NCBI GenBank assembly: GCA_002269645.1
Contig: NIVC01000818.1
Coordinates: 18,181-82,180 of the forward strand
Length of the DNA: 64,000 nt
Direction: 5' to 3'
Source of the DNA: Macrostomum lignano
Taxonomy: Eukaryota
A model generated the notes under the pieces. That model saw nothing but the letters and a program-made list of their open reading frames with translations, made no database searches and was not told the origin of the DNA. The position numbers and the translations under genes were made by a program. This document shows, piece after piece, positions 1-64,000 of the stretch. How positions within the stretch are numbered: position 1 is the first letter of the stretch; each line of letters opens with the position of its first letter.

Positions 1-1440
1 TGAAGGATTTAGATGGGGGATAGAATGCCCACTGAAGGATTCAGATGGGGGATAGAATGCCCACTGAAGGATTCAGATGGGGGATAGAATGCCCACTGAA
101 GGATTTAGATGGGGGATAGAATTCCCAATGAAGGATTTGGAGGGGGGATAGAATGCCCACTGAAGGATTCAGATGGGGGATAGAATGCCCACTGAAGGAT
201 TCAGATGGGGGATAGAATGCCCACTGAAGGATTTAGATGGGGGATAGAATGCCCACTGAAGGATTTAGATGGGGGATAGAATGCCCACTGAAGGATTTAG
301 ATGGGGGATAGAATTCCCACTGAAGGATTCAGATGGGGGATAGAATTCCCACTGAAGGATTTAGATGGGGGATAGAATTCCCAATGAAGGATTTGGAGGG
401 GGGATAGAATGCCCACTGAAGGATTCAGATGGGGGATAGAATGCCCACTGAAGGCTTTAGATGGGGGATAGAATGCCCACTGAAGGCTTTAGATGGGGGA
501 TAGAATGCCCACTGAAGGATTTAGATGGGGGATAGAATGCCCACTGAAGGATTCAGATGGGGGATAGAATGCCCACTGAAGGATTCAGATGGGGGATAGA
601 ATGCCCACTGAAGGATTTAGATGGGGGATAGAATTCCCAATGAAGGATTTGGAGGGGGGATAGAATGCCCACTGAAGGATTCAGATGGGGGGTAGAATGC
701 CCACTGAAGGATTCAGATGGGGGATAGAATGCCCACTGAAGGATTTAGATGGGGGATAGAATGCCCACTGAAGGATTTAGATGGGGGATAGAATGCCCAC
801 TGAAGGATTTAGATGGGGGATAGAATTCCCACTGAAGGATTCAGATGGGGGATAGAATTCCCACTGAAGGATTCAGATGGGGGATAGAATTCCCAATGAA
901 GGATTTGGAGGGGGGATAGAATGCCCACTGAAGGATTCAGATGGGGGATAGAATGCCCACTGAAGGATTTAGATGGGGGATAGAATGCCCACTGAAGGAT
1001 TTAGATGGGGGATAGAATGCCCACTGAAGGATTTAGATGGGGGATAGAATTCCCACTGAAGGATTCAGATGGGGGATAGAATTCCCACTGAAGGATTCAG
1101 ATGGGGGATAGAATTCCCAATGAAGGATTTGGAGGGGGGATAGAATTCCCACTGAAGGATTCAGATGGGGGATAGAATTCCCACTGAAGGATTCAGATGG
1201 GGGATAGAATTCCTAATGAAGGATTTAGATGGGGGATAGAATGCCCACTGAAGGCTTTAGATGGGGGATAGAATGCCCAATGAAGGATTTAGATGGGGGA
1301 TAGAATGCCCAATGAAGGATTTAGATGAGGGATAGAATTCCCACTGAAGGATCTAGATGGGGGATATAATGGCCACTGAAGGCTCTAGCAGGGGGATAGA
1401 ATGTCCACTGAAGGATCTAAACGGGAGATAGGATGGCCGC
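1..1440. repeat. 32-bp minisatellite (tgaaggatttagatgggggatagaatgcccac)n, about 45 copies, runs off the left edge
   Basis: Unit restarts at position 33; head-to-tail copies with point variants; degenerates at about 1350-1440. Confidence 0.97.
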
Positions 1441-1487
1441 TGAAGGACCCAAATTAGCACTGAGCCGAAGCAAGAACTCCAACCTGA

Positions 1488-4400
1488 TCAGCTGCACTCA
1501 GAGGCTGCCCCGCCATCGGGAATCTGGTGCAGATATCCGTAGCCCAGTCCGCAGCCCAGAGCGCCGTCGCCGCCCCAGTTGGGGTCGGGCCTGACGGTTA
1601 GCAGGCGGAACTGCTCAGTGCTGCTGCAGTAGACGTGCAGCTGCAGCGCGGACTGGGCAGCTGCGTGAGATTCGATCAGCTCGAACAGGTCCTCGTGCGT
1701 GTGCAGCGGAGCGGAGCCTGTTCTGCAGTCGGCGGCATCGCAGTCCACGACAGCGGCCCCGCCAACAATGAAGTCGCTGTCGGGGCGCAGGCCGGCCACA
1801 CTGGCCGGGGAGCCTGGCGCCACGTCCAGCACGCGCCAGGCCAAGGCCGGTTGGCCGGCGCTGCAGCACAGACGCACGCTGACGCCAAGGAGGCCATGGC
1901 CGCCCCACTGGCCGCTGCCAGGCTCCGAGCCAGAGGCCAGGTCAATGTGAACCTGGCGGACCGTGCGCTGCTTACTGCTGTACACGGTGAGGTCAACTGA
2001 GGACAGAGCTTGAGCAGTCGGCCTCAGCAATGAGTGCAGCTGCCGTTCCGGTGTCTGCAGGTGAAGATATTTTGCTAGCTAAGAGAAGTTCAATTTTGCA
2101 CGAAGGATCTATTATGGAAAACCACTCATTTTGGTACCGAAGCCAAGCATCCATTTAGGCGCCACAGACAGGCACTTATTTTGGCGCTGAAGGCAAGCAT
2201 CCATTTAGGCGCCACAGACAGGCACTTATTTTGGCGCTGAAGGCAAGCATCCATTTAGGCGCCACAGACAGGCACTCATTTTGGCGCAAAGCCAAGCATC
2301 CATTTTGGCGCGGCAGACATAGGCACTTATTTTGGCGCTGAAGGCAAGCATCCATTTAGGCGCGGCAGACATAGGCACTTATTTTGGCGCTGAAGGCAAG
2401 CATCCATTTAGGCGCGGCAGACATAGGCACTTATTTTGGCGCTGAAGGCAAGCATCCATTTAGGCGCGGCAGACATAGGCACTTATTTTGGCGCTGAAGG
2501 CAAGCATCCATTTAGGCGCGGCAGACATAGGCACTTATTTTGGTGCTGAAGGCAAGCATCCATTTTGGCGCCGCAGACAGGCAGTTATTTTGGCGCCGAG
2601 GGCAAGCATCAATTTTGGCGCCGCACAGGCACTTATTTTGGCACCGAAGGCAAGCATCCATTTTGGCGCCGCACAGGCACTTATTTTGGCGCCGAAGGCA
2701 AGCATCCATTTTGGCGCCGCACAGGCACTTAATTTGGCGCTGAAGGCAAGCATCCATTTAGGCGCCACAGACAGGCAGTTATTTTGGCACCGAAGGCAAG
2801 CATCAATTTTGGCGCCGCACAGGCACTTATTTTGGCACCGAAGGCAAGCATCCATTTTGGCGCCACAGACAGGCAGTTATTTTGGCACCGAAGGCAAGCA
2901 TCAATTTTGGCGCCGCACAGGCACTTATTTTGGCACCGAAGGCAAGCATCCATTTTGGCGCCGCAGACAGGCAGTTATTTTGGCGCCGAGGGCAAGCATC
3001 AATTTTGGCGCCGCACAGGCACTTATTTTGGCGCCGAGGGCAAGCATCAATTTTGGCGCCGCACAGGCACTTATTTTGGCACCGAAGGCAAGCATCCATT
3101 TAGGCGCCACAAACAGGCACTCATTTTGGCGCAAAGCCAAGCATCCATTTTGGCGCCGCAGACATAGGCACTTATTTTGGCGCCGAAGGCAAGCATCCAT
3201 TTTGGCGCGGCAGACATAGGCACTTATTTTGGTGCTGAAGGCAAGCATCCATTTTGGCGCCGCACAGGCACTTATTTTGGCACCGAAGGCAAGCATCCAT
3301 TTTGGCGCCGCACAGGCACTTATTTTGGCGCCGAAGGCAAGCATTTATTTTGGCACCGCAGACGCCAAAGGTCTACAAATTTAAAGGTCAATAAAAGCAA
3401 GAACACAAAGCTCCTTACCACATGCTGCCCATTAATAGCTAGTATAAAGTCAAAATATGGCTGAAGACCAGCTTGCTTTGCAGGAGAGTTGTGCTGCACC
3501 TACAGTATTAAGAATTAATAATAAATTTAAGCTAACTATGATAAAAATAGGCAGTGTTTAATTCATTGATCGTTTCTTTTCATTATACTCATAAAAGTCC
3601 TTAGTCTAAAGCCTAAAGGTAAATCTTAAATTATAAAACAGGTCTATCAAAAAATTATACAAAATGCCAATAGGCCTTTAACTAAACTTCAAACATTCAA
3701 AATTACTTTTTTTGAAAAATCTAACCTGATACTACTTTGAATATTTTGTGTGAATCATAATAACAGAGCATTTCATATCACAAATGCATATAAAACTGCA
3801 AGTTTTAATCAGCCATTTTAATTTTTACTCTCCTTGATCTATTGATTGTACTTTGTCTGCTGCTACTGTAGTCAGGTTTGCAACTTAAAAACAAAATAAA
3901 TTAAAGTCCTAATGATATGATATAATGATATTAGTAGACTTGGTTACATAAAAAATAATCAATGAGCATTATTTTGATTTGTAATGGAAGAAAAGGTAAT
4001 TGACACTCAAACTCCTACTAGATCAACTATACCTTCAACTTAACCAATAACAAGTGGAGCTAGAGTTGGGCCACAGACAAGCTCCTTGAATGCAAAAGCA
4101 AGGCGGCAATACTGATAAGCTTCTATTGCCTTATTCTGATAAAGGTCTGATACTAGTCTCCAAGGAGGCTGCAATTGATATAGACATTTATGCTAGCAAT
4201 CATGATGGCATTGCTAGTAATTGATTCAGGCTTGGTATAGGTGTGCGGCTCTTTTTCTGCCAATATTGTTAGCTCTGTGTTTGTTCTGTGTGATGGTTTA
4301 ATAATTTTATTTATTTTCATCTCTTAGTGTATAATTATCAACCAGACTGAACCCATTTATTTATTGCCTTATACAGTTTTCAATTTTCTTTATTTATTTA

Positions 4401-7400
4401 AATATACAGAATTTTGAATCATGAGTGCAAGCCCTGAAAATGACTGCTTGTGTTGAAATGCATTGGCTATAACAATAATTTACTTATATTTTGATTTTGG
4501 CTTTCATTTCTCTATTATTTATTAAACGAGCATCTCTATTAGATTTTGACCATATATTGCATATCCATAGGTTTTTTAAACTTATTTCAATAGGGAACCT
4601 TACAAATTAGTATTTAATTAATAGAGCCATACTAGCAATCTATGCCCCCCGTTAGGGAGCCAAAGAAATGCAATACACGTTTTTTTAATAAGCTACATGT
4701 ATCCTTGAAATCTTAAAAAATCTTTTGTCAAACCTTGTAAGCCTTGACATGTCAGTAATTCCCCCCACAAGCTTTAACATATCAACTTCCCCCCCCTGAC
4801 ATCTCAGCAATGCCCCCAATAAGCCTTGAAAATCTAAAAATATCTGTCAACCTTCTAACCCTAATCCTAACCTAACCCTAACCCTAACCCTAGCCTAACC
4901 CTAACCCTAACCCTAACCCTAACCTAACCCTAAAGCATTGAAATTTCAGTAATTCTCTCTAAGAGTCATTATAGCACTACTACAGCATTATAGCGATTCC
5001 CTGCAAGCCTCGACATTGTAGGGATTCCCAAATGAATCTCTTAACTTCGACATGAAGCTTCTTTTATTTTTTACATTACGCTTTTTTATCAGCGATCCCT
5101 TCCCTGAGGAGGCATCAAATAATGTAATATAAAGTTTTCAATAAACTACATGTAGCTTCTGGCTTTAGCCTTGAAATCTCATTTATACCCCAGTGAGCCT
5201 TGACATCTCAGCTACTCCCCCCGTAAGCCTTGACATGTCAGCGATGGCCCCCATAAACCTTGAAATCTAAAAAATCCCCTGTTAACCTTGAAACCCGATA
5301 AAATATAACCCTCAACCCACACCTGACCTAAACCTAACTTTAACCCAACCTAAAGCCTCGAAACCTCAGCAATTCTTCTCCCCTAAGCCTTGACATTTTA
5401 GTGATTCCTTCTTTAAGAATCACAGCACTATAACGATTTCCACCAAGCTTTGACATCCTAGCAATTCCCAAATGAATCTTTTAACTTCGACATGACTTTT
5501 CTTTTATGTATACATAGTGCTACTTTTATTTTTTACATGACTCTTCTTCTATCAGGGCCTCCCCCCGTGGCGAGCCAACAAAAAATGCAATAAAAAAATA
5601 GAGTAAAGTACATGAACTTTGAAGTAGCTTCTGACTTTTGCTTTGACATCTCAGAAACGCCCCCATAATCTCAGTTATTCTCTGTGAGCCTTGACGTCTC
5701 AGTTTTTCTCCCCAGCACAGCATTATAGCTGCATTTAATTTTTACATGACACCTTCATGTCTGACATGACGCTTCTTTTATTCTACCATGATGCTTCTTA
5801 ATTTTTTAAATGACACTTTCATTAGTCTTTAAATGAGGCTTCTATGATTTTTCATGACGCTTCTATGATTTTTACATGATGCTTCTATGATTTTTTATAT
5901 GACGCTTCTATGATTGTTTATATGACGCTTCTATGCTTTTTACATGACGCTTCTATGATTTTTTTACATGACGCTTCCATGATTGTTTACATGACGCTTC
6001 TATGATTTTTACATGACGCTTCTATGATTGTTTACATGATGCTTCTATGATTGTCTACATGACGCTTCTATGCTTTTTCCATGACGCTTCTATGATTGTT
6101 TACATGACGCTTCTATGCTTTTTAGATGACGCTTCTATGAGTATGATTGTTTATATGACGCTACTATGATTTTTACATGACGCTTCTATGATTTTTACAT
6201 GACGCTTCTATGATTGTTTACATGACGCTTCTATGATTTTTTACATGACGCTTCTATGGTTTTTTTATGACGCTTCTATGATGGTTTACATGACGCTTCT
6301 ATGATTTTTTACATGACGTTTCTATGATTGTTTACATGACGCTTCTATGATTTTTTTAAATGACGCTTCTATAATTGTTTACATGACGCTTCTGTGATTT
6401 TTTCATGACACTCCTATGATTTTTTCATGACGCTTCTATGATTGTTTACATGACGCTTCTATGATTTTTTTAAATGACCCTTTTATGATTTTTAACATGA
6501 CGCTTCTATGATTGTTTACATGACACTTCTATGATAGTTTACATGACTCTTCAATGATTTTTTACATGACGCTTCTATGGTTTTTTTATGACGCTTCTAT
6601 GATTTTTTTTAAATGACGCTTCTATGAGTTTTATATGACGCTTCTATGCTTTTTACATGACGCTTCTATGATTGTTTACATGACGCTTCTATGATTTTTT
6701 TACATGACGCTTCTATGATTTTTTTAAATGACGCTTCTATGAGTTTTACATGACGCTTCTATGATTTTTTACATGACGCTTCTATGATTTTTTTAAATGA
6801 CGCTTCTATGATTGTTTACATGACGCTTCTATGCTTTTTACATGACGCTTCTATGATGGTTTACATGACGCTTCTATGATGGTTTACATGACGCTTCTAT
6901 GATTGTTTACATGACGCTTCTATGATTGTTTACATGACACTTCTATGATTGTTTACATGACGCTTCTATGATTTTTTACATGACGCTTCTATGATTTTTT
7001 ACATGACGCTTATATGATTTTTACATGACGCTTCTATGATTGTTTACATGACGCTTCTATGATTTTTTACATGACACTTCTATGATTTTTACATGACGCT
7101 TCTATGATTTTTTACATGACGCTTCTATGATTTTTTTAAATGACGCTTCTATAATTGTTTACATGACGCTTCTATGATTTTTAGATGACGCTTCGATGAT
7201 TGTTTACATGACGCTTCTATGGTTTTTTCATGACGATTCTATGATTTTTTACATGACGCTTCTATGCTTTATACATGAGGCTTCTATGATTTTTACATGA
7301 CGCTTCTATGATTGTTTACATGACGCTTCTATGATTTTTTACATGACGCTTCTATGATTGTTTACATGACGCTTCTATGATTTTTAACATGACGCTTCTA

Positions 7401-9029
7401 TGATTTTTTACATGACGCTTCTACGATTTTAGATGACGCTTCTATGATTTTTACCATGACGCTTCTATGATTGTTTACATGACGCTTCTATGATGGTTGA
7501 CATGACGCTTCTATGATAGTTTACATGACGCTTCTATGATGGTTTACATGACGCTTCTATGATTTTTTTAAATGACGCTTCTATGATTTTTATATGACAC
7601 TTCTATGATTTTTTACATGACGCTTCAATGATTTTTTACATGACGCTTCTATGGTTTTTTACATGACGCCTTTTGTCCTTTATTTGACCTTGAATAAAAG
7701 CTTTTAATAAAAAACTTTTCACTACTAAGATTCGAACCCAGGTCGCTGCATTTGCAGTCCAGTCTGTTCACATCTAGGCTAGCTCTTATCGAATTTTATA
7801 AATTAAATTGTAGCACTTATATAATTCAACACTCACTCACGAAGCAGTTATGACATAATCAATTTCCCAGGCAAGTCAGTATCAGTCTCTATTAAAGTTG
7901 ACAATATGGTTACGCAATCTAAATCAAGTCTGGTGCTATGCTTCCACACTGCATTTTCAATACTGTGACGCAATTCAAGTCGGAGTTACAATTCATTTAT
8001 GATGCAATCTATTTCAGAATCAGATTCAACCAGTCAATTTTTCTCTTAGCATTCTTACAATGCATTTCAAGTCGAAAAGTTTGCTTGACCTTTGCAAAAA
8101 AGCATGTTTTTCGAATATTTAATTGCTTTAACATGGAGCAATTTCTTAGCCAAGATGCATGTACCATCACGGGAAAATTTCTGATTGAACAGTGCAAGTC
8201 TCATGAAAATCGGTCCAGCCATTTTTTCTCTAATCGATTGCGTACAAACAAACAAGATTTTCATTTTTAGTATATTGGATGATGACCATATTATATAAAA
8301 CAAAATGTTGAGATCAAAAAACAATTTGTAGTAAAGATTAATTAAAGAATTAATATAGGCCTAAGACTTAAAGTTTAAATAAACAAAATATATAATAAAA
8401 AAGGTAGTAAAATAAAAAAAAGCAGATAGAGAAAAAATTATATAAATAAAAATACAAACAAATAAAATCAAAAATTATTTTATTGATTGAGGTATGAGCT
8501 TTGAAATTTGATACTTATGTTATTATTTATTACTAATTACTATTAGATAGGCTTAGGGCCTAGGCCTATCTTATAATTTTAGACCTAACCTAGCCTAGCC
8601 TAGCCTTACCTAGGACAGCCTAGGTAGGATTCTTATTATGGTCTAGGTCTAGACTAAGACATTTTAAGGCCTAATAGGGCTGTAGGCTTATGTAGCAATA
8701 TAAAATCTCTATTAAAATGTTAAGTTTTAAAGTTTATATTATAAATATTGATTTCAAACAATCAAACTCACTGATTTTAAATCAAAGATTCATATTCATT
8801 TTTCATCATGTTGTTCAGGCCTAATAACAATATAGGGCTATTAGTATTACTAGGCCCTAGGCTAGGCCCTAAGCCTAATTAAGAGTTTAAAAACAAGTCA
8901 TAGGCCTAGGCCTAACTCTTATCAATTTAGCCTAAGCCTAAGAGGAAGGTTACTTACCCTTAAAATGTGAAAAGCATAGCTTTTATTTCTATCAAAATAA
9001 TCACCTTTATTACTGAACACCTGGCCCAT
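1488..9029 (-). CDS. GORASP: Golgi reassembly-stacking protein (GRASP55/65 family), tandem PDZ GRASP domain; exons 9029-8958, 3499-3419, 2054-1488
   Basis: Exon 1 MGQVFSNKGDYFDRNKSYAFHILR then gtaagt (Gly2 myristoylation motif; FHILR resembles GRASP YHVLR). Exon 2 is 81 nt, VQHNSPAKQAGLQPYFDFILAINGQHV, flanked by tag/gtaagg. Exon 3 has VYSSK, WGGHGLLGVSVR, PASVAGLRPDSDFI and WGGDGALGCGLGYGYLHQIP, all GRASP hallmarks. All junctions phase 0. An alternative in-frame acceptor lies 24 nt upstream of 2054. Confidence 0.92.
2123..3360. repeat. Intronic minisatellite of mixed length variants (ttattttggcgccgaaggcaagcatccattttggcgccgca[gac]aggcac)
   Basis: Directly visible tandem copies in GRASP intron 2; source of the repetitive ORFs at 2488-3464. 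Confidence 0.95.
4855..4933. repeat. Degenerate interstitial (CCCTAA)n telomere-type tract inside Helitron-like copy 1
   Basis: ctaaccctaaccctaacc runs; homologous tract at about 22615-22680. Confidence 0.85.
5745..7670. repeat. About 21-23-bp minisatellite (catgacgcttctatgatt[g]tttta)n internal to Helitron-like copy 1
   Basis: Directly visible; same unit at 23553-25126. Confidence 0.97.
7728..7785 (-). other. Degenerate tRNA-Cys(GCA)-like segment inside the Helitron-like element (second copy about 25184-25240)
   Basis: Reverse complement ctagcctagatgtgaacagactggactgcaaatgcagcgacctgggttcgaatc shows an A-box remnant, an anticodon-like arm ctgga-ctgcaaa-tgcag and B box ggttcgaatc; no intact acceptor stem. 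Confidence 0.5.
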
Positions 9030-10320
9030 ATTAAATATTTTTCATCTCAATTCTCTATTTAGACTATTTCTATTTGGCTTTAGGTGTACCAGGCCAGGGC
9101 GATTAAGACAATTCATAGGCTAGGCCTATGCTAATGCCAAAGCTGATGTTCAACCCTTACTAGGCCTAGGCTATACAACATCAATAAATGCAAGGGGCTA
9201 AGGAAAATTTCTGGGTTTTCTAGCCAACACTAAGTAGTACGGGCCTAAGTCAATAACCAATCAATTTTATAGGGCTAGGCTAAGCCTAATTATAAAAGAA
9301 AAGCCTTTAAATCTTTTTAAGGCTTTTCATCCCGCCTTTAAATCTAATCAATTTTACTTCACTAAATACCAAAAACAATTGAGTAGCTTGACCTCAGACA
9401 GATGTAGAATAACTCGTGTGAATTGTGATCATCAATGGCTAGTCGTCGTTCTGGCACGGACTGGCAGTTTCAGCAATTTAAAAAGTTTACTTGTTGAAAC
9501 AAATTTAAAGCGTTTTGTGCTTGTTTATTAAAATATTTTAGTATTATGCGCCATAATTAGGCTTTTAAGCTAGAGTAATTTTTTAAAGTTCCACTAACTG
9601 ATCACAAAAATACTGAAGTATGTTTGTATTAGAAAGCGGACCTGTTTAAAATGTGTGAAACAATTAAAAAAACAACTCATATTGCAGAAAGAACAATATT
9701 AATAGTTATTATGTTTTGAAACTGGGTGTGTCAGTGAAGAGAAATGTATGCTTAATAAATAAATATGATTATTTTTACCATATATAGTAGCAGCCTTTTA
9801 AGTTTAATTTCTCATTGATATTTTTCAACTAAGTATTCGCGCAAATCAAATCATGAAGTTACTACTACTAGTTCTATTCTAATATATTAACCAAGTAGTT
9901 TCTTTTTCAAAGAGCATTTTTATTAAAGTAAATTGGCCTGCTTGGTATAAAAACTAGGTATTGGCTTTAATAAGGGGCAACCAATGGGCAAAGGGGTCAG
10001 CCAACCCCCATAGCACCCCTTTTTGGGTCTTCAACACTGGAATCCCCCCTCAATGAATTTCTGATTGTGTCAGTGGCTTAAATCCAAATAAATTTAAACT
10101 TAAAGCTAAATGAAAAGACGATAAACTGAGAAATAAATCATAAGATCAGGTTTAACTCTAATCAACTGTTTGAAATTTAAAAAATATCAAATTTTTAGAA
10201 GAGATAAATTTGACTTAATTGTAAGATGCAATGAAATGCAATACCTGGAACTGTCTACTTATTTATTTTTTCCTTTTCAGGCAGAAGATTAGAACAAGGT
10301 ACACCTTGGCTCTGAAGTCC

Positions 10321-13300
10321 ATGAAAGCGCAACCAGAAAACACAACTCAGCAGACTTCTCAGCCAGACAAACAGTCAAAACAGTAAGTCTGGCCTTTGAT
10401 AAAATTTTAAAGTTTTAAGCCCAATGCAAAAGCATAATTTCGAATACCCCATCAGGTGGCGAACCAGTTCAGCGCCTCTTCCAGCTGAGCAGCCCGCGGC
10501 GCCGCAGCTGCTGCTGAGCCTCGCCGCCGATGCCAGCCAGGCTGATCGGCTCCGCAGTCTGCTGCTCGAGACACCCCAGGCTGAGCTTCAGTCAACTAGC
10601 GAGCCGGACACCGGGCACTCGCCATTGATCAAAGCCGCTCTGCATGGCAACTCGACTGCCGTGCGCCTGCTGGTGAGCAGCGGCGCCAACTTGACTGCCG
10701 TGAGCGTCGGCGGTCACACTGCCCTGCACCTCAGCGCCATGCGCGGCGACTGCGACTCGGTGCGCTGCCTGCTCGACGCCGGGGCCCAGCCGACGGTCTT
10801 GAATTCGGCCGGCAAGTCGCCGCTGGACTTGGCCACTAGGGAGGAAGTCCGGCGCCTGCTTGGCGCTGCTGCGGGCTCAAACAACAGCGGCAGCAATGCT
10901 GCTACGGTATCGGCTGCAAATCAGGTGAGATGTCGTTCCTGCCTACCTACTTGTTAGTAGGAAGTCGCAGGAATCCACCTAACACTAAAAATGAAATTGA
11001 GAAGACAGAGTAAGCATCTCTGCATGCCTGTACGAGTACGATAACAATTCCTAATGTAAGGTCGAGCCTTTGCAACTGGGTCTTCCTTATTAGAGGCAAG
11101 GGGCTGTGTGCACCCTAGCGCACTTTAAGCGACATTGTCACGCAACCGGCGAGAGGCATTACTGCCGATTCCTTTGACTCCCCTGAGCAGGCACACAAGC
11201 GCGCGGATACGTACGCAGTCATACACACAGGCACACACTCACACAGGAGTGTACAGCGACCGTAACTTTATTTCTCGTTAGGCATGTACACTTCACTGTG
11301 CCTCGGGGGTTGGCCCTCAAGGGCGTTAATTGCACGAGCAGAGCCAAGCCGAGAATCCAATTTAGCCCCAAATTAATGTGACTGCACTTGGAATCGAGCC
11401 TGAGCCGCTGGCACATCAGAGCATTGCGCTGGACCTGGAGCTACAGCCCCGAAACTTGGCCTGTGAAATTTGCCAACTGGTATTTTTTGCCAGCAATGCC
11501 CCAATTTTCTGACGTGAAGCTAAAATCAACTGTTCCCACTTGTAATAAAATAAACCATTGTTTGCATGAAATTCAGCTGAAAGTCGTACCTAGGAATGCA
11601 GGCTATAACTTAATAGACTTAACAAAAGATATCATTGCGCTGGTTTTAAGAATGCATAAACTTTTGCTTCTGAGGAAAAATCAAGTTGGAAAATGGCACT
11701 CTGCAAACCCTAAACGACAAAAATGAATGTCCCAGCTCCAACATGTCACTTACCCTACAGTTGCCATCCGACCCGCCATGTCACTTACCCTACAGTTGCC
11801 ATCCGACCCGCCATGTCACTTACCCTACAGTTGCCATCCGACCCGCCTGCTACTGCTGGAGAAATTGCGTCATCATCAAGCGAGCACCCAGCCTCCGCCT
11901 CCACCTCCGCCGCCTCCTCTGCCGCAACCTCGATGCCCGCCGCCATCTCCGGCCCCAAGAAGCTGCCTCGCTGTGGTCCCGTCGCGGGACACCCAGACAC
12001 GGCAGCCACGCAGCAAGCGGCAGAACACCGAGCCGCCGTGAAAGACTTTCTGCAGAAGAGGCGCAAAAACGGAGCGACAAAATCGCCACTAAAAAAGCCG
12101 GCGGAGAAGTCAAAAATTGCGCCGAGTCCAGAGTCGAGTTCGGCTCTGCTGGGTAGCAACGCTGTGGCAACGGGAGTTGAAAGGTGAATATGCCTGAATG
12201 GTAAATATCCTCTGTAATTTAAACTGTTATGTAAAATCCTCTCTGCCTCCATTAGCGAGCAAATAGAGGCAAGCGTCCACGAAAGAATCGCCTCTATATT
12301 ACTTTTATCGGTTATCCTAGCATTTTTGTCAGGCACAGATTTGTTGCGACTTTTCTGTCTCTTTCAACGTAACTCTCGAAGATTTAAACTGCTTTGGAAT
12401 TATTAGAGTAGTTGATCGACACTCAACACGTGTGATTTCCTTAAATAGGTCGATTGCGCAGAACGCTACAAGCAACAAAGACCTCAAATCATCAAACGAA
12501 AGCAGCAATAAAGACCTCCAATCATCAAACGAAAGCAACAACAAAGACCTCAAACCATCATACGAAAGTCACAACAAAGACCTCAAACCATCAGACGAAA
12601 GCAGCAACAAAGACCTCAAACCATCAGACGAAAGCAGCAACAAAGACCTCAAACCATCAGGCGAAAGTCACAACAAAGACCTCAAACCATCAGACGAAAG
12701 TCACAACAAAGACCTCAAACCATCAAGCGACAGTAGCAACAAAGACCTGGCCAGCAGCGACTCACTGCTGCAGTGGCGCCAGGGTCCCCTGCTGGGCCGC
12801 GGCAGCTACGGCAGCGTACACCAGGGCCTCACCGACTGCGGTCGCATCATCGCTGTCAAACGAGTCTTTGTCGACTGCGCAGCCGAGCTCCGCCGAATCC
12901 GGCGAGAAGTGGACATCCTGAGCTGCATGAGCCACCCGAACATCGTACAGTTGTTCGGCACCCGAGAGTCTGACGAAGAATTTCACATCGCCATGGAGCT
13001 GGTGCCTGGCGGCAGCATCCGCAGTCTGCTGGACCGCTTCGGCGCCCTGACCGAGCGGCAGTGCCGCGGCTACCTGGGCCAGGCAGTCAGCGGGCTGGCC
13101 TTCCTGCACCAGAACGGCATCCTGCACGGAGACATCAAGGTAAGAAGATCCGGGTCTTTCTTCGATTTACAAATGTGTCATTTAAACTAATCATAGAAAA
13201 GTGTTAAGCAGAATTTTCTATTTATTTTATATATTATTCAATTTATTATTTACAACGGTAACTTCTAGTGGTCCTTGAAACAAAAGTTGTTATACTCGTA

Positions 13301-14129
13301 GTGCTTATTAAACTGTTATGACATTTCAAGTTCTTACATGTCATCGCAACACTATCACCATAAACCTGGTTTCTATCCGTGACTCTGTAACTCAGGTGTC
13401 CATGGGGTGTGTCCATTAGCTTTTTACTACTGCTAACTAGTTTTAAATAGTAATTAATAAAACAGGTTTTTCCCCGGTTTTACAGTAGCATATTGTTGCA
13501 TCCTTGGAAGATTTTGGCAGTCTGAGAATTGAGTAGCGCTCAGGGGGTCAGCGGAATGGGTCTGACTGATGCCTCCTCGCTGGCTGCCGGCTGACTGTCG
13601 CCCTGATTTACAGCTCCCAGCACATCCGCAGGGCCACAACATCATGGTGTCGGACGCGGGTGTTGTCAAACTGATCGACTTCGGCTGCTCCCGCCGGCTG
13701 CACCAACACCTTGGCGGCGGCAGCGGGGGCGGTGATCAACCCCCGGCTCTGGCAGCCGCCGCCTCGTTGGACGCGGCCTCGCTGAACGGCACGCCCTACT
13801 GGATGGCCCCGGAGCTCGTGCTTGCGTTCGGCGGCGGCGCTGCAACCGCGGCTGCCAGAGACGGCGACGGTCAGCAGCTGAAGTCGGACTGCTGGTCCAT
13901 CGGCTGCACGCTGCTCGAGATGGCCACCACGCTGCCGCCCTACTCGGACATGCCGCCCCTGGCCGCCGTGTTCGCCATCGGGCGCGGCTCGCCGGAGCCT
14001 CCGGCTTTGCCTCAGGGCTTCTCAGAACCGGCGGCCGAGTTCTACGCGAACTGCCTGCGGCGCGAGCCGGCGAGCCGCCCCACTGCCCAGGAGCTGCTGC
14101 GACACGAATTCCTGCTGGCGTCGCCTTGA
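10321..14129 (+). CDS. MAP3K19: Ankyrin-repeat-containing MAP3K19/YSK4-like STE11-family kinase; exons 10321-10382, 10456-10924, 11831-12183, 12449-13139, 13632-14129 (about 690 aa)
   Basis: GT-AG junctions with matching phases 2,0,2,0; total 2073 nt. Ankyrin motifs SPLIKAALHGNSTAVRLLVSSGA and TALHLSAMRGDCDSVRCLLDAGA. Kinase motifs LGRGSYG, IAVK, MELVPGGS, HGDIK|GHNIM, KLIDFGCSRRL (MAP3K19 has KLIDFGCARRL), GTPYWMAPE and KSDCWSIGCT. The frame stays open upstream of ATG 10321 to the acceptor at 10281, so the true start may be further 5'. Confidence 0.85.
11090..11450 (-). mobile_element. tRNA-derived SINE family 1, near full length (kinase intron 2)
   Basis: Minus-strand head with degenerate A box and B box ggctcgattcc; shared body and 3' end gggtgcacacagccccttgcctctaa also at 38394-38632 and 48002-48346; body only at 21841-22042. 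Confidence 0.75.
11742..11846 (+). repeat. 35-bp x3 tandem duplication spanning the exon 3 splice acceptor of the kinase
   Basis: catgtcacttaccctacag|ttgccatccgacccgc repeated; AGs end at 11760, 11795 and 11830. Confidence 0.95.
12471..12760 (+). repeat. Coding 33-bp (11-aa, SNKDLKPSDES) tandem repeat, about 9 copies, immediately N-terminal to the kinase domain
   Basis: In frame within exon 4; visible in the ORF translation. Confidence 0.93.
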
Positions 14130-14314
14130 GACGTCTTCGAAGTCGAAGGACACCGTGAACTTGGCACAGAGAGCTGTTCGCTGAAGTTTCTACGAGTCAT
14201 TCATTTTTTTTGAAAAAAGTTAAAATTTACTTTGGGTATCGGGTGTTTTTAATTAGCTGCTCCAATGCACTTCAGAATTATAATTACTTTGGCACCTCAA
14301 GAAAGCAAGTAGGC

Positions 14315-14698
14315 GGCGCCCCTAGCACCCACATCGGCGCCTCTAGAATCCACATCGGCGCCCCCAGCACCCACATCGGCGCCCCCAGCACCCACATCGG
14401 CGCCCCCAGCACCCACATCGGTGCCCCTAGCACCCACATCGGTGCCCCTAACACCCAAATCGGTGCCCCTAGCACCCACATCGGTGCCCCTAGCACCCAC
14501 ATCGGTGCCCCTAGCACTCATATCGGCGCCCCTAGCACCCACATCGGCGCCCCCAGCACCCACATCGGCGCCCCCAGCACCCACATCGGTGCCCCCTGCA
14601 CCCACATCGGCGCCCCCAGCACCCACATCGGTGCCCCTAGCACCACATCGGTGCCCCTAGCACCCACATCGGTGCCCCCTGCACCCACATCGGCGCCT
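14315..14698. repeat. 21-bp minisatellite (gcccctagcacccacatcggt)n, about 18 copies
   Basis: Directly visible; intergenic, downstream of the kinase stop. Confidence 0.95.
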
Positions 14699-15388
14699 CT
14701 GTCAACATTTTTCGGGAGCAGGCTTGCTTGCTGAGGTTTTGTGCCTTCTTGGGCGGACGTTGTATTTTTTTTCTTGAGATAAAGCTTACTAAAGGGGTGA
14801 AAAGTTTCGAATTAATTTTAGTTGTAAAAATAAGTTTTTTATTAAGGAGTTTCTTTATTAGTTTTGAGCACTATTAATAAAAAATCACACTACTGCTGTA
14901 CTGCTTTCTTAAACAGTTTCAGACTTCTTGATATGCTAGGCCATGACTTCTGACGCATCATCATTGACATCATTATTTGTTTGTTAACATTGCATTTTTG
15001 CGAAAATATACTTCTTGTCAAATTTATACCATGAGTGCTTATTTATCTATCCTAAAATCAACTCAGACATCTTTGTTAAACGTTTCGAATTTTTAAATTG
15101 TCTTTGCTGACAATAAGTACATCACCGTAATTTCTTCTTGAGACTCTTCGTCGACGCTTGAAAAGCAAGTCTCACTTTCGCTTTCCGAAAAATTCGGCAC
15201 AGGTTCGGCCGTAGACATAACTGAATTGAGATCATTTGCGCGCTGGGAACCGCATTAGTTCATCCTACTGCATTCACAGCTGGCTAAACTCTAATCAAAT
15301 AAGGTTCTCAGTTGTTAAGCTCAAATTTATAACTTCTCACTTTATTGGAAGCACCGCCTTTGGCTGCTCAAAAGACCCCGGGCGCGGC

Positions 15389-16627
15389 ATGGCAACTTCG
15401 TCACCCAGCGGATCCGACAGCGGCCCGGCTGGCTTGGCCGAAGGCTTCGATCTGTCCGGCCTGTCCTCGGCTGTCCTCGGTCACCTGGAGCAGGCGATGT
15501 CGCCGATCCTGGAGACTGTGGTCCGCGACCAGGTGCACCGCAGTCTGCACCGCATTGAGCGCCACTTGACCAGGCGGGACCCGGCCGCCATGCAGAAGCT
15601 GTTCGACGCCTACTCAGCCGGGACCTTCGCCGACCCGCGCAACACCAACCAGAACGCTCAGGTTGGACCGACGCGCTTCCTGGCGCTGCCGCCACAGCAG
15701 TTGCAGCAACTTGAGCAGCAGAAGCAGGAAGAGCCTGTAGTGTTTAATTACAACCAGACCCGGATGGAGCAGGACCACATTGACCTGCGCGTGGTTGGTA
15801 AGCTGGCCTTACATTCAGCTCACTAGCTTACAATTGAAGAAAACCCAGGAACTGAGAATCATTTTCCTCTCCAGACTGGTTTCCCAGAAGCCCCGAAACG
15901 ACCCCTCAAACCCGCAGAGCACCTCAAGATTCCGCAGGGCATCGCTCTGCGCAGTCTGATCGTGCCCCAGCCTCCGGACGCTCTGTTCACCGAAGACTAT
16001 CCGGACATGCCGATAGATGAGATTCTGCAGCAGCAGCAGGGCTTTGAATGGCTCGATACGAACGTCAGCAACGCCGAGCAGTGCTCTCGGCGAGCGATGT
16101 CCCGAGAGATAGTGAAGCAGAGCCTTGACGACTGGGTGTTCCTCTACTTCCGAGTGCAGAAGCGCAACTGGGAGAGCACGGTAGTCGAGGAGAAGAAGAA
16201 CGCGCCGGACGTGAACATGTACGCGGAGGATCAGGTGCACAAATGGACTCTGAAACTGCGCTTCAAAATGCTGCGCCTAGCGCCCATCAAGATGGCCCTG
16301 AACGCATTCCTGTCCAGAATGGGGCTGGAGAGCAACCCCAACATCATTTTCTGCCGGGACGGCTTCTACGGCCTCATGGACGTCGGCAACATCTACGGCG
16401 AGCTCAACAAGACGCCCTGCGCTATGATCAGCTTCAACTCGACGCCGAAGTACCTCGGCTTGAAGAACGGCGACGGCATCTTTGTGAACTCGGTGACCGG
16501 CACCCAGCGCCAGATGATGGAGGACGTGCCGCGGCAGGAGGGGCCAAAGAAGAAGGCCAAGGACCAAGGCGAGGGCGAGGGCGAAGAGGGCGAGTTCGAG
16601 TTTGTGGAGGAGGGTGATGAGGAATGA
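15389..16627 (+). CDS. SUMO-like (Rad60/Esc2/NIP45-type ubiquitin-like) domain protein with acidic tail; exons 15389-15797 and 15840 (or 15849)-16627
   Basis: Donor G|gtaagc at 15798; both candidate acceptors keep the frame into ORF 15962-16627. LRFKMLRLAPIKMALNAFLSRMGL...IFCRDG...STPKYLGLKNGDGIFV resembles the SUMO fold (FKIKRxTPLxKLMxAYCxRQG...FxFDG...TPxxLxMEDxDxIxV). EQDHIDLRVV resembles SUMO beta-1. No terminal GG. Confidence 0.65.
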
Positions 16628-18026
16628 GAGGAGCTAAACATTTGATCGATTGGCTCGCCGCTGCCCGATGTTTTGCTTTATTTATTCTCCCACTTCCAAG
16701 CTTTTTTCTACATTTTTCTTTGTAATTTCTTTTGAAAAATCTCAAGGAAAAAAAGAAAAGCATTTTGTTAGAAGAGAATTTTCGTGGCCGGATGTGATTT
16801 CCATAATTTTCTTTGCCTGCCGTTGCCACCCCGCCCCCACCCGAGCTCAGAAGTCGTGCGCTGTACTTGCTAAGTAAAACAACTTCAGGCAGAGCTCCCC
16901 CCGTCTCCGTAGCTTGTACGAAAAAAATAAAACCAGCAGACAGCGGTCTCAACTTGAGGAGGAATCGTTACACTAAAATATAACTACTTTTTTGTCAGAG
17001 ACGCTCGTTTGACAGAATCAGCATTTGCTAAAATGAAAAGCGTGGTCTGCTAGCCAGCCCTAGCTCTCGCTTGCATCATCAAAGATGCTATTTTTACGAC
17101 AATCGTTTGTCTACAGCTCACAGCTGTCAATCTTGACCAGTCAATCCATTCAACACAATGGCAATGCGCTGAATGAATCCAGCATCCCGAATGCGCTCAC
17201 ATCGAACTCTTCCTTCCTCAACTGAGCTCCCAGTTGCGCCACACTCGCTGCCGATCAAGCCAAACCCCCCCCCTATTGTTAGCCACAACTTTGACTTCCT
17301 GGACCACCGCACCGGGCTGTCTCATTGTATCTGGCAGTTGTCTCAGTTTCCTGAGTCTCGCTATTCATCTCTCTCTTAGTGTGCCCGCCCCTCCCCATCT
17401 CCCTGCTTCAATACAAGCATTCATCGGCTGCTTCCATTAAGTTTGCAAACAACTAACGGAGTAAAAATCACCCCCCCCCCTAAGCTTTAAGACAACATCG
17501 ATAAACAGTTTTTGTTGTCAAGGCAACCGAGTAGAGATAGTGTGAAGCTGTGTATTCTGGCAAGTCGCAAGAAAATTCCTGTCCAATAGCTACACATGTC
17601 AGACTTTTTCTGAAGATTTCTAAAGAAACGCCTGCTTAGCGAGTTGAGCCACAAAGGTCAGTTGGCTGGGCCTGGATAATAGTGGTTTCTTTGTGACATT
17701 CTATTCGAAATTCGGACGTTGCTGAGAGAGAAAGCAACTTCGGTAAAGAGAACAGCATGGTTTTTTATGGCTCTGCTGCAACTCAAGGCAATGGCCAAGT
17801 CGCTCTCTGTAGGGCCCTGTTGGGACTCAACATCCGTATCTTCACTTGGTTTCGTACAGTTCAACAATGACCGTCCCAGTGTTGCTCGGAGTCACAGCAG
17901 TCATGCAGAGAACTTCGCTGTTTTTCGCGCGCGCTTCAGCTTCCTGAAGGCGATCCGCAAATTCTGGAAATTGCTAGCCACTATAGCCGTGTCAGCCGTG
18001 GAAGCTAAGCTGTTTGTGCTTTGCTG

Positions 18027-18040
18027 GTTCCCATGGCAAC
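18027..18040. promoter_or_regulatory. RFX X-box-like motif GTTCCCATGGCAAC upstream of WSC-PAN A1
   Basis: Fits GTHNYY-AT-RRNAAC; about 250 bp upstream of the ATG; same position in paralogues A2 and A4. Confidence 0.55.
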
Positions 18041-18286
18041 TAAGCAGTCTTAACTGCTTGCCAGCCTGCCTCGGGAGAGTTAAAGTGTCACTAAGCCCCG
18101 CAAGTCGCAGCAACCAATGAAATTTCATCTGCGTCACATCAATTCATGCCATTGTTTTTTGTGACGAATTTCGCATATAATACACATCTGTCTGAGAGGT
18201 ATCTTGGCTTGCCTGCAAATCTAGTCAAAGGGTGTCCAGCAGCCTTCAGCCATCATCCAGCTTACTGTAACCGCCGGTGCGCCAGC

Positions 18287-19043
18287 ATGCAGCGCTCCGT
18301 GCACCTGACTGCCCTCCTATCCGTGCCTCTGGCCCTGCTGTTCCTGGTGGCGATGAGTCAGCCAAGTGTGCTGCATCACGGATACATCGGCTGCTTTGTT
18401 GATGGTGACAACAGCAACAGAGATTTGAAAGGCCTGGCTGGGTTGAAGACCATCGGGCCTTTCACCGATAAGATAGAGTTCGCCTACTTTTTCAATGGAT
18501 ACACCGTCACCATCGAGAGCTGCAGCAGCCTCTGCGCCCTGGGCAGATTTCGCTACTTCGGTCTGCAGGCGCAAGGCTTCTGCTTCTGCGGCAACAGCTA
18601 CGGACTGCACGGAGCCGCTTCATCAGATTCTGAGTGTAACGAAGACTGCACTGGAAACAGCAGCCAGAAGTGCGGCGGTCAAAGTAGAAACTCCATTTAT
18701 GAGAACATCTATGCGCCCGGTAAGAACATTTTCGGGTCTTTTGGCTAACAATTCCTGCATCAACATTTTTCTGCATTTGTGCTGCTGCTCAGAGACCGGC
18801 CTCTTCAAGCGCGTGGCCTCAACCAAGTCGATGCTCACCACCGCGCCCGGACAGCCAGAGAACAGCACCTACTGGAGCCAGGAGGCCACGGGAGTCTTCG
18901 AGTGCGCCGCCGCCTGCCACCGCAGCCCGGACTGCCTCGCCTGCGCCTTCGTGCAGTCCAGCCGGATGTGCCGCCTCATGAGATTCGCCGCTGTGCCCAG
19001 CGAGGTCGCCAGCGAGGCCCAGTGGGTCTGGATGAAGCCGTGA
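18287..19043 (+). CDS. Secreted WSC-PAN/Apple protein A1; exons 18287-18719, 18793-19043 (227 aa)
   Basis: Hydrophobic signal peptide; WSC signature YIGCFVD...SCSSLC..GRFRYFGLQ...CFCG...C...C.G.....CGG..RNSIY with 8 Cys; phase-1 gtaag..cag intron; exon 2 has PAN core CAAACHRSPDCLACAF...C. Confidence 0.9.
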
Positions 19044-19656
19044 GCCTGACGGTCAATAAAGCAAGCGGAAACAGGAAGTACGAGCCAAGTGATATTCAAC
19101 CTGATATTCGGAACCAAGCTTAACTTCTTGAAACAGCTGACGTACCGTAGGGGATCAGCAATCTGAGTAAAACAAATGAAAATAGTTCACCAATCCAACT
19201 CAACCTGGTTTGCACGACGCACTTTTACGCCGCATCCTGCGCGCTAAAAGCGAGCAAATAAATTCCCCCACGCGACTGCGACCCATGCAATTACTGAATT
19301 GGGAGGCTTTTATGAAATCTTCAATGGATTTAATGGCGCCGGAAACTTCTTAAGCCTTTAATGCCGCATTGAAGGGATTAAAAGCTTCTTGGTCAAGAAA
19401 ATTACTTTCGATTTACATGTAGAAGCACTTTTAAACTAAAACTAAAGAGCTTTATTCACAGTTTTTGTGAATCATTTTCAAATAAAGGTACGATATATTT
19501 CATTTAAAACATGTACATGTATGTATCGATTTTCCAGGAATATATTGATTCTTCCTAAAAAAAGTATCTTTTACCTTGGGCTTTAGCACCAGGCGCCAGC
19601 ACCAGGGGCGCCAGCCCCATTTGCGTCAGAACCAAGAGGCGCCAGCAATAGGGGTA

Positions 19657-20226
19657 CCAGCACCAGAGGCGCCAGCACCAGAGGCGCCAGCACCAGAGGC
19701 GCCAGCACCAGAGGCGCCAGCACCAGAGGCGCCAGCACCAGAGGCGCCAGCACCAGAGGCGCCAGCACCAGAGGCGCCAGCACCAGAGGCGCCAGCACCA
19801 GAGGCGCCAGCACCAGAGGCGCCAGCACCAGAGGCGCCAGCACCAGAGGCGCCAGCACCAGAGGCGCCAGCACCAGAGGCGCCAGCACCAGAGGCGCCAG
19901 CACCAGAGGCGCCAGCACCAGAGGCGCCAGCACCAGAGGCGCCAGCACCAGAGGCGCCAGCACCAGAGGCGCCAGCACCAGAGGCGCCAGCACCAGAGGC
20001 GCCAGCACCAGAGGCGCCAGCACCAGAGGCGCCAGCACCAGAGGCGCCAGCACCAGAGGCGCCAGCACCAGAGGCGCCAGCACCAGAGGCGCCAGCACCA
20101 GAGGCGCCAGCACCAGAGGCGCCAGCACCAGAGGCGCCAGCACCAGAGGCGCCAGCACCAGAGGCGCCAGCACCAGAGGCGCAGCACCAGAGGCGCCAGC
20201 ACCAGAGGCGCCAGCACCAGAGGCGT
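19657..20226. repeat. 15-bp minisatellite (gcaccagaggcgcca)n, about 38 nearly perfect copies
   Basis: Directly visible; degenerate precursor units at about 19585-19650. Confidence 0.97.
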
Positions 20227-21039
20227 CAGTTCAATTGTTTAAATTTTTTAATGAACAAATTGAGTTGTTGAGTTGAACAAATTTTTAATGAAGCAACTCA
20301 ATTAATCCATTTTGACTTTCAGCAACTAGAACGTTGAAAAAACTGATAAATGGCCATAACTTTTAGGGTTTTAAATTATAACTTCAAAAGCGCCAGAGGT
20401 CGACCTTGCGAATTCCGTGAATCTTGTGAAACAGCCTCCAACAGAGGACGTACAATCGAGTTGAATGTTTTTTGCAACTAAAACCAAATTCTAATGAAAT
20501 GGAAACGGTTTGAGTTGTTCCTGTGTTTTTACACTATTACGACATTGTTTGTCACTTTGAAATGATACTGGATGAATAGACCCCAATCGCATGATTTCAG
20601 TCCAGAATATGGTTTCTAAACTTTATGACTTGCAGTCAACCCCCCTCACTAGGGATTTTTTAAAACACAAAAACTCCCAACCCCCACTTTTACCCGACCT
20701 AAGAGTTGGGGAGGATCGAATGAAGAGAGTCAAAGGATGCTGCCAGAGCCACTGCTACCCAGAACGGATCAATGATGCGGTGGGCATTTTTTCACGATTT
20801 TAAACTTCCTAGCTTCAGCGGCTCAGGAATTACAAAGCAACTTCCTTGCCTCGGCTACCATTGTTCTCTCCTGAAAGCGCTGCTTTGAATAGCGACGGCT
20901 GCCTCTACGTGCTCTGAACTTTTTACCATTGTCCGAAACTCTTTCACTGAATTCACCCGAACCCCAACCGGACGGACTCGAAATGGGGGGAAGGACATGG
21001 CGCTGCATGTCAAAGCGACATCGGACCCGCAGCCACGCA

Positions 21040-21288
21040 CCCGCAGCCGACAGCTCAGCCGCAGCTATTGCGCGGCGCATCTGAAGGCTGCGTACGGCTG
21101 TTCAGTCCAAGGACTGGCGGGTCGCCACACACACCCTCAATTACCCCAGCTAATGCTGGCACCCATTTTACAGCTGAGTGAACTGAAGCAATGCAGAGAG
21201 TTAAGTATCCGCTCAAGGAAAAATTGCCAAGAATCGAACCCCCGACCTTTAGGTCGCGAGTCCGACGCTCTAACCACTAGGCTACAAC
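21040..21288 (-). mobile_element. tRNA-derived SINE family 2 with CORE-like central domain
   Basis: Head tgtagcctagtggttagagcgtcggactcgcg...ggttcgattc (A and B boxes), then ccttgagcggatacttaactctctg...ctcagctgtaaaatggg resembling the MIR/CORE consensus; tail shared with 44921-45085. Confidence 0.7.
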
Positions 21289-21840
21289 CTCCTCACCCTA
21301 GCAGTGAGCTCAACAAATACGCTTTTGCCTCTTGTTCACCGAGATTAATTTCCATGTACTACCACTCAGTTAAAAGTAGTATAGTGAAAATTTGCATCTG
21401 TGACGCAGATAACGCATGGAAAGTCGACTGAATCGAAAAGTATCCAATAGTCCAGCGCATTGTTAGCGACTTTTCAACCTTTTATTGTGCGCGCAATGGC
21501 GAACCATTAAGAGACCCATTTTAGACCTCATTGAGACTTTTCAGCTCTCTGCAGTGTCTCCTGAAAGGGACCAGCTCTCATCCTACATGCCGGAATCAAA
21601 GGGACAATAGCCACTGCTCCCATTGTTGCAGCAATATCTGACTACTTCACTCTACTCTTTTCGTGCAGGTTAATGGACTTTGAGCAATGCAGCCGGCCAG
21701 GGACTTTTTAGCATAGCAACTGGACTGGAATCTGCCAAAAATCCTCATTACTGAATGAGGCAGAATAAGGGAGAACAGCAATGAAAGGAAATGCAAAATG
21801 CAAAACGCAAGTCCAACTCTTGTCTAACATGCACTTTATT

Positions 21841-22042
21841 AAAGCCACATTGTCGCACAACCGGCGAAAGGCATTGCTGCCCATTCCCCTGACTCCCCTG
21901 AGCAGACACACAAGCGAGCGGATACGTACGCAGTCAAACACACAGGCACATACACACGAGTGTACAGCGGCCCTGTTGGGCCTCAAGGGCGTTAATTGCA
22001 CGAGCAGAGCCAAGCCGAGATTCCAATTTAGCCCCAAATTTT
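21841..22042 (-). mobile_element. SINE family 1 internal fragment
   Basis: Same body as 11130-11370 (ggcattgctgcccattcc...gcacgagcagagccaagccgag). Confidence 0.75.
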
Positions 22043-22103
22043 TGCTAAAATCGATCGCATAGATAGATAGATAGACACAGACAGACCATTTTTAGTATAT
22101 GGA

Positions 22104-22412
22104 AATAATTTTTTTATTGCCCCCCTTTAAGTGGAGCGGAGTGAGTTTTCTTATCAGTTGGCTCTGGCGCAATCAATTAAAATTGGCAGTGAAGTTTCTG
22201 GCTGATAAAATTTGCATTGAAAAAGGCCATTTAAAACAGTTTTTCGAATATTTAATCCCTTTAGTATTGAAGCAGATACAAGAAATTTTAACTGTCTTCT
22301 TTCCAGACAATTTTGAATCTTTTGGCGAAAACGCGATCAAAATCGGTGAAGAATTGCAATCTGTAGAGCGTTATGGACATACAAATATTAGAGATTTAGT
22401 ATATTTAGAAGA
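22104..22412 (-). mobile_element. Short Helitron-like unit abutting copy 2
   Basis: Minus-strand TC start at 22412 with an AT-rich tcttctaaatatactaaa end like the larger element; related hairpin (gctccacttaaaggggggc) near 22120-22138; CTAG not preserved. Confidence 0.45.
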
Positions 22413-25400
22413 CTAGCAATCAGCGCCCCCCGTTGGGGAGCCAAAAAAATGCAGTACAAGTTTTTTTTAATAAACTACATGTAAGCGTCTCTTTGCATTA
22501 TACCTTGTAAGCCTTGACATGTCAGAAAATCCCCCCACAAGCCTTAGCATATCAACCCCCTTGACGTCTTAGCAATGCCCCATAAGCCTTGCAATCTTAA
22601 AAAATCTGTCAACCTTCTAACCCTAGCCCTAGCCTAACCCTAGCCCTAACCCTAACCCTAACCCTAACCCTAACCCTAAAGCATTGACATTTCAGTAATT
22701 CTCTCTAACAGTCATTATAGCACTACTACAGCATTAAAGCGATTCCTTGCAAGCCTCGACATCGTAGGGATTCCCAAATGAATCTCTTAACTTCGACATG
22801 AAGCTTCTTTTATTTTTTACATTACGCTTTTTCTATCAGCGATCCCTCCCGTGAGGAGCCAACAAATAAAGAAAAAAAGTTTTCAATGGACTACATGTAG
22901 CTTCTGACTTTAGCCTTGAAATCTCATTTATTCCCCATGAGCCTTGACATCTCAGCTATTCCCCCGTAAGCCTTGACATGTCAGCAATGCCCCCATAAAC
23001 CTTGATATCTGAAAAATCCCCTGTTAACCTTGAAACCCGATAAAATATAACCCTCAACCCACACCTGACCTAAACCTAACTTTAACCCAACCTAAAGCCT
23101 TGAAATCTCAGCAATTCTTCTCCCCTAAGCCTTGAAATTTTAGTGATTCTTTCTTCAAGAAACACAGCACTATAGCGATTCCCTCCAAGCCTTGACATCG
23201 TAGCAATTCCCAAATGAATCTTTTAACTTCGACATGACTCTTCTTTTATGTATACATAGTGCTTCTTTTCTTTTTTACATGACTCTTCTTCTATCAGCGC
23301 CCCCCCCCGTGGCGAGCCAACAAAGAATGTAATAAAAAAATTGAGTAAAGTACATGTACTTTGAAGTAGCTTCTGACTTTTGCTTTGACATCTCAGAAAC
23401 CCCCCCCCCCCCGCGTAATCTCAGTTATTCTCCGTGAGCCTTGACATCTAGCACAGTAAGTCTCCCCAGCGCAGCACAATAGCTTCATTTAATTTTTACA
23501 TGACACCTCTTTCATGTCTGACATTTTTTTGTCACTTGATTTTTGATGTCAGTATGATTTTTTTACATGACGCTTCTATGATTTTTTACATGACGCTTCT
23601 ATGATTTTTTACATGAAGCTTCTATGATTTTTTATATGACGCTTCTATGATTGCTTACGTGACGCTTCTATGATTTTTTACATGGCGCTTCTATGATTTT
23701 TACATGACGCTTCTATGATTGTTTACATGACGCTTCTATGATTTTTTACATGACGCTTCTATGATTTTTTACATGAAGCTTCTATGATTTTTTATATGAC
23801 GCTTCTATGATTGCTTACGTGACGCTTCTATGATTTTTTACATGACGCTTCTATGATTGTTTACATGACGCTTCTATGATTTTTTACATGACGCTTCTAT
23901 GATTTTTTACATGACGCTTCTATGATTTTTTACATGAAGCTTCTATGATTTTTTATATGACGCTTCTATGATTGCTTACGTGACGCTTCTATGATTTTTT
24001 ACATGGCGCTTCTATGATTTTTACATGACGCTTCTATGATTGTTTACATGACGCTTCTATGATTGTTTACATGACGCTTCTATGATGTTTTACATGACGC
24101 TTCTATGATATTTTACATGACGCTTCTATGATTTTTTCATGACGCTTTCATGATTTTTTACATTACGCTTCTATGATATTTTACATGACGCTTCTATGAT
24201 TTTTTACATGACGCTTCTATAATTTTGCATGACGCTTCTATGATTTCTTTATGACGCTTTCATGATTGTTTACATGACGCTTCTATGAATTTTTTACATG
24301 ACGCTTCTATGATTTTTTACATGACGCTTCTATGATTTTTTACATGACGCTTCTATGATTTTTTACATGGCGCTTCTATGATTTTTTACATGACGCTTTC
24401 AAGATTGTTTACATGACGCTTCTATGATATTTTACATGACGCTTCTATGATTGTTTACATGACGCTTCTATGATTTTTTACATGACGCTTCTATGATTTT
24501 TTATATGACGCTTCTTTGATTTTTTACATGACGCTTCTATGATTTTTTCATGACGCTTTCATGATTTTTTCATGACGCTTCTATGATTGTTTATATGACG
24601 CTTTCATGATTGTTTACATGACGCTTCTATGATTGTTTACATGACGCTTCTATGATTTTTTACATGACGCTTCTTTGATTTTTACATGACGCTTCTATGA
24701 TTTTTTACATGACGCTTCTATGATTGTTTACATGACGCTTCTATGATTTTTTACATGACGCTTCTATGATTGTTTACATGACGCTTCTATGATTTTTTAC
24801 ATGACGCTTCTATGATTTTTTACATGACGCTTCTATGATTGTTTACATGACGCTTCTATGATTTTTTACATGACGCTTCTATGATTGTTTACATGACGCT
24901 TCTATGATTTTTTACATGACGCTTCTATGATTTTTTACATGACGCTTCCATGATTTTTTACATGACGCTTCTATGATTTTTTCATGACGCTTCTATGATT
25001 TTTTCATGACGCTTCTATGATTTTTTCATGACGCTTTCATGATTGTTTACATGACGCTTCTATGATTTTTACATGACGCTTCTATGATTTTTTACATGAC
25101 GCTTCTATGCTTTTTTACCTGACGCCTTTTGTCCTTTATTTGTCCTTTAATAAAAGGTTTTAATAAAAAACTTTTCACTACTTAGATTCGAACCCAGGTC
25201 GCTGCATTTGCAGTCCAGTCTGTTCACTTCTAGGCTAGCTATTATCGAATTTATAAATTAAATTGTAGCACTTATATAATTCAACACTCACTCACGAATC
25301 AGTTATGACATAATCAATTTCCCAGGCAAGTCAGTATCAGTCTCAATTAAAGTTGAGAATATGGTTACGCAATCTAAATCAAGTCTGGTGCTACGCTTCC

Positions 25401-25732
25401 ACACTGCATTTTCAATACTGTGACGCAATTCAAGTCGGAGTTACAATTCAGTTATGATGCAATCTATTTCAGAATCAGAATTCAACCAGTCAATTTTTTT
25501 CTCTAGCATTATTACAATGCATTTCAAGTCGAAAAGTTTGCTTGACCTTTGCAAAAAAGCATGTTTTTCGAGTATTTAATGCCTTTAGCATCGAGCAATT
25601 TCTTAGCCAAGACACATGTACCGTCACGGGAAAATTTCTGATCGAACAGTGCAAGTCTCATGAAAATCGGTTAAGCCATTTTTTCTCTAATCGATTGCAA
25701 GCAAGCAAGATTTTCATTTTTAGTATATAGGA
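22413..25732 (-). mobile_element. Non-autonomous Helitron-like element, copy 2
   Basis: CTAG at 22413-22416 with hairpin gctccccaacggggggc; TC start at 25732; collinear with 4632-8279 including the CCCTAA tract, three hairpin-headed modules, minisatellite and tRNA-like piece. Confidence 0.75.
23553..25126. repeat. About 21-23-bp minisatellite (catgacgcttctatgatttttta)n internal to Helitron-like copy 2
   Basis: Directly visible. Confidence 0.97.
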
Positions 25733-26849
25733 CGAGGCCAACTCCTCCTTCGGAGAAGAAAGGGGAAGAACTCTCATCACCGGAATCCCATTCCATGAAC
25801 TCTCCGCGAAACAGAAATCGTCTCCGTGAGACTGAACACCATCGAAATCCTCTCCGCGAAAATCCTCTCCGTGTAACTGGACTCAATCAAAATTTCTCCG
25901 TCAAACAGAACCCAGCTCTCAGAATTCATTGGTTATGGTTAGGGTTAGGGTTAGAGCTACACACAGCTGCGTGTTGAAAGGCGCCGTAAAGACATCGAAC
26001 CAATTAAATTGCGCAACTTATTTCTCAGGCAGTCAGTATCAGCCTCGGTTAAAGTTAACAAAAAATTGCGCAATCTAAATCAACCCTCCAATACACAGCG
26101 ACCGAACCCCTTCGAATACGCAGCGCAGCTAGAAATTGAACCCCCCCCCCACTGTTGGGGGTCTGTCAAACCCTCATTGAACCCTCGAAAATGAGTACGA
26201 TCTTTGCAAAAAGTTAAAAGTATGGAAATTGCTTTTCGAATGCTGTGCTTTTAATTTTCACATTTAGAGCAAACAACTTATATCCCCTAACTCAGCGTTG
26301 CAACCTCTTTCCAGCAATATAAGTCTCCTCCTCAAGTTTAAAACTCGAAGAACAGTTTGGCTTTGAAATTTCCCGTTTTAAGGAATTGAACTATCGAGTG
26401 TACGTTCACTGCCTGCAGCAGTGGGAGGCTCGCAAGTTTATTCCTTGAATTTTACTGTCCAACAAATACACAGTGTCCAACAAATACACAGGGCTGCCTA
26501 TTGAAAATCAGAAAACATATCGTTGCGCAATTGTCTATACAATCAGCCAGTGAGCTAGGGTCCGATTGTACACACGCAGCCACTGAGAACGCCCCCATTC
26601 CCCCATTGGAGAGAAAATACACTGCCGAGATAGGAGAAAGTTATGGCGTAATCACTAAAAATTGATGCCAACTGGCCCAGTTACACCCCTTCAGCTAAAA
26701 GAATACACTACACAGATAGGCCAGCTGTTGTGGCGCAATCACTAAGAGTTGCGCAAGGTGGATCATATTCCCTATTGTTATATTATTTCTGCTTTTTTAG
26801 GGATCTTAAAATGTGAAAATGAAAGATTAAAATAGCTATAAACCCAACC

Positions 26850-27062
26850 CAGAAAATTTGCAGTTTACCCATATAAGTTTCAACGCTGAGTTGCAAGTAG
26901 TCTTGGAGAAAAATTGCAACATACAGACAGACAAACATCGCACCAACTTTAGTATTAAGAAAATTTGCAGTTTTCCCATATAAGTTTCAACGCTGACTTG
27001 CCAGTAGTCTAGGAGAAAAATTGCAACACACAAACAAACATCGCACCACTTTTAGTATTAAG
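26850..27062. repeat. Two tandem copies of an approximately 105-110-bp segment ending ctttagtattaaga (resembles a Helitron-like 5' end)
   Basis: gaaaatttgcagttt.ccatataagtttcaacgctga.ttgc.agtagtct.ggagaaaaattgcaaca...catcgcacca.tttagtattaaga occurs twice. Confidence 0.75.
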
Positions 27063-27064
27063 AT

Positions 27065-27138
27065 TGACTGCACTCGGAATCGAGCCTGGGCCGCTGGCAC
27101 ATCAGAGCTCCGCGCCAGACCACTAAGGCTACGCCCCC
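27065..27138 (-). mobile_element. SINE family 1 tRNA-like head only
   Basis: gactgcactcggaatcgagcctgggccgctggcac matches 11380-11415 and 48270-48305. Confidence 0.7.
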
Positions 27139-27654
27139 TGACTGACATGCATATACATGTGTCTTGAATTTTAAGACAAGAAAGCAAAAACGGCCCAGTG
27201 CTTGTGAGAGTACCGTAGGAATCAATTGCCAGGTCATTCCGTACTCAATTTCGAGTCTTCAAAGAGCGCAGAGCAGCTAAACTTAGAAAAAAAATTCACT
27301 TCAATGAAAAAGGGAAAAAAGAGAAAAGCCATCAAGAGTAGCATCTTCCTGCCTATGCGGTGCCCTGCCAGCATTCGAATTTTCTCAAAAGCTTGTTCAT
27401 ATGGTGCTCTGGACTAGAGAGTCTAGTGGTTCTCAGAGCCAGTGAACTAGAAAGCAGATATCGACAGTGACTAAGGAATCTTCTCGCGATGAGAACAAGC
27501 CAGAGCAATGGCTTGATACCAGAAACCAGCAGTGCACTGTGTATGCTTTACAGCAGGAGTCGCGGCTCGCGAAGTCTCTCCATCCAGCCCTCGGGTCCGT
27601 GAAACTTCACAATAGCAATCCGGCCAACTTAAGGCTTGTGCCTCTTCTCAGCTA

Positions 27655-28420
<766 letters not shown>

Positions 28421-29640
28421 TCTAAAGCATCGACCCCTGCTTTACAGAAAGAGGAACCGATGAAGCACATAAGCCCAGCTGAATGCATTGCCAGTGCAGA
28501 TTGGAGATAACTGCAGGTAATGACTTGATTTTGTCATTATAACATATGTTATCCAGCCTTTAACATGGTGTATCATTCCTTTATCTACAATAAATTCTAC
28601 ACTGAACCTGTTGGATGCGAATTCTGCAGAACTACTAGGATATGCTACTCAGCTGAGCAGAAATTCCTCACCATTTAACTGCCTTAGTTAAATGCCCGGC
28701 CGGATTCGAGCTCAGTCGAAATTCACAATGCTTTTTGACTCCGGACTTTGGAAATTCCTGACGCTGGCTTGTTCAGAGTCAGGTATCGTGTGTCTGTCTG
28801 GACTCCTAGCTGACGTCTGAGCTCACAGTGGATTCATTTGAGTAAACAGCAGGTTTACAGTTCCGGCGCATCCACTGGTACAGCTCTCTGGCATTTGACA
28901 TTCATCGTTTCAGCGCAGCCTACAGTCAGCCAAGAGGAATTGCGAATGGAACACGAGAGTATGAAAATACAGCAAGCTCAGAAGACGTGTCACACAGTTG
29001 GTTGATCTGCGTTGAATCAGCTGAGCCCAACCAGAAATATGAGATTGTATTTGAGAAACTCGCGCTGCTCTTGCGATGGACTTTTCTCCTGAATTGGTTG
29101 GCGAAGTTGCGTAGCAACTGAGAATAATTAATGGTTTATAATATCCGCTACATTGTATGCCAAAATGTGCTTTTGAAAACAGCTTCAGACACTGTTAGGA
29201 CCCCTGGGTCCAATTTTACCACAATGGAGCGTCCACGTCCTGCATGACGTCCTGTAGACCTTGTATAAGACAGAATGTTTCTTCCGCCAGGATCCCTTGG
29301 TCCTTTTCGGGCAAAGCTGGCTTAGACAATGATGTGGATGAGCCTTCAGAGCGCGTACATTTTTTATGAACTTTGAGCCATCGCTTCATCTAGCATAACT
29401 GACTTACTAGACTGGGCGATTGCCTTGATTTGACTGGCTATAGGTTTTGCTCCCCCATGAAATGTTTGGGGTGGGAGCTTCCAATTCAGATTCTCTATCA
29501 AGAAGTCCCTGAGCCGGGCAAATAAAGCAATTGGGGTGGGGGCGACACCGGTCGATATAAAAAGTCTGCGGAGAACTTGAAATTACCAGACTGATTCAGA
29601 CTCAGCTCTCCGTTCATCATCGCAACCCGTCGCTGAGCCA

Positions 29641-30412
29641 ATGTTCCGCCCCGATCAGGCCCTCCTGCTGCTGCTGGTGCAGGGCTATTGTTGCTCAGGG
29701 CTTCTGCTGCCTCCGCAGCCGCTGGGCCATCAGTACCTTGGCTGCTACGTTGACGGAGGCAACGGGGACCGGGACCTGGTCGGCCTGAAAGGGGTCACTA
29801 CTTTGGGGCCCTACTCATATGACTCAGGAAACCCAGTCTTTGTCCGAGAAGAAAGTCTGACGCTGGAGATGTGCAGAGAAATCTGCTCCTACGGCCGCTT
29901 TCGCTACTTCGGTACCCAGAGCCGCGTTTTCTGCTGCTGCAGCTCGACCTACGGCTCGAAAGGCGTCGCCGCTGCCGCCGACTGCATCTACCCTTGCACA
30001 GGGAACACGTCTCAGGAGTGCGGCGGCGACTCAAGAAACTCCATCTATGAGTCTCTGTATCCACCGAGTGTGTTCTGCGCCAAGAACATTGTGATCCTCT
30101 CAATAAGTTAAACCAGTTTTTATCACAACGATTTAGACAACGTTTTAAACTCCTTCCTAATTTACAGTTGAACCGAAACTAATGAAAGTTCCCGTTGCTT
30201 CCATGCCGAGCATCGCAGCCTCCACCAGCTCCATCGTTTACCGCAGCGAGACGGCCGGAAGCGTCATCGAGTGTGCGGCCGCCTGCCACCGAAGCCCGGA
30301 CTGCCTCGCCTGCGCCTTCGTGCAGTCCAGCCGGATGTGCCGCCTCATGAGATTCGCCGCTGTGCCCAGCGACATCGCCAGCGAGGCCCAGTGGGTCTGG
30401 GTGAAGCCGTGA
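29641..30412 (+). CDS. Secreted WSC-PAN protein B1; exons 29641-30067, 30168-30412 (223 aa)
   Basis: Signal peptide; YLGCYVD...MCREICSYGRFRYFG...CGGDSRNSIY; phase-1 intron at the homologous position (weak donor gtgtgt, acceptor tttacag); PAN exon; tataaaaa about 85 bp upstream. Confidence 0.87.
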
Positions 30413-31294
30413 CGAATTTGCAACTACAAAAGCAAATGAGTTCGAGAGAAGAACTTCTGGGATGGCGAAATCGAGCAAACAAGCAGAGAACAATTACTTA
30501 ATGTTGCTTTTTTTAGCAAAGGCGTTTTTAATTAGTAACGTGGACTGCCCTACCGTACGTTAACAATTTTTTTACCTTATCTCCTTATCTTTTGAAAACT
30601 GTCCCCAAGTGGCTTTTTTACACTTTTTCGCGGCACCCCAAATTGATTGTCTCCACTGTGAAGCAGAATCTGAATTGACAAAGCAAAAAAATACAAATAA
30701 ATTCGGTGTTAAGCATGTTAATACTGCAATACAATTTGATTTCACACCTGTCTTGACAAAACTTAACCTAGCAGAGCCAGTTAGCGAGTTTGCAGTTTCC
30801 TATCATGAGCATGCTCGTAAAACACCTGTCTAACTGTGCCCGAAGTCAATCAACTGTCAAACATCCATCGATCCAGTGAGTCCTAAGAAATCATCGCCTA
30901 CTATTGAGTAAGTAGTAAGATACGGTTATGAAGCTACTATTGAGCAGTGTAATCAAAGTGAAAGTGCAGACTGTCGGTGACGCACTGAAATGCGTCAGAA
31001 CGATGGAAATTTGAAGCAGTACATTTATTTGAAGAAGAGCTGCTTCCTCGTTCTGAGAAGCTGAGAACAACGTAGATTCACACAGGGGGCTTACCATAAA
31101 TATTAACATCGTTTTCAATTCTTAGAAAAATCGACTTCCATTTTTTCCCCAGATGCTGCTTCAATTGGGCTTGAAAGTTTCGCGGATTTTCACCTGCCCA
31201 AGAGAGCACTCAAATTGTATACTCATAGCGACTCTCCGCATTAGCTGTGTAACTTCAAAGGCAGCTGGTATCCATCTGCACTCCTTGGTAGCAG

Positions 31295-31829
31295 CCTGAG
31301 GATGTAGATGCTAATTACCTGAGGATCTGGATGCTAATTACCTGAGGATCTGGATGCTAATTACCTGAGGATCTAGATGCTAATTACCTGAGGATGTAGA
31401 TGCTAATTACCTGAGGATCTGGATGCTAATTACGTGAGGATGTAGATGCTAATTACCTGAGGATCTAGATGCTAATTACCTGAGGATCTAGATGCTAATT
31501 ACCTGAGGATCTAAATGCTGATTACCTGAGTATCCAGATGCTGATTACCTGAGGATCTAGATGCTAATTACCTGGGAATCTAGATGCTAATTATCTTAGG
31601 ATCTAGATGCTGAATACCTGAGGATCCAGATGCTAATTACCTGAGGATCTGGATGCTAATTACCTGAGGATCTGGATGCTTATTACCTGAGGATCTAGAT
31701 GCTTATTACCTGAGGATCTAGATGCTAATTACCTGAGGATCTGGATGCTAATTACCTGAGGATCTGGATGCTAATTACCTGAGGATCTGGATGCTTATTA
31801 CCTGAGGATCTAGATGCTAATTACCTGAG
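31295..31829. repeat. 23-bp minisatellite (cctgaggatctggatgctaatta)n, about 23 copies
   Basis: Directly visible. Confidence 0.96.
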
Positions 31830-32935
31830 ACAATTTTGCTTGAATTGCAAGTGAGCCGAATGTCTATCCGCCACCCCTTTCTAATAGGAAGACGGTGAAC
31901 TGAGGGAAGTTCTAATCGTTTCTCGAATGTAGTTAAAAATCTAGAAAACATATATGTACGCATATGAAATATACTTTTGTGGCCGCTAACCCAGTCGATG
32001 CAGCAAATTAAGCAGAGCTCGCGCTGGTTAGTACGCAGCTGAATCGGCTGCGCAGAGAGATTTCTGAGAGAATGATGTGCTTACAATACAAAGACTGCGA
32101 CACAGCTGCAGACGAAAGAAAATTACGGCATTGCGAAACTAAAAACTACCGTTTGGCTCCTATTGTTACTTCTTTTTTCATAAATCCCCAATACATGCAA
32201 TCCCCACAAAGGGAATAAGCTGTGGCGAGATTCTGTTTGTAGAAAAATTTAATGGACTTCTGGATACCTGATGGACCATATTCTATAGTTAGCCACTAGC
32301 TAGCAATAACATCACCTGAGCGAGTCTCCTTTATGAGATGTGCGGCACCTGAGCAAAGCCATGCCTCTGAGCTGAGCAGTTTAAGCAGAGTTTTGAGTCG
32401 CTAATGAGAGACATTTCCAAGAATTCTGAGACACGCAAAGTTAGGAGCCAGCAGCACATTCATCTTCCATCAGAACTAACAAAGACTATAACTGCATTTC
32501 GTGCAACGCATTGCATACTGTCTTCTGCTGGCTCAGTAACATTCTCAACGAGATGGTACTTGCAGGCTAATTATTCCACAGCGGGTCAGCTAGGGGTAAG
32601 AGACGGGACTGATTTAGACAAAGAATTTTATACAATGGACAGCTATGCAAAAGAGATGCAGCTGGGGCCATTGTCGACTCAGTCACGGTAGGAAAGACAG
32701 TCGAGCTACTGCTGCTTGGCTGGTGTGGAGTTTGAAGCGTTGCTGCCCTGCTGTGCATCTCCAAGTTTATTAGAGTCTCTCCGGGTTGAGCAGCCAATTG
32801 TGTCAGCAGCAAGTAAATTAAGCATCCTCTGTTTTGTGACAACCCTCGCCTAGCAACAGAACTGAGTAGAAAACCCCCATCGCAACTCCGCAACGGCTTC
32901 GTCAGATCTGCTCTTAAGTGCATTTGAGCTGTGAA

Positions 32936-33803
32936 ATGCATGCGGCTGCTTTCTCGCTGCTGCTGTTGCTCGTCAGCGGTGGCGGCTGCACCGTCGCAGT
33001 TCCTCCACAGCCGCTGGGGTTCAGCCACGTTGGCTGCTATGCGAATGGCGGCGGCGGCAACAAAGACTTGGCCGGACTTCTCGGACTCGTCTCGCTTGGA
33101 ATGTTTGCCAACCATGAGAACGTCCCTGCATTCGTGCGCACTGACAGCTCGATGACCCTGGAGCTGTGCAGCCAGATCTGCTCCTACGGCCGGTTTCGCT
33201 ACTTCTGCGTTCAGGGCAGGCACTTCTGTGGCTGCGACAACACGTTTGGCTCCCACGGTGCCGCTGCTCCGTCGGACTGCAGCGTGTCCTGCGGAGGAAA
33301 TGCGAGTCAGATTTGCGGTGGCTGGGGCTACAGCTCCATCTACGAAATCTCCTATGCTCCCGGTACGACGGTTGCTTTGAATAAGAAGAAACTATTTGCT
33401 AATAGTTATTTAACTTTAACGGATTGAATACAAGTACTATCTAACTTGCTATTGTGTTCGATGAAGATGTAACTTCTCATGCATTCAGATTAAAAGCTTA
33501 GCATTGGTCACCAGAATGCATGACAGCAGAAAGTCACTCAGCAACTTCTTTCACTCAACTTCACCCGCAGTCGGGTCCGTGTTGGAGCGAGTGGCCGCGT
33601 CTGCCATGCCGACCATCTCAGCCTCCGCCAGCTCCGTCATCTACTGGAGCCAGGAGGCCACGGTGGCCTTCGAGTGCCTCGCCGCCTGCCACCGCAGCCC
33701 GGACTGCCTCGCCTGCGCCTTCGTGCAGTCCAGCCGGATGTGCCGCCTCATGAAATTCGCCGCAGTGCCCAGCGAGGTCGCCAGCGAGGCCCAGTGGGTC
33801 TGA
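32936..33803 (+). CDS. Secreted WSC-PAN protein B2; exons 32936-33362, 33571-33803 (219 aa), last 4 residues lost to a TGG>TGA change
   Basis: Signal peptide; HVGCYAN...LCSQICSYGRFRYF...CGG; phase-1 gtacga..ccgcag intron; PAN exon; ancestral stop persists 12 nt downstream. Confidence 0.85.
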
Positions 33804-34455
33804 GTGAAGCCGTGAGCCTGTCGGCTGATAATCTGCCGTGGAGAAACAAACAGCTCTGAACCCAAAGCTCATTTTGTCTGCTTAAGGAAATGTTTGAACA
33901 ATTGGTTGAAGCAGCAGGTGGCCACAAAATATTGGCAGATTGAATTTGCAGTGCTGCCACAATACCAAGATCACAACACAACAGACGATAAGTGAATTAT
34001 GGCATCGCAAAACTCGAAGCAAAACTCGGCTGCCTACTGTTAATTATTTCTTCATATATCCGTTACAGACATGGAGTTACACTAGGCAGTTAGCTGTACA
34101 TATTGATCCAACTGATCTCAAATCCAAGTATCCAACAGGAAATGCACCGATCAGGGAAATGAGAGTTTTATTAGCAGAATCAGCGACTTGATCATGCAGC
34201 CTCTGGACTCAAAGCCCAACGTTATAGAAAACGCTGCTTGTTTCACAAATTCCGTTAATTTTTTGGGGACAGTTTACTGTAAATGCTTCTTTATGAAACC
34301 CTTGTCTAAGTTAATGAGTTATCAACCTGACATTGGCGCATTAAATCTTAAGAAATCGACTACACTACTATTTAGTAGCGAGATATGAATAGCAAATACA
34401 CTGTTGAAAATGCATCGAAAATTTAAAGCCAACTGTGCTTCTGCTCCTGCCTCCT

Positions 34456-34726
34456 GGCTCGGCTTCTGTTGCTATGGCTTCGGCTTCTGTTGCTATGGCT
34501 TCGACTTCTGTTGCTATGGTTTCGGCTTCTGTTGCTATGGCTTCGACTTCTGTTGCTATGGCTTCGGCTTCTGTTGCTATGGCTTCGGCTTCTGTTGCTA
34601 TGGCTTCGGCTTCTGTTGCTATGGCTTCGGCTTCTGTTGCTATGGCTTCGGCTTCTGTTGCTATGGCTTCGGCTTCTGTTGCTATGGCTTCGGCTTCTGT
34701 TGCTATGGCTTCGGCTTCTGTTGCTA
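34456..34726. repeat. 21-bp minisatellite (ggcttcggcttctgttgctat)n, about 13 copies
   Basis: Directly visible; single monomer in the paralogue at 41181-41201. Confidence 0.96.
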
Positions 34727-36230
34727 GTTGCTAGTCTCTCGCCTCTTCTAGTCAGTAGCTATTCATCCCTGGGATTCCAGATTTTAACCAAATTGAGCTG
34801 CCCTCAGCTTCCATTGTGCTTGGGGGCTTCGGTGCAGGCATGTTCGAATGGTCTTATCATCAGGTTTATTATGCCGCACAGTAAAGTCGTTTGACGTGAC
34901 CTGAAACGGGTTATTTTGGCATTTTTGGCTGTTCTCCATGTCCACAATGCAATGCAAGCAGCACCCACAATGTAATGCAAGCAGCACCCACAATGCAATG
35001 CAAGCAGCACCTACAATGCAAGCCCGCCATCAAACCTGAGCGAGTCGCTTTTAAAAAACAAGCATCATCCATGGACTACTGAAACTAGTTTCGAGGTGAT
35101 GCTACTAAAACTTGTTTTAGTAGTCCCTGGCATCACCTGAGCGAGGCAATGCCAAGGAGAGCTCTGAGCTGAACAGCTTAAACAGAGTTTTGAGCTCTGC
35201 CCTCCCTGCCCGGTCCATCTTGCTCTGACCTTGGTCCATCTGCTGGCTCCTCTGGCTGTCTCCCTGCCCTTGTGTCTCGGCTCTCATCCTGACAGTGGAC
35301 TGGAGATGGGAGAGTTGCATTACTTGTCACGCATTGCTGTCTTCTGCTTGCTCTTGTTGAAAATTTTCAACAAGCTGGTGCTTGCATGCTAATCCTCCCA
35401 CAGCGATTCAGCGAGAGGTAAGAGACGAGACTGATGCAGACAAAGAATTCTATACAATAGATAGCTATGCGAAAGAGATGCCGCTGGTGCCTGAGTCGAC
35501 TCAGTCACGGTGGGAAAGACAGTCGGCCTGGAGGGGTAGGCTGGATCGATGGATCTTCAGCAGCAGTTCTGCAGCAGTCTGGTGTTACGAATCAGTGCCA
35601 GCGCTGTCAATGCTTCCGCTGCTGTGGAGTTTGAGGCTGACGTGTTGTGCATGCATCTATCAGTGTCTCCGGGTTGAGCAGCTTTGCTTAGCTGTCTCAG
35701 CTTTGCTGCAATGCTTTAATCCTCACCTGGCAGCAGAGTGGAACAAAACTCGGTACTCTTACCACTGCTTCTTGACTCGGCTTCCGTTGCCTCGGTCATT
35801 CGGCTCGTTACCGATTGACTCCCGATTCGGGCACCTGGGGTTTGGAAATTGCATCCTTCCATTTGCAACGATAAGATAGTTTAGTGACTTGGTGCTATTC
35901 CACTTTCCATTGCTACTGCTTTGTTTTTGTTTGCATTTTCAGTTTTCTTTCCTTGAATTCGCGCCTGTCGGCATCCTACGTCAGATAGACTGACTATTTA
36001 TGCTGTGCAATGGGGCGTGTTTCACGTGACCATCGGGTTGAATTGGCTGTGTTCAGGTAAGTGGATTTCCACGCTAGCACAAGTTTCTTGTGAAAGGCGC
36101 GAATTCGAATATACTCCGGCTTTCGCTTGCCGCTTTCCATGTCAATCAAGCGATACAATGCGAGCTTCCTTTCTGCCTCTCTGCCGCTTGGTCAAGATGG
36201 ACAAGGGAAGCGAGGTTGGTTGTCTTGCTG

Positions 36231-36244
36231 GTTACCATGGCAAC
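36231..36244. promoter_or_regulatory. RFX X-box GTTACCATGGCAAC upstream of WSC-PAN A2
   Basis: Near-perfect palindromic X-box about 270 bp upstream of the ATG. Confidence 0.6.
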
Positions 36245-36516
36245 TTGTCTGAACTGCTTACCAGCCTGCGCAGGAGAGTTACAGAGTCACCAAGCCCCGC
36301 AAGTCGCAAGCAACCAATGAAATTTCATCAACTCATGCCATTGTTTCTTGTGAAAAAGTCCGCATATAATACACATCCGCCTGAAAGGCATTTTGGCCTG
36401 TCCGTAATCTTGTCAAAGGGTGTCCAGCAGTGAATCCTCATCCTGTAGTCAGAGTCCAGCAGCGTCAAGCAGCCTTCAGTCTCCATCCAGATTGCTGTTA
36501 CCGCCAGTGCGCCAGC

Positions 36517-37267
36517 ATGCAGCGCTCCGTGCACCTGACTGCCCTCCTATCCGTGCCTCTGGCTCTGCTGTTCCTGGTGGCGATGAGTCAGCCAAGTGTG
36601 CTGCATCACGGATACATCGGCTGCTTTGTTGACAGCAACAGCAATAGAGATTTGAAAGGCCTGACTGGGTTGAAGACAATTGGGCCTTTCACCGATAAGA
36701 TAAACTTGGCCTACTTTTACAATAAATACACCGTCACCATCGAGAGCTGCAGCAGCCTCTGCGCCCTGGGCAGATTTCGCTACTTCGGTCTGCAGGCGGG
36801 AGGCTTCTGCTTCTGCGGCAACAGCTACGGACTGCATGGAGCCGCTTCATCAGATTCTGAGTGTAACAAAAACTGCTATGGAAATAGCAGCCAGATTTGC
36901 GGCGGCTTCGGTAGAAACTCGGTGAGAACTTCTATGCGCCCGGTAAGAAAAGTTTGCTGTTCCTTTAGCTAAAAATTCCTGCATCTACATTTTTCTGCAT
37001 TTGTGCTGCTGCTCGGAGACCGGCCTCTTCAAGCGCGTGGCCTCAACCAAGTCGATGCTCACCACCGCGCCCGGACAGCCAGAGAACAGCACCTACTGGA
37101 GCCAGGAGGCCACGGTGGCCTTCGAGTGCCTCGCCGCCTGCCGCCACAGCCCGGACTGCCTCGCCTGCGCCTTCATGCAGTCCAGCCGGATGTGCCGCCT
37201 CCTGAGATTCGCCGCTGTGCCCGGCGAGATCGCCAGCGAGGCCCAGTGGGTCTGGGTGAAGCCGTGA
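36517..37267 (+). CDS. Secreted WSC-PAN protein A2; exons 36517-36942 (or 36921), 37019-37267; frameshift apparently compensated by an acceptor shift
   Basis: High identity to A1/A3/A4. Net 4-nt loss near 36921 makes the old donor phase 0; the ancestral acceptor AG is mutated to GG and the next AG (37017-37018) gives a phase-0 exon start. Could alternatively be a pseudogene. Confidence 0.65.
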
Positions 37268-38393
37268 GCCTATATGTGGACTGATAGTCTACCGTGGATA
37301 AACAAACATTGAACAGTTACCAGCGCAGAACACGAACCTACTAAAGCTTGTTTGTTTAAATGAACGAGAATTTGAAAAAAATGATAATTGAAGCAGCAGG
37401 AAGACCGGAACATTTGCGGTCACACTTTGAAATCATAACGCAAAACAACAAAATAATATAATAAACTCGATTATTTAGCTTTTATCGCATTGCAAAAATG
37501 TCTAATATTTTTTTTCTTCATCCACTAAAGTCTAAGTAGATATTAATCATTGATAACTTATCCTTGACCTTGATCAACCAAGTTGGTGCTGAAAATTCTG
37601 AAAAGTTCTGAGCGGTAGAAAAACACAGTGCGGGTTTTGCCAGCACAGATCTCGGATGCGCCATGGAATCGCGGAGTCTGCGAACTGACATCATCTGTTG
37701 ATTGACAACCATGTGTTTTATCGACCTTGGCTCCCCATCAATTTTCCAACCAGCATTCATTGCCATTGCCAAGGTGAGCAGGTGCTCATCATGTGATTGT
37801 ATCCCTGGGTGAACCCCTCGTTATCTAAGCAGGCATCAGCCAGTTGTTGAACTCGAAATCGCGTCTGTCAGCGGAGATGCATGACCTTAAGAAGAGTTAT
37901 CAAGAGTACTAAAGCAGAAAAAGCAGCATAAGGCATAGGGAAAGTCTGACAGTCTTGTAACTTTCTGTGGCCTCTGGCACAACGCTAAGTCAGTCTTAGG
38001 AGTCTTGGTGGTAGCAGTGGTCCTAAGGACATGAAATCAAGAAATAGAAACCATTTTTCATAATGGGCACCACTCCAGTGGATCCACTTTGTTCTTTTTC
38101 TAGTGCAATGAATATATTTTACAAACTGATTGTCTACTTTCAGTAGCAAAATAAGCGGCAGATGGGTAGAAAATTTTACTATTGCAATTTTTGTACTTGC
38201 TTTATACTTATTTCACATAAGCAGAAGTCTCTTGCCCCAAATGCCAAAGTGTATAGAGGAACAGATTCTGCTGTAGTTGCACACAGCTTCTGTACAGAAT
38301 GCAAACTGGCAACTTGACTCTTGTTTGAGTAAGCCGTTCACCCATTGGTATTTATATTGTGAGAGTATTCTGCTTTTGTAATCTTTGTATTAA

Positions 38394-38632
38394 TTAGAGG
38401 CAAGGGGTTGTGTGCACCCTGGCGCACTTTAAGCGACATAGGCACACAACCGGCGAGAGGCATTACTGCCCATTCCGCCAACTCCCCTGAGTAGGCACAC
38501 AAGCGCGTGAATACGTACGCAGTCATACACACAGGCACTCACGCAGGAGTGTACAGCAGCCCTAACTTTATTAATAGTTAGGCATGTACACTTCACCTGT
38601 GCCTTGGGGGTTGACCGTCACGGGCGTTAATT
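38394..38632 (-). mobile_element. SINE family 1, head-truncated next to the DIRS/Ngaro remnant
   Basis: Same 3' end and body as 48002-48230; tRNA head absent. Confidence 0.75.
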
Positions 38633-38659
38633 TCTTGATTAATTTTTTATTTGTCAATA

Positions 38660-40760
38660 ACCATGGAAAGTGCACGCGCACCAACAGCCAGACAGCTCAG
38701 AAATCAAGGCGCTCACACGGCTTTAGTGTGAGCTCAACGGGAATCAGACTGCTGCCTCCCTACTTCAAGGTGAGCTCACAGCTTTTCCTGCTGTTGTGTA
38801 CGAGGCCTTTTTATCTTGCGCAGGTGTAGAGAGCGGTCAGTCGGCCAGAAAGCGCAGCCGGGCCTACCTGATCCGAGAATTTGTCAGGCCCAACGCCAAC
38901 CAGTCAACCAAGAGCCTGACCGCCTGGATGGAGAACGGAAACTTGGTGATCAAAAAGCAGCCGCCAAGCCTAAGCAAAATTTACACTCACCAATGGATCT
39001 CTGGCAATGCTCAAATCCTACAACGCCTGAACTGACGACGGCTCGCTCATCTACTTGAGTGACGACGGATCTGTGAGCACCAGCAAGCTGAGAGGCTACC
39101 TGCTGTACTCCCAGAAGATTGGAGAACTCTTGGACGCCAACTACAGCCCAAACTGTGTGTGCGAGTTTGATGAAGACTACAGGAAGCTGATGGCCGAGTC
39201 GGACTGCAAACCCCCGCAGCTGTACCACCGCCACCTGAACGCTCCACGCAATCTGAAGGTCACTTTGAACCGACTCGGTATTTCGCAGCCGCAGGCGCCC
39301 ATCTGCCTGAGCTTCAACTCACCAGCCGGCTCTCAACGGTCCAGCTGCCGGTGCCGGCACGTCTGCAAGCTGCCTGGCTGAGGCAAGCCGCATCCCGCCC
39401 ACTGCATCATCAGAGCACGATGCGGCGGAGGGGTCAAAGAACTAGATTTACTTTATAGCCACCATGCTTTTATCTCCCAACCGCTCTCATCCCATTGTTT
39501 GCATCCCCGATCGCCCCTGCTTGTCATTCCCCCCCCCGCCCCCGCCGCACATGCTGTCTTCCGACATGAACTTGGCTTCTTGGAATCTTCTGCTTCACAA
39601 CGACCCAGACGAGAGATTCCTCCGAAGAGGCCTTCATATTGGCTTCCGCCTCATCAACAAGCCTCCGCCTGTCTTCGCGCATTCTGCCAACTACCGTTCC
39701 GCTACTGACCATGCCGAGCAGGTGGACAAGCAACTCTCCGAAGAGCTCCGCCTTGGCCGCTTAAAACCCGCTAGCAGACGCGTCATGGTGAATGCTATCG
39801 GTGCGATTCCCAAGTCTGACGGCAGCGTTCGGATCATTCACGATCTGTCCAGTCCTTCCGGCTCTTCGGTGAACGACAGCTATGAGCAGGAGCGGAGTCT
39901 GAGGTTCTCCTTCGTGTAGGATCTGCTGCGTCACATCCGGCCAGACTCGTTTATGGGCAAGGTCGATCTGAAGCAGGCCTACCGCTCTGTCGGCATTCAA
40001 CCCGGACGATCAGGCGCTGACGGGTCTCAGCTGGCGTTTCGCGGCTGGCACCGAATCCTCGGTGTTCATCGACACCCGGCTGCCATTCGGTGCCCGGGCC
40101 TCTGGCGAGATCTTTCACCGCCATTCATCGCCACATGCATAGGCAAGGCTACTAAGCTTTTGTCAACCTGGACGACTGGGTGGTTGCCGGCGACTCGCAG
40201 GAAGAAGCTGAATGCACTTACGACTACCTGGTGCACCTCCTGCAAGACCTGGGCTTCACCATCAACTGGAGCGAGTCCACGGCCTCAGCACAGTGGATGG
40301 TCTTCCTTGGCGTCCAAATCGACACAATTGACGACGCGCTGTCGCTGCCCATGGACAAGGCCGCCAGCACCAGAGATTTGCTGAAGGACATCGCAACTCT
40401 CCCGCAACATCGTCAAGCTCAAGCAGCTGGAGAGGCTGGCCGGGAAGCTGTGCTGGTTGGGCCAGATCAACAAGCTGCTGCGTCCTTTTTGACCTCATTA
40501 GCGACAGTCGAGATCTCCGGCTGCCTCAAGAAGGTCACAGTCTGCTGCAATGGTGGCTTCAGACAGTGGACTCTGCCACCTACACAGCTTCACCCGCGCT
40601 TCCATCAGTTGGTGGCCATCGAGTCCGACAGCACCTCTGAAGGCCTTCCTGGGCGGTCTCTCTGTGGCCGACATCTGCTGCATTGGTGACTGGCGCTGCG
40701 GCTCCGTCGTCTCCTATTTCTCGGACGATGCAGACTTTGCCCGCAGACGCTCTGCTGTCA
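38660..40760 (+). mobile_element. Decayed tyrosine-recombinase-class (DIRS/Ngaro-like) retrotransposon: gag-like ORF plus RT/RNase H remnants; no YR ORF seen
   Basis: Gag-like YLLYSQKIGELL...EFDEDYRKLMA followed by a C..FN...C..C.H.C zinc-knuckle-like motif (about 39090-39400). RT motifs IGAIPKSDGSVRIIHDLS.P.GSSVND, MGKVDLKQAYRSV, LPFG, (Y>N)LDD, LGFTINW and FLGVQIDT. Several stops and frameshifts. Confidence 0.85.
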
Positions 40761-41397
40761 CCTCATTGAAGCCTGCACTAGTCAAATCCTTAGTCAAGCC
40801 ATGACTCAAAGCTCAGCGTTATAGAATACGTTCTTGATTTCATGATTTCCGTTTATGTTTTGGGGACAATTTACTGTAAATGCTTCGTTATGAAACACCT
40901 GTCAAAAATAATCAGCCGTTAATCTGACATTGACGCATTAAATCTCAAGCAATCGACTACTATTGAGTAGCGAGATAGGAATGACAACTACACCGTTAAA
41001 AATGCGTTGAAAATTTAAAAGCCAGCATTCTGGACCGGGTCCAATGTTTCTTTCTCGAGTTCTCGAGTTTTGAACACGTGCATTGCTGGTTGGCATTATA
41101 CCAGCATAAGACCAGAAAATGATACCGCATGTATTCAGCGTAGACTTTCTCGTTGCTCTCTAAGCGCTACTCCTCTTTCTGGCTCGGCTTCTGTTGCTAT
41201 GCGGTCTTGTGCCTTTTGAAGTGAGAAGCTCTTCATCCCTGAAATTCCAGATTTCAATCGACTTGGGCTGCCCTGAGCTGCCATTGTGCTTGGGGGCTCG
41301 GGTCCAGGCTTGTTCATTGTGGTCTTATTATCATGTTTGTCACGTCGCACAGTGAAGTCGTTTGACGTGACTTAAGACCGGTTTGTTCTCTATGCCA

Positions 41398-41825
41398 ACA
41401 ATGCAATGCAAGCAGCACCTGCAAGTCAATGCAAGCAGCACCCACAATGCAATGCAAGCAGCACTCACAATGCAATGCAAGCAGCACCTGCAAGTCAATG
41501 CAAGCAGCACCTGCAATGCAATGCAAGCAGCACCTGCAATGCAATGCAAGCAGCACCCACAATGCAATGCAAGCAGCACCCACAATGCAATGCAAGCAGC
41601 ACCTGCAAGTCAATGCAAGCAGCACCCACAATGCAATGCAAGCAGCACCTGCAAGTCAATGCAAGCAGCACCCACAATGCAATGCAAGCAGCACCCACAA
41701 TGCAATGCAAGCAGCACCCACAATGCAATGCAAGCAGCACCTGCAAGTCAATGCAAGCAGCACCTGCAATGCAATGCAAGCAGCACCTGCAAGTCAATGC
41801 AAGCAGCACCTGCAATGCAATGCAC
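41398..41825. repeat. 23-bp minisatellite (caatgcaatgcaagcagcaccca / caagtcaatgcaagcagcacctg variants), about 19 copies
   Basis: Directly visible; only about 3.5 units in the paralogue at 34943-35021. Confidence 0.95.
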
Positions 41826-42738
41826 ACAGCTACAATGCAGCTCTGTGAAAAGCCCGCCATCATCACCTGAGCGAGTCTCCTTTATGAGACGCGTGGCACC
41901 TGCTCTCCAGGCAATGCCAGGAGAGCTCTGAGCTGAACAGTTTGAGCTTTGAGTCGCTGATGAGAGGCAATTTCAAGAATTCTGAGACACGCAGAGTTAG
42001 GAGCCTGTGGCAGCTTCATCTTCCATGAGAGCTATGTTCCCAAAGATGGGAAAGCCGCATGACTTGCATCTTCTGCTTGCTCATTAAAATTCTCAACAAG
42101 CTGTGCTTGCAGGCTAAGCATCCTACAACGATTCAGCTGGGGGGGGATTAGAGACGGAACGGATGCATCGATCGATATTCGCTTTCAGTTCAACAGCAGT
42201 CTTGTGCCACGCACCAGTGCCAGCGCTTTCAATGCTTCTGCTGCTTGGCTGATGTGGAGTTTGAAGCGTTGCTTTTCTGCTGTGCATGGCAGGCTTTCCC
42301 GCCTGAGCAGCTCTGCTTATCTGTCTCAGCTTTGTCTTAATCCTTGGCAGCAGAATGGAACAAAACTTCTTGCTCTTGCCCCGCTGTACTCCTTGACTCG
42401 GCTTTTGTGGCCTCGGTCGTTTCCGCTTGACTCCCGATTCGTACCCTGGGGTTTGGAAATTGCATCGTTATTTTGCAACGATAATACATCAAAGACCACC
42501 AGGAACACTTTGTAGTCTAGAAGTATTTGCAACATATTTTTAGTTTGGGAAGCAGGAGTACATTTAGCTAGTTTTAGTGGCTCTGTGCTATCTAACTTTC
42601 TCGGCGCTACTGCTTTGTTTTTTGCTACATTTTCACTTGTTTTCTTTTACCCGATATCGTGTCTGTCGGCATTCTGACTACATGTATGTATACTATGTAC
42701 TGTGCATGTTTCATGTGACCATCAGGTTGAATTGGATG

Positions 42739-43155
42739 TTTCAGATAGGTTCAGGTAGGTTCAGATAGGTTCAGGTAGGTTCAGTTAGGTTCAGGTAGGT
42801 TAAGTTAGGTTCAGGTAGGTTCAGATAGGTTCACGTAGGTTCAGATAGGTTCACGTAGGTTAAGTTAGGTTCAGGTAGGTTCAGATAGGTTCAGGTAGGT
42901 TAAGTTAGGTTCAGGTAGGTTCAGATAGGTTCACGTAGGTTCAGGTAGGTAGGTTCAGGTAGGTTCAAGTAGGTTCAGGTAGGTTCAGGTAGGTAGGTTC
43001 AGGTAGGTAGGTTCAGGTAGGTAGGTTCAGGTAGGTAGGTTCAGGTAGGTAGGTTCAGGTAGGTTCAAGTAGGTTCAGGTAGGTTCAGATAGGTTCAGAT
43101 AGGTTCAGATAGGTTCAGATAGGTTCAGTTAGGTTCAGATAGGTTCAGTTAGGTA
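42739..43155. repeat. 10-bp (with 14-bp variants) microsatellite (ggttcaggta)n
   Basis: Directly visible; single gttcaggta at 36051-36059 in the paralogue. Confidence 0.95.
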
Positions 43156-43765
43156 GTTTTGCCGTCGAGATTTACGAGCGTTGCAATTTAGCATGCTATA
43201 GCATCTAAAGCATTGCCTGGGCCGGCTCTGAGCCACGGTGAGTAACGGACTATCGCTCGAGAAATCACAAGACAAATCGCAAAGCTGTGCAAGGCAAAGG
43301 AAGATTGTTACAGCTACATGTACTAGCTAATAACAAACAGATAGTCCAGCAATTTTTATCAATGGATATTAAGGACTTTCTGTGACGATTCAGAAACCGA
43401 AGATACCGACAGCGGCTTTCGCTTGTAGCTTGCAGTGTCAATCAAGCGAGACAATGCGAGCTTCCTTTTATAATTGTTGTCTCTCTGCCGCTCCGTCAAG
43501 ATGGACAACGGCAAGTTGAGCTGGTTTTGGTTTGCTGGTGACGAAGCCAGCCTGCCTCAGAAGAATTATTTTCACCAAGTCCCGCAAGTCGCTGCAACCA
43601 ATGAAATTTCATCTGCGTCGCATTCATGCACGCCATTGTTTCTTGTGGCAAATCGTGCATATACATGTAGGCCACATTTGCTTCAGAGGTATCCCAGCTT
43701 GACTGTAATCTTGTCAAAGGGTGTCCTGCAGCCTTCAGTCTGGCTGTAACCGCCGGTGCGCCAGC

Positions 43766-44519
43766 ATGCAGCACTCCGTGCACCTGATTGTCCTCCTATC
43801 CGTGCCTCTGGCTCTGCTGTTCCTGGTGGCGATGAGTCAGCCAAGTGTGCTGCATCACGGATACATCGGCTGCTTTGTTGACAGCAGCAGCAATAGAGAT
43901 TTGAAAGGCCTGACTGGGTTGAAGACTATTGGACCTTTCACCGATAAGATAGAGTTCGCCTACTTTTTCAATGGATACACCGTCACCATCGAGAGCTGCA
44001 GCAGCCTCTGCGCCCTGGGCAGATTTCGCTACTTCGGTCTGCAGGCGGAAGCCTTCTGCTTCTGCGACAACAGTTACGGACTGCACGGAGCCGCTTCATC
44101 AGATTCTGAGTGTAACAAAGACTGCGTTGGAAACAGCAGCCAGATTTGCGGCGGCTTCGATAGGAGCTCCATTTATGAGAACTTCTATGCGCCCGGTAAG
44201 AAAAGTTTCCTGGTCATTTAGCTGACGATTCCTGCATCTGCATTTTCTCAATTTGTGCTGCTGCTCAGAGACCGGCCTCTTCAAGCGCGTGGCCTCAACC
44301 AAGTCGATGCTCACCACCGCGGCCGGACAGACAGAGAACAGCACCTACTGGAGCCAGGAGGCCACGGTGACCTTCGAGTGCCTCGCCGCCTGCCACCGCA
44401 GCCCGGACTGCCTCGCCTGCGCCTTCGTGCAGTCCAGCCGGATGTGCCGGCTCCTGAGATTCGCCGCTGTGCCCAGCGAGGTCGCCAGCGAGGCCCAGTG
44501 GGTCTGGGTGAAGCCGTGA
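43766..44519 (+). CDS. Secreted WSC-PAN protein A3; exons 43766-44195, 44269-44519 (226 aa)
   Basis: Intact signal peptide, 8-Cys WSC domain, phase-1 intron and PAN exon. Confidence 0.9.
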
Positions 44520-44920
44520 GCCTGTCTGACGACTGATAGTCTACCGTGAATAAACAAACATTAACAGTTACCAGCCCAGAACACGAACCTACAAAAGCTT
44601 ATTTGTACTCGTATAAGTGAACGAGGTTTTGAGACAGGAAAAATTGAAGCATCAAAAAGAACAGAACCTTTGCGGTCCCAGTTTACCACTGTAAGAACAA
44701 AATATTATAATAAATTCGACTATTGAGCTATTTATCGCATTGCATAAAAGAAAATCGCATTTTATTGTTAGTTACTTTTTCATCCATTTTAGTATCTAAG
44801 TAGATATTGATCATGGAAAATTCATTGATTTTGATCAATCAATTTAGTGTTCAATATTCCTGAATTTGCTAGTGTATAGTCGCCCCCAGCGGCAGCTCTG
44901 AGCGGTAGAAACCCACATGA

Positions 44921-45085
44921 TGTAGCCTAGTGGTTGGAGCGGCGGACTCACAACTGAAAGATTGGGGGGGGGGGTTCAATTTCGACCTACTCTGGCGACC
45001 CCCCAGTCCTTGGACTGAACATCCCTACGCAGCCTTCAGATGCGCCGCGCAATAGCTGCGGCTGAGCTTTCGGTTGCACATCTGG
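44921..45085 (+). mobile_element. SINE family 2 copy lacking the CORE-like segment
   Basis: tgtagcctagtggttggagcggcggactc head, then ccagtccttggactgaaca..tacgcagccttcagatgcgccgcgcaatagctgcggctgagct tail matching the reverse complement of 21045-21115. Confidence 0.7.
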
Positions 45086-45307
45086 CCATTAGGGTAGGTG
45101 CAAGAAAAACATATTGATATGAGTTGCCATCTAGATCTCAAATGTCCGCAGAATCTGCTAACTGGCATCATCTATGATAGACATCACGTGTTTTAGGCTT
45201 AGCGACCTTGCTCCCCATCAATCTTCCAACCAGCATTATTGTCATCGCCAAGGTCAGCAGGTGCTCATCATATTATTCCATTCCTGGGCAAATCAGCTGC
45301 CGCATGC

Positions 45308-47250
45308 TGCATGCCTGGGTGAGCTCGAACTTGAGTCTGTCAGCTGACATGCATGCCTGGGTGAACTCAAACTTGAGTCTGTCAGCTGACATGCATGCCT
45401 GGGTGAGCTCGAACTTGAGTCTGTCAGCTGACATGCATGCCTGGGTGAGCTCGAACTTGAGTCTGTCAGCTGACATGCATGCCTGGGTGAGCTCGAACTT
45501 GAGTCTGTCAGCTGACATGCATGCCTGGGTGAGCTCGAACTTGAGTCTGTCAGCTGACATGCATGCCTGGGTGAGCTCAAACTTGAGTCTGTCAGCTGAC
45601 ATGCTTGCCTGCGTGAGCTCGAACTTGAGTCTGTCAGCTGACATGCATGCCTGGGTGAGCTCGAACTTGAGTCTGTCAGCTGACATGCTTGCCTGCGTGA
45701 GCTCGAACTTGAGTCTGTCAGCTGACATGCATGCCTGGGTGAGCTCGAACTTGAGTCTGTCAGCTGACATGCATGCCTGGGTGAGCTCGAACTTGAGTCT
45801 GTCAGCTGACATGCATGCCTGGGTGAGCTCAAACTTGAGTCTGTCAGCTGACATGCTTGCCTGCGTGAGCTCGAACTTGAGTCTGTCAGCTGACATGCAT
45901 GCCTGGGTGAGCTCGAACTTGAGTCTGTCAGCTGACATGCATGCCTGGGTGAGCTCGAACTTGAGTCTGTCAGCTGACATGCTTGCCTGCGTGAGCTCGA
46001 ACTTGAGTCTGTCAGCTGACATGCATGCCTGGGTGAGCTCGAACTTGAGTCTGTCAGCTGACATGCTTGCCTGCGTGAGCTCGAACTTGAGTCTGTCAGC
46101 TGACATGCATGCCTGGGTGAGCTCGAACTTGAGTCTGTCAGCTGACATGCATGCCTGGGTGAGCTCGAACTTGAGTCTGTCAGCTGACATGCATGCCTGG
46201 GTGAGCTCGAACTTGAGTCTGTCAGCTGACATGCTTGCCTGCGTGAGCTCGAACTTGAGTCTGTCAGCTGACATGCATGCCTGGGTGAGCTCGAACTTGA
46301 GTCTGTCAGCTGACATGCATGCCTGGGTGAGCTCGAACTTGAGTCTGTCAGCTGACATGCATGCCTGGGTGAGCTCGAACTTGAGTCTGTCAGCTGACAT
46401 GCATGCCTGGGTGAGCTCGAACTTGAGTCTGTCAGCTGACATGCATGCCTGGGTGAGCTCGAACTTGAGTCTGTCAGCTGACATGCTTGCCTGCGTGAGC
46501 TCGAACTTGAGTCTGTCAGCTGACATGCATGCCTGGGTGAGCTCGAACTTGAGTCTGTCAGCTGACATGCATGCCTGGGTGAGCTCGAACTTGAGTCTGT
46601 CAGCTGACATGCATGCCTGGGTGAGCTCGAACTTGAGTCTGTCAGCTGACATGCATGCCTGGGTGAGCTCGAACTTGAGTCTGTCAGCTGACATGCATGC
46701 CTGGGTGAGCTCGAACTTGAGTCTGTCAGCTGACATGCATGCCTGGGTGAGCTCGAACTTGAGTCTGTCAGCTGACATGCATGCCTGGGTGAGCTCGAAC
46801 TTGAGTCTGTCAGCTGACATGCATGCCTGGGTGAGCTCGAACTTGAGTCTGTCAGCTGACATGCATGCCTGGGTGAGCTCGAACTTGAGTCTGTCAGCTG
46901 ACATGCATGCCTGGGTGAGCTCGAACTTGAGTCTGTCAGCTGACATGCATGCCTGGGTGAGCTCGAACTTGAGTCTGTCAGCTGACATGCATGCCTGGGT
47001 GAGCTCGAACTTGAGTCTGTCAGCTGACATGCATGCCTGGGTGAGCTCGAACTTGAGTCTGTCAGCTGACATGCATGCCTGGGTGAGCTCGAACTTGAGT
47101 CTGTCAGCTGACATGCATGCCTGGGTGAACTCGAACTTGAGTCTGTCAGCTGACATGCATGCCTGGGTGAACTCGAACTTGAGTCTGTCAGCTGACATGC
47201 ATGCCTGGGTGAGCTCGAACTTGAGTCTGTCAGCTGACATGCATGCCTGG
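45308..47250. repeat. 42-bp minisatellite (gcatgcctgggtgagctcgaacttgagtctgtcagctgacat)n, about 46 copies
   Basis: Directly visible; degenerate monomer at 37849-37886 in the paralogue; source of the two 681-aa ORFs. Confidence 0.97.
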
Positions 47251-48001
47251 TAAGACAAGTTTAGAAAGCGTAGAAAAAACAGGAAAGAAGCTGAAAAGCT
47301 GCAATGCTTTTGTTTCAATAGACCATCTTCGTTGCTGATGAGAATCTGCTGCCTTTGCTGCTCCAGCCCTGACTGCTTTTTGGCTGAACTTCTAAATCCA
47401 CGATTGGGGAGACTTGTTGCTGAGAGTTGTGGGGAACACTGTGCTTCCCAGTGACTGAAGCGAGCGATTCCCTGCGGCGTTGGGAACGTTCTGACAGTCT
47501 TGCGACTCTCCGCGGCTTCTCTCAGTCAGTCCTTAGGACTCTTAGCTGTAGTCAGGAAATAGAAAAAAACATTTTTTTCTATTATTGACGCCAGTGAATC
47601 AACTTTATTCTTCTTCTACAGTAAAGAATACATTTAAAAAACTTAGTAGCTACTTTCAGTAGCAAAATAAGAGTCAGACGGGGTAGAAACTTTTATTGGT
47701 GCAATTTTTGTACTTACAGCATAGTTCACGAAGTGTAACAACCTGCTGTACAGGGGAGATTCTGCTGCACAGTTTTGGGGTCATCGTGTGGTTGATGCAC
47801 ACAAATTATGTGCAGAGTGCAATTGTGTCTGAATCTGTTTGAATCAAGCATGCTTTTTGCAATCAGTGTTGAATCAGTTCAGTTACAGTAGTCAACTAAG
47901 AACAGGCAAAGAACGCATTTACAAACTACTTTAAGTAATCAATTAAGCGCTTTCTTAACAGATTTCATGTTAAAATTCTGCTGTTGAACTCTTTGTTATA
48001 G

Positions 48002-48346
48002 TTAGAGGCAAGGGGCTGTGTGCACCCTGGCGCACTTTAACGACATAGGCACACAAAGAGGCATTACTGCCCATTCCGCCGACTCCCCTGAGCAGGCATA
48101 CAAGCGTGCGGATACGCCCAGGCACACACTCACACAGGAGTGTACAGCGGCCCTAACTTTATTAATCGTTAGGCATGTACACTTCACTTTGCCTTGGGGG
48201 TTGGCCCTCAGGGGTATCAATTGCACGAGCAGAGCCAAGTCGAGATTCCAACTTGGCCCAAGATGAATGTGACTGCACTTGGAATCGAGCCTGGGCCGCT
48301 GGCACGCGAGAGCGGCCGTGATAGACCACTGAGGCTACGGTCCCCC
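48002..48346 (-). mobile_element. SINE family 1, full-length copy
   Basis: Head ccgtagcctcagtggtctatcacggccgctctcgcgtgccagcggcccaggctcgattcc (A and B boxes), body, and 3' end ccccttgcctctaa. Confidence 0.8.
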
Positions 48347-49227
48347 GCTTTCTGAACTCGCTTTAGATTTGGTACGAGCGTAATTTCATGCTTCGTTTCT
48401 CTGAAAGAATTCCCACCCCCCCCTTATTGACTCAAGACCGTGACGGATTTGAGCCGTGTGGTGCTTCTTCCATCAGGCATCCAGAAAAAAATCCGATTAA
48501 TGATGCACGCCATTCGCTTTCTCTGAAAAAAACGCTCGACTCCCTACCCAGCTTACAGAACAATGCCTGGTCACGTGTTCATTTTGCAAGGAGACGATTT
48601 GTTTTCCAGCTCTGCGAATCTTCTGAGCAGCTCACGCTCATTCTTTTTAATTCACGCTGAGAGGCCGTGAGAGATGTTTTTCACGCTATGTGGAGCAGGT
48701 TGGATCTGGTAAACACTGGGAAACTTTCTTGGGAAAATGGGATCGAAAACAGTTGATTCGTGACTGGGAGACGGGGGGGATCTGCCACGTGACGAAATAG
48801 GAACTGCCAAACTGGGTAGAACGTTTTCGCCTTGCATTGAACGACGCTATAAAGAAACTTTCAATTACACTTCAAGCATTCTCTTTACAACGAAAGCTCT
48901 ACTACTCTCAGGCAGGTTCGGTGACACAGGCTTGATTGGTGCTCTGCTCTGCTCACAAGATAGAAGCCCGAGGGACAGAGTTTCTTGCCCCAAAAAGTTT
49001 GTGTAAACTCGGCATCAATCATTGCCTTTCCTCTTCTTTTTTCTGATCCAACTTTTTTAAAGCCGCTTTTTGTTGACACACGTTGCCGTGACAGCAGCGG
49101 CAACAGAGTGAGACTGGGGCTCATGATCTAACAAATTTTGAGGGCCAATGAGATTCGAGTCTTCTAAAGTTGCAAGAGAATATATGGGGGGACTTCACAA
49201 TCACGGACTGAAGGCTTGAATTCATTA

Positions 49228-50192
49228 GCTATTGCACTCGATTGGTGCCTAAGCTGCAGACTATTGCACTCCATTGGTGCCTAAGCTGCAGACTATTGCA
49301 CTCCATTGGTGTCTAAGCTGCAGACTATTGCACTCCATTGGTGCCTAAGCTGCAGACTATTGCACTCCATTGGTGTCTAAGCTGCAGACTATTGCACTCC
49401 ATTGGTGCCTAAGCTGCAGGCTATTGCACTCCATTGGTGTCTAAGCTACAGGCTATTGCACTCCATTGGTGCTTAAGCTGCAGGCTATTGCACTCCATTG
49501 GTGCCTAAGCTGCAGGCTATCGCACTCCATTGGTGCCTAAGCTACAGGCTATTGCACTCCATTGGTGCTTAAGCTGCAGACTATTGCACTCCATTGGTGC
49601 CTAAGCTGCAGGCTATTGCACTCCATTGGTGTCTAAGCTACAGGCTATTGCACTCCATTGGTGCTTAAGCTGCAGGCTATTGCACTCCATTGGTGCCTAA
49701 GCTGCAGGCTATCGCACTCCATTGGTGCCTAATCTACAGGCTATTGCACTCCATTGGTGCCTAAGCTGCAGACTATTGCACTCGATTGGTGTCTAAGCTG
49801 CAGACTATTGCACTCGATTGGTGCCTAAGCTACAGGCTATTGCACTCCATTGGTGTCTAAGCTGCAGGCTATCGCACTCCATTGGTGCCTAAGCTGCACG
49901 CTATTGCACTCGATTGGTGCCTAAGCTGCAGACTATTGCACTCGATTGGTGTCTAAGCTGCAGACTATTGCACTCCATTGGTGCCTAAGCTGCAGGCTAT
50001 TGCACTCCATTGGTGTCTAAGCTGCAGGCTATTGCACTCGATTGGTGCCTAAGCTGCAGGCTATTGCACTCGATTGGTGCCTAAGCTGCAGGCTATCGCA
50101 CTCCATTGGTGCCTAAGCTGCAGGCTATCGCACTCCATTGGTGCCTAAGCTACAGGCTATTGCACTCGATTGGTTCCTAAGCTACAGGCTAT
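49228..50192. repeat. 32-bp minisatellite (ctattgcactccattggtgcctaagctgcaga)n, about 30 copies, ending at the start codon of WSC-PAN C
   Basis: Period 32 (49261 to 49293); the last unit merges into ggctATGcag. Confidence 0.96.
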
Positions 50193-52501
50193 GCAGCTGA
50201 CGTTCCAGAAACTGCTGGCAGCTCTGCTGTCACTTGTCAGCCTGCTGGTGTCGGCCCAGCTGGTAGTCAAGTCCGTCAACTACATCGGCTGCTTCGTTGA
50301 CCTCAACGACAGCTCCAGGGACTTGACGGGCCTGTCGGGCATCACCCGGATTGGCCCCTTCAGCCAGATCAACCCCGCGGGGAGCCACCTGTTCCGCTTT
50401 GACATGACCATCGGCAGGTGCGTCAGGCTGTGCTCGCTCGGCCGGTTCAGGTACCTCGGCCTGCAGGCCACCGGCTTCTGCAGCTGCAGTCGGAGCCACG
50501 GCTCCCACGGGCCGGCCTCCGAGACCGAATGCAACCGGAACTGCACGGGCCATGCCAGACAAATCTGCGGCGGTCTGCTCAGGAATTCGATTTACGAACT
50601 GGCTTATAAAGACGGTGAGCGAGCGATGGACTCTGGATTGTTGAGCACAATTAAAAGCGAATCTTGAACAGCTCATTTCTACCACTAAGGATTAAATTGC
50701 TTGCTCCCAGGGACAGTTGGTTCGGAAGACTCTACAATCATGGGCAGCTGTTTAGATTGAAGCCCCATTGAAACGCACTAAATTTCCTACACTTCAAATT
50801 TGTGCTCAGCGAACAATGCTAGGAATTCCCATTGTGAAACAAACACGTCCTGCGACTTTATAAATCAATGTTAAATCAAGTGTAAACTTCAAACTTCAAA
50901 TAAATAGAGAGTCAAAATAAACAATCAATGTGGATAAAATTGTTTTAGACAATCTAAATGATAATTTGGACATTCAACATGAGACACGCATACAGCGAGC
51001 TGCAGCAGCTTGCTGGCAAACTGGTATTGGCCACGGAGTCCGTGGAGTCCGTGTTTGAGGCGGCATTCTGCTGCTGCTGTGTGTACGGTTTGCTGCTGCT
51101 GCTGGTGCGCGCGATGAGAGAAATTCTCATTTAGAATGGCTTTTTATCGATTAGATTGGCCACAGACTCTGTCCACGGAGCGAGCTGCCGCAGCCATAGA
51201 GCAGCCATTGGCCATAGAGTGTTTCTCGTTTTGAATGTCCAAATTATCATCTAGATTGTCAAAAACGATTGTGCACCACCCAGGAACTCCTCATATGGGC
51301 ATCGAATAGAGCAACACTCGTGCCATGCGCGTGTTAAGAAACTTTCAATTGACCTGGACCCAGGTGCCTTCCACATCTGGTGACTTTGGTTCAGACCAGA
51401 CTAATGTCACATCAAAGCCACGTCAGCCATATCTTCTCTTGGGCTCAGATCATAGACTAGACTCAAAAAGAACTCTTAGAATTGTTTGCTGAGCCAAGGA
51501 TCCGCCCTCGGCCTGATAAAAACGCATCCTCGGACTTTCTTTTCCATAGAACGATTAATTATCACGTGTGATCTATACTTCTAAACCGACAATATCTACC
51601 TCTAGTTGAAACATGGTTGATTCAAATCATGGGTTTCAACCATAGACAGTCTCCGCGGACCGCGAAATTACCACAAAAAGACTGCTGAAATAACAGTCAT
51701 TGTCTTTTCATTCTGCCAGCGGGCCCCAATTTTGCAGTCGGGCATCTGTGGCGTTTTCAGCTCACATTTTTAGTAGCCGTCTTTCCCCAATATAACTGTC
51801 GGTTGCTTCCTTTCACTCAAAGTAGATTGTTCTAGTCTGCCGTTCTCCAAGTTGGGTGTAGAAATCCAAGCCATGATAGACTCGAAGCAGCTGCGATTTG
51901 CATTTGTTGATCTGTCTCACAATGCATTCCATCGGAGCTTAAATTTTTAACTCTTCTTCTTCTTCTTCTCTTCTCTTGTTTCTCTTATTTACAGTCTCGA
52001 AACTTTGTCTATGGTCTGAATGTACGCCCCGACAGACGCTCAGCCCCACAGCCCAGCTAGCAGCGGTACAAATCTATGGTAAATATATGGAACCTCCTAT
52101 TTCCGTCCGCACAGAGGGGTAACACGGGCATGAACAATAAGTTCTTCAAGTAAACTACTGTATTTCTTAGGATGCATATTGCTGGGAATTACTTGCAGTT
52201 TTAGGGTATCCTGGATTGTCGTCAACAATAAAACAAAGCCTCTGGTATTTCAGCAACTGGCGGCTTCAAGACGCTGCCAGCAGCATCGCAGCCTCTGGTG
52301 TCTGACCCAGGATTCAGTGCCAGCACTCACTGGAGTCTGCCCGCCGCCGTGTCGCTCGAGTGCCTTGCCGCCTGCCACCGCAGCCCCAACTGCCTCGCCT
52401 GCGCTTTCGTGCAGTCCAGCCGGATGTGCCGGCTCCTGAGATTCGCCGCTGTTCCCAGCGAGGTCGCCAGCGAGGCCCAGTGGGTCTGGATGAAGCTGTG
52501 A
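50191..52501 (+). CDS. Secreted WSC-PAN protein C; exons 50191-50614, 52254-52501 (223 aa)
   Basis: Signal peptide MQLTFQKLLAALLSLVSLLVSA; YIGCFVD...CGGLLRNSIY; donor G|gtgagc, acceptor tatttcag, phase 1; PAN exon. Confidence 0.87.
50942..51266. mobile_element. MITE-like element with about 35-45-bp terminal inverted repeats in the intron of gene C
   Basis: ttttagacaatctaaatgataatttggacattcaa (about 50943) is the inverse of ttgaatgtccaaattatcatctagattgtcaaaaa (about 51231-51265); target-site duplication not resolved. Confidence 0.75.
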
Positions 52502-53264
52502 TCCTTGACTGAGCCGTCACTTAACAAAAATTCCCAAATTACATCATGCTCTGCGACAAAAATAAACCTGGGCCAGTGCCCTGCTGGGAAAAATTGTCAC
52601 GGTTAGCGCATGTACGTGTGGCTACTACGAGTAGCAGAGAAGCGTAAAACTTCGATTTTTTGCACCAAACGAGTTATAAAATTGGAATCGGTTCGAAAAT
52701 CTTTTATCGAAACAAAAAACTACAGTAAATCCACTCAAGCACGGGAGCTCAGTGTCTCAGTTTTTATGTTCCCATAAAATTAAAGCTCTCATCGGATTAG
52801 CTACGGAGGAAGGCACAATGCGTCTCTTCTATTTTACAGTTGCTATTAGCAACTGAAAATCTGCATAAAAAAACAAAAAATGCAGGCGCTCCTGCCAGTC
52901 TCGTACGATGGTAACAATGGCAAGCCATGCATCCGTGGCTCTTTTTATTGAGTAGCAGTGAAACATTGATCGTGCAGTCTTCAATGCGGGAAAAATCTGC
53001 TGTCGAAAAAGCTGCAGAAACATTCAATCGGAGTGCGAATCGATATCCGGTGCGCTAAACGGCTTAAGTCATTATTGCTGAGCACGTCTGACACAATGAG
53101 GCCGCCATCAATGGTGGAACCGGAGACCGGAAAGGCTGCAGTTTCAGCCTATTGCGGTTGTGGATTCCCTCAGACTCTCAGGGGTTCGGTTGACTATATA
53201 AGTAACTCAAGACAGCCCTCAGCTCGAAGCAGCTCGCCCACTGGCCCCGGGCCCAGGCTCCAGG

Positions 53265-54357
53265 ATGTTGCATCCCTTGCTGCTCCTAGTACTAGCAGCC
53301 CTGAGCACAATGGCGAATGCTCAAGCAACAATTAGCCACTCAAACTACATCGGTTGCTATGTGGACGGGGACGACACCAGCCGAGACTTGACCGGCATGG
53401 CGCCGTTTTCCACCTTCGCGTCCACGAGCGTCGGGTCCGGCATTCTGTACAGGCCGGACATGACGGTGTCCATGTGCGGCAGGATCTGCGCTCTTGGCAG
53501 ATTTCGCTACTTCGCTCTACAGGCCACCGCCTTTTGCAGCTGCGATTCAACCTACGGCAGCCACGGATCCGCAGCCGAAGCCGACTGCTACCAGGACTGC
53601 GCTGGCAACGCGTCGGAGAAGTGCGGCGGACCCTACAGGAATTCCATCTACGAAAATGTCTACCAGCCTGGTACGAGCCCGCGTCTAGGAGGCTTTAAAG
53701 CCTTCTTTAAAGAAAACTAAAGCCTTAGCTGTTCTTTGTTGCGTAGCCACCTGAGTAGCTGAAGTCCCTCTGGGAAATCTTGAGAGGTCTAACTATGGCT
53801 GAAGAACTAAGTTCCCTGAATATATTCATAACAGAGTCGTGAACAAGGACTACATGTACTAAAGTAGAAGGACGCAACACTCAAAGTTCAGAAGCTCAGT
53901 GTCGTCATGACGTCAGCCGAAGCTTAGGGACGACTGGTCATGTACTCTGGAGGCAGTGCAAGACTGCGAAATACCGGTACGAGTACAGAAGAGACTCTAG
54001 ATGGCACGCGCACGTATCGTATTTGTAGAAAGAGCCTTTTTTATTTAAGACCAGAACGGCATGGTCCTCACTCCCCTACGCCGCATTTCTTCACTTACAG
54101 TCGGTTCAAAGTTCACCAAGGCCGCCTCGAGCTCCAACAGCATCGTGAAAAACGCAGGCCAGTCAATCCTGACCCACTGGAACGACACCTCGCCATCAGC
54201 CAACGGCCAAATTAAATGCGCGGCCACTTGCCAGCGCAACCCAACCTGCCTCGGATACGCCTTCGGGCAGTCCAGCCGCACCTGCTGGCTGACGACCTTC
54301 GCCTTGGCGCCCCCGATCGTCGCTGGCGAGTCGGCCTGGATCTGGATGAGGAACTGA
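53265..54357 (+). CDS. Secreted WSC-PAN protein D (divergent PAN); exons 53265-53670, 54101-54357 (220 aa)
   Basis: Signal peptide; YIGCYVD...MCGRICALGRFRYF...CGGPYRNSIY; phase-1 gtacga..ttacag intron; PAN CAATCQRNPTCLGYAF...C. Confidence 0.88.
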
Positions 54358-57007
54358 AGCTGGAAACCAGCAAGTTCGAGCGAAGCGATCACTCGGCTGC
54401 GACACAGACAGATTTTTGAGTAGCAACGCAATGAGCAAAATATAAACAAAAGAATTTCTTGCAACCCAATTTTTATGCATTCTGGAGTTCTCTTTTCTTA
54501 GAATGACTTTCCTAAATTTAAAATCCTGCTACAGCTACCAGAACTATAAGCAGCTTTCTTAAAACTTTGACTCATCGATCCACAACTTGACGTTTCGAAC
54601 ATTACAACAACAAAACAAAAAATACGCAACTCAGAAAAGTAAAGTCATGCTGTCAGCGTGTGTCAAATAGAGCGCCGCAACGCGGTGTCGGGCGCTCCGG
54701 CGTTGCACAGCAGGAAGTCCACATGTATCGAAAGGTTCGCCTGGCCCTCCTAAATGGGCCCCGTGAAGTATATAAGCAGCAGGATGGGCAGCAGCTCTCG
54801 GTCCGGATCTCGTGGCCCGCCGGCGCAGGATGGTGGACGGGCGTTGTAGCTGGGCCCTCAGGCGCAGGTCTTGGTCCCGACTCTCTCGTCAGCTCGAAAG
54901 GCCGCACGGAGCAACTCCGAGCGCGCCGAGTCCATCTGCCGCTCCAGAGTGGCCATCGGCGTTCAAGTCTCGGCGTTGTACAGCTGGACGATTTTTATCA
55001 CCGTTTGTCACAGCCGTCGAGCCCTCTGGCAGTCGGGCAGAGCATCGGACTGAAGGACAGCCCGGATGGATGGGTAGCCTGTCAGGGGCGAGCCCTTAAG
55101 TCTAGAACGTACGAAAAGGTTTGTAGTGCATGCGCCCTTGTCAGTTGGCAGGGCGCGTTGCACTTTGGGGCTGGTTGGGGGGGGGGTTGGCGGGCGTGGC
55201 AGGGTCTGGCCGCCGGCCGGGCTTTGCGCGTGCCCCTCCCCAGCCGTGCCCCTGCCCCGTGCTCAGGGCTGGATGGCTGCGGCCGGGCCAGCTTTGGCGT
55301 GGGTGCGGCCCCTCCCCCCCTAGGCGGGGTTTTGATTGGCTGGCCGGCGTGGCCAGTCTATTTTGTTGGGGTAGCTTGTTTGGGTGGGCTTAGCCGGTGG
55401 GGCCATCTGCCCCAGGGTTTGATTATTATTTAATGCGGCTCTGGGCCTTGCTCGCGCCATTTGCTCTGTTTGCTCTGTTTGTTCTGTTTGTTCTGTTTGT
55501 TCTTTTTGTGTTTTTGTGGGCTCCGAGATAGTAAGCGCGAGACTTGACTTGAGTAAGAAACAGCGACATTAGCTACCTACGATAACAGAAACCCGAGAGC
55601 TCAATTGAGAAGTCAGTCTTTGAAAAGAGTCTGAGAATTAAGAAGAAATTAGAAGCCGGCTTGAGACCTCAGAGCCAATCAACAAACGTGCGAACCTGCG
55701 CTTGAGACCTACGAGCAATAAACGTACGAACGGCGATTTGGCCACTGGTAAGCCGCTGCTGCTTGAGTTCGTTCTTTTCTGGGAGCTTGTTAGGCTGAGT
55801 TCTTGCCAGAGCGTCATAACGCCGGGAGATCATATAGCTTTTTGTAGTATTGTACCGTCTACTCTATATAGTGTGTACAACCTACAGTATTGAGACTAGA
55901 AGCACTCGAGAGTGTCACCACACCTCAAGTCGCAGCGTGAACTCTGAGTGTCACAACACCAGAGGGATCGAAATATTATTGCAGAGCGTCGTCACGCCTT
56001 CTCGTATCCATAAAAGTACAGACAGAGCGTCACTACGCCTGTATATTACGTATAATATATATTGTACTCGGGACTGGGCACCCAAACCGACCCGGGTTAC
56101 GACAGGTTGTTACGAAGTCGTTACGTCGTTACCACGTTACGAAAAAGTCGTGTATCGAAACTTTTAGACGTTTCCTACGGCTGTTTGTTCCATTTAGTGT
56201 CAGCTTTCCAGCGCTGTGGAAAACAGTCTCGACTCCACCGAAAAAAATCATTGTATTTCAGTCACTTAGGGTCACACGGACTTTCACGCACAATGGCCCC
56301 GTGCGCAGCCGTAGATCCCCGTAAACATCGTAGACCATGCAGCTAGACCAGCGAGGCACATGAACCGCTGGCATCGCAGAAGTTCAGTTACGATGGTTTC
56401 CTGGATGCTGGCAATTAGGCCAACGCATATACAGCAGCAGACTTAACCCAACGGAAGTCGTTTTAGAAAGTTTTTTTTAAAATCCTTAGAAATGACCCAA
56501 AACAGTAAATTTGAGCTCCGATAAGCATCTAATTTACGGAGACCCAAGCGCATAGACTTCTAAAAGTTTAAAACGACCTTCTATTGAAATCCATGGAAGA
56601 ACCTTGAAGCTTCTTTCGAAAAAGCATTCGCTGCGGTTGATTGTTGCTTTTGTTCTGTAACTCTATTTTTCAAGCAGAAATTTGCTATAAAAATAGTCAA
56701 TAGGCTCAGTAAACGGTGCAACCAACAACGGAAGTAGGGAGCCGGTACATTATTGTCATTTTTTCTTCTAATAACAACCTCTGTCTGCACCCAACTATGG
56801 GCATGATGTTGGCTCGTATCGGCCTATTGGGGGGCGCAGAGCTGGGGAACTCGGCAGCCTGGCCCTTCAGTTGCCGTAGGGCGCTGTTGAGGCGCTGCCA
56901 GATTACGAGCACGAGCGTATTACTCAATCAGCAGAGATCTAGAAATCAGTAAATCACCTCTTAACAAAGGACTTGAAAAATGCCTATGCTCGTAGGTCCT
57001 GGCTTAG

Positions 57008-57290
57008 CCTTTATTATTATTAAGATGCAGAGGGAAGACCCCACGCGCTCACGCGCTCGCATGCAGAACAGGCGGGAAAGGCTGACAGCAGCGGCTCCTG
57101 AGGGGTCCAGCAAGTCAGCGATGAGGCAGTCAGTCAGAGCGACAGTGCGGGCGTGCACGGACGTGGCGCAGTTGCTCGGTCGGCCGGTGTAGCAATGCGA
57201 GGGCCAGAGGGACGGGCGCACCGCGGCCAAGGGTCCGGAGGCAGTGGCCCAGAAGCATCTGACGGCGCCGGCGCAGGGTATGCCTCCTAA
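57008..57290 (-). mobile_element. 3' fragment of a non-LTR retrotransposon (RTE/L2-like) with (TAA)n tail
   Basis: Minus-strand remnant LRRRRQMLLGHCLR...DCLIADLL resembles the C-terminal LINE ORF2 R.R...GH..R motif, followed by taataataataa. Confidence 0.5.
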
Positions 57291-58016
57291 TATTTAGTAC
57301 TCAACACACGCGCTACATGTACCCTTAGTATGTGAATTGTGCATTGTGCATTGACATGTACTTTATGATGGCAAACACTCCGCACTGCAGTTAGTATGGG
57401 CGTTAAATGAAGCACGTCTATTGAAGAGGTTATTGTTGGTGTTAAAATACAAAAAATCAGGAAGACCGAATATAATGCTAATTAATGCTCTCACAAACTA
57501 CTGAAAGTAAGATTTAAGAACGGACCACGCCTAGAAGGGCTTTGGGTCTCCCTCGCTCGTTTTTCTAAGCAGAAGCCACGGCACGGAAACCATGGGTAGA
57601 GCCGTAATGTCCTTTGTCCACAGCCGGTGCAGAAGGTGCTGCTTCTGACTCTGCGGGCCGACTCCGCAACCGGTTGTCACCAAATTTCTCAATATTACTC
57701 GTATATTTTTCAACGATTTTCAATGCAAGAATATTGAATAATATTTGCTGGGAATCCATCTTGGCGTTGATGATGCAACAGAAAATAACTCTGATCAGAG
57801 AAAGTCACAGCAGAGCAAGCAAAGTTAATCAAAGCTCAAAACTAATCATTTCCAGCATCAAACTCCAGTTTAGAAGTGACTTTATTAACTTTAACAGAGA
57901 ATTAAGAGAAGTAGGCTAAGAAATACAAAGATTTTAATCAAGGAGGGGCTCTCGATTTGTCAGTAATAATGGCTCCGCTGTTACGGACTGCTCAAGTTCA
58001 ACTCATCGCTCACTGA

Positions 58017-58769
58017 TCACAGCTTCACCCAGACCCACTGGGCCTCGCTGGCGACCTCGCTGGGCACAGCGGCGAATCTCATGAGGCGGCACATCCTGCT
58101 GGACCGCACGAAGGCGCAGGCGAGACAGTCCGGGCTGCGGTGGCAGGCGGCCAGGCATTCAAAAGCCACGGTGGCCTCCTGGCTCCAGTAAACCCTCCTG
58201 ACCAGCATTTCGAGCACGGTGATCAGGGCGATTTCGGTTGAAGCCATCGACTTGTAGGACCCATTGGCTGGAAGTTAACGGAGAAATAAAACTTATTTTA
58301 AACAAAAACATTGTCAACAGCCACATCTTAACTCACCTGATGTGTAGATGTTTTCATGCAGACTGATTTTTTTGGTCCCACCGCAGGACTGCGAGTTGTT
58401 TCCGGCGCACTTCTTAACATCGCAGCCTCCACCGTTGCACGGCGGAATACGCTGCACAGTCGACCCGCAGACGCACTCGCTCCCATCGCGCAGACCGAAG
58501 TAACGAAATCTGCCCATGGCGCAGGCGCCACTGCAGAACTCGATGGTCATGTCGTCTCTGTCAAGGACGCCTCTTGCAAGGTCAACATCATAGGCTCCAA
58601 GCATTGCCACACCCGTCAGCCCGTTCAAGTCTCCATGCGAGCTGTTACCGAAAGTGTCCAGGCAGCAGTCCACGTGGTTAATGAATTGCACAATGGGCTG
58701 ACCGAACACCGAGGCAGCTGTCAAGAGTCCAACAGTCGAAGTGAGCGAGATGAAGACCCATGGCAACAT
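58017..58769 (-). CDS. Secreted WSC-PAN protein E (most divergent WSC); exons 58769-58337, 58267-58017 (227 aa)
   Basis: Signal peptide; FCSGACAMGRFRYFGL...CVCG...CAGN.SQSCGG; donor G|gtgagt, acceptor cttccag, phase 1; PAN exon 3' part nearly identical to A types. Confidence 0.85.
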
Positions 58770-58896
58770 TGCTGTTGCAGTTTAGCAGCAACAGGGAAAT
58801 TTCACGGAGAACATCTGGCCTGGCCGCTTAAATGCAGTTGATGCTGACTTTGCAGCTCTTTTACTTTATTGGTTGCCAGGCCCTGATGCTGAAATG

Positions 58897-58910
58897 GTTG
58901 CTATGGAAAC
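58897..58910. promoter_or_regulatory. RFX X-box-like motif GTTGCTATGGAAAC upstream of WSC-PAN E
   Basis: Fits the X-box consensus; about 130 bp upstream of the minus-strand ATG, in otherwise non-homologous flank. Confidence 0.5.
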
Positions 58911-59803
58911 GATGCAGCTGTGCGTACAAGCCAGGCCCGTATGAGATATTTGCATCATCGAAGGCCAGTCCCAAGTTTCGGCCTTAATGAAATATGGGAG
59001 ACTTTTAAGTGGTGACAGCACCGGTGTGTGAATGCTTTATGAGCTGTCACTCATTTTCTTGCGAGCGTCATCAATATTTGACTTCAATCTCTCACTCTCA
59101 CACAGTCACTGACGTAAAAAATCGTGTGAACGTGCGTGATTTCGGACATTTTATACCGTACTTACAAGTCAGTAAGGTGGTGATTAACGTGCCTCAGTAA
59201 TTCTTTTATTACGAGTACTTTTCAACTTCAGCAAAATAATTTCGTCGCTTCTCTGCTCCAGTTTACATGCAGTTCCCAACGTATCATATTCAACCATCGC
59301 TATGAGCACACAAGCAACTTTGCGAGCAGCGGCTCTTGCAAACTTTTCTTTCTTCTTAACTTTTCTCCTAGAAGCTAGCTTTGATAATTCACTTTGCGAA
59401 GAAAAAGTGAATAAAATTGTCATACCTTGTTGGGGTTACAGCGGGAATTTTCGCAAACTGCCTTCTCACACGGCCATGCTCTCCACGAAGTGATAGTCGT
59501 TGTTCCGACAGAAGTCACGAGATGCTCAGCTTCCTACCAAAAAGCATCATTCACATGCGGAAGCAGAGCGGCGCTGCAACAGGAATTGAAGACTGCCTTC
59601 AGTTTGGATCGATCACAGTTTCTCACGTCTCCACAGCTTTTGTTAAAGCATCAGCTGCAGTGTTCCATTCTCAGTGAGCACTTCGCACCGGGCATGATCC
59701 GGTCTTGGAGCCGCTGCTCCGGAAGACAAGAGTTTGCAGCGGCAGGACGCGCGGCTTCCTCTTGGCTTGGTTTAGCTTAGTACCTGGCATATCAGCAGGC
59801 AGG

Positions 59804-60092
59804 TGCAATATTAGCAATCATGAATGCAATATCAGCAATCATGAATGCAATATCAGCAATCATGAATGCAATATTAGCAATCATGAATGCAATATCAGCA
59901 ATCATGAGTGCAATATCAGCAATCATGAATGCAATATTAGCAATCATGAATGCAATATCAGCAATCATGAATGCAATATCAGCAATCATGAATGCAATAT
60001 CAGCAATCATGAATGCAATATCAGCAATCATGAATGCAATATCAGCAATCATGAGTGCAATATCAGCAATCATGAATTCAATGTCAGCAATC
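59804..60092. repeat. 21-bp minisatellite (atcagcaatcatgaatgcaat)n, about 13-14 copies
   Basis: Directly visible. Confidence 0.95.
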
Positions 60093-60751
60093 GTAAAAAC
60101 TCTTTGTTTCGTAATTCTACTTTTTAGTGCTTCTGTGCTCAAAGCTTCCTAATGGGGTCTCGCTCAAGCAGAAGCTGTGAAACAATTTAGGAAAGAAGCA
60201 CCACATATCTGCTTTCACATGTATAGCTTGTATTAAAATATTGAGGCACTTTCGGTTTGATCTTACGATATGGAGAAGTATCTGATATATGCCTGGGTAA
60301 TTCTCGCATAAAATAAAACGAAATTGCTCTGATTACATCTACTACTGTTTCAGTAGCATAAGTCAGTTTTAGATGCTAAAAATAGGCGGCGAGTTTGATT
60401 TTCATTTTTCACCAATTCTAACTATAAGCTACCTTTTACGAGCTACTAAAATGTTAAGCAGCACAGCATCAGAGTCAGCCAATGCATTTTTTGCCAAAAG
60501 GTCAAACTCGTACTAATCTTGAAATCTCGATCTACATGCATTGTATTTGTTATATAGCTCGCACAGGCATTGAAGCAATGTAATCTATTAACTGGCTCAT
60601 ACCAAAGCAGAGAGGCAATAAATATAGTCTAGAAAATATATTAAATATTGTCAATATTCCATCGGATGTTGCGCCAAAGAGCAGCTACAGGTGTGCAGAG
60701 ACTTCATGCCTAGAGAATCTACCAAAATGATCAGCGACAGACCATCGCAGG

Positions 60752-61514
60752 TTACTCAGTGTACAGCTTCACCCAGACCCACTGGGCCTCGCTGGCGACC
60801 TCGCTGGGCACAGCGGCGAATCTCATGAGGCGGCACATCCGGCTGGACTGCACGAAGGCGCAGGCGAGGCAGTCCGGGCTTCGGTGGCAGGCGGCGAGAC
60901 ACTCGAAGGCCACCGTGGCCTCCTGGCTCCAGTAGGTGCTGTTCTCCGGCTGTCCGGGCGCGGTGGTGAGCATCGACTTGGTTGAGGCCACGCGCTTGAA
61001 GAGGCCGGTCTCTGAGCAGCAGCACAAATGCAGAAAAATGTAGATGCAGGAATTGTTAGCCAAAAGACCCGAAAATGTTCTTACCGGGCGCATAGATGTT
61101 CTCATAAATGGAGTTTCTACTTTGACCGCCGCACTTCTGGCTGCTGTTTCCAGTGCAGTCTTCGTTACACTCAGAATCTGATGGAGCGGCTCCGTGCAGT
61201 CCATAGCTGTTGCCGCAGAAGCAGAAGGCTCGTGCCTGCAGACCGAAGTAGCGAAATCTGCCCAGGGCGCAGAGGCTGCTGCAGCTCTCGATGGTGACGG
61301 TGGCCATATTGAAAAAGTAGGCGAACTCTATCTTATCGGTGAAAGGCCCGATGGTCTTCAGCCCAGTCAGGCCTTTCAAATCTCTATTGCTGTTGCTGTC
61401 AACAAAGCAGCCGATGTATCCGTGATGCAGCACACTTGGCTGACTCATCGCCACCAGGAACAGCAGGGCCAGAGGCACGGATAGGAGGACAATCAGGTGC
61501 ACGGAGCGCTGCAT
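60752..61514 (-). CDS. Secreted WSC-PAN protein A4; exons 61514-61085, 61011-60752 (229 aa)
   Basis: Inverted paralogue of A1-A3; intact splice sites, phase 1; C-terminus WVWVKLYTE. Confidence 0.9.
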
Positions 61515-61766
61515 GCTGGCGCACTGGCGGTTACAGTAAGCTGGATGAAGACTGAAGGCTGCTGGACACCCTTTGACTAGATTTGCAGGCAAGCCAAGAG
61601 ACCAAGCCAAGACGTCTTAGGCGGATGCGTATTATATACAAAATTCGCCACAAGAAACAATGGCATGAATGAATGAAATTCATGCAGATGCAATTTCATT
61701 GGTTGCTGCGACTCGCGGCCTAGTGGCAAAAGTTCTCTTGGGCAGACTGGCGAGCAGTTCAGACAG

Positions 61767-61780
61767 GTTGCCATGGTAAC
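61767..61780. promoter_or_regulatory. RFX X-box GTTGCCATGGTAAC upstream of WSC-PAN A4
   Basis: Near-perfect palindromic X-box about 250 bp upstream of the ATG. Confidence 0.6.
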
Positions 61781-62982
61781 CAGCAAAACACAAGCAGCTC
61801 AGCTCCCCCTTTGTCCATCTTGACCATGCAGCAGAGAGACAAGAAACAAAGCTCGCTTTGTCTCGCTTGATTGACACGGCTGACAGTTTTTCTCAGCCTC
61901 CCTAGGTAAGGTGGTTTAATCTCCATACAGTCATGCGGCTTGCCCACAGACCTGCATCTGCACTCCCGCAGGGCAGGATGAATGACACGGCTATGGCAAT
62001 TTCCTGAATCTGCACGGATCGCCTTCAGGAAGTGGATCCGAAGCGCGCGCGAAGAACTGCTGCGGAGTTCTCTGCATGACTGCTTCTCCTAGTAGCAGCT
62101 TTCTTCTGCTTCGCACAGCAACGCGGGTGGTCGCGCGTTTTCTCCAGCGCTGGAGGAAGCACTGCCGCTCCGAGCAACCCCAGGGAGGTCATTGTTAAGC
62201 TACACGAAACCAAGTGAAGCTACGGATGGCAGCTAATACAAAAAAATTGAAACAAAAGACAGCAGCGAGAATGCTTTGCATGGCATGCCTTGTCAGAGAA
62301 CTTCTAAAAAGATTAACTGAGCAGCTGTCAGCAAAGATTCAGAGCTTCAATCTTGGGCAGTGTTGAATGAAAGCACTACATAATGAAGAGTGCGAGTTGA
62401 GCATGATCGAGCATTGTACTAATGCACTGATGCTCATCCGAAACATTCAAACTGATGGACACCTGAAGCATCTCATTCACCCGATGAAAACAGTAACCTT
62501 GGCCAAGAAGCGTCCCGGAGTCATTTGCGCCGCCCGGGAATCGTTGCAGGGACACAGGTAAAATAGAAAAGTTACCTAAGACGACTCTAAAACGATGAGA
62601 TGTCACAGTATAAGTCGCCATAAAAAATTACCTTAGAGTCAATTTGAGGCATTGTCTCTGGATTCTGAAACGATTATGGGCGCTTCTACATGTATAATGA
62701 CTCTGGGGCCGTGGAGTCGTACCTGATACGTACTAGAGTCCGCAGAAAGTTAAGCGCTCTCGGACGATTTTTTCGCGACTGTTACGATTCTAAAACTCGC
62801 GTGATTCGCCCATGACTCAACAGTCGCCTCTCCGTTGCATTTACAGTCGGTTGAGTCGAGAGTCGTCCCAGAGCCACTAGTGAACTGTTGGCAAGGATTC
62901 TTTTAGCGATTCTTGTCACGATAACGTTTTCAACGGTTGACCCGACAGACACCCGAAACATCCCACTCGTATTCAACCCCAA

Positions 62983-63780
62983 GGACACCTGAGACATCCC
63001 TGTTCAACCAAATTGACACCTGAGACATCCCGTTCAACCAAATTGACACCTGAGACATCCCGTTCAACCAAATTGACACCTGAGACATCCCTGTTCAAAA
63101 ATTGACACCTGAGACATCCCTGTTCAACCAAATTGACACCTGAGACATCCCTGTTCAACCAAATTGACACCTGAGACATCCCTGTTCAACCAAATTGACA
63201 CCTGAGACATCCCTGTTCAACCAAATGGACACCTGAAACATCCCGTTCAACCAAATGGACACCTGAGACATCCCGTTCAACCAAATGGACACCTGAAACA
63301 TCCCGTTCAACCAAATGGACACCTGAGACATCCCGTTCAACCAAATGGACACCTGAGACATCCCGTTCAACCAAATGGACACCTGAAACATCCCGTTCAA
63401 CCAAATGGACACCTGAGACATCTCGTTCAACCAAATGGACACCTGAGACATCCCGTTCAACCAAATGGACACCTGTGACATCCCGTTCAACCAAATGGAC
63501 ACCTGAAACATCCCGTTCAACCAAATGGACACCTGAAACATCCCATGCAATCTAATGGACACCTGAAACATCCCATGCAAGCTAATGGACACCTGAAACA
63601 TCCCATGCAATCTAATGGACACCTGAAACATCCCATGCAATCTAATGGACACCTGAAACATCCCATGCAACCCAATGGACACCTTAAACATCCCATGCAA
63701 CCCAATGGACACATGAAAAAACCCATGCAACCCAATGGACACCTGAAACATCCCATGCAACCCAATGGACACTTTAAACA
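62983..63780. repeat. 30-31-bp minisatellite (ggacacctgagacatcccgttcaaccaaat)n, about 26 copies in three successive variant blocks
   Basis: Directly visible. Confidence 0.95.
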
Positions 63781-64000
63781 GAAACTAAAGCAACAATATC
63801 AATAAATATTAATGATTGAATAGCGAAAACAAGTCGAAAATACGTATTTTTCCAGTTGGTTAAAAGATAGCCAAGTATATTGTGTTAGTTCGATATAACA
63901 AAATTTAACCAAAAATCTTGCTGATTGGGCAAAAATCCTCATAATGGAACGTTGAAATTGAAATGGACAAACAGAGCAGCAGACAGGTCAATAAATTTAT

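Follow-up and report, generated by a model that had tools for sequence, protein, structure and literature searches.

The window analyzed here, a 64,000-nucleotide stretch of Macrostomum lignano contig NIVC01000818.1, contains exactly nine WSC-PAN loci when searched by tblastn with the first spliced protein as the query, and no degenerate copies or fragments beyond these nine were found in it at E < 0.1. Each gene has two exons, with the WSC domain in exon 1 and the PAN/Apple domain in exon 2, and the encoded proteins are 219-229 aa long. The original prediction had described nine two-exon genes forming a tandem-expanded family; the tblastn matches and spliced models agree with it, and the nine positions it gave are the ATG start codons that open each line below. 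The spliced models of g5, g8, and g9 match M. lignano UniProt entries exactly.

18287-18719 and 18793-19043, + strand: g1, WSC-PAN gene, 227 aa, 73-nt intron
29641-30067 and 30168-30412, + strand: g2, WSC-PAN gene, 223 aa
32936-33362 and 33571-33803 (locus to 33815), + strand: g3, WSC-PAN gene, 219 aa
36517-36942 and 37019-37267, + strand: g4, WSC-PAN gene, 224 aa
43766-44195 and 44269-44519, + strand: g5, WSC-PAN gene, 226 aa, identical to UniProt A0A1I8GV09
50191-50614 and 52254-52501, + strand: g6, WSC-PAN gene, 223 aa, 1.6-kb intron
53265-53670 and 54101-54357, + strand: g7, WSC-PAN gene, 220 aa, the copy that has diverged furthest
58769-58337 and 58267-58017, - strand: g8, WSC-PAN gene, 227 aa, identical to UniProt A0A1I8IH79, the protein used for structure modeling
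61514-61085 and 61011-60752, - strand: g9, WSC-PAN gene, 229 aa, identical to UniProt A0A1I8IHK9

The acceptor of g2 was picked from similarity to the paralogs P0008-P0010, and the g2 model is less certain than the other eight. The intron donor is a GT at a homologous site in every copy. The expectation of a common phase-1 intron is thus borne out in position for all nine genes and in phase for eight, the exception being g4; an unlinked paralog on NIVC01000038.1 shares this phase-1 intron. In g4, the end of exon 1 carries a 4-nt deletion and the acceptor reads CGG in place of CAG; splicing must then use the following AG, located 2 nt further downstream. With the shifted acceptor, the junction is phase 0 and the ORF remains open, while the final seven codons of exon 1 are frameshifted and the last WSC strand becomes VRTSMRP; g4 may be impaired. 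Elsewhere, a TGG>TGA change removes four C-terminal residues from g3 (the ancestral stop is at 33813-33815), and mutation of the ancestral stop adds a 3-codon extension to g9. An AATAAA lies 12 nt past the stop codon of g1, and no canonical poly(A) signal was found within 250 nt for four of the nine copies. A minisatellite adjoins the g6 start codon, and the region of the window is rich in satellites and repeats.

The WSC domain is recognized by Pfam (PF01822) in all six of the proteins scanned, at 38-52 bits against a cut-off of 27.8, and its eight cysteines align in all nine copies. By sequence alone, the PAN assignment is borderline: PAN_1 (PF00024) scores 18.8-23.3 bits against a cut-off of 21.4, with three of the same six proteins above it. 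The PAN core contains four invariant Cys residues with the HGF-like spacing C-x3-C-x5-C-x11-C, and the paralogs P0178 and P0179 bear precomputed PF00024 matches, the latter under the UniProt name "Apple domain-containing". In a profile search of the PDB, the WSC part matches Kremen1 (E 1e-11) and Wsc1 (E 1e-8) and the C-terminal part matches the HGF N domain (E 0.01). The AlphaFold model of g8, built from 18 sequences, has a pLDDT of 82.9 (∼95 in the PAN region) and a pTM of 0.77, and contains a PAN fold with two core disulfides that pin the helix to the sheet. When this model was submitted to Foldseek, Kremen1 and Wsc1 were retrieved at E 5e-6 (Wsc1 7pz2, target-normalized TM 0.77), and the PAN matches comprised the factor XI and prekallikrein apple domains, the HGF N domain, and the SML-2 lectin, the best of them at a probability of 0.9-1.0. 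The fold search backs the PAN assignment, and the predicted composition of one WSC and one PAN domain per protein is upheld by the three approaches taken together, although at the Pfam cut-off the PAN domain is seen in only half of the proteins scanned.

A ∼30-residue insertion between the first WSC Cys and the helix is modeled as a β-hairpin. The cysteine count is odd in most copies, at 13, the extra Cys being located in the "CLAC" motif of the PAN domain, and no repetitive or low-complexity structural regions were found in the WSC-PAN proteins. A Kyte-Doolittle scan, which is heuristic, gives a single hydrophobic stretch at residues ∼4-25; past this leader no value exceeds 1.2, so no transmembrane (TM) segment or GPI-like tail is predicted. 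This agrees with the soluble nature originally proposed for the family. The predicted proteins terminate directly behind the PAN domain.

The nine genes are mosaic in their divergence. When subfamilies are compared, the WSC exon, the opening stretch of exon 2, and the 3' flank either are saturated or cannot be aligned. Over the final 174 coding nucleotides, eight of the nine copies are homogenized, g7 being the only exception.

18870-19043, + strand: homogenized PAN block of g1, 174 nt
30239-30412, + strand: homogenized PAN block of g2
33642-33815, + strand: homogenized PAN block of g3
37094-37267, + strand: homogenized PAN block of g4
44346-44519, + strand: homogenized PAN block of g5
52328-52501, + strand: homogenized PAN block of g6
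58190-58017, - strand: homogenized PAN block of g8
60934-60761, - strand: homogenized PAN block of g9

Nucleotide identity is 82-97% in the block versus 45-62% outside it (Fisher p 1e-10 to 1e-28). Across the eight copies, dS is 0.03-0.39 in the block and greater than 1 in the WSC exon, and GC3 reaches 0.89-0.96 in the block, compared with 0.66-0.73 for the WSC exon of most copies. A single tract is therefore far more alike at synonymous sites than its flanks, and its groupings conflict with those of the remaining gene sequence, as in concerted evolution: informative sites in the block unite physical neighbors (g1+g2; g4+g5+g6; g6+g8+g9), not exon-1 relatives. Between the window genes and the unlinked paralog, the PAN dS is 0.54-0.98 and dN is ∼0.23. 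Conservation of the PAN protein thus reaches unlinked paralogs, but the synonymous sites there have diverged, which points to local gene conversion between neighbors acting together with purifying selection on the PAN protein. Over the family, dN is well under dS between subfamilies, and dN/dS is 0.47-0.76 among recent copies. Judged from these substitution patterns, the PAN cores are so alike because of gene conversion and not through conservation alone. Both this homogenization and the intron phase of g4 are new relative to the original prediction.

Near-identity over 174 nt might instead reflect a nucleotide-level element, such as a structured RNA or a small-RNA target, or an assembly artifact. 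Such a reading could draw on the sharpness of the block boundaries on both sides, the 3' limit being the stop codon beyond which the flanks are unalignable. However, the predicted RNA fold of the block is no stabler than that of shuffled sequence (z = 0.11), no known RNA family was matched in Rfam, and copies of the block still vary, at 48 of its 174 positions, with neighbors sharing the resulting mosaic. The diverged synonymous sites of the unlinked paralog and the raised GC3, which is expected under biased gene conversion, also speak against it, and we consider it the least credible of the alternatives to our proposal.

Two very large protein searches returned full-length WSC-PAN relatives from M. 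lignano only, auto-named "WSC domain-containing" or "Apple domain-containing", and no named or characterized family with the minimal WSC + PAN architecture was among the matches. The earlier view that this is not a named family therefore stands. Oyster K1QKY9 and its relatives were among the top nonflatworm matches. When ten long multi-WSC matches were scanned for WSC-PAN adjacency outside Macrostomum, none was above threshold; the sole case approaching it was P0149, from a metagenome contig, with a subthreshold PAN_4 after the WSC (24.3 bits against a cut-off of 27). As far as these sequence searches extend, this tandem family is specific to Macrostomum and combines domain types already known into a lineage-specific variant.

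We propose that the genes encode tandem soluble two-module binders with a conversion-homogenized PAN, secreted by a gland, among which prostate and seminal fluid are favored; we believe and doubt this proposal in about equal measure. Each protein consists of two PAN-fold modules, WSC (exon 1) and then PAN/Apple (exon 2), with an old phase-1 intron falling at the boundary of the domains. Divergence runs freely in the WSC exon and the initial third of the PAN exon, and the last 174 nt, encoding the disulfide-bonded PAN core and the C-terminus, are repeatedly copied among neighbors by gene conversion, with purifying selection acting on the protein. From this split we infer a head that varies and a dock that stays constant: the diversified WSC heads would bind different glycan or protein ligands, and the constant PAN module would dock on one shared partner or matrix.

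By analogy, the site of action is likely a secretory gland and possibly the prostate, with release into the seminal fluid. The prostate is favored because WSC proteins are the largest recognizable class among M. lignano prostate-limited transcripts: at least 20 of 76 prostate-limited seminal-fluid candidates have WSC-type matches (PMC5977470 Table S1), and one M. lignano WSC candidate affects sperm competitiveness (PMC6953679). In the supplements of the positional RNA-seq paper, WSC is named for RNA815_80.4 only. No pair of the 36 published RNAi primers, which cover 18 of the 76 candidates, matches the window at up to 4 mismatches, the lone match being the pro60 reverse primer (4 mismatches) at 32128, outside the genes. 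The primers of known WSC candidates encode "GCY(L/F)HS" WSC starts and the window genes encode "GC(F/Y)VD", a different subfamily. The Mlig IDs of the WSC-PAN paralogs gave no match in text and supplement searches. A more specific version, to which we would give perhaps half the credence of the general proposal, is that these are flatworm-specific seminal-fluid effectors shaped by sexual conflict, in which the WSC head varies and the PAN would be kept uniform because all paralogs must dock one shared partner, such as a receptor or matrix in the mate's reproductive tract.

Other roles were weighed against gland-secreted binders of this kind. That the proteins are innate-immune, pattern-recognition lectins of epidermis, gut, or parenchyma, with WSC heads that bind microbial glycans (β-glucans), is rather unlikely but has points in its favor: the WSC domains of secreted fungal lectins bind β-1,3-glucan, PAN/apple lectins such as SML-2 are among the fold matches, and a tandem expansion with one diversified domain and a dN/dS as high as that among the recent copies is typical of recognition genes. 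The tissue information on M. lignano WSC proteins nevertheless indicates the prostate only, and immune-challenge data for this species are absent from the literature searched. We think it less probable still that the family is a structural or adhesive secretion (mucus, rhabdites, cement or shell glands, adhesive organs) in which PAN cross-links a matrix. The proteins are small, secreted, and cysteine-rich, and the extra "CLAC" Cys could make an intermolecular disulfide, but, as noted above, they show no repetitive or low-complexity structural regions, and a full-text search for Macrostomum and WSC returned two papers on reproduction only and none on adhesion.

It is also conceivable that the majority of the copies are duplicates undergoing decay amid repeats, with no current function, as might be read from the two lesions in g4, the premature stop in g3, the lost stop in g9, and the satellite-laden surroundings, including the minisatellite at the g6 start codon. 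Against this, every one of the nine genes keeps an open ORF, intact splice sites, and the eight WSC cysteines, dN remains well under dS between subfamilies, and the PAN protein is conserved even in unlinked paralogs; we regard wholesale decay as very improbable.

M. lignano is a main model of sexual selection in hermaphrodites, and to our knowledge no WSC family in it has been described at the domain or genomic level. WSC-PAN is a defined architecture, known so far only from this species, and its nine paralogs can be separated by probes or RNAi through their distinct WSC exons. The cluster provides a clear case of gene conversion limited to part of one domain, with a diversifying module beside a homogenized one. 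If prostate-expressed, the genes are testable candidates for ejaculate-protein diversification; if not, they remain a neat illustration of concerted evolution acting in mosaic fashion on a lectin-like family confined to one lineage.

Among known systems, Kremen1 and yeast Wsc1 share the eight-cysteine WSC and are the best sequence and fold matches, but the flatworm WSC carries its ∼30-residue insertion relative to both. A Kremen identity was rejected, as the kringle, CUB, and TM regions are missing and Pfam shows WSC and PAN alone, as was a fungal Wsc-type sensor, whose Ser/Thr-rich stalk, TM helix, and cytoplasmic tail are missing. WSCD1/WSCD2, a type II membrane protein with two WSC domains and a sulfotransferase, was likewise set aside, the window proteins having one WSC and no sulfotransferase match. 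The WSC domain has a PAN fold, its core being wrapped by a long loop, and can serve as a secreted β-glucan lectin, and Serendipita indica SiWsc3 (WSC3) binds β-1,3-glucan (PMC9024836). Lectins with multiple WSC domains and "putative fungistatic metabolite" proteins (SiWsc3, oyster K1QKY9 and relatives) are likewise secreted and soluble, but they carry 3-7 WSC domains in tandem and lack a PAN, whereas the flatworm family has one of each. HGF N, the factor XI/prekallikrein apple domains, Sarcocystis SML-2, and Toxoplasma MIC4 have the core Cys pattern in common with the flatworm PAN; PAN lectins and the apple disc, however, contain 2-4 such domains, whereas the flatworm PAN is single and fused behind a WSC, with borderline sequence similarity. 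Fungal copper-radical oxidases (PDB 9n3u, 6ryv/6stx) also use WSC or PAN as an accessory binding module, at the N-terminus of a large catalytic domain that the flatworm proteins lack; these oxidases came up in both the PDB profile search and the Foldseek search. Closest in organism are the prostate-limited candidates, among them Mlig-pro46, Mlig-pro5/RNA815_80.4, and Mlig-pro63 (PMC5977470, PMC6953679, PMC4490696), which are also secreted M. lignano WSC proteins. Like the window family, these Mlig-pro candidates are multicopy, with one Mlig ID spread over several.g numbers; some have two WSC domains and PAN is unreported for them, whereas the window genes combine one WSC with a PAN.

A tblastn search of the window with the g1 protein returned exactly nine loci of two blocks apiece, and querying it with the full set of nine proteins under relaxed settings found no additional fragments. 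These are the WSC-PAN genes, g1-g7 on the + strand and g8 and g9 on the - strand; the nine coordinates of the original prediction (18287, 29641, 32936, 36517, 43766, 50191, 53265, 58769, and 61514) proved to be their start codons. Splice models were worked out for all nine. In g1, the ATG lies at 18287, the GT donor follows 18719, the acceptor precedes 18793, and the stop ends at 19043, giving 227 aa. The models of g5, g8, and g9 are identical at every residue to UniProt entries of Macrostomum lignano, which identifies the source species and supports the splice models independently. In every copy a GT donor lies at the equivalent site, after the first base of a codon (phase 1); the predicted sharing of a phase-1 intron holds for the donor but not for the g4 junction, which is phase 0. 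In g4, a 4-nt deletion lies close to the end of exon 1 and the original acceptor CAG is now CGG; therefore, the next AG, 2 nt downstream, must serve. The net change of -6 nt retains the reading frame; the seven codons at the 3' end of exon 1, coding for the last strand of the WSC domain, are frameshifted. Because UniProt A0A1I8FTG6, a second M. lignano protein model, has the same phase-0 junction ('…SMRP|TGLFK…'), the deletion and acceptor shift are common to another genomic copy and are no one-off sequencing error. At the other end, g3 carries a TGG>TGA change four codons ahead of the ancestral stop, and g9 has lost that stop and gained three extra codons.

The predicted architecture, a leader followed by one WSC and one PAN domain with no membrane segment, is borne out by Pfam, a fold model, and a hydropathy scan. 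WSC scored well over the Pfam threshold in all six proteins scanned, and PAN_1 fell right at its threshold. Against PDB sequences, the family profile matches the WSC domains of Kremen1 (E 1e-11) and yeast Wsc1 (E 1e-8), and its C-terminal part matches the HGF N (PAN) domain (E about 0.01). Given 18 sequences of the family, AlphaFold modeled g8 with confidence (mean pLDDT 82.9, pTM 0.77); the model's top Foldseek matches in the PDB are Kremen1 and Wsc1, followed by the apple domains of factor XI and prekallikrein, the HGF N domain, and SML-2, an apple-domain lectin. In this model the post-intron sequence is structured from about residue 149, and exon 2 therefore encodes the entire PAN domain; the intron is the modeled WSC/PAN boundary. 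According to the published Wsc1 structure, the WSC domain has a PAN fold of its own, with a long loop wrapped round it (PMC9024836), and a WSC-PAN protein is thus two PAN-fold modules in tandem. The hydropathy scan found an N-terminal hydrophobic leader in each of the nine proteins and no further hydrophobic segments, which fits soluble, predicted secreted proteins. We note that most copies have a fifth Cys in the PAN core ('DCLACAF'; in g1 within residues 176-198, window about 18885-18960), which is missing from g7 and distant paralogs. It brings the total to an odd 13 Cys in g1, g4, g5, g6, and g9, where one Cys may be unpaired and able to form a disulfide with another molecule.

The two ends of these genes have different histories. 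By exon 1, the copies fall into five groups: g1, g4, g5, and g9, a recent group at 86-95% nucleotide identity; g2 and g3; and g6, g7, and g8, each solitary. Between groups, the WSC exon is only 45-62% identical with saturated dS (above 1), the start of exon 2 has diverged about as far or further (32-56% identity), and the 3' flank is unalignable. In contrast, the last 174 nt of coding sequence, the PAN block (18870-19043 in g1), are 82-97% identical among eight copies, g7 excepted, with dS of 0.03-0.39. The contrast is highly significant (Fisher p 1e-10 to 1e-28), and no more than a few bases separate the end of the block from the stop codon. An unlinked paralog, Mlig013640.g1, has a similarly conserved PAN protein (dN about 0.23) yet ordinary synonymous divergence (dS 0.54-0.98), so that protein-level selection alone is insufficient to account for the PAN-block identity. 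A fold test found no unusual RNA structure in the block, and Rfam gave no match to it. GC3 reaches 0.89-0.96 in the block; most copies have 0.66-0.73 in their WSC exon, and the unlinked paralog has 0.78. Such an elevation is expected under GC-biased gene conversion. The few informative sites in the block unite physical neighbors (g1 with g2; g4 with g5 and g6; g6 with g8 and g9) and do not follow exon-1 kinship. We conclude from these sequence comparisons that the PAN core is homogenized by repeated local gene conversion, with purifying selection acting too, and that the WSC module, like the N-terminal portion of the PAN domain, is left free to diverge. The WSC-exon dN/dS of 0.47-0.76 among recent copies is high, yet by itself no evidence of positive selection.

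The intergenic space consists mostly of minisatellite arrays, one example being a 42-mer x46 at 98% identity.

Features surrounding the cluster (window coordinates; strand where assigned)
1-1447, 2123-3363, 19591-20229, 31295-31829, 45308-47250, 62972-63772, and others: minisatellite arrays, period 15-48 bp
4631-8279 and 22412-25732: AT-rich repeat present twice, each about 3.3 kb, identity about 88-90%
4855-4933 and 22617-22678: (CCCTAA)n runs opening the AT-rich repeat copies
10424-14129, +: upstream neighbor unrelated to the cluster, ankyrin and kinase ORFs
10424-10957, +: ORF with ankyrin repeats, upstream neighbor
12432-13190 and 13569-14129, +: ORFs that each encode one half of a protein kinase domain, upstream neighbor
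12471-12748: coding minisatellite, 33-nt unit, NKDLKPSDES repeats, upstream neighbor
11090-11414, 38367-38624, and 47975-48305: short dispersed repeat, three copies, about 85% identical
15962-16627, +: 221-aa ORF with an acidic tail at its end (…EGEGEEGEFEFVEEGDEE), between the kinase gene and g1
39464-40384, +: two adjoining ORFs with a reverse-transcriptase-like motif (…IPKSDGSVRIIHDLS…)
49228-50192: 32-bp minisatellite, 30 copies, adjoining the g6 start codon at 50191

Since the last of these arrays reaches the start codon, the 5' UTR and proximal promoter of g6 are tandem repeats. In each AT-rich copy, the short telomere-like run is followed by a 29-30-mer repeat and then a long 23-mer satellite array. 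The ORFs at 39464-40384, with no Pfam match at E<=0.01, are probably a retroelement fragment, and the short dispersed repeat may be a small transposable element. The 221-aa ORF has no convincing match in Pfam.

An exhaustive search with HMMER, covering 1.84 billion representatives, gave 7,952 matches, because WSC is widespread; every single-unit match of about 210 aa spanning both domains is from M. lignano. The same species supplied all of the closest database proteins, all full-length relatives in a profile search of a 5.8-billion-sequence set, and, among 176 sequences compared, the only proteins matched by an HMM built on the PAN portion of the family. The best non-flatworm matches are multi-WSC proteins without PAN from oysters (including the 'putative fungistatic metabolite' K1QKY9), an annelid, fungi, and a diplonemid. 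The architecture thus appears in these databases only within Macrostomum; 'species-specific' would be too strong, as they may miss other Macrostomum transcriptomes. Mlig013640.g1, single-copy on contig NIVC01000038.1, shares the phase-1 intron, and the gene structure is therefore older than the cluster.

Through WSC and PAN modules, proteins bind carbohydrates and other proteins, and the g1-g9 products are most likely soluble two-module binders secreted by a gland. An in situ screen of M. lignano identified 76 prostate-limited transcripts (PMC5977470); by our own count from its Table S1, at least 20 and up to about 27 of them have WSC-type best hits. Three of the set, RNA815_17071.1, 32421, and 17183, are of a fitting length, and their hits are oyster 'plasminogen' or 'fungistatic' proteins. 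A pair of WSC domains occurs in one prostate transcript. When one WSC candidate, Mlig-pro46, is knocked down, sperm become less competitive (PMC6953679), and the published candidates map to gene groups of multiple copies. However, none of the 18 primer pairs of published candidates matches the window, and the primers imply a WSC subfamily other than that of g1-g9, both of which speak against a direct link. Prostate and seminal fluid are the likeliest location, though at somewhat under even odds. An immune lectin role is a rival to be set beside it, and a secreted fungal lectin with three WSC domains binds beta-1,3-glucan (PMC9024836); an adhesive or mucus role is another. A gland-secreted binder remains our preferred reading.

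The g1-g9 products belong to two domain superfamilies, WSC and PAN. The defining architectures of Wsc sensors, Kremen, and WSCD proteins were each tested and are absent here, and for that reason we rejected all three identities. We found no description of a secreted one-WSC-plus-one-PAN architecture, which appears in automatic annotation only. Secreted lectin-like genes often expand in tandem within single lineages, and gene conversion is likewise common; what makes this cluster noteworthy is a conversion pattern limited to a domain.

Follow-up and report, generated by a model that had tools for sequence, protein, structure and literature searches.

The window, a stretch of 64,000 nucleotides of Macrostomum lignano DNA (contig NIVC01000818.1, positions 18,181 to 82,180, forward strand), contains nine paralogous genes in a 43-kb tandem cluster. 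Each gene consists of two exons, of which exon 1 encodes a signal peptide and a WSC domain, and exon 2 encodes one PAN/Apple-like domain. The predicted products of the nine genes are secreted proteins of about 220 amino acids.

A tandem cluster of WSC–PAN genes

All introns of the nine gene models have GT-AG borders, and they are in phase 1 in every gene except A2. The gene models are (coordinates of the window):

Gene A1: 18287..19043, + strand; exon 1 18287-18719 (signal peptide and WSC), exon 2 18793-19043 (PAN-like)
Gene B1: 29641..30412, + strand; exons 29641-30067 and 30168-30412
Gene B2: 32936..33815, + strand; exons 32936-33362 and 33571-33803
Gene A2: 36517..37267, + strand; exons 36517-36942 and 37019-37267
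Gene A3: 43766..44519, + strand; exons 43766-44195 and 44269-44519; identical to UniProt P0016
Gene C: 50191..52501, + strand; exons 50191-50614 and 52254-52501
Gene D: 53265..54357, + strand; exons 53265-53670 and 54101-54357; same architecture, tail not homogenised
Gene E: 58017..58769, - strand; exons 58769-58337 and 58267-58017; identical to UniProt P0006
Gene A4: 60752..61514, - strand; exons 61514-61085 and 61011-60752; identical to UniProt P0014

The intron of gene C is 1639 nt long, and the homeologue of gene D, P0064, is intact. In B2, a premature TGA at 33801-33803 lies four codons ahead of the ancestral stop codon. Gene A4 has lost its stop codon, which adds three codons, and its 3' end (AAGCTG) is closer to C and E than to A1-A3. 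Two lesions are present in A2, a 4-nt deletion in exon 1 and a change of the splice acceptor from CAG to CGG, and the frame is recovered only with a 2-nt shift of the acceptor. In the core of the tail, A2 differs from A1 by eight nonsynonymous and no synonymous substitutions; probably, the gene has become a pseudogene or is a compensated variant. All comparisons rest on a single M. lignano genome sequence, and the nucleotide comparison beyond the window covers one unlinked paralogue, P0007 (locus L001).

The WSC domain (Pfam PF01822) was recovered in all five proteins tested, with scores of 38-52 bits at a cut-off of 27.8. The PAN_1 scores (PF00024) were 21.7, 22.3 and 23.3 bits, above the cut-off of 21.4, and 18.8 and 19.0 bits, below it, with an alignment that spans only profile positions 20-56 of 76. 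For the A1 protein, which has the near-identical UniProt entries P0013 and P0004, the values were E=7e-14 (WSC) and 21.7 bits (PAN_1). When a profile of exon 2 was compared with solved structures, the significant matches were all to the HGF N domain and to the MIC4/microneme apple domain (best E=0.0012); plasminogen was weaker (E=0.29), and the four lowest rows (E 0.6-1.3) were unrelated proteins. The match to the PAN/Apple structures covers positions 6-70 of 81, and P0182, a relative, is annotated in UniProt as an Apple domain protein. With a pLDDT of 52, the AlphaFold2 prediction for an A-type protein was too poor for use. The proteins resemble secreted lectin-like molecules and seem to stem from a large expansion specific to this lineage; a secreted binder of glycans or proteins is the best guess for their function.

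An open reading frame in an alternative frame spans the tail in several copies, which we take as a by-product of GC-richness; the sole UniProt model that reads this frame, P0005, is a frameshifted copy.

Tail identity, breakpoints and trees

A 76-mer from the PAN tail occurs seven times with at most three mismatches, while no occurrence is expected by chance, and an eighth copy with about six mismatches is present in gene C:

18928, 30297, 33700, 37152 and 44404, + strand: 76-mer copies
58132-58057 and 60876-60801, - strand: 76-mer copies
about 52390: eighth copy, in gene C

The first-pass annotation had described a near-identical tail in eight genes. In the 126-nt core (codons EC...W) nucleotide identity among A1-A4, B1, B2, C and E is 90-97%, and the description holds fully for A and B, whereas the identity of C and E is 91-96%. 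That D alone has a divergent PAN domain was confirmed by a core identity of 63-68% to the other eight genes. The reported extensive differences in the remaining coding sequence were also found, with nucleotide identities between subfamilies of 44-60% in the WSC exon (87-96% within the A group) and of 36-59% in the 5' part of exon 2.

The contrast is very pronounced at silent sites (Nei-Gojobori). In the WSC exon, pS between subfamilies is 0.58-0.78, which corresponds to a dS above 1.1 or to saturation. In the 45-codon core of the tail, it is 0.03-0.14 for A-B pairs, 0.13-0.24 for A-C, 0.17-0.24 for A-E and 0.30 for C-E, so that the same gene pairs show a silent-site divergence of 0.03-0.30 in the tail block versus 0.58-0.78 in the flanking coding sequence. 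Equality of dS in the tail and the WSC exon, which had been put forward as an argument against conversion, was not found; the tail dS is far lower. For D, pS to all others is 0.38-0.51 in the core; over the tail, the other cluster genes have a pS of 0.42-0.54 to D and of 0.43-0.53 to P0007. Diversifying selection on the WSC domain was not detected within the A group, where dN/dS is 0.5-0.8 and thus below 1, and in comparisons across subfamilies dS has reached saturation.

Codon identity at conserved residues gives the same picture for A1-B1, with 39/42 (0.93) in the tail versus 36/58 (0.62) in the WSC domain (p=3e-4), and for A1-B2, with 42/43 (0.98) versus 30/53 (0.57; p=1e-6). The unconverted control tails of P0007 and D already reach 73-78% in this measure, compared to 81-84% for C and E, and therefore the synonymous evidence for C and E is not decisive by itself: the silent-site contrast between tail and WSC is significant for A-B pairs and weak for C and E against this tail-specific baseline. 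GC3 is 0.89-0.96 in the homogenised tails, 0.78-0.83 in the tails of P0007 and D, and 0.64-0.86 in the WSC exons. The high value in the tail is consistent with GC-biased conversion, and because of it the tail pS saturates at a lower level. Even the unlinked P0007 is unusually close in the 3' half of the tail (pS 0.28-0.42), and thus constraint accounts for a part of the pattern; strong protein constraint and the very high GC3 both contribute to the tail identity in part.

An RNA element in the tail was considered as a candidate and rejected, since there was no Rfam match and the folding z-scores of 0.17-0.81 were no better than those of shuffled sequence.

The extent of the shared block differs between the genes:

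18866..19043, + strand: A1 copy of the tail block; BLAST alignments of 150-187 nt with B2, E, B1 and C, 91-95% identical, extend to the stop codon
30263..30412, + strand: B1 putative conversion tract with A-type tail; 95-96% to A1, A3 and A4 over 135-150 nt
33638..33852, + strand: B2 putative conversion tract; 91-93% to A2 and A3 over 219 nt, 96.5% to A4 over 173 nt
52356..52512, + strand: C copy of the A-type tail; 91-94% to the A, B and E tails
58009..58190, - strand: E putative conversion tract, YW codons to stop codon; 93% to A3, A4 and B2 over 174-182 nt

The conserved block begins within exon 2, about 174-187 nt before the stop codon in B2 and E and about 135-150 nt before it in B1 and C, with the 5' breakpoint of B1 close to the EC codons. 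Over the 7-codon stretch SQEATVAF, identity to A4 is 86-100% for B2 and E, but 48-57% for B1 and C. In B2, the tract extends from the YW codons past the stop codon into about 40 nt of an A2/A3-type 3' UTR; apart from these 40 nt, the 100 nt downstream of the tail show 47-55% identity, which equals the level of unrelated sequences. The final 78 nt of the E tail match the A/B consensus exactly. A conserved upstream anchor was not found, as the 150 nt upstream are only 47-54% identical between subfamilies and BLAST gave no upstream hits. The subfamilies have only the 3' block in common, and the variable part has no homology block on its other side.

Trees of the two parts are incongruent. The WSC tree supports an A clade (100%), B1+B2+P0007 (94%) and C+D (86%), while in the tail tree all three clades vanish and A4+B1 and A3+C pair instead. 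B1 and B2 group with the unlinked paralogue P0007 in the WSC domain and the linker, yet carry an A-type tail. The closest relative of B1 in the WSC domain is P0008 (59% amino acid identity), but their tails are just 67% identical, whereas B1 and A4 share 50% in the WSC domain and 93% in the tail. The 138-nt core contains nine informative sites, none of which supports the A clade; 18 of the 36 site pairs fail the four-gamete test (Rm at least 4), and among the A copies themselves Rm is at least 6. A GENECONV-like permutation test was significant (p<=0.0005-0.01) in 20 of 22 between-subfamily pairs with D excluded; A2-B1, A2-C and B1-C were not significant, and neither were pairs with D, save for a short run of 12 sites in the WSC region of B2-D. 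The derived states LM and V243 are common to E and a subset of the A copies. Three diagnostic codons of gene C are in the ancestral state, and a synonymous CGG variant is common to this gene and A3 only.

Origin of the shared tail

It seems likely that short, homology-limited non-allelic gene conversion homogenises the tails of A, B, E and probably C. Repeated conversion had been proposed in the first-pass annotation, and we likewise infer this mechanism and its repetition from the tree incongruence, the differing 5' breakpoints, the transfer of the 3' UTR in B2 and the mosaic sites. For C, which holds ancestral states at three diagnostic codons and for which conversion is thus not demonstrated, the data are compatible with it but do not prove it. 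Exon replacement, which had been proposed as well, does not fit, because the breakpoints lie within exon 2 and within the PAN domain and not at the intron, and exon-level modularity is lacking.

Across the wider family, no part of the protein is as strongly constrained as the C-terminal two thirds of its PAN domain, and this would have left a nucleotide similarity sufficient for heteroduplex formation after the remaining gene had diverged. Conversion events of about 135-215 bp may then repeatedly have carried the block between A, B, E and probably C, and may also have reshuffled sequence among the A copies, with the putative outcome of a single A-type tail on paralogues that are otherwise saturated. 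Tracts would stop where homology stops, and thus most would end at the stop codon on one side and at varying positions within exon 2 on the other, while D would escape conversion because it has diverged to about 65% identity.

An alternative is that B1, B2, C and E each gained an A-type end only once, as chimeras formed at duplication by unequal crossing-over or fragment replacement, and that purifying selection accounts for the remaining identity. This is rather unlikely. One-off events would agree with the single clean 5' breakpoint in each recipient, with trees that strictly need just two to four transfers, and with the tail pS of C-A and E-A (0.17-0.30), which suggests old events. However, the downstream flanks stayed behind, with the exception of the 40 nt in B2, and the Rm values of the core and of the A copies as well as the many reshuffled A-type protein variants in the UniProt proteome of M. 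lignano speak against it.

Selection only, that is amino acid constraint together with an extreme codon bias or a nucleotide element in the 3' coding region, would dispense with any transfer between genes. The conservation of the motif SSRMCRL..FAAVP.EVASE..W.WMKL across the whole family, the GC3 of the tails and the proximity of the control tails to C and E in codon identity speak for such an explanation, but it is improbable in view of B1 and B2, which are sisters of P0007 in the WSC domain and the linker and nevertheless contain every A-type diagnostic residue, with a tail pS of 0.03-0.15 to A versus 0.43 to P0007. Selection alone would also not explain that high identity begins at different points in different genes, that a non-coding 3' UTR is common to B2, A2 and A3, and that derived states are distributed as a mosaic.

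Although hidden polyploidy, abundant repeats and many near-identical copies mark the genome of M. lignano, it is very improbable that an assembly or polishing artefact forced one consensus on all copies via cross-mapped paralogue reads, because each copy has private substitutions within the block and unique flanks, cross-mapping cannot turn saturated divergence into similarity, and the UniProt proteome holds proteins identical to E, A3 and A4 as well as a second E-like copy, P0019, with the same tail as E.

Homology-limited conversion would make the cluster a tidy case with resolved breakpoints, in which purifying selection on one domain preserves a "homology island" that lets conversion link paralogues that are otherwise unrecognisable. 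As head and tail have different histories, whole-gene analyses mislead, and this has a practical impact on trees, orthologue calls and selection estimates in the large WSC–PAN expansion of M. lignano. One might speculate, with considerable doubt, that homogenisation of the tail is itself selected: the shared PAN core would dock to one common partner (a receptor or matrix, maybe of the mate or of microbial origin), the WSC domain and the N-terminal part of the PAN domain would diversify ligand specificity, and conversion would spread co-adapted tails. If true, the cluster would represent a germline lectin repertoire with a "common handle" and "many heads". If the family is reproductive or immune, the uniform docking end versus the diverse heads is a testable functional hypothesis.

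Comparison with known systems

Literature searches yielded nothing relevant on gene conversion in these genes or on a WSC+PAN family in flatworms. The prostate-limited seminal-fluid candidates of M. lignano include WSC proteins, e.g., Mlig-pro46 (PMC5977470 Table S1; PMC6953679). They resemble the cluster in that they are small secreted WSC proteins of the same species encoded at multi-copy loci, but a PAN tail is not described in these papers, and none of the 18 published primer pairs for the candidates maps to the window or to L001.

With regard to the conversion process, the cluster is a clear-cut example of partial concerted evolution, though not an unusual one. Segment-limited interlocus conversion is known from tandem families such as the human gamma-globins, the red/green opsins and the 3' exons of MHC class I genes. 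They have in common with the cluster the tract length of about 0.1-0.2 kb, the mosaic variants, the tract ends set by homology and a raised GC3, as well as the homogenisation of a constrained part next to a diverging one. In contrast to these families, the block in the cluster joins subfamilies with a remaining coding sequence that is saturated at silent sites, and it comprises two thirds of one domain and ignores exon borders.

In abalone VERL, some repeats are homogenised by concerted evolution, while the terminal repeats diverge fast. VERL resembles the products of the cluster in that it is secreted, binds a partner, may be related to reproduction, and combines a homogenised part with one that diverges fast, but the VERL repeats lie inside one gene, whereas the cluster consists of separate genes.

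The conserved 3' end of trypanosome VSG genes serves as downstream homology for the conversion of the variable N-terminal domain. The VSG genes share with the cluster a conserved C-terminal/3' block on very diverse N-terminal domains and a clustered arrangement. However, the cluster has neither a conserved upstream anchor (47-54% over 150 nt) nor an expression site, and it is the conserved block itself that is moved in the cluster, while the variable part is moved in VSG genes. The analogy to variable/constant immune receptors that was drawn in the first-pass annotation is not supported, because each gene has its own copy of the tail, a conserved upstream anchor is missing and the WSC dN/dS within the A group does not exceed 1. 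Vertebrate antigen receptors are similar to the cluster only loosely, in the combination of variable domains with a uniform domain, and differ from it in that the tail of the cluster is encoded in each gene, without rearrangement signals and with a WSC dN/dS below 1.

A cluster of two-exon WSC-PAN genes

All-frame reading of the flanks and splice-site anchoring revealed nine genes of one shared architecture in the window; the letters in their names denote subfamilies. In all nine, exon 1 encodes a signal peptide and the WSC domain, and exon 2 comprises about 250 nt. The introns are of the GT-AG type, 69-1639 nt long, and in phase 1 except in A2. The DNA is from Macrostomum lignano: UniProt A0A1I8IH79 has exactly the sequence of the gene E product, and those of A3 and A4 likewise match other UniProt entries exactly.

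Gene models (exon 1 / exon 2), upstream neighbours of the cluster and listed minisatellite arrays
18287-18719 / 18793-19043, +, gene A1
29641-30067 / 30168-30412, +, gene B1
32936-33362 / 33571-33803, +, gene B2
36517-36942 / 37019-37267, +, gene A2
43766-44195 / 44269-44519, +, gene A3
50191-50614 / 52254-52501, +, gene C
53265-53670 / 54101-54357, +, gene D
58769-58337 / 58267-58017, -, gene E
61514-61085 / 61011-60752, -, gene A4
10424-10957, ankyrin-repeat ORF, upstream neighbour
12432-13190 and 13569-14129, split protein-kinase gene, upstream neighbour
15236-16627, unannotated gene, upstream neighbour
1-1447, 2123-3363, 5764-7669, 19591-20229, 23553-25125, 31295-31829, minisatellite arrays
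34455-34726, 41399-41824, 45308-47250, 49228-50192, 59804-60092, 62972-63772, minisatellite arrays

In a Pfam search of the cluster proteins the WSC domain was clear and PAN_1 borderline. Comparison of an exon-2 profile with solved structures gave the HGF N domain and apicomplexan apple domains as the sole significant matches, with plasminogen weaker. This match covers nearly all of exon 2, which therefore represents one PAN/Apple-like module. The WSC fold itself is related to PAN modules (PMC5014086). The cluster proteins are putative secreted two-module binders composed of WSC and PAN.

Lesions were found in single genes. In A2 (36880-37025), a 4-nt deletion lies close to the exon 1 end and the acceptor has changed from CAG to CGG; splicing at the AG that lies two bases further downstream brings back the frame, at the cost of the conserved IYENxYAPE motif, which is replaced. 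Its tail, the 3' part of exon 2, differs from that of A1 by eight nonsynonymous and no synonymous changes, and A2 is probably a decaying copy. In B2, TGG>TGA (33801-33803) removes the last four residues. The stop codon of A4 is gone (60752-60763) and YTE is added; the resulting KLYTE ending is also present in the UniProt proteins P0014 and P0022.

The gene C intron (50615-52253) is unusually long, 1639 nt versus 69-430 nt in the other eight genes, and a 32-nt tandem array (49228-50195) reaches the ATG of this gene and leaves no ordinary promoter or 5' UTR. Within the A1 WSC exon, the stretch 18400-18543 gives better folding than its shuffles do (z=-3.0); the tail does not. Almost all cluster genes are separated by minisatellite arrays, which may promote recombination in the cluster; their units measure 9-48 nt (15-48 nt for those listed), and the copy number reaches 83. 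A 23-nt array plus its flanks is present twice, at 4631-8279 and 22412-25732. Between A2 and A3, at 39464-40689, three overlapping ORFs look retroelement-like by eye; they gave no Pfam match at E<=0.001. The UniProt model P0017 is a fusion of a homeologue of the 15236-16627 gene, an A-type gene and a downstream APAPE repeat.

Tail identity and silent sites

The first-pass annotation had described a variable WSC exon attached to a constant PAN tail in eight genes, with only D diverging, and this picture was confirmed. The 76-mer it quoted has seven copies at no more than three mismatches in the window, where none is expected by chance, and a slightly more diverged eighth copy in gene C. The 126-nt core of the tail (EC...W) is 90-97% identical among A1-A4, B1, B2, C and E, compared with 63-68% between these eight and D, and 77-81% between the eight and the unlinked paralogue P0007. 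Between subfamilies, nucleotide identity is 44-60% in the WSC exon (87-96% within the A group) and 36-59% in the exon-2 5' part; the corresponding protein identities are 35-52% and 15-47%, versus 87-98% in the tail. Between subfamilies, silent differences (pS, Nei-Gojobori) are saturated at 0.58-0.78 in WSC and amount to 0.03-0.30 in the tail, so that the equal dS which the first-pass annotation had named as refuting its reading is not seen.

The DNA of P0007 (locus L001), one unlinked family member, and D, within the cluster, served as controls for constraint. At conserved degenerate residues, codon identity is 52-62% in WSC, 73-78% for the tails of P0007 and D versus the cluster genes, 81-84% for the tails of A4-C, A4-E and C-E, and 92-98% for those of A-B and B1-B2 pairs. 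The raised baseline fits the very high GC3 of the tail (0.89-0.96). Silent sites by themselves make a strong case for conversion in B1 and B2, and no such case in C and E. Further independent evidence closes part of this gap.

Probable exchange between tails and its limits

Separate trees for WSC and tail are incongruent: the WSC clades A (100%), B1+B2+P0007 (94%) and C+D (86%) all dissolve in the tail tree, where A4+B1 and A3+C pair instead. P0008 is the nearest WSC relative of B1, yet their tails are only 67% identical, versus 93% for A4-B1, and the linker of B1 and B2 bears the P0007/P0008 motif. In B2 and E the switch to A sequence falls at TACTGG (YW), with 86-100% identity to A4 over the following seven codons; for B1 and C the figure over these codons is 48-57%, and similarity begins at the EC codons. 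The 5' breakpoints thus differ between genes, which argues against a fixed constraint boundary, because that would not shift in this way. Further evidence comes from the 3' UTR, of which B2 has about 40 non-coding nt in common with A2 and A3.

In a 138-nt core with nine informative sites, 18 of 36 site pairs are incompatible by the four-gamete test, the minimum recombination count (Rm) is at least 4, and none of the nine sites supports the A clade. Three tail sites were polarised by P0007, the P0008 group and more distant relatives. The derived states are scattered (LM in A1, A4, B1, B2, E; V243 in A2, A3, A4, B1, E; P245 in A1, A2, A3, B1), and therefore transfers or repeated identical mutations are required. 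A GENECONV-like permutation gave significant concordant tail runs in 20 of 22 inter-subfamily pairs (D excluded); the A2-B1, A2-C and B1-C pairs were not significant, and among D pairs only B2-D was, through a short run in the WSC region. In gene C the three polarised sites are all still ancestral, and a single synonymous variant links it to A3, so that conversion into C is plausible only.

One-off chimeric duplications, although not fully separable from conversion, fit poorly with the fine mosaic in the tail and with flanks that were not co-transferred: beyond the stop codon no relationship is left even among A copies, the sole exception being A2/A3 together with B2. A nucleotide-level element that keeps the tails alike is unlikely, as the tail is without an Rfam match and has no excess of RNA structure. 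An assembly artefact is an unlikely source of the tail similarity, since private changes mark each copy and its flanks are unique.

The evidence thus gives strong support to gene conversion, jointly with purifying selection and codon bias, in the A copies, B1, B2 and E; for C the support is weak. The alternative of exon replacement, also raised in the first-pass annotation, finds no support, as the breakpoints lie inside exon 2. Upstream of the block, divergence between subfamilies has reached saturation in the exon-2 5' part, and in the 3' half of the tail replacement differences (pN) are about 0.1 even versus P0007. Conversion requires homology, and tracts would thus be limited to the island kept by protein constraint; D, located between C and E, yet only about 65% identical to both, would escape. 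The A copies, which are alike over their full length, exchange along the whole gene (Rm at least 6), and many reshuffled A variants are present in the UniProt M. lignano proteome. Tracts bounded by homology together with this whole-gene exchange argue for ordinary homology-limited conversion, with no pointer to a dedicated constant-region mechanism.

The wider family and known systems

An exhaustive search found many more WSC+PAN proteins of about 210 aa, and every one looked up is from M. lignano, which indicates a large lineage-specific expansion. A second B-like subfamily elsewhere in the genome (P0008-P0011, P0020, P0021, P0181, P0182) is 79-87% identical in WSC and 85-98% in the tail at the protein level, and the P0181 tail is partly A-like (CAAACQRSPDCQAC). 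Exchange of tails may thus be a general trait of the expansion. Many prostate-limited seminal-fluid candidates of M. lignano are WSC proteins (PMC5977470 Table S1; PMC6953679). None of 18 published seminal-fluid primer pairs tested maps here, and the connection is a lead only.

The analogy to variable/constant immune receptors was not borne out. The WSC dN/dS of 0.5-0.8 within the A group is fast, yet no evidence of diversifying selection. The probable homology-limited conversion is a well-known kind of process, acting in a family without previous description.
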